Assembly: GCA_030390025.1 (NCBI GenBank)
Contig: CM059432.1
Coordinates: forward strand, 1,240,001 to 1,304,000
Direction: 5' to 3'
Length of the DNA stretch: 64,000 nucleotides
From: Squalus acanthias
Taxonomy: Eukaryota
Under the pieces are notes generated by a model. It was given only the letters and a program-made list of their open reading frames with translations, was not told the DNA's origin and did no database searches. This document shows positions 1-64,000 of this stretch, in pieces. The position numbers and the translations under genes were made by a program. How positions within the stretch are numbered: the first letter of the stretch is position 1; each line of letters begins with the position of its first letter.

Positions 1-3000
1 ATATACAGCCTGGGGGATATGGGGGTCTATATACAGTGCGTGGGACATGGGTCTATATACAGTCTGGGGGATATGGGGGTCCATATACAGTGCGGGATAT
101 GGGAGTCTATATACAGTGTGGGGATATGGGGGTCTATATACAGTGTGGGGATATGGGGGTCTATATACAGTGTGAGGGATATGGGGGTCTATATACAGTA
201 TGGGGATATGGGGGTCTATATACAGTGTGGGGGATATGGGGGTCTATATACAGTGTGGGGGATATGGGGGTCTATATACAGTGTGGGGGATATGGGGGTC
301 TATATACAGTGTGGGGGATATGGGGGTCTATATACAGTGGGGGGATATGGGGGTCTATATACAGTGTGGGGGATATGGGGGTCTATATACAGTATGGGGA
401 TATGGGGGTCTATATACAGTGTGCGGGATATGGGGGTCTATATACAGTGTGGGGGATATGGGGGTCTATATACAGTGTGTGGGGGATATGGGGGTCTATA
501 TACAGTGTGGGGGGATATGGGGGTCTATATACAGTGTGGGGGATATGGGGGTCTATATACAGTGTGGGGGATATGGGGGTCTATATACAGTCTGGGGATA
601 TGGGGGTCTATATACAGTGCGTGGGACATGGGTCTATATACAGTGTGGGGGATATGGGGGTCTATATACAGTGTGGGGGATATGGGGGTCTATATACAGT
701 GTGGGGGATATGGGGGTCTATATACAGTGTGGGGGATATGGGGGTCTATATACAGTGTGAGGGGGATATGGGGGTCTATATACAGTGTGAGGGCGATATG
801 CGGGTCTATATACAGTGTGGGGGATATGCGGGTCTATATACAGTGTGGGGGATATGGGGGTCTATATACAGTGTGGGGATATGGGGGGCTATATGCAGTG
901 TGGGGATATGGGAGTATATACAGTGTGTGGGGGATATGCGGGTCTATATACAGTGTGGGGGATATGGGGGTCTATATGCAGTGTGGGGATATGGGAGTAT
1001 ATACAGTGTGTGGGGGATATGCGGGTCTATATACAGTGTGGGGATATGGGGGTCTATATACAGTGTGGGGGATATGGGGGTCTATATACAGTGTGGGGGA
1101 TATGGGGGTCTATATACAGTGTGGGGATATGCGGGTCTATATACAGTGTGGGGATATGGGGGTCTATATACAGTGTGGGGGATATGGGGGTCTATATACA
1201 GTGTGGGGGATATGCGGGTCTATATACAGTGTGGGGATATGGGGGGCTATATGCAGTGTGGGGATATGCGAGTATATACAGTGTGTGGGGGATATGCGGG
1301 TCTATATACAGTGTGGGGGATATGGGGGTCTATATACAGTGTGTGGGGATATGGGGGTCTATATACAGTGTGTGGGGGATATGGGGGTCTATATACAGTG
1401 TGTGGGGGATATGGGGGTCTATATACAGTGTGTGGGGATATGGGAGTCTATATACAGTGTGGGGGATATGGGGGTCTATATACAGTGTGAGGGGGATCTG
1501 GGGGTCTATATACAGTGTGAGGGGGATATGCGGGTCTATATACAGTGTGGGGGATATGGGGTTCTATATACAGTGTGGGGGATATGGGGGTCTATATACA
1601 GTGTGGGGATATGGGGGTCTATATACAGTGTGGGGGTTAGGGGGTCTATATACAGTGTGGGGGATATGGGGGTCTATATACAGTGTGGGGGATATGGGGG
1701 TCTATATACAGTGTGGGGATATGGGGGTCTATATACAGTGTGGGGGATATGGGGGTCTATATACAGTGTGGGGATATGGGGGTCTATATACAGTGTGGGG
1801 ATATGGGGGTCTATATACAGTGTGGGGGATATGGGGGTCTATATACAGTGTGGGGATATGGGGGTCTATATACAGTGTGGGGATATGGGGGTCTATATAC
1901 AGTGTGGGGGATATGGGGGTCTATATACAGTGTGGGGGATATGGGGGTCTATATACAGTGTGGGGATATGGGGGTCTATATACAGTGTGAGGGGGATATG
2001 GGGGTCTATATACAGTGTGTGGGGGATATGGGGGTCTATATACAGTGTGTGGGGGATATGGGGGTCTATATACAGTGTGGGGATTATGGGGGTCTATATA
2101 CAGTGTGTGTGGGATATGGGGGTCTATATACAGTGGGGGATATGGGGGTCTATATATAGTGTGGGGGATATGGGGGTCTATATACAGTGTGGGGATTATG
2201 GGGGTCTATATACAGTGGGGGATATGGGGGTCTATATACAGTGTGTGGGGGATATGGGGGTCTATATACAGTGTGGGGGATATGGGGTCTATATACAGTG
2301 TGTGGGGGATATGGGGGTCTATATACAGTGTGTGGGGGATATGGGGGTCTATATACAGTGTGGGGGATATGGGGTCTATATACAGTGTGGGGGATATGGG
2401 GGTCTATATACAGTGTGGGGGATATGGGGGTCTATATACAGTGTGGGGGATATGGGGGTCTATATACAGTGTGTGTGGGATATGGGGGTCTATATACAGT
2501 GTATGGGGGTCTATATACAGTGTGTGGAATATGGAGGTCTATATACAGTGTGTGAGGGGGATATGGGGGTCATCATACAGTGTGTGGGGGATATGGGGGT
2601 CTATATACAGTGTGGGGGATATGGGGGTCATCATACAGTGTGTGGGGGATATGGGGGTCTATGTACAGTGTGTGGGGGATATGGGGGTCTATATACAGTG
2701 TGAGGGGGATATGGGGGTCTATATACAGTGGGGGATATGGGGGGCTATATACAGTGGGAGATATGGGAGTCTATATACAGTATGGGGGTCTATATACATT
2801 ATGGGGGTCTATATACATTATGGGGGTAGATATACAGTGTGAGGGGGATATGGGAGTCTATATACAGTGTGAGGGGGATATGGGAGTCTATATACAGTGT
2901 GAGGGGGATATGGGAGTCTATATACAGTGTGAGGGGGATATGGGAGTCTATATACAGTGTGAGGGGGATATGGGAGTCTATATACAGTGTGAGGGGGATA

Positions 3001-5160
3001 TGGGGGTCTATATACAGTGCGGGGATATGGGGGTCTATATACAGTATGAGGGGGATATGGGAGTCTATATACAGTGTGGGGGATATGGGGGTCTATATAC
3101 AGTGTGAGGGGGATATGGGGGTCTATATACAGTGTGGGGATATGGGGGTCTATATACAGTGTGAGGGGGATATGGGAGTCTATATACAGTGTGGGGGATA
3201 TGGGAGTCTATATACAGTGTGGGGATTATGGGGGCTATATACAGTGTGAGGGGGATATGGGAGTCTATATACAGTGTGAGGGGGATATGGGGGTCTATAT
3301 ACAGTGGGGGATATGGGAGTCTATATACAGTGTGGGGGGATATGGGGGTCTATATACAGTGTGGGGGATATGGGGGTCTATATACAGTGTGGGGGATATG
3401 GGGGGCTATATACTGTGTGGGGGATATGGGAGTCTATATACAGTGTGGGGGATATGGGGGTCTATATACAGTGGGGGATATGGGAGTCTATATACAGTGT
3501 GGGGGGATATGGGGGTCTATATACAGTGTGGGGGATATGGGGGTCTATATACAGTGGGGGATATGGGGGTCTATATACCGTGTGGGGGATATTGGGGTTT
3601 ATATACAGTGGGGGATATGGCGGTCTATATACAGTGTGTGGTGGATATGGGGGTCTATATACAGTGTGTGGGGGATATGGGGGTCTATATACAGTGTGTG
3701 GGGGATATGGGGGTCTATATACAGTGTGGGGATATGGGGGGTCTATATACAGTGTGTGGGGGGATATGGGGGTCTATATACAGTGTGGGGGATATGGGGG
3801 TCTATATACAGTGTGTGGGGGATATGGGGGTCTATATACAGTGTGTGGGGGATATGGGGGTCTATATACAGTGTGGGGGATATGGGGGTCTATATACAGT
3901 GTGTGGGGATATGGGGGTCTATATACAGTGTGGGGGATATGGGGGTCTATATACAGTGTGTGGGGGGATATGGGGGTCTATATACAGTGTGGGGGATATG
4001 GGGGTCTATATACAGTGTGGGGGATATGGGGGTCTATATACAGTGTGGGGGGATATGGGGGTCTATATACAGTGTGGGGATATGGGGGTCTATATACAGT
4101 GTGGGGGATATGGGGGTCTATATACAGTGTGGGGATATGGGGGTCTATATACAGTGTGGGGATATGGGGGTCTATATACAGTGTGGGGGATATGGGGGTC
4201 TATATACAGTGTGGGGATATGGGGGTCTATATACAGTGTGTGGATATGGGGGTCTATATACAGTGGGGGATATGGGGTCTATATACTGTGTGGGGGATAT
4301 GGGGTCTATATAAAGTGTGGGGGTATATGGGGGTCTATATACGGTGTGGGGGGATATGGGGGTCTATATACTGTGTGGGGGATATGGGGTCTATATACTG
4401 TGTGGGGGATATGGGGTCTATATAAAGTGTGGGGGTATATGGGGGTCTATATACGGTGTGGGGGGATATGGGGGTCTATATACAGTGTGAGGGGGATATG
4501 GGGGTCTATATACAGTGTGAGGGGAATATGGGGGTCTATATACAGTGTGGGGGATATGGGGTCTATATACTGTGTGGGGGATATGGGGTCTATATAAAGT
4601 GTGGGGGTATATGGGGGTCTATATACGGTGTGGGGGGATATGGGGGTCTATATACTGTGTGGGGGATATGGGGGTCTATATACAGTGTGGGGGATATGGG
4701 GGTCTATATACTGTGTGGGGGATATGGGGTCTATATAAAGTGTGGGGGTATATGGGGGTCTATATACTGTGTGGGGGATATGGGGGTCTATGTACAGTGT
4801 GGGGGATATGGGGGTCTATATACTGTGTGGGGGATATGGGGTCTATATAAAGTGTGGGGGTATATGGGGGTCTATGTACGGTGTGGGGGGATATGGGGGT
4901 CTACATACTGTGTGGGGGGATAGGGGGGTCTATATACAGTTTGTGGGGGATATGGGGGTCTATATACAGTGTGTGGGGATTATGGGGGTCTACATACTGT
5001 GTGGGGGGATAGGGGGGTCTATATACAGTTTGTGGGGGATATGGGGGTCTATATACAGTGCGAGGGATATGGGGGTCTACATACAGTGTGAGGGGGATAT
5101 GGGGGTCTCTATGCAGCGTGGGGGGATATGGGGGTCTATATGCAGCGTTGGGATATGGCA
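1..5160. repeat. G-rich minisatellite, ~26-30 bp unit, consensus GGGGGATATGGGGGTCTATATACAGTGT; runs off the left edge of the window
   Basis: The unit is directly visible tandemly for >5 kb, with G-run and TG-dinucleotide length variants, and degenerates after ~4900. Confidence 0.98.
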
Positions 5161-5304
5161 GTCCCTGCAGTGAATTGTAGATTCAATCGGCGGAGTCAGT
5201 GAGCGATTTTTTTATTCAGAGTAATGGCCGGGAACCAAAAGCCTTGACTCTTGAGTCCAATTGAGGGAGAGCGAGAACAGGTTTGGAAGTTGGTATTTCT
5301 GCAT

Positions 5305-5585
5305 TTAGGCCATTTAAGACTGAGATGAGGAGGAATTTCTTCATTCAGAGGGTTGTGAATCTTTGGAGTTCTCTACCCCAAAGGGCTGTGGTTGCTGAAT
5401 CATTGAGTATATTCAAGGCTGAGATTGATAGAATTTTGGACTCTAGGGGAATCAAGGGATATGGAGATCGGGCGGGAAAGTGGAATTGAGGTTGAAGATC
5501 AGCTATGGTCTTATTGAATGGTGGAGCAGGCTCGAGGGGCCGTGTGGCCTACTCCTGCTCCTAAATTTTATGTTCTTATATTCTT
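5305..5585 (+). mobile_element. CR1 LINE 3' end fragment
   Basis: Translation RPFKTEMRRNFFIQRVVNLWSSLPQRAV matches the ORF2 C-terminus of other CR1 copies in the window. It is followed by the typical 3' UTR (GGCCTACTCCTGCTCCTA...TTCTTAT). Confidence 0.85.
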
Positions 5586-5699
5586 CTGCATGTGATCAAA
5601 TGGCTAGAAGAAGTGACCGTGCCAACTTGACCATCTGGAGCCTGTGCACCTTCCCATCACAATAAAAAGGCCCTAATATCAGTCACGAACAGGCTTTTT

Positions 5700-6945
5700 T
5701 GGTGAGTGCATTACCCCGTCTCGACCTCTTCTGCACCCTTTGCCATGGTCAACCACACCATCTTCCTCCAATGCCTCTCATCCATTGTTCAGCTCATGGG
5801 ATTGCCCTCATTTGGTTCGCTCCTACCTAACCCATCGTAGCCGGAGCATCTCTAGCAACAGATGCTTCTCCTGCCCTTGCACTGTTACCTACGGAGTTTC
5901 CCAAGGATTCTTCCTCGGAGCATGCTTCCTCTTCTACGTGTTGCCCAATGGGGACATCATCTGCACACATGGGGTCAACTTCCTACATGACGATGCCCAA
6001 CTCTACCTCTCGACCCCTTCTGCTTCTGTGCTGTCAGACTTTGTCCAACATCCAGTCTTGAATATGCTATAGCTTTTCCAGCTAAGCATTGGGAAGATCA
6101 AAGCCATCATCTTTATCCTTGCTATTGACTCCCTTTCCCCGTCTGAGGCTGCAACTGTGGCATCCTGTTTGACCCCAAGCTGACCCAGTGCCACATCCTC
6201 TCCATCACAAAGGCTGCTTACCTCTGTAACATCACCTGCCTCAGCCCATTTGCCACTGAAATCCTCAGACGTGCTTGTTGCCCCCAGACTCAATTAATCT
6301 GTTGCTTTCCTAATATCCACCACTCCCTATAACATACAGCTCATCCAAACCTCTGCTGCCTATACCCTATTCCCCTACCCCCAAGTCCTACTCACCCATC
6401 ACCCCATCCTCACTGACCTATATTGGCTTGTGGTCCCTCAACACCTCAAATTTAAAAATCTCAATCTTGAGTTTAAATACCTCCATGCGCTTTCCTTTCT
6501 ATCTTTCTAATCCCTTGTAGCCCATCACGTATGGTGCTCGCTGACCTAGAATGGCTCCCAGTCCACCAACGCCTTGAATTTAAAATTTTCATGCTTGTGC
6601 TGAAATCCCTCCATGGCCTCGCCCCCCTCCCTATCTTTGTAACCTCCTACAGCCCTCCGAGAACTCAGTACGCCAAGTGTTGCTCCAAATCTGGCCTCTT
6701 GTGCATCTCCGACTTCCTTCGTCCCAGCATTGGTGGCCATTCCCCAGCACTAGAATTCCCTCCGTAAACCTCTCCACCTCGCTCTCCTTCAAGACGTTCC
6801 TTAAAACCTACTTCATTGACCAAGCTTTAGGCCACCTTCCCAAATATCCTCTTTGGCTTGATGTCTTTTTTTTTGTTATGCCTCGGTGATGCACCTTGGG
6901 ATTTTTTTTTAAACATTCAAGGTGCTATTAAATGCAAATTGTTCT
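5700..6945 (+). mobile_element. Degraded L2-type LINE RT and 3' fragments
   Basis: Remnants GVSQG, DDAQLYL and LADLEWLPV..RLEFKI; 3' tail GGTGCTATTAAATGCAAATTGTT. Confidence 0.75.
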
Positions 6946-9860
6946 GTATGTGCATTTGAAAGTCGTCCTGAGCGCACTTGGCCATGAGTCATGCTTCCTA
7001 TGACATAGTAATGACAAGTCAAAGGCAGTGATTAAATATTTGTGCTCCAGAACAGATTTTTCAGAAAATCATTGCAAACTTATTTTGGCTGTTCTTTGTT
7101 GGTGCTGTTGCTTATTTAATAGTATTAATTCAACCTTGTTTTTCTCTGGGAAGGTGGAGATCACCAAAGTTGTGGACTTTCCCAAGGCTATTAGAGATAC
7201 TGAAAGAAAAATAAATTAAAGTAAGGGCTCTAGTTTAGAGTAAGTAGTGTTTAAAGTGAAGTAAGGTCCCTAGTGTATTTAATATTCTTTAATTTAAAGG
7301 AAGTAAAGGGAGTAAGTTAAGGTTAGGACATGGCAGGGCAGCTCGGCAGTGTGGAGTGCTCCTCCTGTGCTATGTGGGAAGTCGGACACTTTCGGTGTCC
7401 AGGGCGAACACGTGCAGGAAGTGTCTCCAGCTGCAGCTACTCGAAATCCGCGTTTCGGAGCTGGAGCTGCAGCTGGAGTCACTGTGGAGCATCCGCGAAG
7501 CTGAGATCTTCGTGGATAGCACGTTTGACGAGGTGGTCACACCGCAGGTAAAGAGTGCACAGGCAGACAGGGAATAGGTGACCGCCAGACAGAGTAAAAG
7601 AACTAGGAAGGTAGTGCAGGAGTCCCCTGGGTCCATCTCCCTCTCCAACAGATTTTCCGTTTTGGATACTGCTGGGGGAGATGGTTTCTCAGGGGAATGC
7701 AGCAAGAGCCAAGTCCGTGGCACTACGAGTGGCTCAGCTGCACAGGAGGGGAGGAAAAAGAGTGGGAGAGCAATAGTGATGGGGGATTCTATCGTAAGGG
7801 GAACAGATAGACGTTTCTGTGGCCGCAGACGTGACTCCAGGATGGTATGTTGCCTCCCTGGTGCCAGGGTCAAGGATGTCACTGAACGGCTGCAGGGCAT
7901 TCTGAAGGGGGAGGACGAACAGTCAGAGGTCGTGGTTCACATTGGTACCAACGACATAGGTAGAAAGAGGGATGAGGTCCTGCAACAAGAATTTAGGGAG
8001 CTAGGTAGCAGATTAAAAAGCAGGACCTCAAAGGTTGTAATCTCTGGATTACTCCCGGTGCCACGTGCCAGTGGGTATAGGAATAGGAGGATAGAGCAGA
8101 TGAATGCGTGGCTAAAGAGTTGGTGCAGGAGGGAGGGCTTTAGTTTCCTGGATCACTGGGTCTGCTTCTGGGGAAGGTGGGACCTGTACAAGTCGGATGG
8201 GTTGCACCTGAACCGGAACGGGACCAACATCCTTGTGGGGAGGTTTGCTAGTACTGTTTGGGGGGGGTTTAAACTAACTTGGCAGGGGGATGGGATACGG
8301 AGTGGAGCTATAGTAGGGGGTGATGCACAGCCAAATATAGAGGAAAAAACAAGTCAGCCTGGAAGGCAGAGCAAATACGTAACGGCACAAGGGAGTATGG
8401 CAAGGCTGGTTGGCATTTATTTTAATGCAAGGAATCTTGCGAGTAAGGCAGATGAATTGAAGGTGTTGATGAACACATGGGAGTATGATATTGTTGCTAT
8501 CACAGAGACATGGTTGAGGGAGGGGCAGGACTGGCAGCTCAATATTCCGGGGTATAGAATCTTCAGGCGAGACAGAAGGGGGTGTAAAAGAGGAGGGGGT
8601 GTCGCAATATTAATCAAGGAGTCAATTACTGCTGTAAGGAGGGATGATATCTTAGCAGGTTCCTCTAATGAGGCCATATGGGTAGAACTTAAAAACAAAA
8701 AGGGGGCAAGCACTTTGCTGGGAGTGTACTATAGACCCTCAAACAGTCAGGGGGAGATAGAGGAACAGATATGTAGGCAAATCTCAGAGAAGTGTAGAAA
8801 TAATAGGGTAATAATAGTAGGGGATTTCAACTTCCCCAATATTAACTGGGATAGTCAGAGTGTGAAAGGCTTAGAGGGTGCAGAATTCTTAAAGTGCATC
8901 CAGGAGAGCTTTTTAATCAGCATATAGAAAGTCCTACAAGTGAGGGGGCGGTACTGGACCTAATTCTAGGGAATGTAGCCGGGCAAGTGTTAGAAGTGTC
9001 AGTGACCATAATTCGGTGAGATTTAATGTAGTCATGGAATAGGACAAAGATGGACCGGAAATAAAGGTTCTAAATTGGGGGAAGGCCGATTTTAATATGA
9101 TAAGGCAGGATCTGGCCAAAGTGGATTGGGATAAGCTACTTGTAGGAAAATCCACATCAGAGCAGTGAGAGTCTTTCAGAAAGGAAATAGAGAGAGTACA
9201 ATGCCAACATGTTCCCGTAAAGGTCAAGGGTGGGACCAATAAGCCCAGGGAACCCTGGATGTCAAGGGATATACAAGAATGGATTAGGAAAAAAAGGGAG
9301 GCTTTTGGCAGATACAAAGGACTAAAAACAGTGGAAGCCCTAGAGGAGTATAGAAAGTGCAGGGGGGTACTTAAAAAAGAAATTAGGAGAGCGAAGAGGG
9401 GGCATGAAAAAACACTGGCAGGCAAAATAAAGGAAAATCCCAAGGTGTTTTATAAGTATATTAAGGGCAAGAGGATAACCAGGGAAAGAGTAGGGCCCAT
9501 TAGGGACCAAAGTGGCAATCTGTGTGTGGAGCCGGAAGATGTGGGTGAGGTTTTAAATGAATATTTTGCATCTGTGTTCACTATGGAGAAGGACGATGTA
9601 GGCATAGAAATCAGGCAGGGGGATTGTGATATACTTGAACAAATTAGTATTGAGAGGGAGGAGGTACTAGCGGTTTTAGCGGGCTTAAAAGTGGATAAAT
9701 CCCCAGGCCCAGACGAGATGTATCCCAGACTGCTGTGTGAGGCAAGGGAGGAGATTGCAGGGGCTCTGACACAAATTTTCAGAACCTCTCTGGCCACAGG
9801 GGAGGTCAAAATTGAGAGGTCGCACAACACCAGGTTATAGTCCAACAGTTTTATTTGAAA

Positions 9861-9898
9861 TCACAAGCTTTCGGAACTATCGCTCCTTCCTCAGGTGA
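9861..9898 (-). ncRNA. Minimal type I hammerhead ribozyme-like motif in Penelope pLTR (left arm)
   Basis: Minus strand reads TCAC-CTGAGGA-A-GGAGC-GATA-GTTCC-GAAA-GC-TT-GTGA: stem I, core, stem II, GAAA, palindromic AGCT stem III. Confidence 0.65.
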
Positions 9899-10713
9899 AG
9901 TAAATTGGATACAGAATCGTCAGAGCATATATAGATGGAAAAAAAAGCATGTGTACTTTACAATTGCAGACCAATAAATTAAATCATCCTGACTATCTGC
10001 CGAGGTGTGATAAAGTTAATTAAGTCAGCCAGGAAGGTACCACATCAAAAGACATAGCAAGATACAACTGAGACAATGAGGTGAAGTCGCAGGGGTTCTA
10101 ACGTGTCAAAAGCTGCCGTCTGTATGTAAAACGAAAAGCTTTAAAAAAAAAAAAAATTTTACTTTTTTACTGGGAAAATTTTTACTTTTTTACTGGGAAT
10201 CACATCTGTGAACAAGCTAACGACGACTCGAGTCCGGATCACGTCATGTATCGTGACATAAACCCAAGATCCCGATTGAGACCGTCTTCATGAGTGCAGA
10301 ACTTGGCTATCAGTTTCTGCTCGATGATTTTGCGTTGTCGTGTGTTTCTAAGGTTGCCTTGGAGAACGCTTACCCGCAGATCCGAGGCTGAATGTCCTTG
10401 ACTGCTGAAGTGATTCCCAGTAAAAAAGTAAAAATTTTCCCAGTAAAAAAGTAAAATTTTTTTTTTTTTAAAGCTTTTCGTTTTACATACAGACGGCAGC
10501 TTTTGACACGTTAGAACCCCTGCGACTTCACCTCATTGTCTCAGTTGTATCTTGCTATGTCTTTTGATGTGGTACCTTCCTGGCTGACTTAATTAACTTT
10601 ATCACACCTCGGCAGATAGTCAGGATGATTTAATTTATTGGTCTGCAATTGTAAAGTACACATGCTTTTTTTTCCATCTATATATGCTCTGACGATTCTG
10701 TATCCAATTTACT

Positions 10714-10751
10714 TCACCTGAGGAAGGAGCGATAGTTCCGAAAGCTTGTGA
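10714..10751 (+). ncRNA. Minimal type I hammerhead ribozyme-like motif in Penelope pLTR (right arm)
   Basis: TCAC-CTGAGGA-A-GGAGC-GATA-GTTCC-GAAA-GC-TT-GTGA, followed by AATAAA. Confidence 0.65.
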
Positions 10752-12377
10752 TTTCAAATAAAACTGTTGGACTATAACCTGGTGTTGTGCGACCTCTCAA
10801 TTTTGTCCACCCCAGTCCAACACCGGCATCTCCGCATCATGACCACAGGGGAGGTGCCAGAGGACTGGAGGACAGCTAACATAGTACCATTATTCAAGAA
10901 GGGTAGTAGGGATAAACCAGGGAATTGCAGGCCAGTGAGCCTAACATCAGTGGTAGGGAAATTATTGGAAAAAATTCTGAGGGACAGAATTAGTCTCCAC
11001 TTGGAGAGTCAAGGATAGTCAGCATGGCTTTGTCAGGGGGAGATCATGCCTGACCAATTTGATTGAATTTTTCGAGGGGGTGACTAGGTGTGTAGATGAG
11101 GGTAGTGCAGTTGATGTAGTCTACATGGACCTCAGTAAGGCTTTTGACAAAGTCCCGCATGGGAGACTGGTCAAGAAGGTAAGAGCCCATGGGATCCAGG
11201 GCAATTTGGCACATTGGATCCAAAATTGGCTTAGTGGCAGGAGGCAGAGGGTGATGGTCGAAGGTTGTTTTTGTGACTGGAAGCCTGTGTCCAGTGGTGT
11301 ACCGCAGGGATCGGTGCTGGGTCCTTTGCTGTTTGTAGTGTACATTAATGATTTAGATATGAATGTAGGAGGTATGATCAGTAAGTTCGCAGGTGACACG
11401 AAAATTGCTGGAGTGGTAAATAGCGAGGAGGGAAGCCTCAGGCTACAGGACGATATAGACGGGTTGGTCAGATGGGCAGAACAGTGGCAAATGGAATTTA
11501 ACCCTGAAAAGTGTGAGGTGATGCATTTTGGGAGGACTAACAAGGCAAGGGAATACACAATGAATGGTAGGATCCTAGGAAGGACAGAGGATCAGAGGGA
11601 CCTTGGTGTGCATGTACATAGATCCCTGAAGGCAGCAGGACAGGTAGATAAGGTGGTTAAAAAGGCATATGGGATAATTGCCTTCATTAGCCGAGGCATA
11701 AAATATAAGAGCAGGGAGGTTATGATGGAGCTGTACAAAACGCTAGTTAGGCCACAGCTGGAATACTGTGTGCAGTTCTGGTCGCCACACTATAGGAAGG
11801 ATGTGATTGCATTGGATAGGGTGCAGAGGAGATTCACCAGGATGTTACCTGGCTGGAGCGCTTCAGCTATAAAGAGAGACTGGACAGGCTGGGGTTGTTT
11901 TCCTTAGAGCAGAGAAGGCTGAGGGGGGACCTGATTGAGGTGTACAAAATTATGAGGGGCATAGATAGGGTAGATAGAAAGGAACCTTTCCCCTTAGTAG
12001 AGGGGTCAATAACCAGGAGGCATAGTTTCAAGGTACCAGGCAGGAGGTTTAGAGGGGATTTGAGGAAAAACTTTTTCACCCAGAGGGTGGTTGGAATCTG
12101 GAACTCACTGCCTGAAAGGGTGGGAGAGGCAGGAACCCTCACAACATTCAAGAAGCATTTAGAAGAGCACTTGAAACGCCATAGCATACAAGGCTACGGA
12201 CCAAGTGCTGGAAAATGGGATTAGAATAGATGGGGCTTGATGGCCGACGCGGACACGATGGGCCGAAGGGCCTCTTTCTGTGCTGTATAAATCTGTGACT
12301 CTATGCTGCAAACACTCAGCTGGTCAGGCAGCATCTTAAAGAAAAGGTTGGGTATCCTTGTGCCCTGTAACACAGCA

Positions 12378-12828
12378 AGGCCAGCATTTATTGCCCATCC
12401 CTAATTGCCCTTGAGAAGGTGGTGGTGAGCCGCCTTCTTGAACCGCTGCAGTCTGTGTGGTGAAGGTACTCCCACAGTGCTGTTAGGGAGAGAGTTCCAG
12501 GATTTTGACCAAGCGACGATGAAGGAACGGCGATATATTTCCAAGTCAGGATGGTGTGTGACTTGAAGGTGATATTATTCCCATGCGCCTGCTGCCCTTG
12601 TCCTTCTAGGAGGTAGAGGTTGCGGGTTTGGGAGGTGCTGTTGAAGAAGCCTTCGCGAGTTGCTGCAGTGCATCTCGTAGATGGTACACATTGTAGCCAC
12701 AGTGCGCTGGTGTGGAGTGAGTGAATGTTTAAGATGATGAATGGGGTGCCAATCAAGCGGACTGCTTTGTCTTGGATGATGTCGAGCTTCTTGAGTGTTG
12801 TTGGAGCTACACTCACCCAGGCAAGTGG
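12378..12828 (-). mobile_element. 3' fragment of the non-LTR retrotransposon family also at 23625 and 43640
   Basis: Translation APTTLKKLDIIQDKAVRLIG and tail GGGCAATTAGGGATGGGCAATAAATGCTGG on the minus strand. Confidence 0.85.
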
Positions 12829-12829
12829 A

Positions 12830-13115
12830 GATCTCAGCCTTGAATATACTTGATGACTGAGCATTCACAGCCCTCTGGGGTAGAGAATTCCAAAGATTCA
12901 CAACCCCTTGAGTGAAGAAATTTCTCCTCATCTCAGTCCTATATGGTCGACCCCTTATCCTGAGATTCTGTCCCCTAGTTCTAGACTCTCCAGCCAGGGG
13001 ACACAGCCTCTCAGCATCTACCCTGTCAAGCCCTCTAAGAATTTTATACGTTTCAGTGAGATCACCTTTCATTTTTCTAAACTCCAGAGAATACGGGCCC
13101 ATTTTATTCAATCTT
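12830..13115 (-). mobile_element. CR1 ORF2 3' fragment
   Basis: YSLEFRKMKGDLTETYKILRGLDRVD...EMRRNFFTQGVVNLWNSLPQ. Confidence 0.85.
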
Positions 13116-13269
13116 TTCCTTGGAAAAGTTACTCAAAAACTATATAGCAGTGCCCAACTGGGTACTAACTATTGGCTCCATCACAAATTCTTCCGACACC
13201 CCTACCTCGGCCGATTTGCTACTGAAATCCAGGCTGATGCTTAATAACATTTTGAGTTGCTCTATCGAG

Positions 13270-14625
13270 CCACTTCTTGAGATCTCTGCGCTCCTCCAAT
13301 TCTGGCCTCTTGCACATCCCCGATTTTAATCGCTCCACCATTGGCGGCCGTGCCTTCAGCTGCCTGGGCCCTCGGCTCTGGAATTCCCTCCCTAAATCTC
13401 TTTACCTCTCTCCTCCCTTAAAAACCCTCCTTAAAACTTGCTGCTTTGACCAAGCTTTTGACCACCCTGTCTAATATCTTGATGTGGCATGGTGTCCAAT
13501 TCGTGTCTGATTCTGCACCTGTGAAGTGCCTTGAGATGCTTTTACTATGTTAAAGATGCTCTGGAAATGGAAGTTGTTGTTGACGTATTATTAGAGCAAC
13601 ACCTTTTGGCTGCATCTATTGACACCATTATGGTGCAAATACAGGAATATCTTATTCTCAACAAGAGGAAGTGGGAGGACAATATTCATCCAACATTTTG
13701 TTTGGAATGTGTATTTTGATCCAGTCTGCTGTAGAGTAATTGTAGTTCTTGGCAATGTGTAATTTGATCTAGTCATTGTCAGGCAGGCTACAAAGTTCAG
13801 ACAAGGCTCAGCGCTAACACTACCGAGTTCAGAGAATGCACAGTGCAAACACTACCAACATCAATAACACCTTTAACATAGTAAAATGTCCCAAGGCGCT
13901 TCACAGGAGTGTTATCAATCAAAAATTGACATCAAGCCCCATGAGGTATTAGGGCAGATGACCAAAAGCTTGGTCAAAGAGGTAGGTTTTAAGGAGCGTC
14001 TTTAAGGAGGAGAGGCAGCAAGGTTCAGGGAGTGAATTCCAGAGTTTTGGGGCCTTGGCAGCTGAAGGCACGGCTGCCAATGGTGGAGCGAAGAAAATCG
14101 GGGATGCCAATGTCTTTGGTTTTCCCAATGTTTAATTGGAGGAATTTGCAATTCATCCAAGACTGAATGTTGGACAAGCAATCTGACTACAGAGGCAGTG
14201 GAGGTGGTGGTGAGGTAGAGCTGGGTGTCGTTAGCGTACATGTGGAACCTGACGCTGTGTTTTCGGATGATGTCGCCGAGGGGTAGCATGTAGATGAGAA
14301 ATCAGATGAGGCCAAGGAAAGATCCACAGGAAACTACAGAAGTAATGGTGCAGGGACGGGACGGGACGGGAAGAGAAGCCATTGCAGGAGATTCTCTGGC
14401 TACGACTGGATAGGTAATAGTGGAACAAAGCAAGTGCATTCCTACTGAGCTAGACAACGGAGGAAAAACTTTGGAGAATGATGGTTTGCTTAACCATGTT
14501 AAAAGCTACTGAAATAAGATGGAGTGATAATGCACCATAGCCACAGTCACAGAGGATATCACTTTTGACTTTGATTAGGGCCGTAACCTGATTGGAGAGG
14601 TTCAAATATGGAGTTGCGGGAAGGA
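13270..14625. mobile_element. L2-type LINE fragments (+ strand 3' end at ~13270-13580; - strand RT/3' end at ~13855-14625)
   Basis: LRSSNSGLL..GGRAFSCLGPRLWNSLP on +; [26 protein letters not shown] on -. Confidence 0.8.
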
Positions 14626-15354
14626 TGGCAGACAGGTATAGAGCCAACGGTCAGCAGCAATGCCTTCTACTCCACTACTGCAGATAACGCAGTGTCTTTT
14701 GGAATGCAGGCGTTAGCTGTGGGCTTTGCAGGCAACACAAACTGCCCAGTGCCTCCGCTTCACTCCTGTATCTATGAATGCTGCTCTTCTTCTATTTCTC
14801 CTTCTCTTCCTCGCTCAAAAAAAAAGAGATTACAAAGTAACTATGGATGATCAAGGCCATTTAGCTCGCCTTGAATCAAATGTAGATCCCTCTGTGTGTG
14901 AAGAATGATTTCATGATATCATTCCTATATTTGAATCTGTGTTTTCTCCTACACTAGCGATCTTCCTTGTGGCTCTTTTCTGCACTGGCCCCATCACATC
15001 GGTAGCTTCCTTGTGCCTCAGTGACCAGCACTGCACAAGGGAGTCGAGGTGTGGTCTGAACAGCAGACTGTTCACGACTTCCTCTGACATAAAGGCCTGG
15101 ACTTTCCTAAGGAAACCTGACCATTTCTGGGTGGTGGTCTAGCAAGCGAAGTGCGACAGAGCCCCTCAGCACAAACTCAACACCAGAACTGGCCTCCTCG
15201 ATTTCTGCCATGAGTTCCCTCCCATGATTCCTCTGTGACCCTGATTGTTCTGCTGGCAGCGCACCCACCGCAATCAAATAAACAGGGGGGTGGAGGGACT
15301 GGCTAAATGCAAGTGCATGGGTGCGATTCTGGAAAATGGATTTGACCTGGAGTC

Positions 15355-15870
15355 GTCATAGAATCATAAAAATTTACGAGACACAAGGAGGCCATTCGGC
15401 CCATCATGTCTGTGCCAGCCAAAAAAGAGCTATCCAGCCTAATCCCACTTTCCAGCTCTTGGTCCATAGCCCTGTAGGTTACAGCACTTCAGGTGCATAT
15501 CCAAGTACTTTTTAAATGTGATGAGGGTTTCTGCCTCTACCACCCTTTCAGGGAGTGCGTTCCAAACCCCCACCACCCTCTGGGTGAAAAAATGCCTCCT
15601 CAACTCCCCTCTACTCCTTCTACTTTAAATCCATGCCACTCTGGTTATTGACCTCTCTGCTAAGGGAAATAGGTCCTTCCTATCCACTCTATCTAGGCCT
15701 CTCATAATTTTATACACAATTAAGTTTCCCCTCAGCCTGCTCTGTTCCAAAGAAACAACCCCAGCCTATCCAATCTTTCCTTATAGCTAAAATTCTCCAG
15801 TCCTGGCAACATCCTCGTGAATCTCCTCTGTACCCTCTCTAGTGCAAGCACATCTTTCCTGTAATGTGGT
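15355..15870 (-). mobile_element. CR1 3' fragment
   Basis: Reverse complement of the CR1 3' region seen at 11800-12300 (GAGGCCATTCGGCCCATC..., ACCACCCTCTGGGTGAAAAA). Confidence 0.8.
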
Positions 15871-15885
15871 CATTCAAAGAGTCAT

Positions 15886-16037
15886 ACTTTGAATGACCCC
15901 TTGCTTTTTTATCTGTTTCATTTCCTGCTTTTTTTTCTCAGTTCTGACGAAGGGTTTCGACCTAAAACGTTAACTCTGTTTCTCTCTCCACGGATGTTGC
16001 CTGGCCTGCTGAGTTTTTCCAGCGTTTTCTGTTGTTG
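15886..16037 (+). mobile_element. Solo Penelope pLTR fragment with a degenerate hammerhead motif and a 14-bp flanking direct repeat
   Basis: AGTT-CTGACGA-A-GGGT-TTCG-ACCT-AAAA-CG-TT-AACT at 15940-15975; homologous to the pLTR at 28390-28510; ATTCAAAGAGTCAT at 15872-15885 and 16038-16051. Confidence 0.75.
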
Positions 16038-17149
16038 ATTCAAAGAGTCATGTCTGATGTATTGAAACTGCAGTTTCTGAGATGTCATGGCTACTTTGGC
16101 AGATTGCCATCTATGGAAGCAGTAACTGCTGCCACTACAGAAGTGACAACAGCTCTTATACCTGCCTTCTAATGTCTGGCTGGCGGCTGCATTGATCTTC
16201 TGAACTACCACAGTCACCAGGATCTTCCTCAATGCCTCCCTCATTGCATTGCGGGTTCTGGACACCTCCAATTGTCCCGTCATCAGCACCATGAGAGAAG
16301 AGATTGTCTCCACTGCCTGCATGCGAGACCAATGCTCCTGAATCATTGATTAATAACAGCCTGAGCCCCTGATATCATGGTCTTGGAATCCTCAGCTGAG
16401 GCCTCTTGCTTGTGTCACCTCCGGGGAGAGACAGATGTCTCCTCAAAGTTGCCCTCAGCTCCTCCTGCTCACTGCTGCTCTGGGATCCACCCAGTAATAT
16501 CTGCACTAAGTCAGTAATACCGCTTCCCTGAATGGGTGCATCTGAGCTGTTGCTTGAATAAACAAGATGCCATGTTGGAATGGGTGGATCAGGTGCAGGA
16601 AGGGTCCTTCTGGTGGCACCAAACCGCTCAGATGCTTCTTTCTCTCTTCATTCAGCACCTTGAGGGTTGCAAAGGACAACCAACTGACTTGTGCATCATA
16701 AGGTTGTGCCGCTCTTCAGTATCACAGTGTTTCCCTGCACTTCGTTGAGAGCTAACTGCTGCCATTGTAAGGGCTTCTACTGTGATTCCCACAGAATCTT
16801 GCCCACCCAGGGGTGGATGGTAATCGTTGAAGTGTCATGCAGGTACTAAGAAAACTCAATTAGGAGGCACAACACTAGTTCTGTAGCCAGGCAAAGGAGC
16901 AGCACAGTAGTTACTTCCCTGGTTTAGGGCTGACCAAACGGACAAGCAGGTGAATGAAGTAGCTGTGAGGACTGGCCAATCTGCCAAGCCAGGCCCTACT
17001 CTATAGAGGGTTGCATGGCACCAATTTGTGCCATTCATAGTGTGCCGTGCATGACTCCAGGTTCACAATCAGCAGGATCTGTAAAAACTCCCGTCTGCTG
17101 GGAGAGTGAGGTCTCCACATTGAGTAGCCTCCCACCTCGATTTGACTCT

Positions 17150-17610
17150 GAAACATGATCCCGGTAGGGGGGGGAGGGAGAACGTGATCCAGGTGTAAAG
17201 GGTGGGGGATAAAGAGGGAGAACGTGCTTCCAGTCTAAGGGTCATGAGCAAACTCCGGAGGAAGCCTATTAAAGGCATATAAGCACTGGTACCAGCTTCC
17301 CCACAACGTTCCTCGCTGGAGAAATTGCTAATGCCAGTCCAGCACTGCTAAAGTACTGGAAACAACGAGGAAACTGCTTTACCTAGAGTAGTTAGAATGT
17401 GGAACTTGCTACCACCTGGAGTGGTTGAGGCGAATAGCATAGATGCATTTAAGGGGAAGCTAGTTAAGCACATGATATAGAAATGAATAAAAGGAAATGC
17501 TGATAGGGTGAAAAGAAGTAGGGTGGGAGGAGGCTGGTGTGGAGCATAAACACCGACATGAACCAGTTGGGCCAAATGGCCTGTTTCTGTGCAGTAAATT
17601 CTATGTAATG
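17150..17610 (+). mobile_element. Non-autonomous element: non-coding head fused to a CR1 3' tail (second copy at 54085-54632)
   Basis: Both copies share GCACTGGTACCAGCTT.CCCACAAC...AATTGCTAATGCCA.TCCAGC.CTGCTAAAGTA, joined at the same point to the CR1 tail GAGGAAAC...AGAATGTGGAAC. Confidence 0.7.
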
Positions 17611-17889
17611 TCACTAGTTCAATTTCTGGTCTTTGCTGAGTTAAGTTGATGGCAGTATAATTGGCCTCAGCATTTCTGGGCTAGGAAGGGACAAGCAACC
17701 AGGGTGCCCACACTGATTGCTAGCCAAGTGCATGTGTGTGGCTGGATCAGGCTTTTGGCTGCGATGCTAACAATGAAATGGCCTGCCAACACTGTCTGTG
17801 TAGGCCTGAAGATGAACAATGGCCACTTGTGGTGAGGTGTCAGAGGGTGAATGTTGACCATTGTACTAATGGAAGTCAATGACTTCTAG

Positions 17890-20260
17890 AAAGCCACGTG
17901 ACTCAGTTGGTAGCACTCTTTCCGCTGAATCAGAAGGACGGGAGGAGGCTCGAGTGGAGCATAAATGCCGGCATGGACTGGTTGGGCCGAATGGCCTGTT
18001 TCTGTTCCCTATATCCTATGTAAACCTATGTGGTCCTACTCCAGAGACTTGAGCACAAAAATCTATCCTGCCAACACTGCAGCGCAGTACTGAGGGAGTG
18101 CTGCACTGTCGGAGGTGCCGTCTTTTGGAAGAGACGTTAAACTGAGGCCCCGTCTGCTTTCTCAGGTGGACATAAAAGATCCCATGGCACTATTTTGAAG
18201 AGGAGCAGGGGAGTTTTCCCCAGTGTACTGGCCAATATTTATCCCTCAACCAACATCACTTAAACAGATTATCTGGTAATTATGACATTTCTGTTTGTGG
18301 GACCTTGCTGTGCGCAAATAAGAACATAAGAAATAGGAGCAGGAGTAGGCCATTCGGCCCTTCGAGCCTGCTCCGCCATTCAATGAGATCATGGCTGATC
18401 TTCTGCCTCAACTACATTTACCGGCCCTATCGCCATATCCCTTGATGCCCTTACTAGTCAGAAATCTATCGACTTCTGTTTTGAATATACCCAATGACTG
18501 AGCCTCCACAGCCCTCTGGGGTAGAGAATTCCAAAGATTCACCACCCTCTGTGTGAAGAAATTTCTTCTCATCTCAGTCCTGAATGGCCTACCCTTTTAT
18601 CCTGAGGCTGTGGCACCTGGCTCTAAACTCCCCAGCCAAGGGAAACATTCACCCAGCATCCACCCTATCAAGCCCTGTAATAATTTTGTATGCTTCAATG
18701 AGATCCCCTCTCATTCTTCTGAATTCAAGAGAATACAGGCCTAGTTTACTCAATCTCTTCTCATACGACAGTCCCGCCATCCCAGGAATCAACCTCGTGA
18801 ACCTTCGTTGCACTCCCTCTATGGCAAGTATATCCTTCCTTAGGTAAGGAGACCAAAATTGTACACAGTACTCCAGGTGTGGTCTCACCAAGGCCCTATA
18901 TAATTGGAGTAAGACTTCTTTACTCCTGTACTCAAATCCTCTTGTAATGAAGGCCAGCATACTATTTGCCTTCCTAATGGTTTGCTGCACCTGCACATTC
19001 ACTTTCAGTGATTCGTGTACAAGGACACCCAGGTCCCTCTGAGCATCTGCATTCCCCAATCTTTCACCATTTAGGAAATACTCTGCCTTGCTGTTTTTTC
19101 TACCAAAGTGGATAACTTCACATTTATCCACATTATATTCCATCTGCCATGTTCTCGCCCACTCACTGAGCCTGTCGAGATCCCCTTGAAGCCTCTTCAC
19201 ATCCTCTTCGCAACTAACACTGCCACCTAGCTTTGTATCATCAGCAAATTTGGAAATGTTACATTTAGTCCCCTCATCCAAATCATTGATATAGATTGTG
19301 AATAGCTGGGGCCCAAGCACCGATCCTTGCGGTACCCCACTGGTCACAGCCTGCCATCCTGGAAAAAGACCCGTTTATCCCTACTCTTTGTTTTCTGTCT
19401 GTTAACCAATTCTCAATCCATGCTAGTATATTACCCCCAATTCCATGTGCCCTCATTTTGTTCACCAACCTCCTGTGTGGGACCTTATCGAAGGCCTTCT
19501 GAAAATCCAAATACACCACATCTACCGATTCCCCTTTGTCTACTCCACTAGTTACATCCTCAAAGAACTCCAATAGGTTTGTCAAACAGGATTTCCCTTT
19601 CATAAATCCATGTTGACTCTGCCCAATCTTACTATAAGTTTCTAATTGCCCAGTTATTGCATCCTTTATAATAGATTCCAGCATTTTTCAGCTCTGTAGT
19701 TCCTCGTTTTCTCTCTCCCTCCTTTCTTAAATAGCAGGGTTACATTATCTATCCTCCAATCTGCAGGAATCATTCTAGAATCTATAGAATTTTGGAAGAT
19801 GATAACCAATGCGTCCACTATCCCAATGACCACCTCTTTCAAAACCCTAGGATGTAGGTCATCCAGTCCTTGGGATTTATCGACTTTTAGTCCCATTAAT
19901 TTTGCTAGTACTGTTTTTTTACGAATAATTTCTTTAAGTTCCTCATTCTCGCCACACCCTTGGTTTTCTCGTATTTCTGGGAGGTTTTTTGTGTCTTCCT
20001 CTGTGAAGACAGAAACAAAGTATTTATTTAATTTCTCTGCCATTTCCTCATTCCCCATTATAAATTCTCCCGTCTCTGACTGTAAAGGACCTACATTTAC
20101 CTTCGCCAATCTTTTCCTTTTCACATACCTATAGAAACTTTTACAATCCGTTTTTATATTTTTTGCTAGTTTGTGCTCATTGGCTGCTGCATTTCCTACA
20201 TTATAAAATTGGCTGTAAAGCGCTTTGGGACGTCCTGAGGTCGTGAAAGGCTTTCTTTTT
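17890..20260 (+). mobile_element. tRNA-head Deu-domain SINE (SacSINE1/AmnSINE-like), split by CR1 insertions
   Basis: Head GTGACTCAGTTGGTAGCACTCT; Deu core GAGACGTTAAACTGAGGCCCCGTCTG...AAAGATCCCATGGCACTA...GCTGTGCGCAAAT (to ~18319), resuming TGGCTGCTGCATTTCCTACATT...GTAAAGCGCTTTGGGACGTCCTGAGG at 20180. Confidence 0.85.
18320..20179 (-). mobile_element. 5'-truncated CR1 LINE (RT region) inserted into the Deu SINE
   Basis: ORFs 18649-19347, 19283-19684 and 19666-20277 carry GVPQGSVLGP, SKFADDTK and KAFDKVPH. Confidence 0.93.
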
Positions 20261-21042
20261 CTTTCTAGAAAGGCCAAAATTGGATAAGGAAAAAGCTATT
20301 ATAAGGGAAAATGGAAAAAAGAAGTGAGGAAATAATGTATGCAAGATTACAGTTGCAATCTGAAAAAAGATTAAATCTATACTCAAAATTTTCCAGGGCT
20401 CTTGAAAGTGTGGAACAAGGTGATATGATTCTTTCTGAAGAGAACTAAAAGGAACTTTTTTTCGGTTGTTGGCAGGTAACGTACACTTCTGCATCTGACT
20501 ACAGAGACGAATCGCACTTGAGTGTTCACTTCAATGTACTCTTACAAAATCAGCCCATTTTAATAAGGCGCGATACAGTATTAAAATTATTGCTGTCTGA
20601 GATAAAATTGCATTAAAGTAATAAATTAGGATGAGTGATCCTAAATGATGGTCACTGTAGTTTATCCTGTCACTGGTGGTAGCTTTATTTTCGGGGCTTT
20701 CCATCAACTATTTAATTCTGAAATCGTTTCTGCAAATTTAAGACATTTAAAATAACTTTGTAAATACTCTTCAGAATTATAGGAGAATGTTGTTTAGAAC
20801 CAATGTAGTCTTTTATCCTAGTCATTTGCATAATTTTTCAAATGTTAACATTTAAATCCAAATTCCAGACTGAGTGAAGACAATCCCATCAGAGAGGATT
20901 TTGTAGTAAGTAAGCAAAATTTTTCTTTTTTAAACTTCTTTTAAAAATAGTAACAGACCGTATACCGTTGAATATTCAAGTGATACTAACTTTTCTCAGC
21001 TCGTGTTATTTTGGTTCCTTTATGATGTGTCATAAAAACATT

Positions 21043-21797
21043 GGCCCGGAATTTGCAGTTGTAATGATGGCGAAACTGTCGGCGTTCTATGTAAAACTGA
21101 CAGCAACTCCTGTGCAGTTAAATGCGGAAATCCGTAAGTTGGAGTCAGTGATGCCCTGTTCCTCCACAGGGTGCGTCGTGGCAATCCCTACAGATGCAAT
21201 CAGCACCGAATCAGTGATTTGATGTGAACTTCAACTTTTTACGCACTATTCTCGCAGTAAAAACCCTTTAAAAAAGTTAAGCTTTGTTGAATGAGGTATA
21301 ACTGAATTTCTAACAGCGTGCTAAGTCATAATTACTGCTGAATAACCTCTCTGGCCTGGAAAAACTAATTTTAGAAGTCTGGAGTGTCATTCCCTCCATT
21401 CCATGATAAAAATTCAATAGATTTTTAAAATAATATTTAATTTTAATTTTATTTTTAAAAATTGTTTGATATTTCAGCTTCTACCCTTAATCCCATGTGT
21501 ATGTCCCAATCTTTATTTCGTTCTCTGTACAATTATTAAAAAGTGAATGAAAATCAGTGCATTTTACTTCCTGGTTTGCTGTCTGTGAGACTTATTCAAT
21601 CTGATTGGCTGGTCGGGCTGCTTGATGACGTCAATGATCCTGTACGCCACAGATCCCCTATATGATGGTGACAGAATGAAATTGACGTCGTAATAGGGGA
21701 AATCGACGCCACAGAGCCCGCTAAATCTTTGTGGGCAGCTTTCTTCGAGGTCAGCGGCGAGTACCATCCCTTCACCGCTGACAGCAAAATCCAGGCC
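21043..21797. mobile_element. Non-autonomous DNA transposon (MITE, Harbinger-like termini)
   Basis: Imperfect TIRs GGCCCGGAATTTGC ... GCAAAATCCAGGCC; flanks AACATT / AATGTT; AT-rich centre. Confidence 0.7.
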
Positions 21798-21949
21798 AAT
21801 GTTGTTCATGAATATTTATGAAAGTTTTCTATATGTATTCTGTTTCTATGATCCAGTTAGACTTCTGGCAAGTGTATTCTATTAAACCCTTGTGGTTGTT
21901 TTCCAGATTATTTTAAATTAAATATTTCCCATTCTGAGTACTTAGATGT

Positions 21950-22240
21950 AGGCTGACACATCAGTGCAGCACTGAGAGAGTGCATTATTGTCAGAGTTGC
22001 TGTCTTTTGGATGATATGTTAATTTGAGGGCCAGTCTGCTTGTTCAGGTAAGCACAAAAGATTCCACTTAGAAGAGCAGGATGTTATTTGCTATTTATGG
22101 GATCTTGCTGTTCACAAATTGGCTGCTGTTTTTGCATCCAACACAACGGTGATTAGACTTCAAAAGTAATTAATTGGCTGTGAAACACAATCGGACGGCC
22201 TGAGGATGTTAATGACGCAATATGAATGCAAGGTATTTCT
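21950..22240 (+). mobile_element. Degenerate Deu-domain SINE
   Basis: CAGTGCAGCACTGAGAGAGTGC...GATATGTTAAATTTGAGG...CTTGCTGTTCACAAATTGGCTGC...ACTTCAAAAGTAATTAATTGGCTGTGAA, homologous to 18080-18320 and 20180-20260. Confidence 0.75.
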
Positions 22241-22585
22241 TTCCTCCCACCCCTTTCCTCTCTCTCATCCTGTTTTGCCCCTCTATTGCTTCTCCCCTGT
22301 TCCTGCCCATTCTTCTCTCTCTTCCCTTTTGCTCCCCTCCAATCTCCTCTCTCTCTCTCTCCTCTACCTTCTTGCCCTACGCTCTCCCTTTTTCTCCCTG
22401 CCTCCTTCAACCATCTCTTTTTTGTCCCCTGTCTCCAACCCACGTCTCATGCTTTTCCCGTTCTTTCTCCTCAAATTTCCTCCAACTTTCCTCTGCTTCC
22501 TTTTACTCTCTCCTCTTCGTCCTCCCTCCCCACTCCTTCACCCCCTCCCTCCTTGCCCTTGCCTCACCATGTCCCTCTTTCTTTA
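22240..22585. repeat. Low-complexity polypyrimidine (CT-rich) tract
   Basis: ~345 bp that is predominantly C/T on the + strand. Confidence 0.9.
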
Positions 22586-23624
22586 AAAAAATTTCTGCAA
22601 ATATTGTCTTATGAGTGGCTCTTGGGTATGCCTCTGTGTGCCTCTCCCCCTCCTTGTCTTGCACACACAACTGCCAATAATTGCAATGTTTACATTTTCT
22701 AACTCAACAAAACACAGATGGTACCACAGAATATTTCAAAACTGAAAATTGTTAATGGAGAAAATTAATTCATATTAGGATGAGGAAAGGCAGTTTTTCT
22801 GCTTGATGCATTTGCTGAGGTTAAACATTTTTTTTAAAGTTTAGTTGAAAACCTATTCATTCATCTAATTTGTATCAAAATAATAAAAAAGAACACAAGC
22901 CACGATGGACATATTTCTACTGAGGAAAATAAACAATAGAATGTTTATAGTTTTAATCTAAAAGCTACAGCAGCTGGGCAATCAGCATAATTGCATAATT
23001 ATGTATTTCTCAAATACACAAGCTTCTCTGTTTTTAAAAAAAACACAATATAAACTCTACTTGAATAAAGCTTTTGAAATTTTTTCCTCTAGCTTTTCTT
23101 CAAATATTTTCGAAAAACATACTGACGAGAAGCAAAATGTTACTGAGTCATTCTGAGAAATATTGCACATGCTCAATCTGCATTCAGCTAATAAAGTCAC
23201 AGCTCTGGGTAGCAATCTCAAGACCAAGTCTGGTCATTTTCTAGAGTCTAATGCCTTAAAGTAAAATCTATAATGAAGCTATTAAAGAAACAAGATCATT
23301 TAAATCATCACCATTCACGAATGGATATGGCAGGACTGCTGAGCTTTGACCTGATCCATGGATTGTGGGATCGTTGTTTCCGTTTAGCATGCATTAAGCC
23401 TTGTGTTGTAGCTTCACCAAGTTGGCACCTCATTTTTAGGTACGACTGGAGCTGCTCCTGGCATGCTCTTCCACACTCCTCATTGAACTAGGGTTGGTCA
23501 TCTGGATTGATGGTGATGGAGGAGTGAGGATATACCAGCACTTGAGACTACAGATTGTGGTGAACTATCATCCTCAATCCCCTCCGTCATTCTGGTTGCC
23601 CTCTTCTGTATCCTTTCAATAGGA

Positions 23625-24615
23625 AGATGGTTGTGGTGGTTGAAGGTCAATCATCACAGCCCCAGGACATTGCTGCAGGAGTTCCTCAGGGCAGTGTCCT
23701 AGGCCCAACCATCTTCAGCTGCTTCATCAATGACCTTCCCTCCAACATAAGGTCAGAAATGGGGATGTTCGCTGATGACTGCACAGTGTTCAGTGCCATT
23801 CACAACTCCTCAGATAATGAAGCAGTCCATGCCCGCATGCAACAAAACCTGGATGACGTTCAGGCTTGGGCTGATAAGTGGCAGGTAACATTCATGCCAC
23901 AGAAGTGCCAGGCAATGACTATCTCCCAACAAGCGAGAGTCTAACCACCGCCCCTTGACATTCAGTGGCATTACCATCGCTGATTCCCCCATCATCAACA
24001 TCCTGGGGGTCACCATTGACTAGAAACTTAACTGGACCAGCCACATAAATAATGTGGCAACAAGAGCAGGTCAGAGGCTAGGTATTCTGTGGCGAGTGTA
24101 AGGAGTGTGATGGAATACTCTCCACTTGCCTGGATGAGTGCAGCTCCAACAACACTCAAGAAGCTCGACACCATACAGGACAAAGCAGCCCGCTTGATTG
24201 GCACCCCATCTACCACCTTAAACATTCACTCCCTCCACCACCGGCGTACCGTGGCTGCAGTGTGTACCATCTACAAGATGCACTGCAGCAACTCACCAAG
24301 GCTTCTCCGGCAGCACCTCCCAAACCCGCAACCTCTTCCACCTAGAAGGACAAGGGCAGCAGATGCATGGGAACACCACCACCTCCAAGTCACACACTAT
24401 CCTGACTTAGAGGTATGTCGCCGATCCTTCATCGTCGCGGGGTCAAAATCCTGGAGCTCCCTACCTAACAGCACTGTGGGAGTCCCTTCACCACACGGAC
24501 TGCAGCAGTTCAAGAAGGCAGCTCACCACCACCTACTCAAGGGTTATTAGGGATGGGCAATAAATGCTGGCGTTGCCAGCGATGCCCACATCGCATAAAC
24601 GAATTTAAAAAAAAA
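23625..24615 (+). mobile_element. 5'-truncated non-LTR retrotransposon (RT C-terminal half), same family as 43640-45065
   Basis: GVPQGSVLGPTIFSCFINDL, MFADD; internal deletion relative to the 43640 copy; tail GGGATGGGCAATAAATGCTGG...AAAAAAAA. Confidence 0.9.
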
Positions 24616-24756
24616 TAGTTGCAATATCCTTTTTTATACTCTGGCGACCAGAACTGTACACAGTATTCTAAGTACGGTTGCACCAATGATTTATAAAGTG
24701 GCAGGATTTCCTCACCATTTTGGCTCAATATTGACCTTTTAATACATCCCAACTAA

Positions 24757-24860
24757 GGTTCCCTCTAATTTTTTTGGCGCCGCGCGGGCCATTCAAAATA
24801 CCGTGCATGCGCAGTTTTTATATTGAAAAGTCGGCTGCGTGGGATACCTGGAGCTACAGG
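24757..24860. mobile_element. DNA transposon terminus fragment (hAT-like), opposite-orientation copy at 33500-33637
   Basis: TTCCCTCTAATTTTTTTGGCGCCGCGCGGGCCATTCAAAATACC is the near reverse complement of GGTATTTTGAATGGCCCGCGCGGTGCCAAAAAAAATTAGAGGGAA at 33590-33632. The superfamily assignment is from recollection of such termini. Confidence 0.55.
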
Positions 24861-25029
24861 GAGAATTGATCCCAACATCTGATTTGCTTTACTAACAGCC
24901 GCTGAGCATTGTTGCCATTTATTGTCAATCAGGAGCCTCCGATCTTTTGTCTGCCCAATTCCCAATTATATTCAAAGCCTCCTGTGGCTGATCTTATTAA
25001 GTTTTGGACCACAAAGGGAGGGAAGTTAT

Positions 25030-27200
25030 GCTTCATTTGTACAGAGCCTTGGTCAGAGATCCCACTGGGAGTACTGCATTCAGTTCTGGGCATTGCACCT
25101 CAGCAAGGTTATATTGGCCTTGGAGGCGGTACAGTGCAGATTCACCAAATTATATTAGGGCTAATGGGCTTAAATTATGAGGACAGGTTGCATAAACTTG
25201 CCACGTATTCCCTGAGGTTAGTAGGTTGAGGGGTGATCTAATTGATGTGCTCTAAATTATAAAAGGATTCAATAGAGCAGATACAGAGAAACTATTTCCT
25301 CAGGTGGGAGAATCCAGAACAAGAGGGCACAGTCTTAAAATGAGAGCTAGGCCATTCCAGAGTGAAATCAGGAAGCACTTTTTCTGGGTCAGTTGAAATT
25401 TTTAAACAATGATCGACAGATTTTCATTAGGTAAAGGTATCCAGGGATATGGATCAAAGGCGGGTAAATTGAGTTGAACTGATCGGCCATGATCTAATTG
25501 AATGTCAGAACAGGCTCGAGGGGCTGAATGGCCTATTCCTGTTCCTGTTTCCCTATCCTTGCTGACCTACCCATTGACTCCTGGCCTCCCAACACCTCAA
25601 ATTTAAAAAATGTATTCTTGTGTTTAAAACCCGTTGTGGCCATTCCCCTTCATACCTCTGTAATCTCTTCCAGTCCTACAAACTCACCGCCCCACCAAGT
25701 TCTCCATTCCTCTGCCTCCAGCCTCCTGTGTATCCTCTCTTTCTTTCACTTCACCATTGGCAACTATGCCTTCAGCTGCTTGGGCCCCACAGTTTGTAAT
25801 TTCCTCTTTAAGCTCTTCCATCTCTCCACCCTCTTTTCTTCCTTTACTACCCTTCTTAAATTCTACCTCTTTGACCAAGCTTTTTGTTATCCTTCCTAAT
25901 CTCTTCTTTGGCTTGGCCTCCATTTTTTTCCTTGTAAAGTGCCGTGGGAACAAGATTTTTCTACATTAAAGACATTATATAAATGCATGTTGTTGTTTGT
26001 GTGTATCCTCTCCTTCCTTTGCTCCACCATTGGCCTCAGTGCCTTCAGCTGCTGAGGCCCCATACTCTGGAATTCCTACCTTAAGCTCCTCGTGCTCGCC
26101 CACCTCCTTTTAATACCCTCCTTAATACTCACCTCTTTAACCAAGGTTTTGGTCATCCCTCCTGCTCCTTCTTTCCACTGGTGTCCATTTATTTCCTATG
26201 CCTTCGCAAGTGTCTTGGGATATTTTTCCATGTTAAGTGCATTATACAAATGTATGCTGTTGTTTGATGTAACAAAAGTCTAGAATCATTCAAATTGAAG
26301 TTAGATGCCATGATGGAGGAAACCATCGTTTTTTTTAATGGAAGGATGAGCTAGATGGACGTGACATGTTCATGCATCATTTATTGTGATCTACCAACTA
26401 ATTTTATGACCAGTAGGATTATTCTTGCTGGCACAATTCAGGCAAGTGGGGGAACATCAGGAAACGCCACGCCTTCCTATATCAATGTTATCCCACTGAT
26501 CAACCCTGAACTTGGCTTAAAACAATGAGCTGAGCTTTAAACTTTACAACCTATCCATCACCACGACTACTTACTTCCACCTCCTATAATGTTACCTGCC
26601 TGTTCCCCTACCTCAGCTCTCCTGCTGCTGAAATCTTTGTGTCATTGTCACCTGATTTCACCACTCTAAAGTTCTCCTTGCTGTCATTCCATTCTCAGCC
26701 ACCATTAACTTGTCCAAAATTCTACCACACATGTCCTGCCCCATACTAAATCCTGCTCATCCATCATCCCTTGCTGACCTACATTGGCTTAATTTCCCCA
26801 ATGGAATTAAGCTAAAAATCTTTGTCCTTGTCTATAATTCTCTTCATGGCTTTGTCCTACCCTTTTTCTGCAGTCTCCTTCAGTCCTATATTCCCTCCCC
26901 CCATGCTCTGTTCCTCTGACTTGGGTGTTTTGGGCATCACCTCTTCCTTCGCTGCATCATTGGTTCCAGAGTCTTCAGCCATCATTGTGCTACTCTCTGA
27001 AACTCCCTCCCTGAACTCTCCACCTTTCCACCTCTCTTGCCACCTTTAAAAGTCTTCTTAAATCCATCTCTTCAACCAAGCTTTTGGTTACTTTTCCAAA
27101 CATCTATGGTGCTGGCTCAGGGTCCATTATTGCGATACATGGAAGTGAAGTGCCTTGGGATGTTCATTACATTAAAGCTGCTACAATGCAAGTTGTTGTT
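25030..27200 (+). mobile_element. Cluster of old CR1 (25030-25550) and L2 (25550-27200) 3' fragments
   Basis: EYCIQFWA..LALEAVQCRFTK (CR1); repeated LADLHWL / AFSCLGP motifs and ATATAAATGCA.GTTGTTG tails (L2). Confidence 0.75.
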
Positions 27201-27619
27201 GTTTTCCGCACCACCCAATTTTCTTTACCTGGTCCATTGCTAATGGGAGTCGCTTTAGCACAGAATGTGCAAGAGCTTTGTTTTATCTGGTAATTTACTG
27301 CAAATTAGATGTCAGTGTGTCTTCATACAATTTCCGGTTCTGAATGCTGGGAATGTGCAATGCACTTAGCCTACCCATACAATAGTGCCACCTTAAAGGC
27401 CAGTAATAGTCTGGCCTTTCAAGAAGCGATACCTTGAAGGTGAACTGCAATATGATTGCTGCAAACTAAATTCAACAAGATGACTATATAGTTGAGGTTT
27501 TTTTTGTATATGAATTAATACGATGAAAGAAGAGATATTGGGAATATTTGCCCTCACCAGACCTGATATAATGATCCCTGCTATTACTCACAGCCAGGTT
27601 TACATATCCAAGTACAACT

Positions 27620-27945
27620 CGGCCACCTGGGACCTTCTGAAGTCTACTGTGAATGCAGGCTCAGATTCATGAGAGAGACCACAATGGAGTGTGCCATCTG
27701 CTGCATCCTCTACCATAGGGACAGCACTGCGATGTCACAATTGCCGTGAGCCTCTATGCCTCTGGGTCTTTTCAGGCTACTGCAGGAAACATTTGCAACA
27801 CCAGTCAGTCGGCAGTGCACCGATGCACCATGCAGATCACTGATGCGTTGTTCACCAGGGCAAAACCCAGTTTCCTGGTTGAACAGCAACAGCAAAATGG
27901 AAGAGCTCTGCAATTCTTTCATTTTACAGGATTTCCCGAAGTCTA
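27620..27945 (+). mobile_element. Harbinger (HARBI1-like) transposase relic
   Basis: SLYASGSFQATAGNICNTSQSAVHRCTMQITDALF...FTGFPEV matches the HTH/pre-DDE region of Harbinger transposases. Confidence 0.75.
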
Positions 27946-27949
27946 GGAG

Positions 27950-28368
27950 GTTACATACGAATGTATGAACAATGATGGACAGGTAAAGACCCTCTGGCCC
28001 ATCGAGCCTGTCCCACACAATTGCAATACCTTGTGTATCACAACATATACACTCCACCCCACCCGAAACCATGTGATCTCCTGGGAGAGGCAAAAAAACC
28101 AGATTAAAAACCCAGGCCAACTTGGGGGAAAAAATCTGGGAAATTCCTCTCCGACCCATCTAGGCGATCAAAACTAGTCCAGGAGATCACTCTGGTCCCG
28201 AATTCCCTGTAGTACCTACCTTCTGTAAGAAGTGATCTCCACCCGAACCAGAAACAGTGCCAGCTCTCGCTTGAAGGAAATCAGCGAATCAACATCCACC
28301 GCACGAGACAGCAGCCTGTTCCAGAGGTCCACTATTCTCTGGGAAAGAACCACCTCCTGACATCTAAT
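27950..28368 (-). mobile_element. CR1 3' end fragment (same subfamily as copy C at 35990)
   Basis: Nearly colinear with 35995-36400 (GACAGGTAAAGACCCTCTGG..CGAGCCTGTCCCACACAATTG). Confidence 0.85.
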
Positions 28369-28384
28369 TATTCATACAATAGCA

Positions 28385-29445
28385 AACTACTGAAGATGCT
28401 GGAAATCTGAAAACAACAGAAAATGCTGGATTCACTCAACAGGTCAGGCAGCATCGTGGAGAGAGAAACAGAGTCAACATTTCAGGTCGATAACCCTTCA
28501 TCAGAACTAGAAAAAGTAGGGGCAAGGAAAGGGAGGAAAGAACAAAGGGAAGGTCTGTGATAGGCTGGAAGGCTGTCGAGATTAAAAGACAAAAAGGGAT
28601 GATGGTGCAAGGCAAAAGGAGATGGCAATGGGACAAATTAAGAAACAAAAGATGACTCTAGGTGAGATGTAAATGGCAATGGCAGAATCATTAACAGCTG
28701 CCATGTGAGAGAAAAAAATATAGGGGCTGAAATTATAGTCTGAAATTGTTGAACTTGATGTTGAGTCCAGAAGACTGTAAAGTGCCTTATCAAAAGATGA
28801 GGTGCTGTTCCTCGAGCTTACGTTGAGCTTCGTTGGAACAGTGTAAGAGGCCGAGGACGGAGCGATCAGAGTGGGAGTGGAGCGGAGAATTAAAGTGACA
28901 GGCAACCGGAAGCTTGGGATCGCGCTTACGGACTGAACGGAGGTGTTCCGCAAAGTGGTCACCCAATCTGCGTTTGGTCTCCCCAATGTAGAGCAGATCA
29001 CATCGTGAGCAGTGAATACAGTATACTAAATTGCAAGAAGTACAAGTAAATCGTTGTTTCACCTGGAAGGAGTGTTTGGGGCCCTGGACAGTGGGAAGGG
29101 AAGAGGTAAAACGGCAGGTGTTGCATCTCCTGCTCTTGCACGGGCAGGTGCCGTGGGAAGGGGAAGGGGTGTTGAGGGTGATGGAGGAGTGGACCAGGGT
29201 GTTGCGGAGGGCGCGGTCCCTTTGGAATGCTGAAAGGGGAGGGGAGGGGAAGATGTGTTTGGTGGTGGGATCACGCTGGAGATGGCGGAGGATGATCCGT
29301 TGAATGTGGAGGCTGGTGGGGTGAAAGGAGAGGACAAGTGGAACCCTATTGTGGTTCTGGAAAGGAGGGGAAGGGGTGAGAGCAGAAGTGCGGGAAATGG
29401 AATAGACACGGTCGAGGGTCATGTCAACCATGGTAGAGGGGAATC
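28385..29445 (-). mobile_element. 5'-truncated Penelope-like element: Cys-rich linker + GIY-YIG endonuclease + 3' pLTR
   Basis: ORF 28790-29430: RVPLVLSFHP...CPCKSRRCNTC...NLVYCIHCSRCDLLYIGETKRRLGDHFAEH...HFN...RKLEEQHLIF. Confidence 0.92.
28472..28508 (-). ncRNA. Minimal hammerhead ribozyme-like motif in Penelope pLTR
   Basis: Minus strand reads AGTT-CTGATGA-A-GGGT-TATCG-ACCT-GAAA-TG-TT-GACT. Confidence 0.6.
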
Positions 29446-29446
29446 G

Positions 29447-32400
29447 AAACATAGAAGATAGGAGCAGGAGTAGGCCATTTGGCCCCTCGAGCCTGATCCG
29501 CCATTTAATGAGATCATGGCTGATCATCCAAATTCAGTACCCTGTCCCTGCTTTCTCCCCATATCCCTTGATCCCTTTAGCCTTAAGAAATATATCTAAC
29601 TCCTTCTTGAATATATTTAATGAATTGGCCTCAACTGCCTTCTGTGGTAAAGAATTCCACAGGTTCACCACTCTCTGGGTGAAGAAATTCCTCCTCATCT
29701 CAGTCCTAAATGGCTTACCCCTTATCCTTAGACTGTGACCCCTGGTTCTGGACTCCCCCGCCATCGGGAACATCCTTCCTGCATCTAGTCTGTCTGGTCC
29801 TGTTAGAATTTTATAAGTTTCAATGAGATCCCCTCTCATTCTTCTAAACTCTAGCGAATACAAGCCCAATCGTCCCAATCTCTCTTCATACCTCATTCCT
29901 GCCATCCCAGGTATCAGTCTGGTGAATCTTCGCTGCACTCCCTCCATGGCAAGAACATCCTTCCTCAGATAAGGCAACCAAAACTGCACACAATATTCAA
30001 GGTGTGGTCTCACCAAGGCCCTGTACAACTGCCGCAAGACATCCTTGCTCCTGTACTCGAATCCTCTCGCTATGAAGGCCAACATACCATTTGCCTTCTT
30101 AACTGCCTGCTGCACCTGCATGCTTACCTTCAGCGACTGGTGCACAAGGACTCCCAGGTCTCGTTGCACTTCCCCTTTTCCCAATCTATTGCTGTTCAGA
30201 TAATAATCTGCCTTCCTGTTTTTGCCACCAAAGTGGATAACCTCGCATTTATCCACATTATACTGCATCTGCCCAATCACCCAACCTGTCCAAATCATAC
30301 TGGAGTTTCTCTGCATCCTCCTCACGACACACACGCCCACCCAGCTTTGTGTCATCTGCAAACTTGGAGATATTACATCTAGCTCCCTCGTCTAGATCAT
30401 TAATATATATTGTGAATAACTGGGATCCTAGCACCGATCCCTGCGGTACCCCACTAGTCACTGCCTTCCACTTGGAAAAAGACCCGTTTATTCCAACTCT
30501 TTGCTTCCTGTCTGCCAACCAGTTCTCTATCCAAGTCAGTACCTTACCCCCAATCCCATGTGCTTTAACTTTGCACGCTAATCTCTTTTGCGGGACCTTA
30601 TCGAAAGCCTTTTGAAAGTCCAAATACACCACATCCACTGGTTCTCCCTTATCTATTCTACCAGTTACATCCTCAAAAAATTCCAGTAGATTAGTCAAGC
30701 ATGATTTACCTTTTGTAAATCCATGTTGACTTTGTCCGATCCTGTCACTGTTTTCCAAGTGCTCTGCTATTACATCTTTTATAATGGACTCTAGCATTTT
30801 CCCCACTACCGATGTCAGGCTTACCGGTCTATAATTCCCCATTTTCTCTCTCCCACCTTTTTTAAATAGTGGGGTTACATTAGCTACCCTCCAATCCATG
30901 GGAACTGTTCCAGAGTCTATAGAATTTTAGAAGATGACCAGCAATGCATCTACTATTTCTAGGACCACTTCCTTAAGTACCCTAGGATGTAGATTATCAG
31001 GCCCTGGGGATTTATTGGCCTTCAATCCCATCAATTTCCCTAACACCATTTCCCTACAAATACTGATTTCATTCAGTTCCTCCCTCTCATTGGACCCTAT
31101 GTTCCCCGACATCTCTGGGAGGTTATTTGTGTCCTCCTTTGTGAAGACAGAACCAAAGTATGTATTTAATTGGTCTGCCATTTCTTTGTTCCCCATTATA
31201 AATTCCCCTGATTCTGACTGCAAGGGACCTACGCTTGACTTCACCAATCTTTTTCTCTTCACATATCTATAGAAGCTTTTACAGTCAGTTTTTATGTTAC
31301 CTGCAAGCTTACTCTCATAGTCTATTTTCCCCCTCTTAATTAATCCCTTTGTCCTCCTTTGCTGAATCCTAAACTGCTCCCAATCCTCAGGCTTGCTGCT
31401 TTTTCTGGCCAATTTATATGTCCTCTCCTTGGATCTTATGCTATCCCTAATTTCCCTTGTTAGCCACGGTTGAGTCACCTTTTTTGTTTTATTTTTATGC
31501 CAAACAGGGATGAACAAATTCTGTAGTTCATCCATTGAATCTTTAAATGTTTGCCATTGCCTATCCACCGTCAACCCTTTAAGTAACATTCCCCAATCCA
31601 TCCTAGTCAACTCGCGCCTCATACCATCGTAGTTTGCTTTATTTAAATTCAGGACCCTAGTCTCTGAGTCAACTACTTCACTCTCCATCTTAATGAAGAA
31701 TTCTATCATATTATGATCGCTCCTCCCCAAGGGGCCTCGCACAACAAGATTGCTAATTAATCCTTTCTCATTACATAATACGCAGACTAAGATGGCCTGA
31801 TATCTAATTGGTTCCTCGACATAATTGGTCCAGGAAACCATCCCGTATACACTCTAGGAATTCCTCCTCCACAGTATTGTTACTAATTTGGTTAGCCCAA
31901 TCTATATGTAGATTAAAGTCACCCATGATAACTGCTGTGCCCTTATTGCACGCATCTCTAATTTCCCGTTTAATGCCATCCCCAACCTCAGCATTACTGT
32001 TTGGGGGTCTGTATACAACTGCCACTAACGTTTTCTGCCCCTTGGTATTTCTCAGCTCTACCCATACAGATTCCACATCATCAGAGCTAATATCTTTCCT
32101 TACTATTGTGTTAATCTCCTCTTTAACCAGCAATGCTACCCCACCTCCTTTTCCTTTTTGCCTGTCTTTCCTGAATATTGAATACCCCTGGATGTTGAAT
32201 TCCCAGCCTTGGTCATCCTGGAGCCATGTCTTCGTAATCCCAATTATATCATATCCGTTTACATCTATTTGCGCAGCTAATTCATCCACCTTATTACGAA
32301 TGCTCCTCGCATTAAGACACAAAGCCTTCAAGCTTGTTTTTTTAACACTCTTAGACCTTTTAGAATTATTAATTACTGTGGCCATGTTTGATTTACACCC

Positions 32401-32855
32401 TTGATTTCTCTGCCTTCCACTTTTGCTTTTCTCCTTCCTGTCTTTTGCTTCTATCCTTGCTTCCCTTTCCTCTGTCTCCCTGCACAGGTTCCCAACCCCC
32501 TGCCATTTTAGTTTAAACCCTCCCCAACAGCACTAGCAAACACTCCCCCTAGGACATCGGTCCCGGTCCCGCCCAGGTGCAAACCGTCCAGTTTGTACTG
32601 GTCCCACCTCCCCCAGAACCGGTTCCAATGTCCCAGGAATTTGAATCCCTCCCCCTTGCACCATTCCTCTAGCCCCGTATTCATCTGAAATATCCTTCTA
32701 TTTCTACTCTGACTAGCACGTGGCACTGGTAGCAATCCTCTTATTAATACCTTTGAGGCCCTATTTTTTAATTTACCTCCTAACTCCCTATATTCAGCTT
32801 TTAGGACCTCATCCTGGTTTTTACCTATATCGTTGGTACCTATATGCACCAATAT
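29447..32855 (-). mobile_element. CR1 LINE (copy B), truncated within the ORF1 esterase; ORF2 APE+RT nearly intact
   Basis: ORF1 end VHIGTND...DGLHL...GEGLN* (32508-32861); ORF2 pieces 31804-32385, 30927-31841, 30258-30899 and 29534-30361. Confidence 0.95.
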
Positions 32856-33179
32856 GGTCAAAAATGTCCTGTTTTTAATGGTATAATTTACTACTGCAAT
32901 TAGTTAAATTTTGGAGGTTGATATAGCACTGATATTGCTGTTGAAAAATTTTGCTAAAGAACTTTGAGTGTCTGCATTGGTGACGTAGGTACATGTAAAT
33001 TCACCAGCAAGAACCCTGAACCCCATCAAATAACAGTCTCAGGTTTCTATAGCCTGACCAATGAATGTGATAGGGTTATAGTCTGCTCCTCTTAATTAAA
33101 ATGATCAAATAATCAAATTTTTTTAGCCTAAATTCTAACTTTGCTCTGAAATCTATGATGCTTAATTCAAATTATTGGA

Positions 33180-33442
33180 TTGTTCTGCTGCCCGTATCCT
33201 AACTCACACCAAGTTCCATTCACCCATCACCCCTGTGCTCGCTGATTTACTTTGGCTCCCAGTCTGGCAACGCCCCGATTTTAAAATTCTCTTCCTGGTT
33301 TTCAAGTCCCTCCACGGCCTCACCCCTCCCTATCTCTGTAACCTCCTCCAGCCCTACAACCCTCCTTCAATCCTGGTGTCAAATTTTGTTTGATAACGAT
33401 CCTGTGAAGAGCCTTGATGCTATATAAATGCAAGTTGTTGTT
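33180..33442 (+). mobile_element. L2 3' fragment
   Basis: SAARILT..SPITPVLADLLWLPV; tail GCTATATAAATGCAAGTTGTTGTT. Confidence 0.8.
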
Positions 33443-33847
33443 CAATTTTTACTGCAAAAAAAAAACTTCAAACTATCAGGAGTAGACTGCGTAGTGGACC
33501 AGCGTTACCTTTAAGCTGCGCTGCCGCACGCGCTCCAAGGGACGCACGCAGCCGGCTTTTTAATACAAAAACCAGTTTGTTTTGCGTGGTATTTTGAATG
33601 GCCCGCGCGGTGCCAAAAAAAATTAGAGGGAATATTGTGGTGGACTAGTATGGATATTCTTTTTGGGAAGAGCAGGAAGATCTGCTCTACCCTGTTGTAC
33701 CTTAGTTTCTAATATGTTTAGTATCTCTTGTAGAGATCAGTACTACAATGCTGCTTGAATGTTTAGAAATTAGGTTATTTTCACTTGCATTGCATTTACA
33801 TATATTTTTCTTTCTCTCTAATTCAGATATAACAGGAATTTAGCAAG

Positions 33848-33992
33848 ATGCCTTCTCACGGTAAACTTGTGGTGCCTGATGGTTTGAAGTCTCTGCTAGA
33901 GGCATTGGGCAGAGCTGTTGTGCAAGACCAGCCTGATAACATACACCATTTTGCCTCATCATATTTCACGGAGTTGCTGCATTTTCGAGATG
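33848..33992 (+). CDS. CABYR: First coding exon of a CABYR-like gene: PKA RIIa-type dimerization/docking (D/D) domain
   Basis: MPSHGKLVVPDGLKSLLEALGRAVVQDQPDNIHHFASSYFTELLHFRD resembles the N-terminus of CABYR (RLVVPYGLKTLLEGISRAV..P.NI.QFAAAYFQEL, from memory). Polypyrimidine+CAG acceptor at 33825-26, AAGATG start, G|GTTTGT donor, 145 coding nt, phase 1. SPA17/ROPN1 paralogs are a less likely alternative. Confidence 0.82.
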
Positions 33993-34102
33993 GTTTGTGT
34001 TCTGCCTTCATTTATTTCTTTGTTGAGTGTTTCAAATATAATCGAATCCCATTTTTTTTGTAAAATACAGCTCAGCTTATTATACTTCCATCTGTTCTAC
34101 AG

Positions 34103-34156
34103 GGAATCCAGCTCTTGATATATGTGATCTAGTGAAAATGTTCCATTTGAGCAGAG
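34103..34156 (+). CDS. CABYR: Second coding exon (54 nt, phase 1-1) of the CABYR-like gene
   Basis: TTCTACAG acceptor and GAG|GTAAGA donor. It translates in frame as GNPALDICDLVKMFHLSR, similar to CABYR GNTTMDIKDLVKQFHQIK (from memory). Confidence 0.85.
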
Positions 34157-37100
34157 GTAAGAACAACCAAATAATTTACTGAATAGGGAATAATCTGCTT
34201 AACTATTTTTCTAGCTGCATTGATTAATACTTATTATAGATTAAGATTGTGCTTTAGTGTTCTTTGTTTTCCTCCACTAAACTATTTATTTGCATTTACA
34301 TTTGATAAAACAATTAAATTGCATCTACAATTTAATGATTAATATATCATGAAACTGCTGGACAAAGAATTTATCTACTTTCAAACCAGTGAGGCAGATA
34401 CATGGATATGCACTTGAAGTGCCGTAACCTACAGGACTACGAACCAAGAGCTGGAAGGTGGGATTAGGCTAGATAGCTCTTTCGGCCGGCACAGACACAA
34501 TGGGCCAAATGGCCTCTTTCTGTGCCGTAAATTTCTATGATTCTATGATTCATGGCAGCAGGAAGAGGAAATCAGAGATGGATAGATCAAGTTTGGAAAT
34601 GGTCAGTTTTGTTTGGATACCTTAGTAATTGATGATATCGAATAATTGGCACTCGTTATATACAAATCATCTTACTCTAATGAAATTCTAGATGAACTAG
34701 TTTGGGCATCACATGGCCTAGGTGTTTGGCAAATAGCTTTTTTTGATTCTTTTTGGTTTCCAGACAGGGTACTGAGGTAAGGTTAATAATGGGGAGAAGA
34801 CATTAAAATTCTTGCGTTTTCCTCTTTTTTTCACACCTATTTCCCTTGGTCACAATTTAGTGACACTTCTTTAATATTGGTAATGCCTAGAGATATTGTC
34901 TGCTTTGAATAAGGAATACTAACGGCTACTATTCAGCCCACTCTTTCATTTTTCTTCTCCCTGCCCACTGACCTGCCCCTATTTGACCCGGCTTCACTTT
35001 TATATTAATTGTTTTTGGTCCTCCAACTGTTGCTCACTCTCTGACCCATTCCTGAGCCCTACAATTGTTGCTCAGCGCCCTTTGCCTTTTTAATAGCGTT
35101 ATAAAGCTTTAAAGGAAAAAATACCTCCTTGTCCACTAAAGCTATTACACAGTAAGGGCTTAAGGAAACAAAATTGTCAGGATCAGCCCGGTGAGGGTGA
35201 TAGTTGGCATAGGGCAGTTAGGCAGAGGAGGGGTTGGTAGTTTAGAGCCTTTTGGCGTCAGCCTAGTGGATGATTGGGGACTTGGACAAATATATGGAAT
35301 AGAGTAATTGACAAATGGGGGCTAGGCATAGAGCGCTAAAATGGAGATGATGCATAAATGGATGGGGTCAGTCTGTTGGGGTAGTTGGAAGCGATGTGAA
35401 GCAATTGTCAACAAGTGTGCACCAAAGAGTAGCAGAGTGGACAGCTGTAGCCAGATCTCTCATCCCCTTCCCACAACACAAAACCTGCCTCAAGCCCTGG
35501 TGAGATCCCTTATCTGACCCACAATTCAAAATCTGAAACTGTGCTACAAACGTGTAGTTTTGGAAATGCAATTTGACCAATTGGGTTAATTCAAAGCAGC
35601 TGTTTGCTGATCAACTCTACTGTACTGGAGTTAGTACCAGTGTACAGTAGAAACAATGTAGTACTTTTTTTGAGATGGAGAGGCAAAGCTGAGAATGTTA
35701 AACTTGTTTAGAACCTTGGTTAGCCCACACTTGGAGTACTGTGAACAGTTCTTGTCTCCATATTCTAAAAAGGATCTAGAGGCACTGGAGGAGGTGCAAA
35801 AAAGATTTACAAGGATGATAGTGGAACTGAGAGGTTACACCTATCAGGAAAGATTGAACAGGCTTGGGGCTCTTTTCTCTAGAAAAGTGAAGGTTGAGGG
35901 GTGACCTAATAGAGGTCTTTAAAATTGTGAAGGGGTTTGATAGGGTAGACATAGAGAAGATGTTTCCACTTGTGGGGGAGTCCAAAACATAAGATCATAC
36001 AAACAATGACAGACAGGTAAAGACCCTCTGGTCCCTCGAGCCTGTCCCACACAATTGCGATATCTTGTGTATCACAACATACACTCTCCACCCTACCCGA
36101 AACCATGTGATCTCCTGGGAAAGGCAAAAAAAAAGATTAAAAACCCAGGCCAATTTAGGGGAAAAAATCTGGGAAATTCCTCTCCGACCCATCTAGGCGA
36201 TCGAAACTAGTCCAGGAGATCACTCTGGCCCTGAATTCCCTGCAGTACCTACCTTCTGTAAGAGGTGATCTCCGCCCCAACCAGAAACAGGGCTAGCTCT
36301 CGCTTGAAGAAATTCCACGAATCAGCATCCACCGCACGAGAAGGCAGCCTGTTCCAGAGGTCCACTATTCTCTGGGAAAAGACCCACCTCCTGACATTTA
36401 ACCTGGATCTAGCCTTATACAATTTAAATTTGTCACCCCGGTCCTCCCTAACCTATTTAATTGAAACAAACTGTCAACTGGAACACAATCTATTCCCTTC
36501 ATTATCTTATAAACCTCAATCAGATCCCCTCTAAATCTACGCTTCTCTGAAGTGTAGACTCCCAACTCTTTTAGCCTATCTTGATAACTAAGATGCTTTA
36601 GACTGGGAATTAGTCGAGTGGCCCTCCTCTGCACCCTCTCCCAAAGCCTCAATATCACCCACCATGTGAGGAGACCAAAGCTGGTCACAGTATTCCAAGT
36701 GCGGCCTGACTAAGGTCTTGTACAAGGACGAAGTAGTATGCCTCATCTTATACTCAATTGTCCTATGGACACAACCCAACACCCTATTTGCTCTAGCTAT
36801 CACTTCACGGCATTGCTCATGTACCTTTTTAAGGATGTATGTACTAGAATGCCTAAATCTCTTTCTAGCTCCACCTTCTTTAATGTTTTTCCCTGAAGGG
36901 TGTATGAATGTTGAGCATTTGCCCTGACCACATGCATAACACTGCACTTGTCTAAGTTATACATCATTTTCCAGTCATGAGCCCAATCTCCTAACACATT
37001 AAGATCTGCCTAAAGTAGACGAGCATCATCTACAGTCCTAATACTCACACAGATCTTGGCATCATCTGCAAATTTGCAGGTCGTGCCCCCATCACCTACA

Positions 37101-37968
37101 TCCAGATCATTAATAAAAATAGAAAAGAGCAACGGTCCCAACACCAATCCCTGTGGGACACCACTGGTGACCGGTCTCCAAACAGATCCAAATCCATCTA
37201 TAACTACCTTCTGCCTACGTCCTGCCAGCCACTTCTCAATCCAGCTCAATATATTATCACTAATACCAGAGGCTTTGATCTTGTAGAGAAGCCTCTTGTG
37301 CTGTACCTTATCAAAAGCTTTTTGGAAGTCTAAGTAGACAATGTCTACTGGGCTTCCCTCATCTACCAACTTTGTAACTTCTTCAAAAAATACAGTTAGA
37401 TTTGTAAGACATGACCTCCTTTTTATGAAGCCATGTTGGGTGTCCCTAATATGTCCCGCTCTATCCAAGCATTCATATATTGCATCCCAAATGATTCCCT
37501 CAAGCATCTTATCTATTACTGATGTTAAACTAATGAGCCTATAGTTACCCGGGTCTGTCTTGTCACCTTTTTTAAAGATGGAGACTACTTCCAGTCTATA
37601 GGAACCATTCCAGAGTGCAGTGAGCTATTAAAAATACAGGTTAGGAGCTCGCACAGCATCTGTCCCATCTCCCTGAGGACCCTCGGGTGGATATCATCTG
37701 GCCCGGCTGCTCTATCTATTTTCAAGTTCTTAATTCTTTCTAAAACAATATGTTCATCTTTGTAAATATTACTAGTTTTGTTAGTAACATTATTAAATTC
37801 TAATAGTTGAGCATCTTCAAGGGTGAAAACCGATGCAAAGTACTCATTTAATATTTCTGCCAAACCCAGTGAGTCCTTTGTAACCTGTCCTTGAACATTC
37901 TTCATTGGCCCAATGCAGTCTTTGACAGTTCTCTGACTCTTCACATAACTGAAAAAGCTTTTCCCAAT

Positions 37969-38712
37969 GGCCCAGAAATTGATCTCGCTCTGTTCCCGCG
38001 GGGGTAAGCCTTCCCCGCGATCTCTCACCTCGCTTGTGCTTTTTCAGATCCAGCTCGCACGAACTTGATGTTCCAGACATCAGCTGTGCTGGGCTTGCGT
38101 ATCCCAGCGGCGTAGTGAATTCGTGCGAGCTGTGGGATCACGTGACTCAGTTAGAGCCAATGGCAGCACACCATCTTCCATTCATAAGTTTCACAGACCT
38201 GCTGTGAAATCTATGAATCTTACACCCCCCCAAAATAACAGCTAAACCTCAATTAAATTTAAAAAAAAACCCATCACATTAATAAAATAAGTATAGTTAA
38301 TTAAATTAACCATTTTAAATAAAAAATTAAATTTTTGAAAAAATTTAAAATCTTTTAAAAAGTTATAAAAATAAACTTACCTGTCTTTAAAGTCTCTAAA
38401 AAAGATATACCTGTAAAAAAAAATTCAAAAAAATACTTAATTCACTACTTACCTTCTTAAAAGCGGGTCTTACTCCTCCTTTTTACATTTCCAAAATCTT
38501 CCCTACTTACCTGCGTGTCCAAAGCATGAAGTGCACAGCGTGCGCGCAGCCTGTAGCGCGCACGCGATGCACCCAGGACCCGCCCCCTTTTCAGAAGAGC
38601 AATTGCCGGTTTTCAGCGCATGCGCAGGGCATGCAGAAAACCGGCAATTGGAGTGGGAATACGCGAGAGTACGCAGTGCGTACTCTCGCATCCCGGGATC
38701 AATTTTCGGCCC
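37969..38712. mobile_element. MITE with Harbinger-like termini inserted in CR1 copy C
   Basis: TIRs GGCCCAGAAATTGATC ... GATCAATTTTCGGCCC, flanked by AAT / ATT; CR1 ORF2 continues on both sides. Confidence 0.75.
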
Positions 38713-39098
38713 ATTACTTCCACAGTTGTCTATGTTCTTTTTTCCATTCGCCTTTTTGCTGATAGCAGCCTTTGTTTTCTTTAGTTGTTCCTTGTACTCG
38801 ACTCTGTTTAGTTGAGTATTAAATGTCTTTAATTTATAGAAACATTTCTGTTTACATCTTATTTATTTTTGTACATAGCCAGTCAGCCACCTTGGCTTTA
38901 TCTTCCCACACTTCCTTCTTTTGACATATTTGTTTTCCACATTTTTTATCTTGTTCTTAAAAACTTTCCATTTGTATTCTATATCGGTCTCATCACCACC
39001 CAGCAGGGTTAGCCAATTTACCCGTTCCAAATCATCTGCCATTTTGGTGAAGTTTGTTCTTCTGAAATCTGGTACGAGTTGCAGGTTCTCAGTATCTT

Positions 39099-40905
39099 TA
39101 GTTCTACTAACTTGATTGAGTTTTTTGATGAGGTAACAGAGAGGGTTGATGAGGGCAATGCGGTTGATGTGGTGTACATGGACTTCCACAAGGCATTTGA
39201 TAAAGTGCCACATAATAGGCTTGTCAGCAAAGTTGAAACCCATGGAATAAAAGGGACAGTGGCAGCATGGTTACGAAATTGGCTAAGTGACAGGAAACAG
39301 AGAGTAGTGGTGAACAGTTGTTTTTCAGACTGGAGGAAGGTATACAGTGGTGTTCCCCAGGGGTCGGTGCTAGGACCACTGCTTTTCTTAATATATATTA
39401 ATGACTTGGACTTGGGTGTACAGGGCACAATTTCAAAATTTGCAGATGACACAAAACTTGGAAGTATAGTGAACAGTGAGGATAGTGATAGACTTCAAGA
39501 CATAGACAGGCTGGTGAAATGGGCGGACATGTGGCAGATGAAATTTAACGCAGAAAAGTGCGAAGTGATACATTTTGGTAAGAAAGAAATACTTGCATTT
39601 ATATAGCGCCTTTCATGACCACCGGACGTCTCAAAGCGCTTTACAGCCAATGAAGTACTTTTGAAGTGGAGTCACTGTTGTAGGAAGAATGAGGAGTGGC
39701 AATATAAACTAATGGGTACAATCCTAAAGGGGGTGCATGAACAGAGAGACCTGGGGGTATTTGTGCACAAATCGTTGAAGGTGGCAGGGCAGGTTGAGAA
39801 AGCGATTAAAAATGCATACGGGATCCTGGGCTTCATAAATAGAGGCATAGAGTACAAAAACAAGGAAGTTATGATGAACCTTTATAAACATAGAAGCATA
39901 GAAGATAGGAGCAGGAGTAGGCCATTCGGCTCCTCGAGCCTGCTCCGCCATTTAATGAGATCATGGCTGATCATCTAAATTCAGAACCCTGTCCCTGCTT
40001 TCTCCCCATATCCCTTGATCCCTTTAGCCTTAACAAATATATCTAACTCCTTCTTGAATATATTTAATGAATTGGCCTCAACTGCCTTCTGTGGTAGAGA
40101 ATTCCACAGGTTCACCACTCTCTGGGTGAAGAAATTCCTCCTCATCTCAGTCCTAAATGGCTTACCCCTTATCCTTAGACTGTGACCCCTGGTTCTGGAC
40201 TCCCCCGCCATCGGGAACATCCTTCCTGCATCTAGTCTGTCTAGTCCTGTTAGAATTTTATAAGTTTCAATGAGATCCCCTCTCATTCTTCTAAACTCTA
40301 GCGAATACAAGCCCAATCGACCCAATCTCTCTTCATACGTCAACACTGGTTCGGCCTCAACTGGAGTATTGTGTCCAATTCTGGGCACCACACTTTAGGA
40401 AGGATGTGAAGGCCTTAGAGAGGGTGCAGAAAAGATTTTCAAGAATGATTCCAGGGATGAGGGACTACAGTTATGTGGATAGACTGGAGAAGCTGGGGTT
40501 GTTCTCCTTAGAGCAGAGAAGATTGAGAGGAGATTTGATAGAGGTGTTCAAAATCATGAGGGGTCTGGACAGAGTAGATAGAGAGAAACTGTTCCCATTG
40601 GCGGAAGGGTCGAGAACCAGAGGACACAGATTTAAGGTGATTGGCAAAAGAACCAAAGGCGACATGAGGAAAAACTTCTTTACGCAGCGAGTGGTTAGGA
40701 TCTGGAATGCACTGCCTGAAAGGGCGGTGGAGGCAGACTCAATCACGGCTTTCAAAAGGGAATTGGATAAGTACCTGAAGGAAAAAAATTTGCAGGGCCA
40801 TGGGAAAGGGCGGGGGAGTGGGACTAGCTGAAGTGCTCTTACAGAGAGCCGGCACGGGCTCGACGGGCCGACTGGCCTCCTTCTGTGCTGTGTAACCATT
40901 CTATG
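39099..40905 (+). mobile_element. 5'-truncated CR1 inside copy C, itself interrupted by an antisense SINE tail (~39582-39680) and an antisense CR1 3' end (~39887-40340)
   Basis: TNLIEFFDEVT...SKFADDTK...CEVIHFG | inserted CTTGCATTTATATAGCGCC...| RKNEE...MNLYK | inserted copy-B-like tail | TLVRPQLEYC... Confidence 0.88.
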
Positions 40906-41684
40906 ATACTAGCTAATTGAAACCATATAATGTTGTGGTCACTGTTGGGCAGATGTTTCCCCAGTTGTTCATGGAAGCCAGATAAGAGGTCAGGCTCACT
41001 ACTAAATACTAGATCCAATAGATGATTATCCCTAGTTACTTCATTAACATGTTGAGTTAGGAAACAGTCTTGTATATTTTCAACAAATGTTTCAGCTGCA
41101 CTTCCCATCACAACAGAGGGTAAACCATCGTGCCACTGACTGCCAAGAAAATTAAACTCACCCATCAAACAAAGGTGGCGTTTTATATTAAAAGCATTTG
41201 CAATCTGTTTCCATAATAACTCATGTTCAGGTGTCTGACCCGGGTGCCTATAACAATTACCGATAATTAATCCCTGCCCGTGAGCTTGCTCCACTTGAAC
41301 CCAGATAACCTCAGCTGTACTTGATGAGGCAATATCAATTCTTTCTCTAGCTGTTAGATTCTCACTGATAAAAATAGCAACCCCTCCTCCCCTTTGACCT
41401 ACTCTATCCTTTCTGAATCCCTTTAGGTGAATTTCTGTCCCATCACTTTAGTCTAGCCATGTCTCAGAAATACACAATATGTCTAATTTCTCCAACACAA
41501 CGTAGGATTGCAGTTCTCATAATTTGTTTCTAACACTCCTTTCATTTACATAAAAATAATTTAAAGGTCTCTCATCTAACTTCTTAGTTATTTATTTTTG
41601 TATGCATTCTACCTGGTTTAATGGCATGCTTAGAATCTATGTAATTATCAAGGTCAGTAAGGCTATCTTTAAACATATCCAACA

Positions 41685-42094
41685 GGAACGGTAGCATAGT
41701 GGTTATGTTATTGGACGAGTAATCCAGAGGCCTGGACTAATGATCCGGAGACATGAGTTCAATTCCCACCATGTGGAATTTAAATTAAATAAATCTGGAA
41801 TAAAAAGCTAGTATCAGTAATGGTGACCATGAAACTATCGGATTGTCGTAAAAACTTATCTGGTTAAGTAATGTCCTTTAGGTAATTTGCCACCCTTACC
41901 CAGTCTGGCCTATAAGTGACTCTAGACCCACAGCAATGTGATTGACTCTTAACTGACCTCTGAAATTGCTGAACAAGCCACTCAGTATCAAACCGCTAGG
42001 AAAACACCTCACGGACTGAAACTCGAGGGCAATTAAGGATGGGCAATAAATGCTGGCATTGCCAGCGACGCCCACACCCAGTGAATAAAAAAAA
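41685..42094 (+). mobile_element. tRNA-derived SINE sharing its 3' tail with the LINE at 43640-45065
   Basis: A-box-like GGTAGCATAGTGG, B-box-like GAGTTCAATTCCC, tail GGGCAATTAAGGATGGGCAATAAATGCTGG...GACGCCCACA...AAAAAAAA. Confidence 0.85.
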
Positions 42095-43639
42095 TCTGCA
42101 CTATCCTCTTGCTGAATTAGTTTAAATGCTTTCTGAAAGCATGCTCAACACCATCTGCCGTCCCTCCATCTTAACAACTTACTTTGTCCAGCGAACACAT
42201 CCCAATTATCGATGAAGTGGAGCTTCTTTTTGCAAAAGGTCCCGAAGCCAGATGTTGAATCCTACGATTTGGCTAATCCTCTCCAGTGATCTGAACATGC
42301 CCAGAGACTACTACCTTTGCACCCCTTTGCTGAAGGTCAGCTATGAGGCCTTTGTAGGAATCCTGTAAAACAAATGGATTTCTATTCATTATATCATTAG
42401 TATCAATATGTAAACCTACTACAGTACCTTGGCACTCACCTTTGATCAGATCATCCACACGGTCCTGGAGATCAGCTACCTTGGCCCCTGGAAGATAAAC
42501 GACTGCTCTTGACAGAGCCTTACCTCTATCGAGGGTGCTATCTGTACGCCTGATGATGGAGTCCCCTATAAGGATTGCACGCTGCCTCTTGCTCTTCCTT
42601 GGCTGTTCACCCAACGATGTCTTCTTGGACTTTGCAGCTTTTCCCTCACCTTTTCCAATATGTTGATATGAGCATTGAGGTTGATCAGTGTCACTGGTGC
42701 TGACCTCACTGCCTGTTGCATCCTCCACATCAAGAAGCAGGGCATACTTATTTGGAGCAACAAAAGAATCCAGAGTGGTGAAAAATCCAGTCATATCAAT
42801 GCCAGACAATGATGACTGACTTTTCGTCCCAGTCAGGAAGTCATCGAAATCCACCAAGTATGTTAATTGGTCAATCTTCTCTTTTAAGCAACCGATCTCC
42901 TGCTGCAGAGACAAAACCTGAACACATTTAGTGCAAGTGAAAGCCCCAGAACTGGGGGCCATCAATATAAGATGGTCACTAATAAATCCACTAAGGAATT
43001 CAGGAGAAACTTCTTTACCCGGAGAGTGGTGTGAATGTGGAACTTGCTACCACAGGGAGTGGTTGAGGCAAATAGCACAGATGCCTTTAAAGGGAAGCTG
43101 GATAAGTATAAGAGGAAGAAAGAATAGAAGGATATGCTGATACGGTTCGATGGAGTCAGGTGGGAGGAGGTTTCTGTGGAGCATAAACACTGGCATAGAC
43201 CTGTTGGGCCAAATGGCCTGTTTCTGCACTGTAAATTCTACGTTCTGTAATATTACAAGAGGAGAAGAATGGAATGTGATCTAGAGTATGTTTCAACATG
43301 TGCATTCATGTTGAATTTAGCTTGAATTATATTAACGTACTTAGTTTTTGGTATCAATGCAATATGAAGAAAGCATTCTGAAAGTTATTTGTACAATGCA
43401 TAATTTAAAAAATACTTTCTATAAGGAATGCAGTTATCCTTTCTAGTTTCTTTCACAGAAAAGTGAATATATATTTAAAGTTCTTGAAATACACTGGCCC
43501 AGAATTTCCTCAGTGATTTATATTGCTGTTGCACCTGTAAAAAAAGGAAAAACTTTTACATTCACCACTGATCTCTAGAAGGAGATACATGGAAGTTTCC
43601 TGAATTTGCTTACTTGTATATCTGTTGATGCAAGCATTA

Positions 43640-45065
43640 GTGTATGTCCTGTCCACAAAAAGCAGGACAAATCCAACCCGGCCAATTACCGCCCCATCAG
43701 TCTACTCTCAATCATCAGCAAAGTGTTGGAAGGTGTCATCGACAGTGCTATCAAGCAGCACTTACTCACAAATAACCTGCTCACTGATGCCCAGTTTGGG
43801 TTCCGCCAAGACTACTCGGCTCCCGACCTCATTACAGCCTTGGTCCAAACATGGACAAAGGAGCTGAATTCCAGAGGTGAGGTGAGAGTGACTGCCCTTG
43901 ACATCAAGGCAGCATTTAACTGAGTGTGGCATCAAGGAGCCCTAGTAAAACTGAAGTCAATGGGAATCGGGGGGGAAAACGCTCCACTGGCTGGAGTCAT
44001 ACCTAGCACAAAGGAAGATGGTTGTGGTGGTTGAAGGTCAATCATCGCAGCCCCAGGACATCGTGGCAGGAGTTCCTCAGGGTAGTGTCCTAGGCCCAAC
44101 TATCTTCAGCTGCTTCATCAATGACCTTCCCTCCAACATAAGGTCAGAAATGGGGATGTTCGCTGATGACTGCACAGTGTTCAGCGCCATTCACAACTCC
44201 TCAAATAATGAAGCAGTCCATGCCCACATGCAACAAGACCTGGACGACGTTCAGGCTTGGGCTGATAAGTGGCAGGTAACATTCACACCACAGAAGTGCC
44301 AGGCAATGACTATCTCCAACAAGCGAGCATCTAACCACCTCCCCTTGACATTCAACGGTATTACCATCGCCGAATCCCCCACCATCAACATCCTGGGGGT
44401 CACCATTGACCAGAAACTTAACTGGACCAGCCACATAAATACTGTGGCAACAAGAGCAGGTCAGAGGCTAGGTATTCTGCGGCGAGTGTCTCACCTCCTG
44501 ACTCCCCAAAGCCTTTCCACCATCTACAAGGCACAAGTAAGGAGTGTGTTGGATTACTCTCCACTTGCCTGGATGAGTGCAGCTCCAACAACACTCAAGA
44601 AGCTCGACACCATCCAGAACAAAGCAGCTCGCTTGATTGACACCCCATCCACCACCTTAAACGTTCACTCCATCCACCACTGGCGCTCCGTGGCTGCAGT
44701 GTGTACCATCTACAAGATGCACTGCAGCAACTCGCCAAGGCTCCTTCGGCAGCACCTCCCAAACCCGCGACCTCTTCCATCTAGAAGGACAAGGGCAGTT
44801 CGTGCATGAGAACACCACCACCTCCACGTTCCCCTCCAAGTCACACACCATCCTGATTTAGAAGTATATCGTCGATCCTTCATCGTCGCTGGGTCAAAAT
44901 CCTGGAACTCTCTACCTAACAGCACTGTGGGAGTACCTTCACCACACGGACTGCAGCGGTTCAAGAAGGCGGCTCGCCACCACCTTCTCGAGGGCAATTA
45001 GGGATGGGCAATAAATGCCGGCCTAACCAGCGACGCCCACATCCCATAAACGAATTATAAAAAAG
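43640..45065 (+). mobile_element. 5'-truncated non-LTR retrotransposon (RT domain; Jockey/CR1-group, not the main CR1 family)
   Basis: NYRPISLLSIISK, QFGFR, LDIKAAF, GVPQGSVLGPTIF, MFADD, LGVTIDQKLNW. Confidence 0.92.
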
Positions 45066-45404
45066 CAGCTGAACCAGCAGGAAAGTTCCGTGCAGCCTTG
45101 TAAATGCATTGTTCAGCTTCTGCTATTCAGCAGAACACTGGTGTACTAGAAGGTAAGGCAGTAACACTGCTTGGCTTTTTCATTTCTCTCTCATTACTTC
45201 ACTGCAAGTCAATATTTTTACTATACAAGGACAGAATTATGGCATGGCACCAAGGCAGAGGTGTGAAACATGCAAAACCTCACTCCTTCGGACCCCCTGC
45301 GGAGCAGTGAAGGCTGGATGACCAGACCCCTGGGCATTACCAAGTCACCCGGAATTATCACTCGTGCCACCGGCACTAACCGCCAACTTCCTCACACCCA
45401 GGAA

Positions 45405-47380
45405 TATAAGAATATAAGAATATAAGAAATAGGAGCAGGAGTAGGCCAATCGGCCCCTCGAGCCTGCTCCGCCATTCAATAAGATCATGGCTGATCTGAT
45501 CCTAACCTCAAATCTAAAGAACACAAGAAGTAGGAGCAGGACCCGGCCACTCAGCCCCTGGGCCCGCTCCGCCACCCACAGGGCCCTGACCGATCCGAAC
45601 TCAGCCTCATGTCCAAGTTCCTGCCCGCTCACCGTAACCCCTAATTCCCTTTACCTCTAGGAAACTATCTATTTCTGTTTTAAATTTATTTAATGATGTA
45701 GCTTCCACAGCTTCCTGGGGCAGCAAATTCCACAGACCTACTACCCTCTGAGTGAAGAAGTTTCTCCTCATCTCAGTTTTGAAAGAGCAGCCCCTTATTC
45801 TAAGATTATGCCCCCTAGTTCTAGTTTCACCCATCCTTGGGAACATCCTTACCGCATCCACCTGATCAAGCCCCTTCACAATCTTATATGTTTCAATAAG
45901 ATCGCCTCTCATTCTTCTGAACTCCAATGAGTAGAGTCCCAATCTACTCAACCTCTCCTCATATGTCCACCCCCTCATCCCCGGGATTAACCGAGTGAAC
46001 CTTCTTTGTACTGCCTCGAGAGCAAGTATGTCTTTTTTTAAGTATGGACACCAAAACTGTATGCAGTATTCCAATGTGCGGTCTCACCAATACCTTATAT
46101 AACTGCAGCAATACCTCCCTGTTTTTATAATCTATCCCCCTAGCAATAAAAGCCAACATTCCGTTGGCCTTCTTGATCACCTGCTGCACCTGCATACTAA
46201 CTTTTTGATTTTCTTGCACTAGGACCCCCCAGATCCCTTTGTACTGCAGTACTTTCCAGTTTCTCGCCATTAAGATAATAACTTGCTCTCTGATTTTTCC
46301 TGCCAAAGTGCATAACCTCACATTTTCCAATATTGTATTGCATCTGCCAAATCTCCGCCCACTCACCCAGCCTGTCTATATCCCCTTGTAGGTTTTTTAT
46401 GTCCTCCTCACTCTCTACTTTCCCTCTCATCTTTGTATCATCTGCAAACTTTGATATGTTACACTCGGTCCCCTCCTCCAAATCATTAATATAGATTGTA
46501 AAGAGTTGGGGACCCAGCACTGACCCCTGCGGAACACCACTGGCTACTGGTTGCCAGTCCGAGAATGAACTATTTATCCCAACTCTCTGCTTCCTGTTAG
46601 ATAACGAATCCTCCACCCATGCCAGAATATTACCCCCAATCCAGTGATTTTTTATCTTGAGCAATAATCTTTTATGTGGCACCTTGTCGAATGCCTTCTG
46701 GAAGTCTAAATACACTACGTCCACTGGTTCCCCTTTATCCACCCTGTACGTTATGTCCTCAAAGAACTGAAGCAAATTTGTCAGACATGACTTCCCCTTC
46801 ATAAAGCCATGCTGACTTTGTCCTATTAAATTATGTTTATCTAAATGTTCCGTTACTGTCTCCTTAATAATAGACTCCAAAATTTTACCCACCACAGATG
46901 TTAGGCTAACTGGTCTATAATTTCCAGCCTTCTGCCTACTACCCTTTTTAAATAAGGGTGTTACATTAGCAGTTTTCCAATCTGCCGGGACCTTTGCTGA
47001 GTCCAGGGAATTTTGGAAAATTATTACCAAAGCATTCACAATCCCTACTGCCACTTCCCTCAAGACCCTAGGATGTAAGCCATCAGGTCCAGGGGATTTA
47101 TCTGCCTTGAGTCCCATTATTTTACTGAGTACCAATTCCTTAGTGATTTTAATTGTATTTAGCTCCTCCCCCCCTAGAGCCCCCTGTCTGTCCAGTGTTG
47201 GGATATTCTTAGTGTCCTCTACCGTAAAGACTGAAACAAAATATTTGTTCAGCATTTTTGCCATCTCCATGTTTCCCACCATTAATTTCCCGGTCTCATC
47301 CTCTAAGGGACCTACGTTTGCCTTAGCCACCCTTTTTCTTTTTATATAACTATAGAAACTCTTGCTATCTGTTTTTATAT
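45405..47380 (-). mobile_element. 5'-truncated young CR1 LINE with a doubled 3' end
   Basis: 377-aa RT ORF 46197-47330 plus 45607-46366; two successive 3'UTR hairpin/tail modules at 45405-45610. Confidence 0.93.
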
Positions 47381-47399
47381 ATCATTTAACTGTAGTGCA

Positions 47400-47560
47400 A
47401 TTGGTGGGATTGATTTGTTTTAATTTAATTTGAATTAATTAAAGGGTAAGTCATGGCAGGAGAGCTCGGCCCCGTGGTGTGCTCCTCCTGTGCTATGTGG
47501 GAAATCAGGGACCCATCCGGTGTCCTTGACAACCATGTGTGCGGGAAGTGCGGGACTGCA
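47400..47560 (+). mobile_element. CR1 5'UTR/ORF1 start fragment
   Basis: ATGGCAGGAGAGCTCGGCCCCGTGGTGTGCTCCTCCTGTGCTATGTGGGAA is homologous to 7330-7380. Confidence 0.8.
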
Positions 47561-47899
47561 GAACAATGCTGCAAGAAGATCCACATCCTCAACAAGGCCT
47601 TCAGTATACTCTGGTGAAGAGCGCCTCTAATTCCCTATGCTACACTATGACTACACAGTTACCCAAACACACAACCGCCTTGCACAACCCCAAAACCCTG
47701 TCCTGCACTTTTAACCCCCCTCACACCCCCACATATCTTCCAGCCACACACTACTTAACTGCAAGCCTTACCCTCATTTACTTATCTCTTTGCAGGATAA
47801 ATTGGCACACAATTCCCACCTAAAGTATGGCAGCAGCTGGGCCAACCCCACCGTTAAACTTGTAGGATTTTTGGTTTAACTCTCTTTACTCTTTAGGGT

Positions 47900-50800
47900 A
47901 ATCATAGAGTCATAGACTCATAATGGCACAGAAGGAGGCCATTCAGCCCATCGAGTCCATGCCGGCTCTCTGTAGAGCAATCCAGTCAGTCCCATTCCCC
48001 CGCTCTACATTGAATGTCTCCGCTTACACCACATCCGTCGGCAGCGAGTTCCAGGACCTCACCACTCGCTGCGTAAAAAGGTTTTTCCTCACTCCCCCCC
48101 GAATCTCTTGCCCAAAACCTTAAATCTGTGTCCCCTAGTCCTTGTACCATCAACTAGTGGGAACAGCCTTTCCCCGTCTAGCCTATCCAAACCCGTCATA
48201 ATCTTGTACACCTCTATCAAATCACCCCTCAACCTCCTTTGCTCTAATGAAAACAAATCCAGCTTCTCCAACCTGTCCTTGTAGCTAAGATCCCCCATCC
48301 CCGGAACCATTCTGCTAAATCTCCTCTGCACCCTCTCAAGTGCCTTCACATCCTTCCTGAAGTGTGGTGACCAGAACTGGACGCAATAATCCAGTTGTGG
48401 CCTAACCAACGCTTTATAAAGGTTCAGCATAACTTCTCTACTTTTGTACTCAATACCTCTATTTATGAAGCCCAAGATCCCATATGCTTTGCTAACCACT
48501 CTCTCAATATGTCCCGCCACCTTCAGGGACCTATGCACATTAACTCCCAGGTCCCTCTGACCCTGCACACTCTTTAAAACTGTGCCATTAAGTGTATATT
48601 GCCTCTCCCTGTTCCTTCTGTCAAAATGCATCACCTCACACTTCTCTGTATTAAATTCCATCTGCCACTTGTCTGTCCATTCTGCTAGCCTTTCTATGTC
48701 CTGTTGCAGTCGATTGGTATCATCCTCACTGTTTGCCACACCCCCAAGTTTGGTGTCATCGGCAAATCTGTATTCCAATATCCAGGTCATTTATATATAT
48801 CAAAAAAAGCAGTGGCCCCAGCACTGACCCTTGGGGAACACCACTGTCTCCAGTCTGAAAAACAGCCATTTACCACAACTCGCTGTTTTCTGTCCTTAAG
48901 CCAATTCCTTACCCAAGCTGCCATTGACCCACCTATTCCATGAACCTCAATTTTGTTAACCAGCCTTCTGTGTGGTACTTTGTCAAACGCCTTCCTAAAA
49001 TCCATGCAGACAACATCCATTGCATTCCCTTCATCGATCCTCCCTGTTACTTCATCAAAAAATTCAATTAAATTAGTTAAACACGATCTGCCTATTACAA
49101 ATCCATGTTGGCTCTCCTTAATTAGCTTAAACCTCTCCAAGTGCCCGTTCATTTTTTCCTTGATTATTGTTTCTAAAACTTTACCCACCACTGATGTTAA
49201 ACTGACCGGCCTGTACTTACTAGGATTGTCCTTACACCCTTTCTTGAACAATGGTGTCACATTTGCCACTTTCCAATCCTCAGGCACCTACCCTGCATCT
49301 AGGGAAGATTGGAAAATTATGGCAAGCCCTTCTGCTATCTCCTCCCCGAATTCCCTTAGCAATCTGGGATGCAAACCATCTGGACCAGGCGACTTATCCA
49401 CTCTAAGCATACGCAATCTTTCTAGTACATCCTGTCTATCAATTTTCACCCCTTCCATTGCTTCTACCTTTTCCACTTCTACCGATATTTTGTCAGCATC
49501 CACCTCCTTAGTAAACACCGATACAAAGTACTGATTGAGTATTCTAGCCTTGCCCTGCGCCTCTAAGCATATATCACCTTCTTTGTCCCTAATAGGCCCC
49601 ACCCCGCCTCTTACTACCCTCTTACTGTTTACATGCTGGTAGATGATTTTTGGGTTCCCTTTTATGTTAACTGCCATTCTACTCTCATATTCTCTCTTTG
49701 CCAATCTTATTTTCATCATTACTTCCCCTCTAAACTTATTGGGGGAAAAATTCAGTATCGCTCCATTTGGGGCGCAATTATCAGCCGGGCTCAAAGATTA
49801 GCGCCTGGCGCTAATTATCGCCTCCGACTGCAAACTTGGCTTTTATCGCCACTGGAGGTGATTGGAGCGCTAAATCAGGCGCTTCACACCTGTCTTAAGG
49901 CGCAAAGGCCGAGGAGCGAGGCGCTACCTCAGAGCACTGGCGAAGCTCATGTGATGTCAGTCAGCAATGGAACAGACACAATGGCGCCGGCCAGTTCTTA
50001 AAGGGGAGGGTTGATCTTGCTCTCCATCCACATCCTGCTCATTGCAGCCTTGAATCTCGGCCTGGAGAGACCTGTACATCAAATCTGCTGGAAAGAACAA
50101 TGGAGAGAACCAGGGAAAGGGCTCAGAGTGCAGCCCCCACAGTCTCTTCTAAATAGATGCAAGGAAGGGCAAATCAAAATGAACCTGCAAAGTGCTGCTC
50201 AGTACCCAAAACTCCTTCACACAGCGTTGAATCTCTCCAGAAGTCTCTCTCTCTCTCTCTCTCAGAATGCGTGGTGCAAAAATGTCACCAACAAAAAAAG
50301 GCAGGAAGCGTTCGCCTTTAAATAGCGCTCCCCCAGTTCCTTCCTGACTGCAAAATGCTCCCCTCAACCGGTCGTTGCTAGCGGCAGGCGGTAAGGCAGG
50401 GGGCGCCACTCAATATCCGCTCCGGGGCGTTGCGCACTCGACTGACGTCACGATCTGCCAGCGCAGGAGATCGTGGCGCTAGTGTTTAGCGCCGTCGCAA
50501 AATGTCTAGTTAATTTCGCGAGCGGCGCAAACATCGCCGCGCCCGGGCGCTAGTTGCTTTGCGCCCCATTAGCGCCCTCTTAAGGCGCTAACGGGAGGCG
50601 CAACCAACTGAATTTTTCCCCCATTGTATTTGGTCTGGTTCTCCCTTGAAGAATTCACCTGACATTCATCATGCACCCTCTTTTTTTTGTTTCATCATCT
50701 TCTCAATCTCCCTCGTCATCCAAGGAGCCCTTGCTTTGGTTCCCTTACCCTTCCCTCTTGTTGGTATGTGCCTAGCCTGTAGTTGGAACATCTCCTCCTT

Positions 50801-52523
50801 AAAGATCACCCATTGTTACGTTACAGTTTTTCCTGTCGGTCTTTGGTTCCATTTTACCCTGACTAGATCCTTTTGCATCCCATTGAAGTTAGCGCTATTC
50901 CAGTTTAGAAGTTCCACTCTAGATTGTTCCTTGCTCCTCTCCAATGCTAATCTAAATCTTATGATACGATGATCACTCGTACCCAAGTGTTCTCCCACAG
51001 ACACTTGGTCGACCTGGCCCACCTCATTCCCCAGCACCAGATCCAGCAATGCCTCCTTCCTAGTTGGGCTAAGAACATACTGGTCAAGGAAATTCTCTTG
51101 AACACATTTCAGAAATTCCTCCCCCTCCTTTCCCTTTACCCTAGCATTATCCCAATCAATATTTGGGTAACTAAAGTCCCCCAATATCACCACTCTATAG
51201 CTCTTGCATATCTCTGTGATTTCCCTGCAGATTGGCTCCTCTGCCTCCCTCTCACTATTTGGAGGCCTGTAGAATACCCCCAATAGCGTGATCATACCCT
51301 TTTTGCTCCTCAGCTCTAACCAAATGGATTCTGTCCTTGTCCCCTCAAGATCATCCTCCCTTTCCAACACTATAATGTCTTCCTTAATCAGCACTGCCAC
51401 CCACCTCCCTTTTTTGCTTCCCTATCTTTTCTGAACACCTTGTACCCTTGAATATTAAGTGCCCAGTCCTCACCGTTTTTAAGCCACGTTTCCGATATTG
51501 CCACACGGCTAATTGTGCTTGTAGCTCACCAACCTTATTCACCAAACTTTGTGCGTTTACATACATGCATTCTAAACCCATTTTTGAATTTTTCGTAGTC
51601 TTTCTTAGTCTGTTCCTATCTAATATGGCACTACTTCCGCCTCCAGCACTACCTTCCCCTCCAGTACCATCCAACACACTCACTCTTCCATGCACCCCAT
51701 TCCTTCCCTCCACTCCTACAAGCTGGTGCCCATCCCCTGCTAAGCTAGTTTAAACCCTCCCCAACAACACTAGCAAACCTCCCCGCGAGAATATTGGTCC
51801 TGGCTCTGTTGAGGTGTAACCCGTCTGGCTTGTAAAGGTCCCACCTTCCCCAGAAATGGTCCCAATGCCTCGGGAATCTAAAGCCCATCTCCTGCACCAT
51901 CTCTCCAGCCACGCATTCATCTGTTCTATCCTCCTATTCCTGTACTCACTAGCACGTGGCACCGGGAGTAATCCAGAGATTACTACCTTTGTGGTCCTGC
52001 TTTTTAATCTCTTTCCTAGCTCCATATAGTCTGCCTGCAGACCCTCATCCCTCTTTCTGCCTATGTCGTTGGTACCGATATGGACAACGACCTCTGGCTG
52101 TTCACCCTCCATCCTCAGAGTGTCCTGCAGCCGCTCAGTGACATCCTTGACCCTGGCACAGGGAGGCAACATACCATCCTGGAGTCACGTCTGCGTCCAC
52201 AGAAACGCCTATCTGTTCCCCTAACCAATGAATCCCCTATCACTATTGCTCTTCCACTGTTCTTCCTCCCCCCCCCATGTGCAGCTGAGCCACCCGTGGT
52301 GCCGTGGCCTTGGCTCTGGCTGCTCTCCCCAGAGGAGACATCACCCCCACCAGTTTCCAGAACTGTGAACCGGTTAGCGAGCGAGATGCACTCTGGAGAT
52401 TCCTGCCCTACCTGCCTGGTCCTCCTTCTCTGGTGGTCACCCATTCCCTCTCTGCCTGCACATTCTGAGGCTGCGGGGTGACCACTTCTAGAAACGTGCT
52501 TTCCAAGTATTTCTCAGCCTCAC
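47900..52523 (-). mobile_element. Near full-length CR1 LINE (copy D), split by a MITE
   Basis: ORF1 esterase (IGDSLVRG, VHIGTND) at 51750-52444; APE at 50816-51713; RT at 48089-49794. Confidence 0.93.
49741..50622. mobile_element. Non-autonomous Harbinger-type DNA transposon
   Basis: Perfect 16-bp TIRs GGGGGAAAAATTCAGT / ACTGAATTTTTCCCCC and 3-bp TSD ATT (49738-40, 50623-25). Excision restores the CR1 ORF2 reading NQTKYNKFRGEV. Confidence 0.88.
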
Positions 52524-52532
52524 TTAATCAGA

Positions 52533-52719
52533 AATGAGAAGTCGCACAACACCAGGTTATAGTCCAACAGTTTTATTTGAAATCACGAGCTTTCGGAGCG
52601 CTGCTCCTTCGTCAGGTAAAGTGAGGGATTTCAAATAAAACTGTTGGACTATAACCTGGTGTTGTGCGACTTCTCATTTTTGTCCACCCCAGTCCAACAC
52701 TGGCATCTCCGCATCATGG
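52533..52719. mobile_element. Miniature fold-back Penelope-like insertion (same family as 9807-10842), 13-bp TSD
   Basis: ~52-bp inverted arms (AATGAGAAGTCGCACAACACCAGG... / ...CCTGGTGTTGTGCGACTTCTCATT); same tail TCCACCCCAGTCCAACAC.GGCATCTCCGCATCATG; TSD TCACTTAATCAGA at 52520-32 and 52720-32. Confidence 0.88.
52583..52619 (-). ncRNA. Minimal hammerhead ribozyme-like motif
   Basis: Minus strand reads TTAC-CTGACGA-A-GGAGC-AGC-GCTCC-GAAA-GC-TC-GTGA; perfect stem II, CUC cleavage triplet. Confidence 0.68.
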
Positions 52720-54084
52720 TCACTTAATCAGAGGTAAGATCATCCAAAGATTTAAACTTTTCTAACAATTGGTTTTGTTAACATTTAAAATACAAGTTTT
52801 ACAGATAGAGATTAATACAACCTTAATTCGAAGTACAACTCTAAACTCCGAACGGCCAATTCTTCTGCTTCGGGAGACTGAGAGGTTAATTCTCCATTGA
52901 CATCCTACGTGGTGTTCTTCTGACCTGTCTTTGTGGTCTCCTCATGGACTGTCTCCTTCCTTCACTTTAGAATGGCTGCTCTTACACCATTCTTGCTGAC
53001 AAAAACAAGCTTCTCTGTAACTTTCCCCTCTCACGTTACACAGACTGGTTACACAGACAGATGCTATGAAAATAGCACCTGGTGTTTACCACTGTTTCCC
53101 AAAGTCTTCCAAGGCCTCCTTATCTGTAGCCTTCCAGACAGTCTGAATAATATTTTTGCACGTCACCAACCTTCCCAGCAATGCCACCTTGAATAGTCAG
53201 TTTATCAGTTCCTTGGTTGAAATCATACTTTTAACCAATCTCAGCTCCTTTAGCAGGTAGTTAATCCAGGTTTCTAGCCAATCTTTAAGTTTCCTTGAAA
53301 CGTATTGAAAATTCCAAAATCCTTCAATCTCCTCACCCGCTTCGAGGACAAGGCCAAGACCGCTTGTGGGGAAGCACTCAGCTTTTGCCATGGGAGATGT
53401 TGAGGTCGGCAGTTTCTTGACTGAGCACCTGCACTATTGCCCTGATACCCCTGTGAAATACCACACAGACAGCACCATCCACCCCCTTTCTCTGTCTCCA
53501 TAATCTCAAGGGGGATTCTCCCCTTCCTGCAGATCTACCAGAGCAATGTGTGGCATAGGAGGAGGAAGATGATGGCGAAGAGGATAATGATGAAGACTAT
53601 GCCACCCAGGAGTCGCAGCTGCGTGATACTGCCGTCCTTCAGGACAGCAGCATATGCCAGGCCTCCAGCCGTACCCCTCAGGGCATCATGCCAGTGGAAC
53701 ATGGGAAGTTGAGACCAGGTTGCCCAGGAGCATCCTCTAGAAATGCAGCCAACAGTGGTTCCATGCCAGCTGCCATTGGACAAGGACAGCAACCTCAGTT
53801 GCATGACACTTTTATAGAGCATGAGGAGCCAACCACTTCAAACACCTAGAGGAAGCACGAATAGGCCCCCATAGAGAGCACCATATTTCCTTCGTCCTGA
53901 GTACACCTGAGGTTGGATGGGAGGGGGTTGTCTGTGAGGGTCTGAATATCTGCTGGCGCTCTGACCCTCTGAGAAGCCGTCAAAAGCAGGTGCAGGTGTC
54001 TTGTAGGTAGAATTCAAAAAGAAACACATCTTAAAATCTTTTCCTACCTTCAGAGATCTTCAACAAAAGATTTTCAGCCTTTGG

Positions 54085-54632
54085 GAACAGCTCGCTTCCG
54101 CCTTTAACAGCTGATCCCGACAACTGTGGTGCCGCATTGAAACAGGTGTAACTTGCCCCGAACGCACTGGTTCAGGAAACTGCATCCACAATGCCACGCT
54201 CAGGCGGGCGTATGGAAATGAAGCCATTGAGCAGGCTGATCACAGAACTGCTCCAAAATCACGAGCAAACTCGAGAGGAAGCTGATGAAAGGCAGATAAG
54301 CACTGGTACCAGCTTGCCCACAACTTTCTTCACTGGAAAAATTGCTAATGCCATTCCAGCGCTGCTAAAGTATTGCAAGCAACGAGGAAACTTCTTCCCC
54401 CAGAGAGTGGTGAGAATGTGGAACTCTACCACAGGGAGTGGTTGAGGCGAATAGCAGAGATGCATTTAAGGGGAAGCTAGATAAGCACACGAGGGAGAAA
54501 GGAATAGAAGGGTATGTGGAATAGGGTGAGATGAAGTAGGTGGGAGGAGGCTCGTGTGGAGCATAAACTGGCATGGACCAGTTGGGCCGAATGGCCTGTT
54601 TCTGTGCTGTAAATTCCATGTAATTCTATGAA
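54085..54632 (+). mobile_element. Non-autonomous head+CR1-tail element (homolog of 17150-17610)
   Basis: Shared junction sequence with 17280-17420; ends with TAAATTCCATGTAATTCTATG. Confidence 0.7.
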
Positions 54633-54779
54633 ATTCACCCCCACTGTGCTGTTTAGTGTATAAGTATAGTGGACTACTGTGAATAAAGGTGTATTATGTT
54701 GATGAAAATTATTACTATTGGCTCTTTAGTTTACTCTAACTAAAACTACTTTTACTTCTTTCTTTACAAATCATAATAG

Positions 54780-57700
54780 CTGTAAATATTGATGGGAAGG
54801 CACACCGACCAAGCTCCGATGATCAAAATGTAAAATCACTGTCTAAGGATTCTTCACTTATTAATCAGGAAGTTATGTCTAAAATTCTTTGTGAGAAAAC
54901 CCCTTCTGTTCGTCATGAAGCCGTACCTTGTCCATCTCTGCCTATGATTAAGGATCCTTCTGTACATCAAGAAGTTGCACCCACTCCAAATCAAACCTTC
55001 CCTCATCAAGAAGCTGTATCTGGTCCACATGAGAATTTCCCTAGGGCACCATATGTTCGTCATGAAGCTGTACCTGTTCCATACGAACCTATGATTAGGG
55101 CACCATATGTTCGTCATGAAGCAGTACCTATTCCGTATGAGTCTTTGGCTAGGGCTCCATATTATCAAGAAGTCGTACCTGCTCCATATGACCCTTACAT
55201 CAGGGCTCCATATTATCAAGAAGCCATACCTGCTTCATTTGAGCCTGTGATTGTAGCCCCAGCTATTCGTCCAGAACCTATTCCTGTTCCTATTCCATAT
55301 GAAACTGTGATTATGACTCAGCCTCTTCGTCAAGCACCTGTGCCTGCTGCATATGATTACAGGATTAAAAGTTCTCCTGTTCGTCAGGAGGTTTTACGTT
55401 CCCCGTATGACGCAAGTTCATCGCCTGGTCATCAAGGAACTGTACCTACTGCAAGTGACACCAAGTCCCTGTCTGTTTGTCCACCAGCTGCACCTTCTCA
55501 ACATGAGAGTCTGTCCTCGCCTACTCGTACTGAACCAATACCTGTTACTTATAGCAGTAAAACCTCAGAGGTTCGTCAGGAATCTGTACGGGTTAAATCC
55601 CCACCTGCTCTTCAAGAATGTTCATCTTCTCAATTTGAAAGAAAGTCCCCGATTATTTTCCAACAAGCAATGGCACCTCAATATCAGTCCCCACCTGTTT
55701 ATTCACAACCTATACCATCTCCATTTGAGCCTATACCTCCATCTTACTATCAAGGGGTACCTACTCAATATGCAAATATGGCTCCAGTTGTTTACCAGCC
55801 CATATCACCTCAATACACCGCTAGGTCCCCTCCTCTTTATCAACCAACAACAGCTTCTCAATACGAAAATAAGTACCCATTAATTGGTCAACAAACAGTA
55901 CCTGCTCAGTATGAAACTTTTTCTCGGCCAATTGAGGATAAGTCTGTTTATCAACTAGCTCCAGGTGAGACTTTAATATGTACATCTGTTCCACAAGAAA
56001 GTGTGAGGCTTCCATCACCTATTCCATATGAGGGTTTGAAGATAAGTCCCTCTGTTCGTCAAGAAAATCCACCTGCTGCAAGTGGCGAGATCTTATCTGT
56101 TTGTCAAGACCATTCATGTGATCAATGTAAGAAGGTCCCATCTACTCATCAAGATAAACTGGCTCCATGTGGCGATGTGTCATCTGTTTGCCAAGACCAG
56201 CCATGTGATCTCTGTAAGAAGGCTCACTCTACTGCTCAAGATAAACCGGCTCCATGTGGCAATGTCTCAACTGTTTGTCAAGACCATTCGTGTGATCAGT
56301 GTAAGAAGGCCCAATCTACTTCTCAAGATAAACTGGCACTAAGTAGCGATGTCTCATCTGTTTGTCAAGAACATTCATGTGATCAATGTAAGAAGAAATC
56401 ATCTCGTCAAAAGTTATCGGCTGCTCCAAGTGGTGATGTCTCAACTGTATGCGAAGAACATTCATGTGATCAATGTAAGAAGAAGTCATCTCGTCAACAG
56501 TTATCGGCTGCTCCAAGTGGCGATGTCTCAACTGTATGCGAAGAACATTCATGTGATCAATGTAAGAAGAAGTCATCTCGTCAACAGTTATCGGCTGCTC
56601 CAAGTGGCGATGTCTCAACTGTATGCGAAGAACATTCATGTGATCAATGTAAGAAGAAGTCATCTACTCGTTTACAGTTATCGTCTGCTCCAAGTGGCGA
56701 TGTCTCAACTGTTTGCGAAGAACATTCATGTGATCAATGTAAGAAGTCGTCATCTACCTGTCAAGAGTTCTCATCTGCTCCAAGTGGTGATCTCTCAACT
56801 GGTTGTCAAGATCCTTCATGTGATCAATGTAAGAAGAAGTCATCTACCTGTCAAGAGGTCTCGTCTGCTCCAAGTGGTGATCTCCCAACTGTTTGCGAAG
56901 AACATTCTTGTGATCAATGTAAGAAGAAGTCATCTACCTGTCAAGAGGTCTCGTCTGCTCCAAGTGGTGATCTCCCAACTGTTTGCGAAGAACATTCTTG
57001 TGATCAATGTAAGAAGAAGTCATCTACCTGTCAAGAGGTCTCGTCTGCTCCAAGTGGTGATCTCTCAACTGTTTGCGAAGAACATTCTTGTGATCAATGT
57101 AAGAAGAAGTCATCTACCTGTCAAGAGGTCTCGTCTGCTCCAAGTGGTGATCTCTCAACTGTTTGCGAAGAACATTCTTGTGATCAATGTAAGAAGAAGT
57201 CATCAACCTGTCAAGAGGTCTCGTCTGCTCCAAGTGGTGATCTCCCAACTGTTTGCGAAGAACATTCATGTGATCAATGTAAGAAGAAGTCATCAACCTG
57301 TCAAGAGGTCTCGTCTGCTCCAAGTGGCGATGTCTCAATTGTATGCGAAGAACATTCATGTGATCAATGTAAGAAGAAGTCATCTACTCGTCAACAGTTA
57401 TCGGCTGCTCCAAGTGGCGATGTCTCAATTGTATGCGAAGAACATTCATGCGATCAATGTAAGAAGAAGTCATCTACTCGTTTACAGTTCTCGTCTGCTC
57501 CAAGTGGTGATCTCTCATCTGTTTGTCAGGACCATTCATGTGATCAATGTAAGAAGGAGTCATCTACCTGTCCACGATTCTTGTCTGCTCCAAGTGGTGA
57601 TCTCTCAACTAGTTGTCAAGAAGAGTCATGTAATCAATGCACTAAGTCGTCATCTACCTGTCTAATGTTCTTTTCTGCTCCAAGTGGTGATCTCTCATCT

Positions 57701-60466
57701 GGTTGTCAAGACGAGTCATGTGATCAATGCAATAAGGAGTCATCTACCTGTCAGCAGTTCTCGTCTGCTCCAAGTGGTGATCTCTCAACTGGTTGTCAAG
57801 AAGAGTCATGTGATCAATGTCGGAAGAAGTCATCTACCTGTCAGCAGTTCTCGTCTGCTCCAAGTGGTAGTCTCTCAACTGGTTGTCAAGAAGAGTCATG
57901 TGATCAATGTCGGAAGAAGTCATCTACCAATCAACAGTTCTCGTCTGCTCCGAGTGGTGATCTCTCATCCGGTTGTCAAGAAGAGTCATGTGATCAATGT
58001 CGGAAGAAGTCATCTACCAATCAACAGTTCTCGTCTGCTCCAAGTGGTGATCTCTCAACTGGTTGTCAAGAAGAGTCATGTAATCAATGTAGGAAGAAGT
58101 CATCTACCTGTCAACCGTTTTCATCTGCTCCAAGTGGTGATCTCTCATCTGGTTGCGAAGACCATTCATGTGATCAATGTAAGAAGAAGTCATCTACCTG
58201 TCAACAGTTTTCATCTGCTCCAAGTGGTGATCTGTCTTCTGGCTGTCAGGACCCTTCATGTGATCAATGTAGCAGGACGTCATCTGCCTGTCAACAGTTT
58301 TCATCTGCTCCAAGTGGTGATCTCTCAACTGGCTGTCAAGACCCTTCATGTGATCAATGTAAGAAGAAGTCATCTACCTGTCAACAGTTCTCGTCTGCTC
58401 CAAGTGGTGATCTCTCAACTGGCTGTCAAGACCCTTCATGTGATCAATGTAAGAAGAAGTCATCTACCTGTCAACAGTTCTCGTCTGCTCCAAGTGGTGA
58501 TCTCTCAACTGGCTGTCAAGACCCTTCATGTGATCAATGTAAGAAGAAGTCATCTACCTGTCAACAGTTCTCGTCTGCTCCAAGTGGTGATCTCTCAACT
58601 GGCTGTCAAGACCCTTCATGTGATCAATGTAAGAAGAAGTCATCTACCTGTCAACAGTTCTCGTCTGCTCCAAGTGGTGATCTCTCAACTGGCTGTCAAG
58701 ACCATTCATGTGATCAATGTAGGAAGGTGTCGTCTACTCGTCAAGAGTCTTCATCTGGTCCAAGTGCCAATGCCTCATCTAACTGTCAAGACCATTCATG
58801 TGATCAATGTAGGAAGGTGTCGTCTACTCGTCAAGAGTCTTCATCTGGTCCAAGTGCCAATGCCTCATCTAACTGTCAAGACCATTCATGTGATCAATGT
58901 AGGAAGGTGTCGTCTACTCGTCAAGAGTCTTCATCTGGTCCAAGTGCCAATGCCTCATCTAACTGTCAAGACCATTCATGTGATCAATGTAGGAAGGTGT
59001 CGTCTACTCGTCAAGAGTCTTCATCTGGTCCAAGTGCCAATGCCTCATCTAACTGTCAAGACCATTCATGTGATCAATGTAGGAAGGTGTCGTCTACTCG
59101 TCAAGAGTCTTCATCTGGTCCAAGTGCCAATGCCTCATCTAACTGTCAAGACCATTCATGTGATCAATGTAGGAAGGTGTCGTCTACTCGTCAAGAGTCT
59201 TCATCTGGTCCAAGTGCCAATGCCTCATCTGGTTGTCAAGACCATTCATGTGATCAATGTAGGAAGGTGTCGTCTACTCGTCAAGAGTTCTCGTCTGGTG
59301 CCAGTGCCTCATCTGGTTGTCAAGACCATTCATGTGATCAATGTAGGAAGGTGTCATCGACTCGTCAAGATTATTCTACTGCTCCAAGTGGCGATCTCTC
59401 AACTACTTGTCAAGACCATTCATGTGATCAATGTCGGAAGGTGTCATCTACTCGTCAAGATTATTCGACTGGTCCAAGTGCCAATGCCTCATCTAGTTGT
59501 CAGGATCATTCATGTGATCAATGTAGGAAGGTGTCATCTACCCGTCAAGATTATTCGACTGCTCCAAGTACCAATGCCTCATCTAGTTGTCAGGATCATT
59601 CATGTGATCAATGTAGGAAGGTGTCATCTACTCGTCAAGATTATTCAACTGCTCCAAGTACCAATGCCTCATCTAGTTGTCAGGACCATTCATGTGATCA
59701 ATGTAGGAATGTGTCATCTACTCATCAAGATTATTCATCTGCTCCAAGTGGCAGTGTCTCATTTGGTTGTCAAGATCCTTCATGTGCTCAATGCAAGAAG
59801 GCATCATCGACTCCAATTAGCGATATCTCATCTGCTGGTCAAGAGCATTCATGTGATTATTGTAGGAAGGACTCATCTCAAGAATCTAAACCATGTGGGG
59901 TCTGTGAAAAATGTACCCAAAAAGCCTCTCGTGAAAGTCCCCAAGACCCCCAGGCTCCTACATTGCAATGTTTGTATAAGGCTCCATCATCTGCATATGG
60001 TGCACAGGACAATGCGTCTTCAGATCCATCAACAACATTTAGTCCACAGAATAGTGTGTGTAAGGCCCCACCCTTTAATCAAGGAAGTCCTGATGGAGGT
60101 CATTCTGACACATTACCCACCAATAAGCCCATTTTCATGCACCTTTCCACAAAATGTTGCATTGTGAACTATAGTGATTCATCAACTTGCCTTGAACCTG
60201 TAATCGTATACCATGAATCTACAATTCAGAGAGTATCAGAAATTCACTTGAAGGATGAACCTGATGCTAAAGATGCTGGTGTATGTTCTGCTGAGGATGC
60301 TGCATCAAAAGACAAAAAAGCTGAGGCAGCCTCACCTGCTCCTCCATCTGAAGAAGATACATCTTGTCATAGCTCTACAGATTCTGTATGTGGGAGATCA
60401 GAAGGAGATGCACAGGAAAAATCATCCACTGGTGAAGCAGATGCTGGTAAGGAAGATGCAAATTAG
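54780..60466 (+). CDS. CABYR: Giant third coding exon of the CABYR-like gene: Pro/Tyr-rich repeats, ~42 Cys/His-rich 30-aa repeats, acidic C-terminus
   Basis: Uninterrupted 5.7 kb ORF. A pyrimidine-rich acceptor ending TAG at 54777-79 gives phase 1 (G+CT=Ala), then 31 open codons in frame with the ATG at 54875. It ends at TAG 60464-66 or at the donor CTG|GTAAGG (60446/7). Linkage to the D/D exons is inferred from phase and strand. Confidence 0.8.
56090..59870 (+). repeat. Coding tandem repeat, 90-bp unit (some 84-87 bp), ~42-43 copies
   Basis: Consensus SSAPSGDLSTGCQDHSCDQCKKKSSTCQQF; length changes preserve the reading frame. Confidence 0.97.
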
Positions 60467-60696
60467 GTGAAGAGTAAAAGATTTTGTAAGAAGTTTTGAA
60501 CATGAGAATGAGAGAAAGCAAATCATGTTCTTCCACAGACCATTGAACTCTAACCCCGTCCATCCAGCAGAAACTGTGTGGGGGGGATGGGGGGCGGTGG
60601 CAGCAGCTAAAGTAATGTGGGGGACATATCGACTGGCTTCCTGCCCTGATCTACCTGACTAAAATTGCAGGTGACAAGGACACCCGCCCAAAGCCG

Positions 60697-61453
60697 CATT
60701 CCTGCCCAGGATTTAAAATCGATCCCGTTGATTTTTGAAGTTAGTGCAGTTCCCCCTAACAGTTAGCATGTATTCTTTTGTTTCAGTTTGGTGTTTAACG
60801 TAACATTAGGAAAAATGGAGAAAGAATTGCAAATATGTAGATCGGGCGCCGATGATGTCATTAGAGCCTGACTGCTATATTAACCTGAGGCCTGATCAAA
60901 GGGAGCCACGTTGGCTTCTCTGCCAGGCCAAAGCTGTCAGGAAATGGATCCAGGGCCAGAAGGGTAGATTTAAAAAAAAATGTTTAAGTTTCTTTGTGGG
61001 CCAGGAGGCTCTGCAGGCTCCAGAAAGAAAGGTTGGGCCTCCCCTGGTGCGGGCTTGCCACCTCTTCTCCGAGCGGGTGATCCCTGTCGGACACCCCCTC
61101 CCCTTCCTAAAGACTTAACTGAGTGTTGGGATCCATTCCCTCTGGTCCCCAGCGGCGGCCTCCAGCCGTATGGTTTTAACGGCCAGGCAGCCGCTTCCCG
61201 CTGACCTCCAGGCTGTTTTGGTTGGGGAAGTTGGCCAGCGACGTGCAAATGAGGCCCATCTGGGCCTCCCCACTCCCACTCCTGGATGGATTGGCCGCTT
61301 GCTAGGCTACATTCCTGCCCGGGATTTAAAGTCGATCCCGTTGATTTTGAAGTTAGTGCAGTTCCTCCTAACAGTAAGCACATTAATATTCTTTTGTTCC
61401 AATTTTCGTGTTTAATGTAACGTTAGGAAAAATGGAGAATGAATTGCAAATAT
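60697..61453 (+). repeat. Diverged ~140-bp direct repeat (60697-60836 and 61310-61453) amid degraded GC-rich MITE-like sequence
   Basis: CATTCCTGCCC.GGATTTAAA.TCGATCCCGTTGATTTT..AAGTTAGTGCAGTTCC...TTAGGAAAAATGGAGAA.GAATTGCAAATAT occurs twice. Confidence 0.85.
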
Positions 61454-62044
61454 AACAAAAGGATGGAATATGGGAAGATTAAGTATTTTTGTACTAATGC
61501 AAGGAGAATTAGGAATAAACCTTGGGAATTAGATTGGGTTTCATGTTCTACTGGCAGCCATACTTCTGTGATATTAGTGACATCACAGAAGTATGGCTGC
61601 CAGTAGAACATGAAAAATGAGATCACACTAAGAAGGGTATAGAGAGCCAAAAAGCTGCAGGAGAGCACTTTCGGTATAAGTGCCATGATGCACCCTCGGG
61701 GCCTCTGCAACTGATGCCACGAGTCAGGGAGTGGGGCAGAAGTGCCCCCAGGAAGGGGAAGAAGCTGCTCCCAGCAGTGCCTTTATATCAGACGGCCAAT
61801 TGTAATATGTTAAACAAAAACAAAAGCAAAATTTTGGCCCTTTATCTTTGGGAATATGGACCCCTATCCCAACTTGGACCTGGTGTTGTGCCTGTGCTGA
61901 TCCTCTGCTGGGTTATGCTGGATACTTCAGGGCAATGTCAAATCCAAGCAATGTGAGACAGCCTTCTCCTTGGGGTTTTCACACCATTAACATCTGGATT
62001 TAGGTTGGGACCCACCTCTGGAGTAATAATCGCATTGTTATTGT

Positions 62045-62662
62045 CGCCCTTGCCTCAGCTCATCTGCTGCTGAAACCCTCATCCATGCCTTTGTTACTTC
62101 TAGACTTGACTCTTCCAATGCTCTCTAGGCTGGCCTCCTATCTTCCACCCTACATAAACTTGAGCTCATCCAAAACTCTGCTGCCTGTGTCCTAACTCGC
62201 ATTATCTGTTCACCCATCATCCCTGTGCTCGCTGACCTACATTGGCTCCTGGTCCAGTAACGCCTCAATTTTTAAAATTCTCATCCTTATTTTCAAATCC
62301 ATGGCCTCTCCCCTCCCTTTCTCTGTTAGCTCCTCTAGCCCTACAACCTGACATATCTGCATTCCTCCAATTCTGGCCACTTGTGCATCCCCAATTTTAA
62401 TTGCGTTCCATCATTGGCAGCCGTGCCTTCAGCTGCCTGGGCCCTAAGCTCTGGAATTCCCTCCCTACACCGCTCCGCCTCTCTACCTCTCCTCCTTTAA
62501 GACGCTCCTTAAAACCTACCTCTTTGACCAAGCTTTTGGTCATTTGTCCTAATATCTCCTTATGTGGCTCAGCGTCAAATTTTATTTGATAATCGCTCCT
62601 GTGAAGTGTCTTGGGTCGTTATAGTACATAAAAGGCGCTATAAAAATGCAATTTGTTGTTGC
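62045..62662 (+). mobile_element. L2 LINE 3' end
   Basis: Remnants [41 protein letters not shown]; tail GGCGCTATAAAAATGCAATTTGTTGTTG. Confidence 0.85.
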
Positions 62663-62904
62663 ATTGTGGAAATTGTTGCATGACAATGCTAAAGTTCCAC
62701 GATAAATGCATCCTAAGAGACGCTGCAGAAAACTGAATATAATAAATGAGGGATTTCAGTGACCCAGAAGTGAACTGTTGAGACCAAATGAGCTTAATAT
62801 CTGTAGTGGGGCAAATGCATGATGAATGCTCATTTTAAGAGCACAAGGGGCTAAGAAATAGTCGGCATGGATTTAAGACAGTAGGATTTAAGGATGTCCC
62901 GCCC

Positions 62905-63510
62905 AATCCTAGAATGAGACAGTACAGAAGGAGGCCATTCAGCCCATCGTGCCTGTGCTGGCTCTTTGAAAGAGTTATCCAATTAGTCCCCCTCTCCTGC
63001 TCATTCCTCATAGCCCTGAAAAATTATTTCCCCTTCAAATATATATCAAAATCCCTTTTGAAAATTACTATTGCTTCTGCTTCCACCACCCTTTCAGATC
63101 ATCATAACTCGCTGCGTTAAAAAAAACTGTCCTCATCTCCTCTCTGGTTCTTTTGCCAATTAACTCTGGTTACTGACTTTCCTGACAGTGGAAACAATTT
63201 CTCCTTATTTGCTCTATCAAAATAACTTCATAATTTTGAACACCTCTATTAAATCGCTCCTTAACCTTCTCTACTCTTCAGCTTCTCTAAGTCTCTCCAC
63301 ATAACTGAAGTCCCTCATCCCTGGAACCATTCTAGTAAATCTCTTTTGCACCCTCTCTAAGGCCTTGACATCCTTCCTAAAGTGTGGTGCCCAGAATTAG
63401 ACCCAATACTCCAGCTGAAGCCTAACCAATGATTTATAAAAGTTAAGCATAACTTCCTTGCTTTTGTACTCTTACGCCTCTATTTATAAAGCCAAGGATC
63501 TCGTATGCTC
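62905..63510 (-). mobile_element. CR1 3' fragment
   Basis: AYEILGFINRG on the minus strand; GGAGGCCATTCAGCCCATCG tail region. Confidence 0.8.
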
Positions 63511-64000
63511 CAGCATGAACAGGTAAACCCAGGCCTTTGGAGTACTTGACTAGACTGTGGAGGGATTTTAACTGCCAGCGGGTTTCCAGCGGAAAACCGC
63601 GTGGTCCAGTCAGATTCTCGCCCGCCCGCGGCAGATTTAGGCTACACAATTTTACCCGTTGGGCCTCATTGACATGCCATTGGCCGAATGCCTGCACGGA
63701 ACAGGCGGGAAGTAGTGAGAAGCAGCTTCTTCAACTTGTGCAGTTGATCAACAAATGAGGTAAGCTGAAAGAAAAGGCTTACATGCAAGGAAAAGTGGAA
63801 ATCCAGCAGACAGACAGCTGTAAAAAACAACACAGAAAGCAATGAGAGATGCAAAAGAGGATTATGAAAAAACAGGTACGAGGGATCCTAAATATAAGTC
63901 AAGGGGAGGAGAATTTAGTGGAGTAAAAAAAAAGGTAATGGAGAAAATAATGGGACTTCAGGTTTTCACCCCAGAGTATTGAATGAAATGAAGAAATTGA

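Follow-up and report, generated by a model that had tools for sequence, protein, structure and literature searches.

CR1 elements in the window

The window, a stretch of 64,000 nucleotides (1240001-1304000 of contig CM059432.1) in the 3.7-Gb genome of Squalus acanthias, contains four CR1 LINE copies that retain the ORF1/ORF2 junction, here called A to D. The named proteins nearest to their ORF1 come from sharks and rays. The sequence TTTAAACTAR occurs exactly four times in the window, at 8268 on the forward strand and at 32517, 42126 and 51754 on the reverse strand; 100 shuffles gave a mean of 0.29 occurrences and a maximum of 2. All four sites are junctions between an SGNH-esterase ORF1 and an ORF2 that encodes an APE endonuclease and a reverse transcriptase (RT), as assigned by Pfam and tblastn. 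This agrees with a preliminary description of this DNA, made from the letters alone, which had placed a heptamer at these four positions.

Copy B lies on the reverse strand. It retains the 3' part of ORF1 (32508..32851; Pfam accession PF13472; tblastn match 32858-32511), which ends in GLN and the TAA stop at 32510-32508. The copy is 5'-truncated inside ORF1 at 32851, where homology to a family copy stops, and is 96% identical to the genomic locus L308 over 29443-32851. The slippery heptamer U_UUA_AAC, in the phase of ORF1, occupies 32511..32517 and is the predicted shift site. Five codons upstream, with no ATG between, a TAG (32533..32535) closes the -1 frame and bounds the window in which a shift could occur. 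The G-tract GGGGGTTGGG (32491..32500), a candidate stimulator, starts 11 nt 3' of the heptamer and supplies the Gly at -1 frame codon 7. A linker that is open in the -1 frame and evolves fast (32314..32510), with a polymorphic ATG at 32385, leads into ORF2 and the 3' end of the element (29443..32313; APE, Pfam accession PF03372, and RT), decayed after 31807. The -1 frame of copy B is open for 237 codons in all. It had been described as open for 42 codons straight into the APE domain; it is indeed open toward APE, but 42 codons reach only the ATG at 32385, and the APE Asn motif lies at codon 69 (32313).

The other three copies are disturbed at or near the junction. In copy A (heptamer, TAA and G-tract at 8268..8294, forward strand), the G-run ahead of the heptamer exceeds that of in-phase copies by one base, which fuses ORF1 and ORF2 in frame and leaves the heptamer out of the ORF1 phase. 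The esterase frame continues into ORF2 within one open reading frame (7578-8927), and both tblastn matches lie in frame 3. Copy C (heptamer, TAA and degraded G-tract at 42100..42126, reverse strand) belongs to an old, divergent family and is split 22 nt past the stop by a 416-nt insertion (42094-41679). Copy D (heptamer, TAG and a G-tract one G shorter at 51728..51754, reverse strand) carries a copy-specific stop at -1 frame codon 5. The claim that all four copies end ORF1 in NNT TTA AAC TAR therefore stands for B, C and D, which read xLN* in phase with GGT, CAT and GGT before TTA, and fails for the fused copy A. The G-rich tracts downstream in A, B and D lie where they had been reported. All four window copies are decayed and none has the intact layout, so we judged the signal on families.

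Intact elements and their classification

Two intact elements, L315 and L317, combine an ORF1 of 318 aa with 999 open codons from the heptamer. In L315 this 999-aa frame contains APE (PF03372) and RT (Pfam accession PF00078) domains, and ORF1 contains the esterase (PF13472). ORF1 consists of an N-terminal CxxC...CxxC finger, a coiled-coil-like stretch and the SGNH esterase. No protease domain was detected by Pfam. CR1 LINEs end in short tandem repeats rather than poly(A), and the 3' UTR of L314 and L317 is followed by two to three T-rich units of 8 nt. Judged on these sequence features (ORF1 type, APE and RT domains, 3' repeats), the elements classify as CR1 LINEs with a type IVB ORF1. Type IVB ORF1, subgroup CR1_7, is defined in a passage of PMC4120745, and the gene content of such esterase-type vertebrate CR1 elements is the same as here. 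The CR1 rows form a group separate from ZfL2-1-like rows in an ORF1 tree. CR1 is abundant in the genome analysed.

The heptamer is fixed in phase across families

We anchored junction families on the esterase DGLH motif and not on the heptamer. This yielded 240 loci, 190 distinct junctions and 23 clusters, from which we analysed 11 families: the 10 clusters with at least two members and one singleton picked for its intact layout. Among the 12 singletons left out, three have the exact heptamer and stop, two a one-base variant, one an out-of-phase heptamer and six no heptamer before the first stop. The 11 families are mutually related and come from a single genome.

T-TTA-AAC-TAR ends the esterase ORF1 in phase in 11/11 families, with the TAR stop directly adjoining the heptamer. 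The codon preceding TTA AAC is GGT, GAT, GCT or CAT. The terminal Leu is TTA and the terminal Asn is AAC in every family, whereas three other invariant Leu residues in the ORF1 tail are each encoded by 4-5 different codons. The codon fixation from which constraint at the nucleotide level had been proposed in the window copies extends to all 11 families. In families with GGT, an overlapping G_GGU_UUA heptamer is present just ahead of the main one.

Conservation is also evident within families. Among 30 loci each of the A, B and D families, the heptamer is present in 29/30, 30/30 and 28/30, and the -1 frame is open to APE in 27/29, 24/30 and 16/28. For the C family, the majority line of 25/29 other loci is open and Met-free to APE. 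Queries with ORF1 only returned 118 copies; 98 of them carry the heptamer in phase and 9 out of phase, and 11 lack it. APE lies in the -1 frame in 63 of the 78 copies that could be scored; its position in frame 0 (11/78) or +1 (4/78) is read here as copy decay.

The G-run of family A is unstable in length. Its 37 copies comprise 17 fused, 14 in phase, 4 other and 2 unscored, the query itself being fused. On a tree with few resolved branches, the fused copies are scattered among the in-phase ones. Single-copy ORF1-ORF2 fusions occur in other families too. We considered a dedicated readthrough family and rejected it, as the fused query yielded scattered single-copy indels only.

The -1 frame is open and has no conserved start codon

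The -1 frame contains no stop over 47, 52, 55, 57, 66, 68 or 69 codons in 11/11 families, and each of the other frames contains 2-13. Of shuffled linkers, 0.3-3% are free of stops. Openness of this frame and synonymous conservation of the heptamer, which the preliminary description had named as the check to make, both hold in 11/11 families of this genome. The linkers of F4 and F5 differ by 20 non-synonymous and 7 synonymous codon changes. Linker amino acids drift fast, and it is therefore the frame that is conserved rather than the sequence. On the upstream side, a stop lying 5-6 codons ahead of the heptamer closes the -1 frame, with no Met between, in most copies of 10/11 families, the exception being family A (F1), which is disturbed by its G-run.

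No ORF2 AUG is conserved across the 11 families, either upstream or downstream of the heptamer. Three of the 11 are Met-free before the APE Asn, and in F6 the first Met appears at codon 179 in 4/4 open copies. Eight families have a linker Met, at unrelated positions from codon 4 to codon 59. The family B ATG (32385, codon 45) is polymorphic and provides the first Met in 9/18 open copies. Linker stops and a conserved, required ORF2 AUG had been put forward as observations that would speak against frameshifting; both were looked for in the 11 families and neither is present. In 6/11 families, the fourth codon of the -1 frame (GCT, ACT or AAA) is not a near-cognate start. Stop-start coupling of the SART1 type involves a conserved UAAUG overlap or an AUG beside the ORF1 stop. 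A stop-start overlap (TAATG) in the ORF2 frame was found in 1/11 families (F9), a distribution unlike that of SART1-type coupling.

A G-tract and an adjacent stop lie 3' of the heptamer

Canonical -1 frameshift sites usually carry a 3' structure, a pseudoknot or stem-loop 5-9 nt downstream. At the CR1 junction, seven variable bases follow the TAR stop and precede a G-tract, in which GGG at heptamer +19 to +21 is invariant in 11/11 families. RNAalifold found a consensus structure with 0 pairs on 10 sequences, and folding of single sequences gave z values from -2.2 to +1.6, only family B (-2.2) being better than shuffles. We therefore rejected a local hairpin; a pseudoknot is improbable as well, the region being C-poor. 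A G-quadruplex was rejected as well: four GGG tracts within 45 nt occur in 2/11 families, and F4, F5 and F7 have a single tract. Long-range pairing of the G-tract fared no better, as the best partners differ in place across 18 elements and none is common.

A classical pseudoknot is an improbable source of the pause. The adjacent stop and the G-tract ~11 nt downstream are the candidates, and either or both could supply it. The stimulatory motif of arteriviruses is short and lies ~10 nt 3' of the slip site. Arterivirus nsp1beta and PCBP stimulate frameshifting in trans, as stated in a passage of PMC5009743. By analogy, our guess is that a protein-bound G-tract might act as the CR1 stimulator. 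The arterivirus motif is C-rich and directs a -2 shift, whereas the CR1 motif is G-rich, would serve a -1 shift and has a hypothetical binding protein.

ORF1 C-termini in other organisms

We identified 113 homologous ORF1 proteins with a scorable C-terminus, of which 102 end in LN (sharks, rays, frogs, sturgeon, turtles, lizards, a crane and others). The residue before LN takes 13 identities, and a codon ending in T is impossible for it in 2/102, versus 51/102 one position earlier; the tetrapod junctions are known as protein only, not DNA. Seven fused database proteins (one from a ray, four stork gene models and two others) read FKL or KL, and 7/7 have Gly at codon 7. The four stork models have a Met shortly before APE. 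Scans of metagenome, GTDB, viral, plasmid and phage collections returned no CR1 junction DNA of other taxa.

Contigs from four public runs cover the junction (140, 46, 6 and 1 records, mostly 80-95% alike). Over 32509-32518 they list no variant at or above 5%, and the junction is free of indels and joints; the third base of the stop and the flanks vary. These contigs were collected by likeness with rare variants dropped, and three of the four runs are only guessed to be RNA; we therefore use them as supporting evidence only. A longer stretch around the junction gave no shared joint at the junction among the matches listed.

A profile search at the level of 50%-identity representatives added 126 proteins, 95 of them with a scorable tail: 40 end in LN, 10 in GN, 2 in KN, 4 in another xN and 39 do not end in N. 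Most of these distant ORF1s have a similar cysteine-finger, coiled-coil and esterase layout. The residue x before GN is Q in 9/10 and S in 1/10 distinct tails, and Q precedes LN in 0/105. KN, preceded by S, T, R, A or Q, is terminal in 2 and internal in 8 of 15 inspected rows of one clade; where it is internal, ORF1 continues 2-12 codons beyond the motif. Counting only residues that force the third base, pyrimidine- versus purine-ending codons split 34:2 before LN and 0:9 before GN/KN (Fisher p 6e-8, kinship ignored). The residue never contradicts G_GGA_AAC (GN) or A_AAA_AAC (KN). It co-varies as U_UUA_AAC, G_GGA_AAC and A_AAA_AAC would impose, which suggests apparent heptamer swaps, seen at the protein level only. 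A passage of PMC5009743 names four heptamers as the most shifty, and these three are among them. A few further tails end GF-x, which the fourth shifty heptamer, G_GGU_UUU, would fit.

The terminal Asn is absent in a clade of six ZfL2-1-like rows. The solved ZfL2-1 esterase chain stops before the LN columns, although the construct may be trimmed. LN stays terminal even though its distance from the catalytic motif ranges over 26-39 residues. A ZfL2-1-like esterase and a GN-clade ORF1, used as queries against this genome, returned only LN families.

A proposed -1 frameshift and its alternatives

We propose, with a probability of roughly 0.8, that esterase-type CR1 LINEs express ORF2 by programmed -1 frameshifting at U_UUA_AAC, which would yield an ORF1-ORF2 fusion of ~1,315 aa. 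The preliminary description had suggested such frameshifting, and those predictions of a -1 frameshift that were tested on sequence held at the level of families: codons and phase, a stop-free linker, no conserved AUG and apparent heptamer swaps. Most ribosomes would stop one codon past the heptamer and release ORF1p (~318 aa, ending xLN). In a minority, both tRNAs would slip back one base (UUA to UUU, AAC to AAA). The shifted ribosomes would then read the 45-67-codon linker into the endonuclease and reverse transcriptase, producing a gag-pol-like fusion with the junction xLN-L.

Ribosomes might alternatively terminate at the end of ORF1 and resume translation in the -1 frame, either from an AUG in the linker or independently of AUG, with the motif acting as a reinitiation signal. 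L1 ORF2 translation is AUG-independent and may proceed by reinitiation (a passage of PMC11485995), and a linker Met in 8/11 families, the overlap in F9, the Met before APE in four stork models and the constant TAR beside the motif are consistent with this reading. We nevertheless regard it as unlikely: reinitiation would not lead one to expect the exact X_XXY_YYZ phase, the codon fixation, the NNT rule or the GN/KN swaps with matching x, codon 4 is not a near-cognate start in six families, and internal KN motifs are followed by a further 2-12 codons of ORF1. It is also conceivable that the two frames are joined in RNA, by polymerase slippage in G-, U- or A-runs, splicing or editing that adds a base and creates in-frame fusion transcripts. 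The unstable G-run of family A (17 of 37 copies fused) and the single-copy fusions elsewhere point in this direction, but the run is interrupted or absent in other families, and fused and in-phase family A copies are intermixed, albeit on a mostly unresolved tree. The four-run contigs, which drop rare variants and come from three runs guessed to be RNA, also have no indel or joint at the junction, and we judge RNA-level joining very improbable.

Two further readings would detach the motif from ORF2 translation, and we give each almost no weight. If the esterase simply required LN* and TTA/AAC were inherited, common descent of the families could account for their agreement, and the Fisher tests ignore kinship. 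Yet in these families other invariant Leu residues have freely varying codons, LN remains terminal despite the 26-39-residue variation in its distance from the catalytic motif, the (possibly trimmed) ZfL2-1 chain ends before the LN columns and six ZfL2-1-like rows do without LN; ORF2 expression in the Met-less families would also be left unexplained. The motif and G-tract might instead form a non-translational element in cis, for ORF1p binding or packaging, with ORF2 made otherwise. A G-tract that has no structural partner would suit such an element, but a binding site would have no need to keep codon phase with both ORFs or to switch jointly among U, G and A at three positions.

Programmed frameshifting may characterize the whole esterase-type CR1 branch, from sharks to birds and in more distant hosts. 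This wider proposal is tentative, and we lean slightly against it as a whole. It would entail a gag-pol-like fusion by an ancient -1 frameshift, switching of the heptamer among U_UUA_AAC, G_GGA_AAC and A_AAA_AAC, and a stimulator that is no RNA fold but consists of the adjacent stop and a G-tract located where mRNA enters the ribosome, which a protein might recognize; as a whole it would be previously undescribed.

Relation to known systems

The preliminary description had equated the site with the coronavirus heptamer, and a passage of PMC5009743 confirms the same heptamer in the same phase for IBV. As in retroviral gag-pol, a structural ORF would be fused to a polymerase ORF, and the predicted CR1 ratio would likewise be low. 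CR1 differs from viral -1 sites in that no pseudoknot or stem-loop was found, a stop follows the heptamer immediately, the element is a non-LTR retrotransposon and Pfam detects no protease. The earlier contrast with LINEs, whose ORF2s were said to be generally translated by reinitiation or coupling, was correct in outline but slightly too strong. The Dictyostelium APE-type non-LTR elements TRE5-A and TRE3-A require a -1 frameshift for ORF2, according to a statement in the review PMC5911963. The likeness to CR1 rests on that statement and concerns the -1 shift for ORF2; lineage, host and ORF1 differ. Mammalian L1 resembles CR1 in its bicistronic RNA and an ORF2 that needs no AUG (a passage of PMC11485995). 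L1 makes a separate ORF2p past the ORF1 stop, whereas the CR1 ORFs share a short overlap of fixed extent that contains a slippery heptamer.

A full-text literature search, with the founding CR1 papers outside its coverage, found no frameshifting proposal for CR1. The 1997 turtle CR1 paper reportedly described a brief overlap of the ORFs and may have considered frameshifting, and priority is uncertain. The word 'frameshift' has 0 occurrences in the available parts of PMC4120745 and PMC3905857. 'CR1' occurs 0 times in the first 300,000 of the 449,034 characters of PMC5009743, where the non-LTR elements treated are HeT-A and TART. Passages of PMC5006619, PMC11835228, PMC4255032, PMC6609765, PMC8226300 and a bioRxiv 2A paper contain no CR1 frameshift proposal. 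The available supplement of PMC4316615 contained only an unrelated match, near the ORF2 3' end, and those of PMC4120745 contained none.

These observations establish that CR1 LINEs carry a signal of the recoding type that is deeply conserved and would represent a variant of the known -1 frameshift mechanism. The site is a 30-nt signal that makes exact predictions, and a natural -1 site lacking a folded stimulator would be of interest to recoding specialists. The mechanism of L1 ORF2 translation is not fully understood, as a passage of a 2024 review notes (PMC11485995), and in the chicken genome CR1 ranks as the main interspersed repeat, at 11.8% (a passage of PMC11835228). If our proposal is true, the CR1 reverse transcriptase would begin with the ORF1 protein and its esterase, the ratio of ORF1p to ORF2p would be set as in retroviruses, and annotations that seek an AUG to call an 'intact ORF2' would misjudge which copies are competent.

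Variation around the ORF1/ORF2 junction

In the family of CR1 copy A (family A), a pure G-run lies directly 5' of the U_UUA_AAC heptamer, the predicted −1 frameshift site. The length of this run differs among copies, from 7 to 15 nt (window 8256-8267 and genomic loci L031-L060), and many copies are consequently in-frame ORF1-ORF2 fusions. These length differences reflect either recurrent slippage or sequencing error; a clear lineage of fused elements was not found among these same copies.

Database homologues of the esterase ORF1 include a clade (P0348, P0354, P0357, P0362, P0379, P0381, P0383 and P0386) with an internal xKN, which occupies the column where other ORF1s end in GN. ORF1 extends 2-12 codons beyond xKN in this clade, and the overlap would thus be longer. 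Three further ORF1 proteins (P0364, P0389 and P0394) have WGF, LGF or AGF close to the C-terminus. These tails, known from protein alone, would be compatible with a G_GGU_UUU heptamer. The CR1 ORF1 proteins P0005, P0067 and P0162 carry the database labels Pseudomonas aeruginosa, Proteus mirabilis and Protopolystoma xenopodis, which are probably explained by host contamination.

CR1 copy C is split by a 416-nt insertion (window 41679-42094), located 22 nt past the ORF1 stop. Read on the element's strand, the insertion starts with a T-run, as the end of a retroposon in the opposite orientation would.

Other features of the window

A minisatellite with a 28-nt unit (~184 copies, 88% matches) occupies positions 1-5158, where the + strand is strongly G-rich. 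A decayed frame at 28790-29533 (− strand) contains a CxxC/LYIGETKR stretch that resembles a GIY-YIG endonuclease of Penelope-like elements; Pfam gave no match for this frame at E 0.01. At 54740-60466 (+ strand), one reading frame stays open over 1,908 codons, and in it a Pro/Tyr-rich N-terminal part precedes Cys-rich repeats (CxD/ExSCDQC) encoded by ~42 copies of a 90-nt unit. A Pfam search with its product returned no match. The frame looks like one huge exon, encoding what looks like a repetitive structural or metal-binding protein.

Follow-up and report, generated by a model that had tools for sequence, protein, structure and literature searches.

What does the spiny dogfish Squalus acanthias encode at a locus where two small exons for an RIIa docking domain are followed, across a long intron, by a large open exon filled with Cys-rich repeats? 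In mammals, CABYR is laid out as an RIIa exon, a small exon, and then one large, fast-evolving exon, and the shark locus has the same arrangement: an N-terminal RIIa domain, then a short exon, then a single large exon that evolves fast. The first-pass annotation of the 64-kb window (the whole stretch of DNA analysed) had accordingly proposed a giant CABYR-like protein. With moderate confidence, we interpret the locus as a real, alternatively spliced CABYR-family gene, the upstream member of a tandem pair, whose long form would be an AKAP-docked, crosslinked structural protein, possibly of the sperm tail.

The gene model is given in Table 1. The three exons (145 + 54 + 5687 nt) make 1962 codons with one stop, at the end, and stops lie in frame upstream of the ATG. 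With a slash at the splice site, the exon 1 donor is ATG/GTTTGT, the exon 2 acceptor and donor are ...TCTACAG/GG and GAG/GTAAGA, and the exon 3 acceptor is ...CATAATAG/CT. The stop-to-stop ORF around exon 3 runs from 54740 to 60466 (1908 aa). The unique parts flanking the array (~440 and ~190 codons) are open in one frame only, and the array links both in frame. Within the array, an open frame does not argue for coding, as both other plus-strand frames are open there too (440 and 833 aa). The N part additionally contains a tandem repeat with a 54-nt period (55041-55162). In the long intron, ORFs at 37010-51421 translate into reverse-transcriptase-like sequences. A scan of 41 ORFs in the window matched LINE-type domains (reverse transcriptase, endonuclease, GDSL esterase) in 8, gave a sub-threshold MH2 match in 1, and found nothing in 32.

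Table 1. Features of the array gene and its tandem paralogue. Positions without a prefix refer to the window; C8 is the contig that carries it.
Feature	Position	Strand	Remarks
Exon 1, coding part	33848..33992	+	Start codon and RIIa domain; ends in phase 1
Exon 2	34103..34156	+	54 nt, symmetric phase 1-1, 18 codons
Intron, 20.6 kb	34157..54779	+	LINE fragments on both strands; stretch skipped by P0004
Probable cassette exon 3, N part	54780..56101	+	Pro/Ser/Val-rich, short P-Y-containing repeats
Array, 42 tandem units of 28-30 aa	56102..59857	+	Core C-x4-C-x2-C
Exon 3 tail	59858..60446	+	Degenerate last unit, then acidic Ser-rich unique sequence
Read-through tail	60447..60466	+	Donor GT, five codons, TAG (60464-60466)
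Last exon (exon 4)	C8:1312837-1313666		12 kb downstream, beyond the 64-kb window
Tandem CABYR-like paralogue	C8:1356713-1369710		43 kb downstream; shares the TTC39-OSBP position

The connection of the RIIa exons to exon 3 is carried by a skate sequence, P0004, the 280-aa product of a 1353-nt contig (E 3e-73, 60% identity to the S. acanthias gene). P0004 aligned at 33848 onward, at 34105-34155, and then from 54779 onward, and this single contig combines the RIIa domain with exon 2 and with 214 residues from the start of the big exon. The earlier proposal that two small phase-1 exons and a large exon are joined in frame was thus borne out, the phases being consistent and the skate sequence carrying the junction. 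The N part of exon 3 was 60-63% identical to P0004 over ~208 aa.

Thirteen sequencing runs were listed, none recorded as RNA. We treated X1 and X2 as probable RNA because their contigs break off at exon edges and because the runs, with 130-161 million letters, are small beside the 3.7-Gb genome; X9 and X10 contigs cross both exon 3 edges, as DNA would. The X1 and X2 contigs cover parts of the array and both edges of exon 3. In one X1 contig, 29 unplaced letters precede the fit, which starts at 54779; another X1 contig stops at 60446. An X2 contig fits up to 60448 and then continues for 27 unplaced letters; its two letters past 60446 are explained by the next exon, which begins with GT. We infer the partners of these contigs across the 54780 and 60446 junctions. 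The X1 fit begins at 54779, not 54778, so a joint with exon 1 or another exon, instead of exon 2, is possible.

The 3' end of the gene required revision. Exon 3 ends in phase 1 at a donor (...CTG/GTAAGG after 60446), the stop codon lies 18 nt beyond it, and the first AATAAA downstream of that stop is at 61514. Proteins of other sharks and rays located a further exon in the S. acanthias genome (E 1.5e-42), which encodes an acidic tail carrying pentapeptide repeats in which Pro, Thr, and Lys abound. Four proteins from sharks and rays share 88-94% identity with exon 1, and exon 2 is matched by residues 49-66 of P0003-P0006. In P0003, P0005, and P0006/P0007, which are RefSeq models of Heptranchias perlo, Amblyraja radiata, and Leucoraja erinacea, respectively, exon 2 is joined straight to the last exon, with exon 3 skipped in all. 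As judged from these sequences, some transcripts include exon 3 and others skip it. Exon 3 is probably a symmetric phase-1 cassette of 5667 nt, non-terminal and ending at the 60446 donor, and the read-through tail is used solely when that donor stays unspliced. With the last exon attached, the products measure ~2232 aa when exon 3 is included (long form) and 343 aa when it is skipped (short form). For the ~1960-aa protein claimed in the first-pass annotation, the exons and the frame therefore held up, but the end did not: the 1961-aa species is a read-through product and unlikely to be the main one, because exon 3 is skippable and a further exon lies beyond it. An HSBP1-like stretch in the last exon of two of the four relatives, which scored 13 bits (cut-off 28.6; E 0.09-0.12), was dropped, as it was not seen in exon 4 of S. 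acanthias.

Three short-form orthologues without exon 3 are present in RefSeq under other names: XP_067833839.1 of Heptranchias perlo ('neurofilament medium polypeptide-like X4'), XP_032875412.1 of Amblyraja radiata ('proteoglycan 4-like X3'), and XP_055490252.1 of Leucoraja erinacea ('proteoglycan 4-like X2'). None of the three is called CABYR. A word-based search for long orthologues, run with exon 3 residues 1-440 against proteins of 1041-3315 aa, scored 0 of 5623 candidates, and an exhaustive search of 1.84 billion representatives returned a single protein, P0004, and no long form. Both searches used a part of exon 3 other than the repeat array. The long form appears to be unannotated in the collections searched, where the automatic annotations of three related species seem to lack this 5.7-kb coding exon.

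The N-terminus was confirmed as an RIIa dimerisation/docking domain. Exon 1 scored 35 bits with Pfam RIIa (PF02197), above the cut-off of 22.4 (E 1.1e-8), and its residues 12-45 aligned with profile positions 2-35 of 38. Pfam gave no other family for the gene's products, and thus no IQ motif. Among solved structures, docking-domain chains of PKA RII-alpha also matched this region (E 8e-4 to 0.14), no CABYR chain was matched, and the best match was SPA17, with 31-33 bits. A survey of the superfamily places SPA17 and CABYR together in the R2D2 group (PMC8339350). We rejected SPA17 as the identity of the gene, since a much better SPA17 candidate lies on another contig (C22:36330628, 71-75 bits to SPA17 chains). 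In the ESM Atlas, the nearest named clusters of the skate orthologue P0004 were three CABYR clusters, at 0.77-0.80, below the tool's 0.9 level. Word-based searches gave 4 hits among 49 candidates and 4 among 20, all from sharks or rays and none of them a named CABYR. The PF05716 profile (AKAP3/AKAP4 family) gave no match in the genome, but controls were equally silent under this stricter first look.

Synteny was read from the whole genome, because the window flanks gave mostly LINE-type matches or none. Upstream, at a distance of 47-60 kb and on the gene's own strand, are TTC39-family exons (C8:1180348-1192520, +; 3 of 23 genome hits). Downstream, 82-105 kb past the last exon and on the opposite strand, are Oxysterol_BP (OSBP-family) exons (C8:1395738-1419568, -; 5 of 63 hits). 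Further on, at C8:1613274, is the single genome-wide hit to UPF0029 (IMPACT-type). These flanking genes were assigned by family, not as C and 1A members. The order TTC39, CABYR-like pair, OSBP, IMPACT-type on this contig is the mammalian order, and the CABYR neighbourhood that the first-pass annotation had put forward as a test was thus recovered. For the pig, a table in PMC8871947 lists TTC39C, CABYR, and OSBPL1A in this order.

The locus contains two tandem CABYR-like genes and so offers no unique 1:1 orthologue of CABYR. The downstream paralogue resembles the array gene in its RIIa exon (142 nt vs 145 nt), a 54-nt exon 2 at the same place, a large exon 3 entered in phase 1 through a similar acceptor (ttacaaatag/), and a ...CTG/GTAAGG donor motif that both genes have near the end of exon 3. 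The two are 37% identical across the first 120 residues (E 7e-18). The paralogue differs in having a shorter exon 3 (~1 kb), which brings its whole open product to ~407 aa, and in lacking a Cys array; nothing resembling exon 4 turned up downstream of this copy. The earlier statement that CABYR 'has become' a polymer in this lineage is too strong, given this ordinary-sized, array-free tandem copy. Either tandem copy may be the 1:1 orthologue of mammalian CABYR, or both may be co-orthologues.

Comparison with mouse CABYR (PMC3398308) gave both likenesses and differences. The RIIa domain occupies matching residues (12-48 in mouse, 12-45 in the shark). Mouse isoforms arise by splicing around a stop between two coding regions (CR-A, 453 aa; CR-B, 199 aa), and the shark gene also makes isoforms by splicing around a stop. 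The Pro-rich repeat region of CABYR, termed 'extensin-like' in that paper, has a likeness in the Pro-, Thr-, and Lys-rich pentapeptides of the shark last exon. The shark gene differs in that its long form is ~5 times longer, it is one of two tandem copies, and no counterpart was found for its 42-unit Cys-rich array. We found no paper on a shark CABYR in the literature searched; a shark 'CABYR-binding protein like' reported from ovary is a different gene. The supplement of PMC8339350 has no CABYR entry, and the main text of a catshark sperm proteome (PMC11083954) names no CABYR, AKAP, ropporin, fibrous sheath, or SPA17.

The array is a 90-nt tandem repeat (56073-59800; 41.7 copies, 90% matches, no indels). 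At the protein level, the three core Cys are kept in all 42 units. Ser (24%) and Cys (12%) dominate, the total being ~148 Cys in 1259 residues. Cys is encoded by both of its codons (TGT 89, TGC 13 in the 34 full units). The 'Cys/His-rich' label of the first-pass annotation was right for Cys but too strong for His, which occupies its position in 22 of 34 full units of a Ser-dominated sequence; P or E takes its place in the other 12. The same annotation had recognised no known domain in the repeat, and none emerged here: Pfam, with E up to 1, gave zero families on the 1894-aa exon 3 product, solved structures gave one insignificant match (E 0.038), and the Atlas gave a best score of 0.86 with low recognition and no related cluster. 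A genome search with the repeat confined its copies to exon 3. Matches at other loci (C17, C2997, and others) accounted for 100 of 113 rows. Their identity was 21-33%, in-frame stops interrupted most of them, and we rejected them as low-complexity or satellite matches, not relatives.

ODF1, SMCP, and keratin-associated proteins are Cys-rich, disulfide-crosslinked proteins of sperm tail and hair. By analogy, the array shares with them a high Cys content, short tandem units, and expected crosslinking. It differs in unit length and Cys spacing, has no Pfam match on exon 3, and is fused to an AKAP-docking domain. In our favoured reading, the RIIa domain would dimerise and dock on an A-kinase anchoring protein through that protein's amphipathic helix, by analogy with mouse CABYR. 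For mouse CABYR, docking to AKAP3 and AKAP4 has been shown, and deletion of the RII domain abolishes binding to both (PMC3398308). A long-form dimer would hang two tails of ~2150 residues on the anchor. The three invariant Cys per unit, in 42 units per tail, could form intermolecular disulfides, or hold zinc first, and the crosslinked tails would build an insoluble matrix. Such a matrix would most likely sit in the sperm flagellum, the accessory longitudinal columns of elasmobranchs being one possible place. The short form might act as a soluble, non-crosslinking competitor or regulator at the shared docking site.

Alternatively, the array could be a runaway coding minisatellite without a function of its own, spread by unequal crossing-over in a tolerant disordered region, the short form doing the work and the long form being minor or nearly neutral. 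Adjacent units are identical at 90 of 90 positions in nine of 33 pairs, the crude between-unit pN/pS is 0.63, an AF2 model gave no confident structure (mean pLDDT 39.3; 207 of 210 residues below 50), and exon 3 is skipped in the RefSeq models of all three relatives. Much of the array may indeed be weakly constrained. However, C1, S5, C6, Q8, C9, S13, S14, P23, and S24 are invariant in all 34 full 30-aa units while other positions vary freely, the frame is kept across the 3.7 kb of the array and the 5.7 kb of the exon, the N part of exon 3 is conserved between shark and skate as given above, and probable-RNA contigs cover parts of the array together with both exon edges. We consider a functionless array rather unlikely.

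A second possibility is that the array is a zinc or copper store or buffer, a very long metallothionein-like tail tethered at the AKAP site, instead of a structural polymer. Each unit has a CXXC pair with a third Cys four residues upstream, which together with the overall Cys content and the His nearby in 22 of the 34 full units would suit metal binding. Against it, the array has no similarity to Pfam metal-binding families or solved structures, there are just 3-4 Cys per 30 residues with long Ser-rich linkers between, and Pro or Glu can replace His. A classical Cys/His zinc site is unlikely because His is not invariant, and a metal store as the main role is improbable. That the large ORF belongs to a separate transcript, unjoined to the RIIa exons, could be argued from the interrupted pyrimidine tract of the exon 3 acceptor and from the unplaced X1 letters at 54779, but this is close to refuted by the single skate contig that holds both parts, the matching splice phases, the acceptor context shared with the paralogue, and the lack of any in-frame ATG with upstream exon evidence of its own.

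We return to the AKAP-docked structural protein. Two accessory columns are described for elasmobranch flagella (PMC11856307), and according to reviews, structures attached to doublets 3 and 8 appear first in cartilaginous fish (PMC11276731). In the portions of the literature searched, no statement was found on the composition of the accessory columns of shark or ray sperm tails. A bolder proposal is that the long isoform (237 kDa), an AKAP-docked dimer polymerising via ~150 Cys, is the main block of the two columns and arose by CABYR tandem duplication plus expansion of a 90-nt minisatellite; we hold this to be doubtful. If it were so, the columns would represent an independent solution to the stiffening that is done in mammals by outer dense fibres and the fibrous sheath, and exon skipping would set the ratio of crosslinking to non-crosslinking forms.

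The survey of the docking-domain superfamily calls CABYR an addition of 'higher animals' (PMC8339350). The present locus indicates that two CABYR-type genes are already at the TTC39C-OSBPL1A locus in a shark. Even a neutral array would illustrate clearly how a coding minisatellite can stay in frame within an exon that splicing may skip. The combination of a fibrous-sheath-type docking domain with a very long crosslinkable array makes the long form a concrete, testable candidate for the accessory columns.

The window gene is a CABYR-family gene in a tandem pair, bearing an undescribed repeat domain. The first-pass annotation had drawn a three-exon open reading frame, and its coordinates and arithmetic were correct: translation of the joined exons gave 1962 codons with the sole stop at the end. 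Exon 1 matched the Pfam RIIa family at residues 12-45 with 35 bits (E 1.1e-8; curated cut-off 22.4), which bears out the RIIa domain assigned to it. The open frame within the repeat array of the big exon is little proof of coding, because both other forward frames are also open there (440 and 833 aa). The unique sequence flanking the array on either side is open in the annotated frame only, and the array connects these two flanks in frame.

Features of the window gene, its neighbourhood and its predicted products (window positions unless prefixed C8)
Feature	Position	Strand	Size	Remarks
Exon 1, coding part	ATG at 33848	+	145 nt	ends at GT donor
Exon 2	34103-34156	+	54 nt	AG acceptor, GTAAGA donor
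Big exon as first drawn	54780 on; TAG stop 60464-60466	+	5687 nt	frame continues
Long form			2232 aa	237 kDa, pI 5.2, 169 Cys
Short form			343 aa	pI 4.65, exon 3 skipped
Read-through form (first-pass model)			1961 aa	requires donor to be ignored
LINE fragments	7578-8924, 10981-11904	+
LINE fragments	18652-20295, 30261-32903	-
LINE fragments	37010-51421			within intron
TTC39-family exons	C8:1180348-1192520	+		3 of 23 genome matches
Second CABYR-like gene	G000:C8:1356713-1369710			outside window; loci L014, L021, L022
Oxysterol-binding-protein (OSBP) exons	C8:1395738-1419568	-		5 of 63 genome matches
IMPACT-type (UPF0029) match	C8:1613274			single one in genome

Four of 49 candidate proteins, all from sharks or rays, matched the RIIa exon at 88-94% identity. 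One of them, the skate product P0004 (280 aa), is encoded by an assembled contig of 1353 nt and aligned with exon 1, exon 2 and then the window from 54779 onward (60% identity, E 3e-73; 63% identity, E 3.9e-64 in an exhaustive protein search). Too short to include the 20-kb intron, this contig shows that a skate splices the RIIa exons to the big exon in frame, exactly at the predicted site. In the other three relatives, the RefSeq models of Heptranchias perlo, Amblyraja radiata and Leucoraja erinacea (the last via cluster member P0007), exon 2 is spliced straight to a different sequence. That sequence had no match within the window and was found on the same contig 12 kb past exon 3 (C8:1313010-1313654, E 1.5e-42), where the acceptor ...ttttctaatgtag is followed by GT. 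In the window, GTAAGG directly follows 60446. A contig from sequencing run X1 stops at 60446, and one from run X2 fits through 60448 and is followed by 27 unplaced letters; its two extra letters are expected, since the next exon starts with GT. The donor, the contig ends and this GT place exon 3 at 54780-60446 (5667 nt, 1889 codons), in phase 1 at both entry and exit, and it can be included or skipped with the frame unchanged. The in-frame big exon of the first-pass model stands, but its terminal stop probably does not: the exon most likely ends at the donor and the gene continues. The nearest AATAAA past the read-through stop lies 1 kb downstream. No exon-3-containing protein besides P0004 was found in the protein collections searched, so the long form appears unannotated there.

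We read X1 and X2 as RNA, though no listed run is recorded as such, because their contigs stop at exon edges and each run holds just 130-161 million letters, little for a 3.7-Gb genome. In runs X9 and X10, contigs run across both edges of exon 3 at 2-4% difference, as DNA from close relatives would. The X1 contig fits the window from 54779 on, preceded by 29 unplaced letters; starting at 54779 and not 54778, it may join exon 1 or another exon instead of exon 2, and the frame is also kept if exon 2 is skipped.

In the last exon (1330-2157 of extracted locus L001), a stretch of ~40 residues is conserved across the compared sharks and skates; it is flanked by an acidic Ser/Glu/Lys-rich region on one side and pentapeptide repeats on the other. 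HSBP1 matches to this stretch were sub-threshold only, in two relatives, with none in the Squalus acanthias copy. At the other end, 20 residues at 7154-7213 (+) resemble the N-terminal extension of the Heptranchias protein P0003 (75% identity, E 0.002) and may mark a 5' exon further upstream or a piece of a repeat common to both; such an extension cannot be coding in this genome, since the ATG is preceded, 18-20 nt upstream, by a TAA.

Synteny was sought across the whole assembly, in which the window is C8:1240001-1304000, because the flanks within the window hold only LINE debris (41 ORFs: 8 with LINE-type domains, 1 with a sub-threshold MH2 match, 32 without match). The LINE-fragment ORFs join a GDSL-type esterase, endonuclease and reverse transcriptase, as in esterase-bearing CR1/L2-like elements. 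A G-rich satellite at 1-5158 (28-nt unit, 55/56-nt higher-order period, ~184 copies, 88% matches, GC skew ~+0.7) extends beyond the window start and is open for hundreds of codons in all three forward frames. Simple-repeat arrays at G000:C8:1319910-1322020 (L017, GC-rich units) and G000:C8:1399487-1402636 (L025, Pro/His/Thr-like translation), each with several frames open on both strands, are probably satellites rather than genes.

A gene table for pig gives the order TTC39C, CABYR, OSBPL1A (PMC8871947), and a human table groups these three plus IMPACT at 18q11.2 (PMC4346930). The TTC39 and OSBP flanks anticipated in the first-pass annotation are present here at gene-family level. Identity with SPA17 was excluded, because a locus at C22:36330628 scored 71-75 bits to solved SPA17 chains vs 31-33 bits for the window gene. 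G000:C22:36330628-36330753 (L015) is the first coding exon of the SPA17 orthologue (RIIa 52 bits). In the ESM Atlas, three CABYR-named clusters were nearest to the skate orthologue (0.80, 0.78 and 0.77), only a lead by the tool's rating. We hold the gene model and the assignment to the CABYR family with high confidence.

Exon 1 had three matches in the whole genome: itself, the SPA17-like locus, and an exon at C8:1356722-1356850 (53% identical), located 43 kb downstream of the window gene and ahead of the OSBP-family gene. This second CABYR-like gene has an exon 1 with its own ATG (142 nt, RIIa 33 bits). Its exon 2 measures 54 nt, and its exon 3, whose acceptor (ttacaaatag) resembles that of the window gene, is open for ~1 kb up to a CTG/GTAAGG motif. 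Its 407-aa product lacks the Cys array and shares 37% identity with the window gene across the first 120 residues (E 7e-18). Because this ordinary-sized copy persists, the earlier proposal that CABYR has become a polymer needs changing: the window gene is the expanded sister. Either of the two may correspond to mammalian CABYR.

The array (56073-59800) comprises 41.7 copies of a 90-nt unit with 90% matches and zero indels. A C-x4-C-x2-C core recurs in 42 units, spaced 28-30 residues apart, before a degenerate unit ends the series. C1, S5, C6, Q8, C9, S13, S14, P23 and S24 were invariant in all 34 full 30-residue units; a fourth position was Cys in 18 units and otherwise Arg (13), Asn (2) or His (1), and the 'His' position was His in 22 units, with Pro and Glu in 6 each. 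Serine makes up 24% of the array and cysteine 12%, the latter through both codons (TGT 89, TGC 13). The array matched zero Pfam families at E up to 1 and gave no meaningful match among solved structures; its best Atlas neighbour reached at most 0.86, with low recognition, and a seven-unit structure prediction yielded no confident fold (mean pLDDT 39.3). Searching the whole genome with the unit gave 113 rows, 13 of them within exon 3 (58-100% identity) and the remainder at 21-33% identity with stops in most; the unit is confined to exon 3 in this genome. Adjacent units were identical across all 90 nt in 9 of 33 pairs, and pN/pS among units was 0.63, a crude estimate. The array looks like a coding minisatellite that is young and still expanding, with the Cys triplet and a handful of Ser, Pro and Gln positions held constant. 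No publication on this repeat-bearing gene was found in the literature searched.

A nearly neutral expansion of the array, favoured by the identical adjacent units and the pN/pS but opposed by the invariant positions, is unlikely. A role as a metal buffer, which the cysteines and the frequent His favour and the match to zero Pfam families opposes, is improbable. That the big open frame belongs to a separate transcript, set against the skate junction, is very hard to credit.

Beside the observed domain, exon structure, alternative inclusion, locus and repeat anatomy, we propose, tentatively, a structural role in the sperm tail. The sperm flagellum is the likeliest site of action, because CABYR acts there in mammals; two accessory columns are present in elasmobranch flagella (PMC11856307). 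Judging from its family, the RIIa domain would dimerise and dock onto an AKAP helix, and from composition the dimer would carry two very long, mostly unfolded tails with ~150 cysteines each. These cysteines may crosslink via disulfides, possibly holding zinc first, and crosslinking would produce an insoluble matrix where the protein docks, whereas the short form would fill the same docking site without crosslinking.
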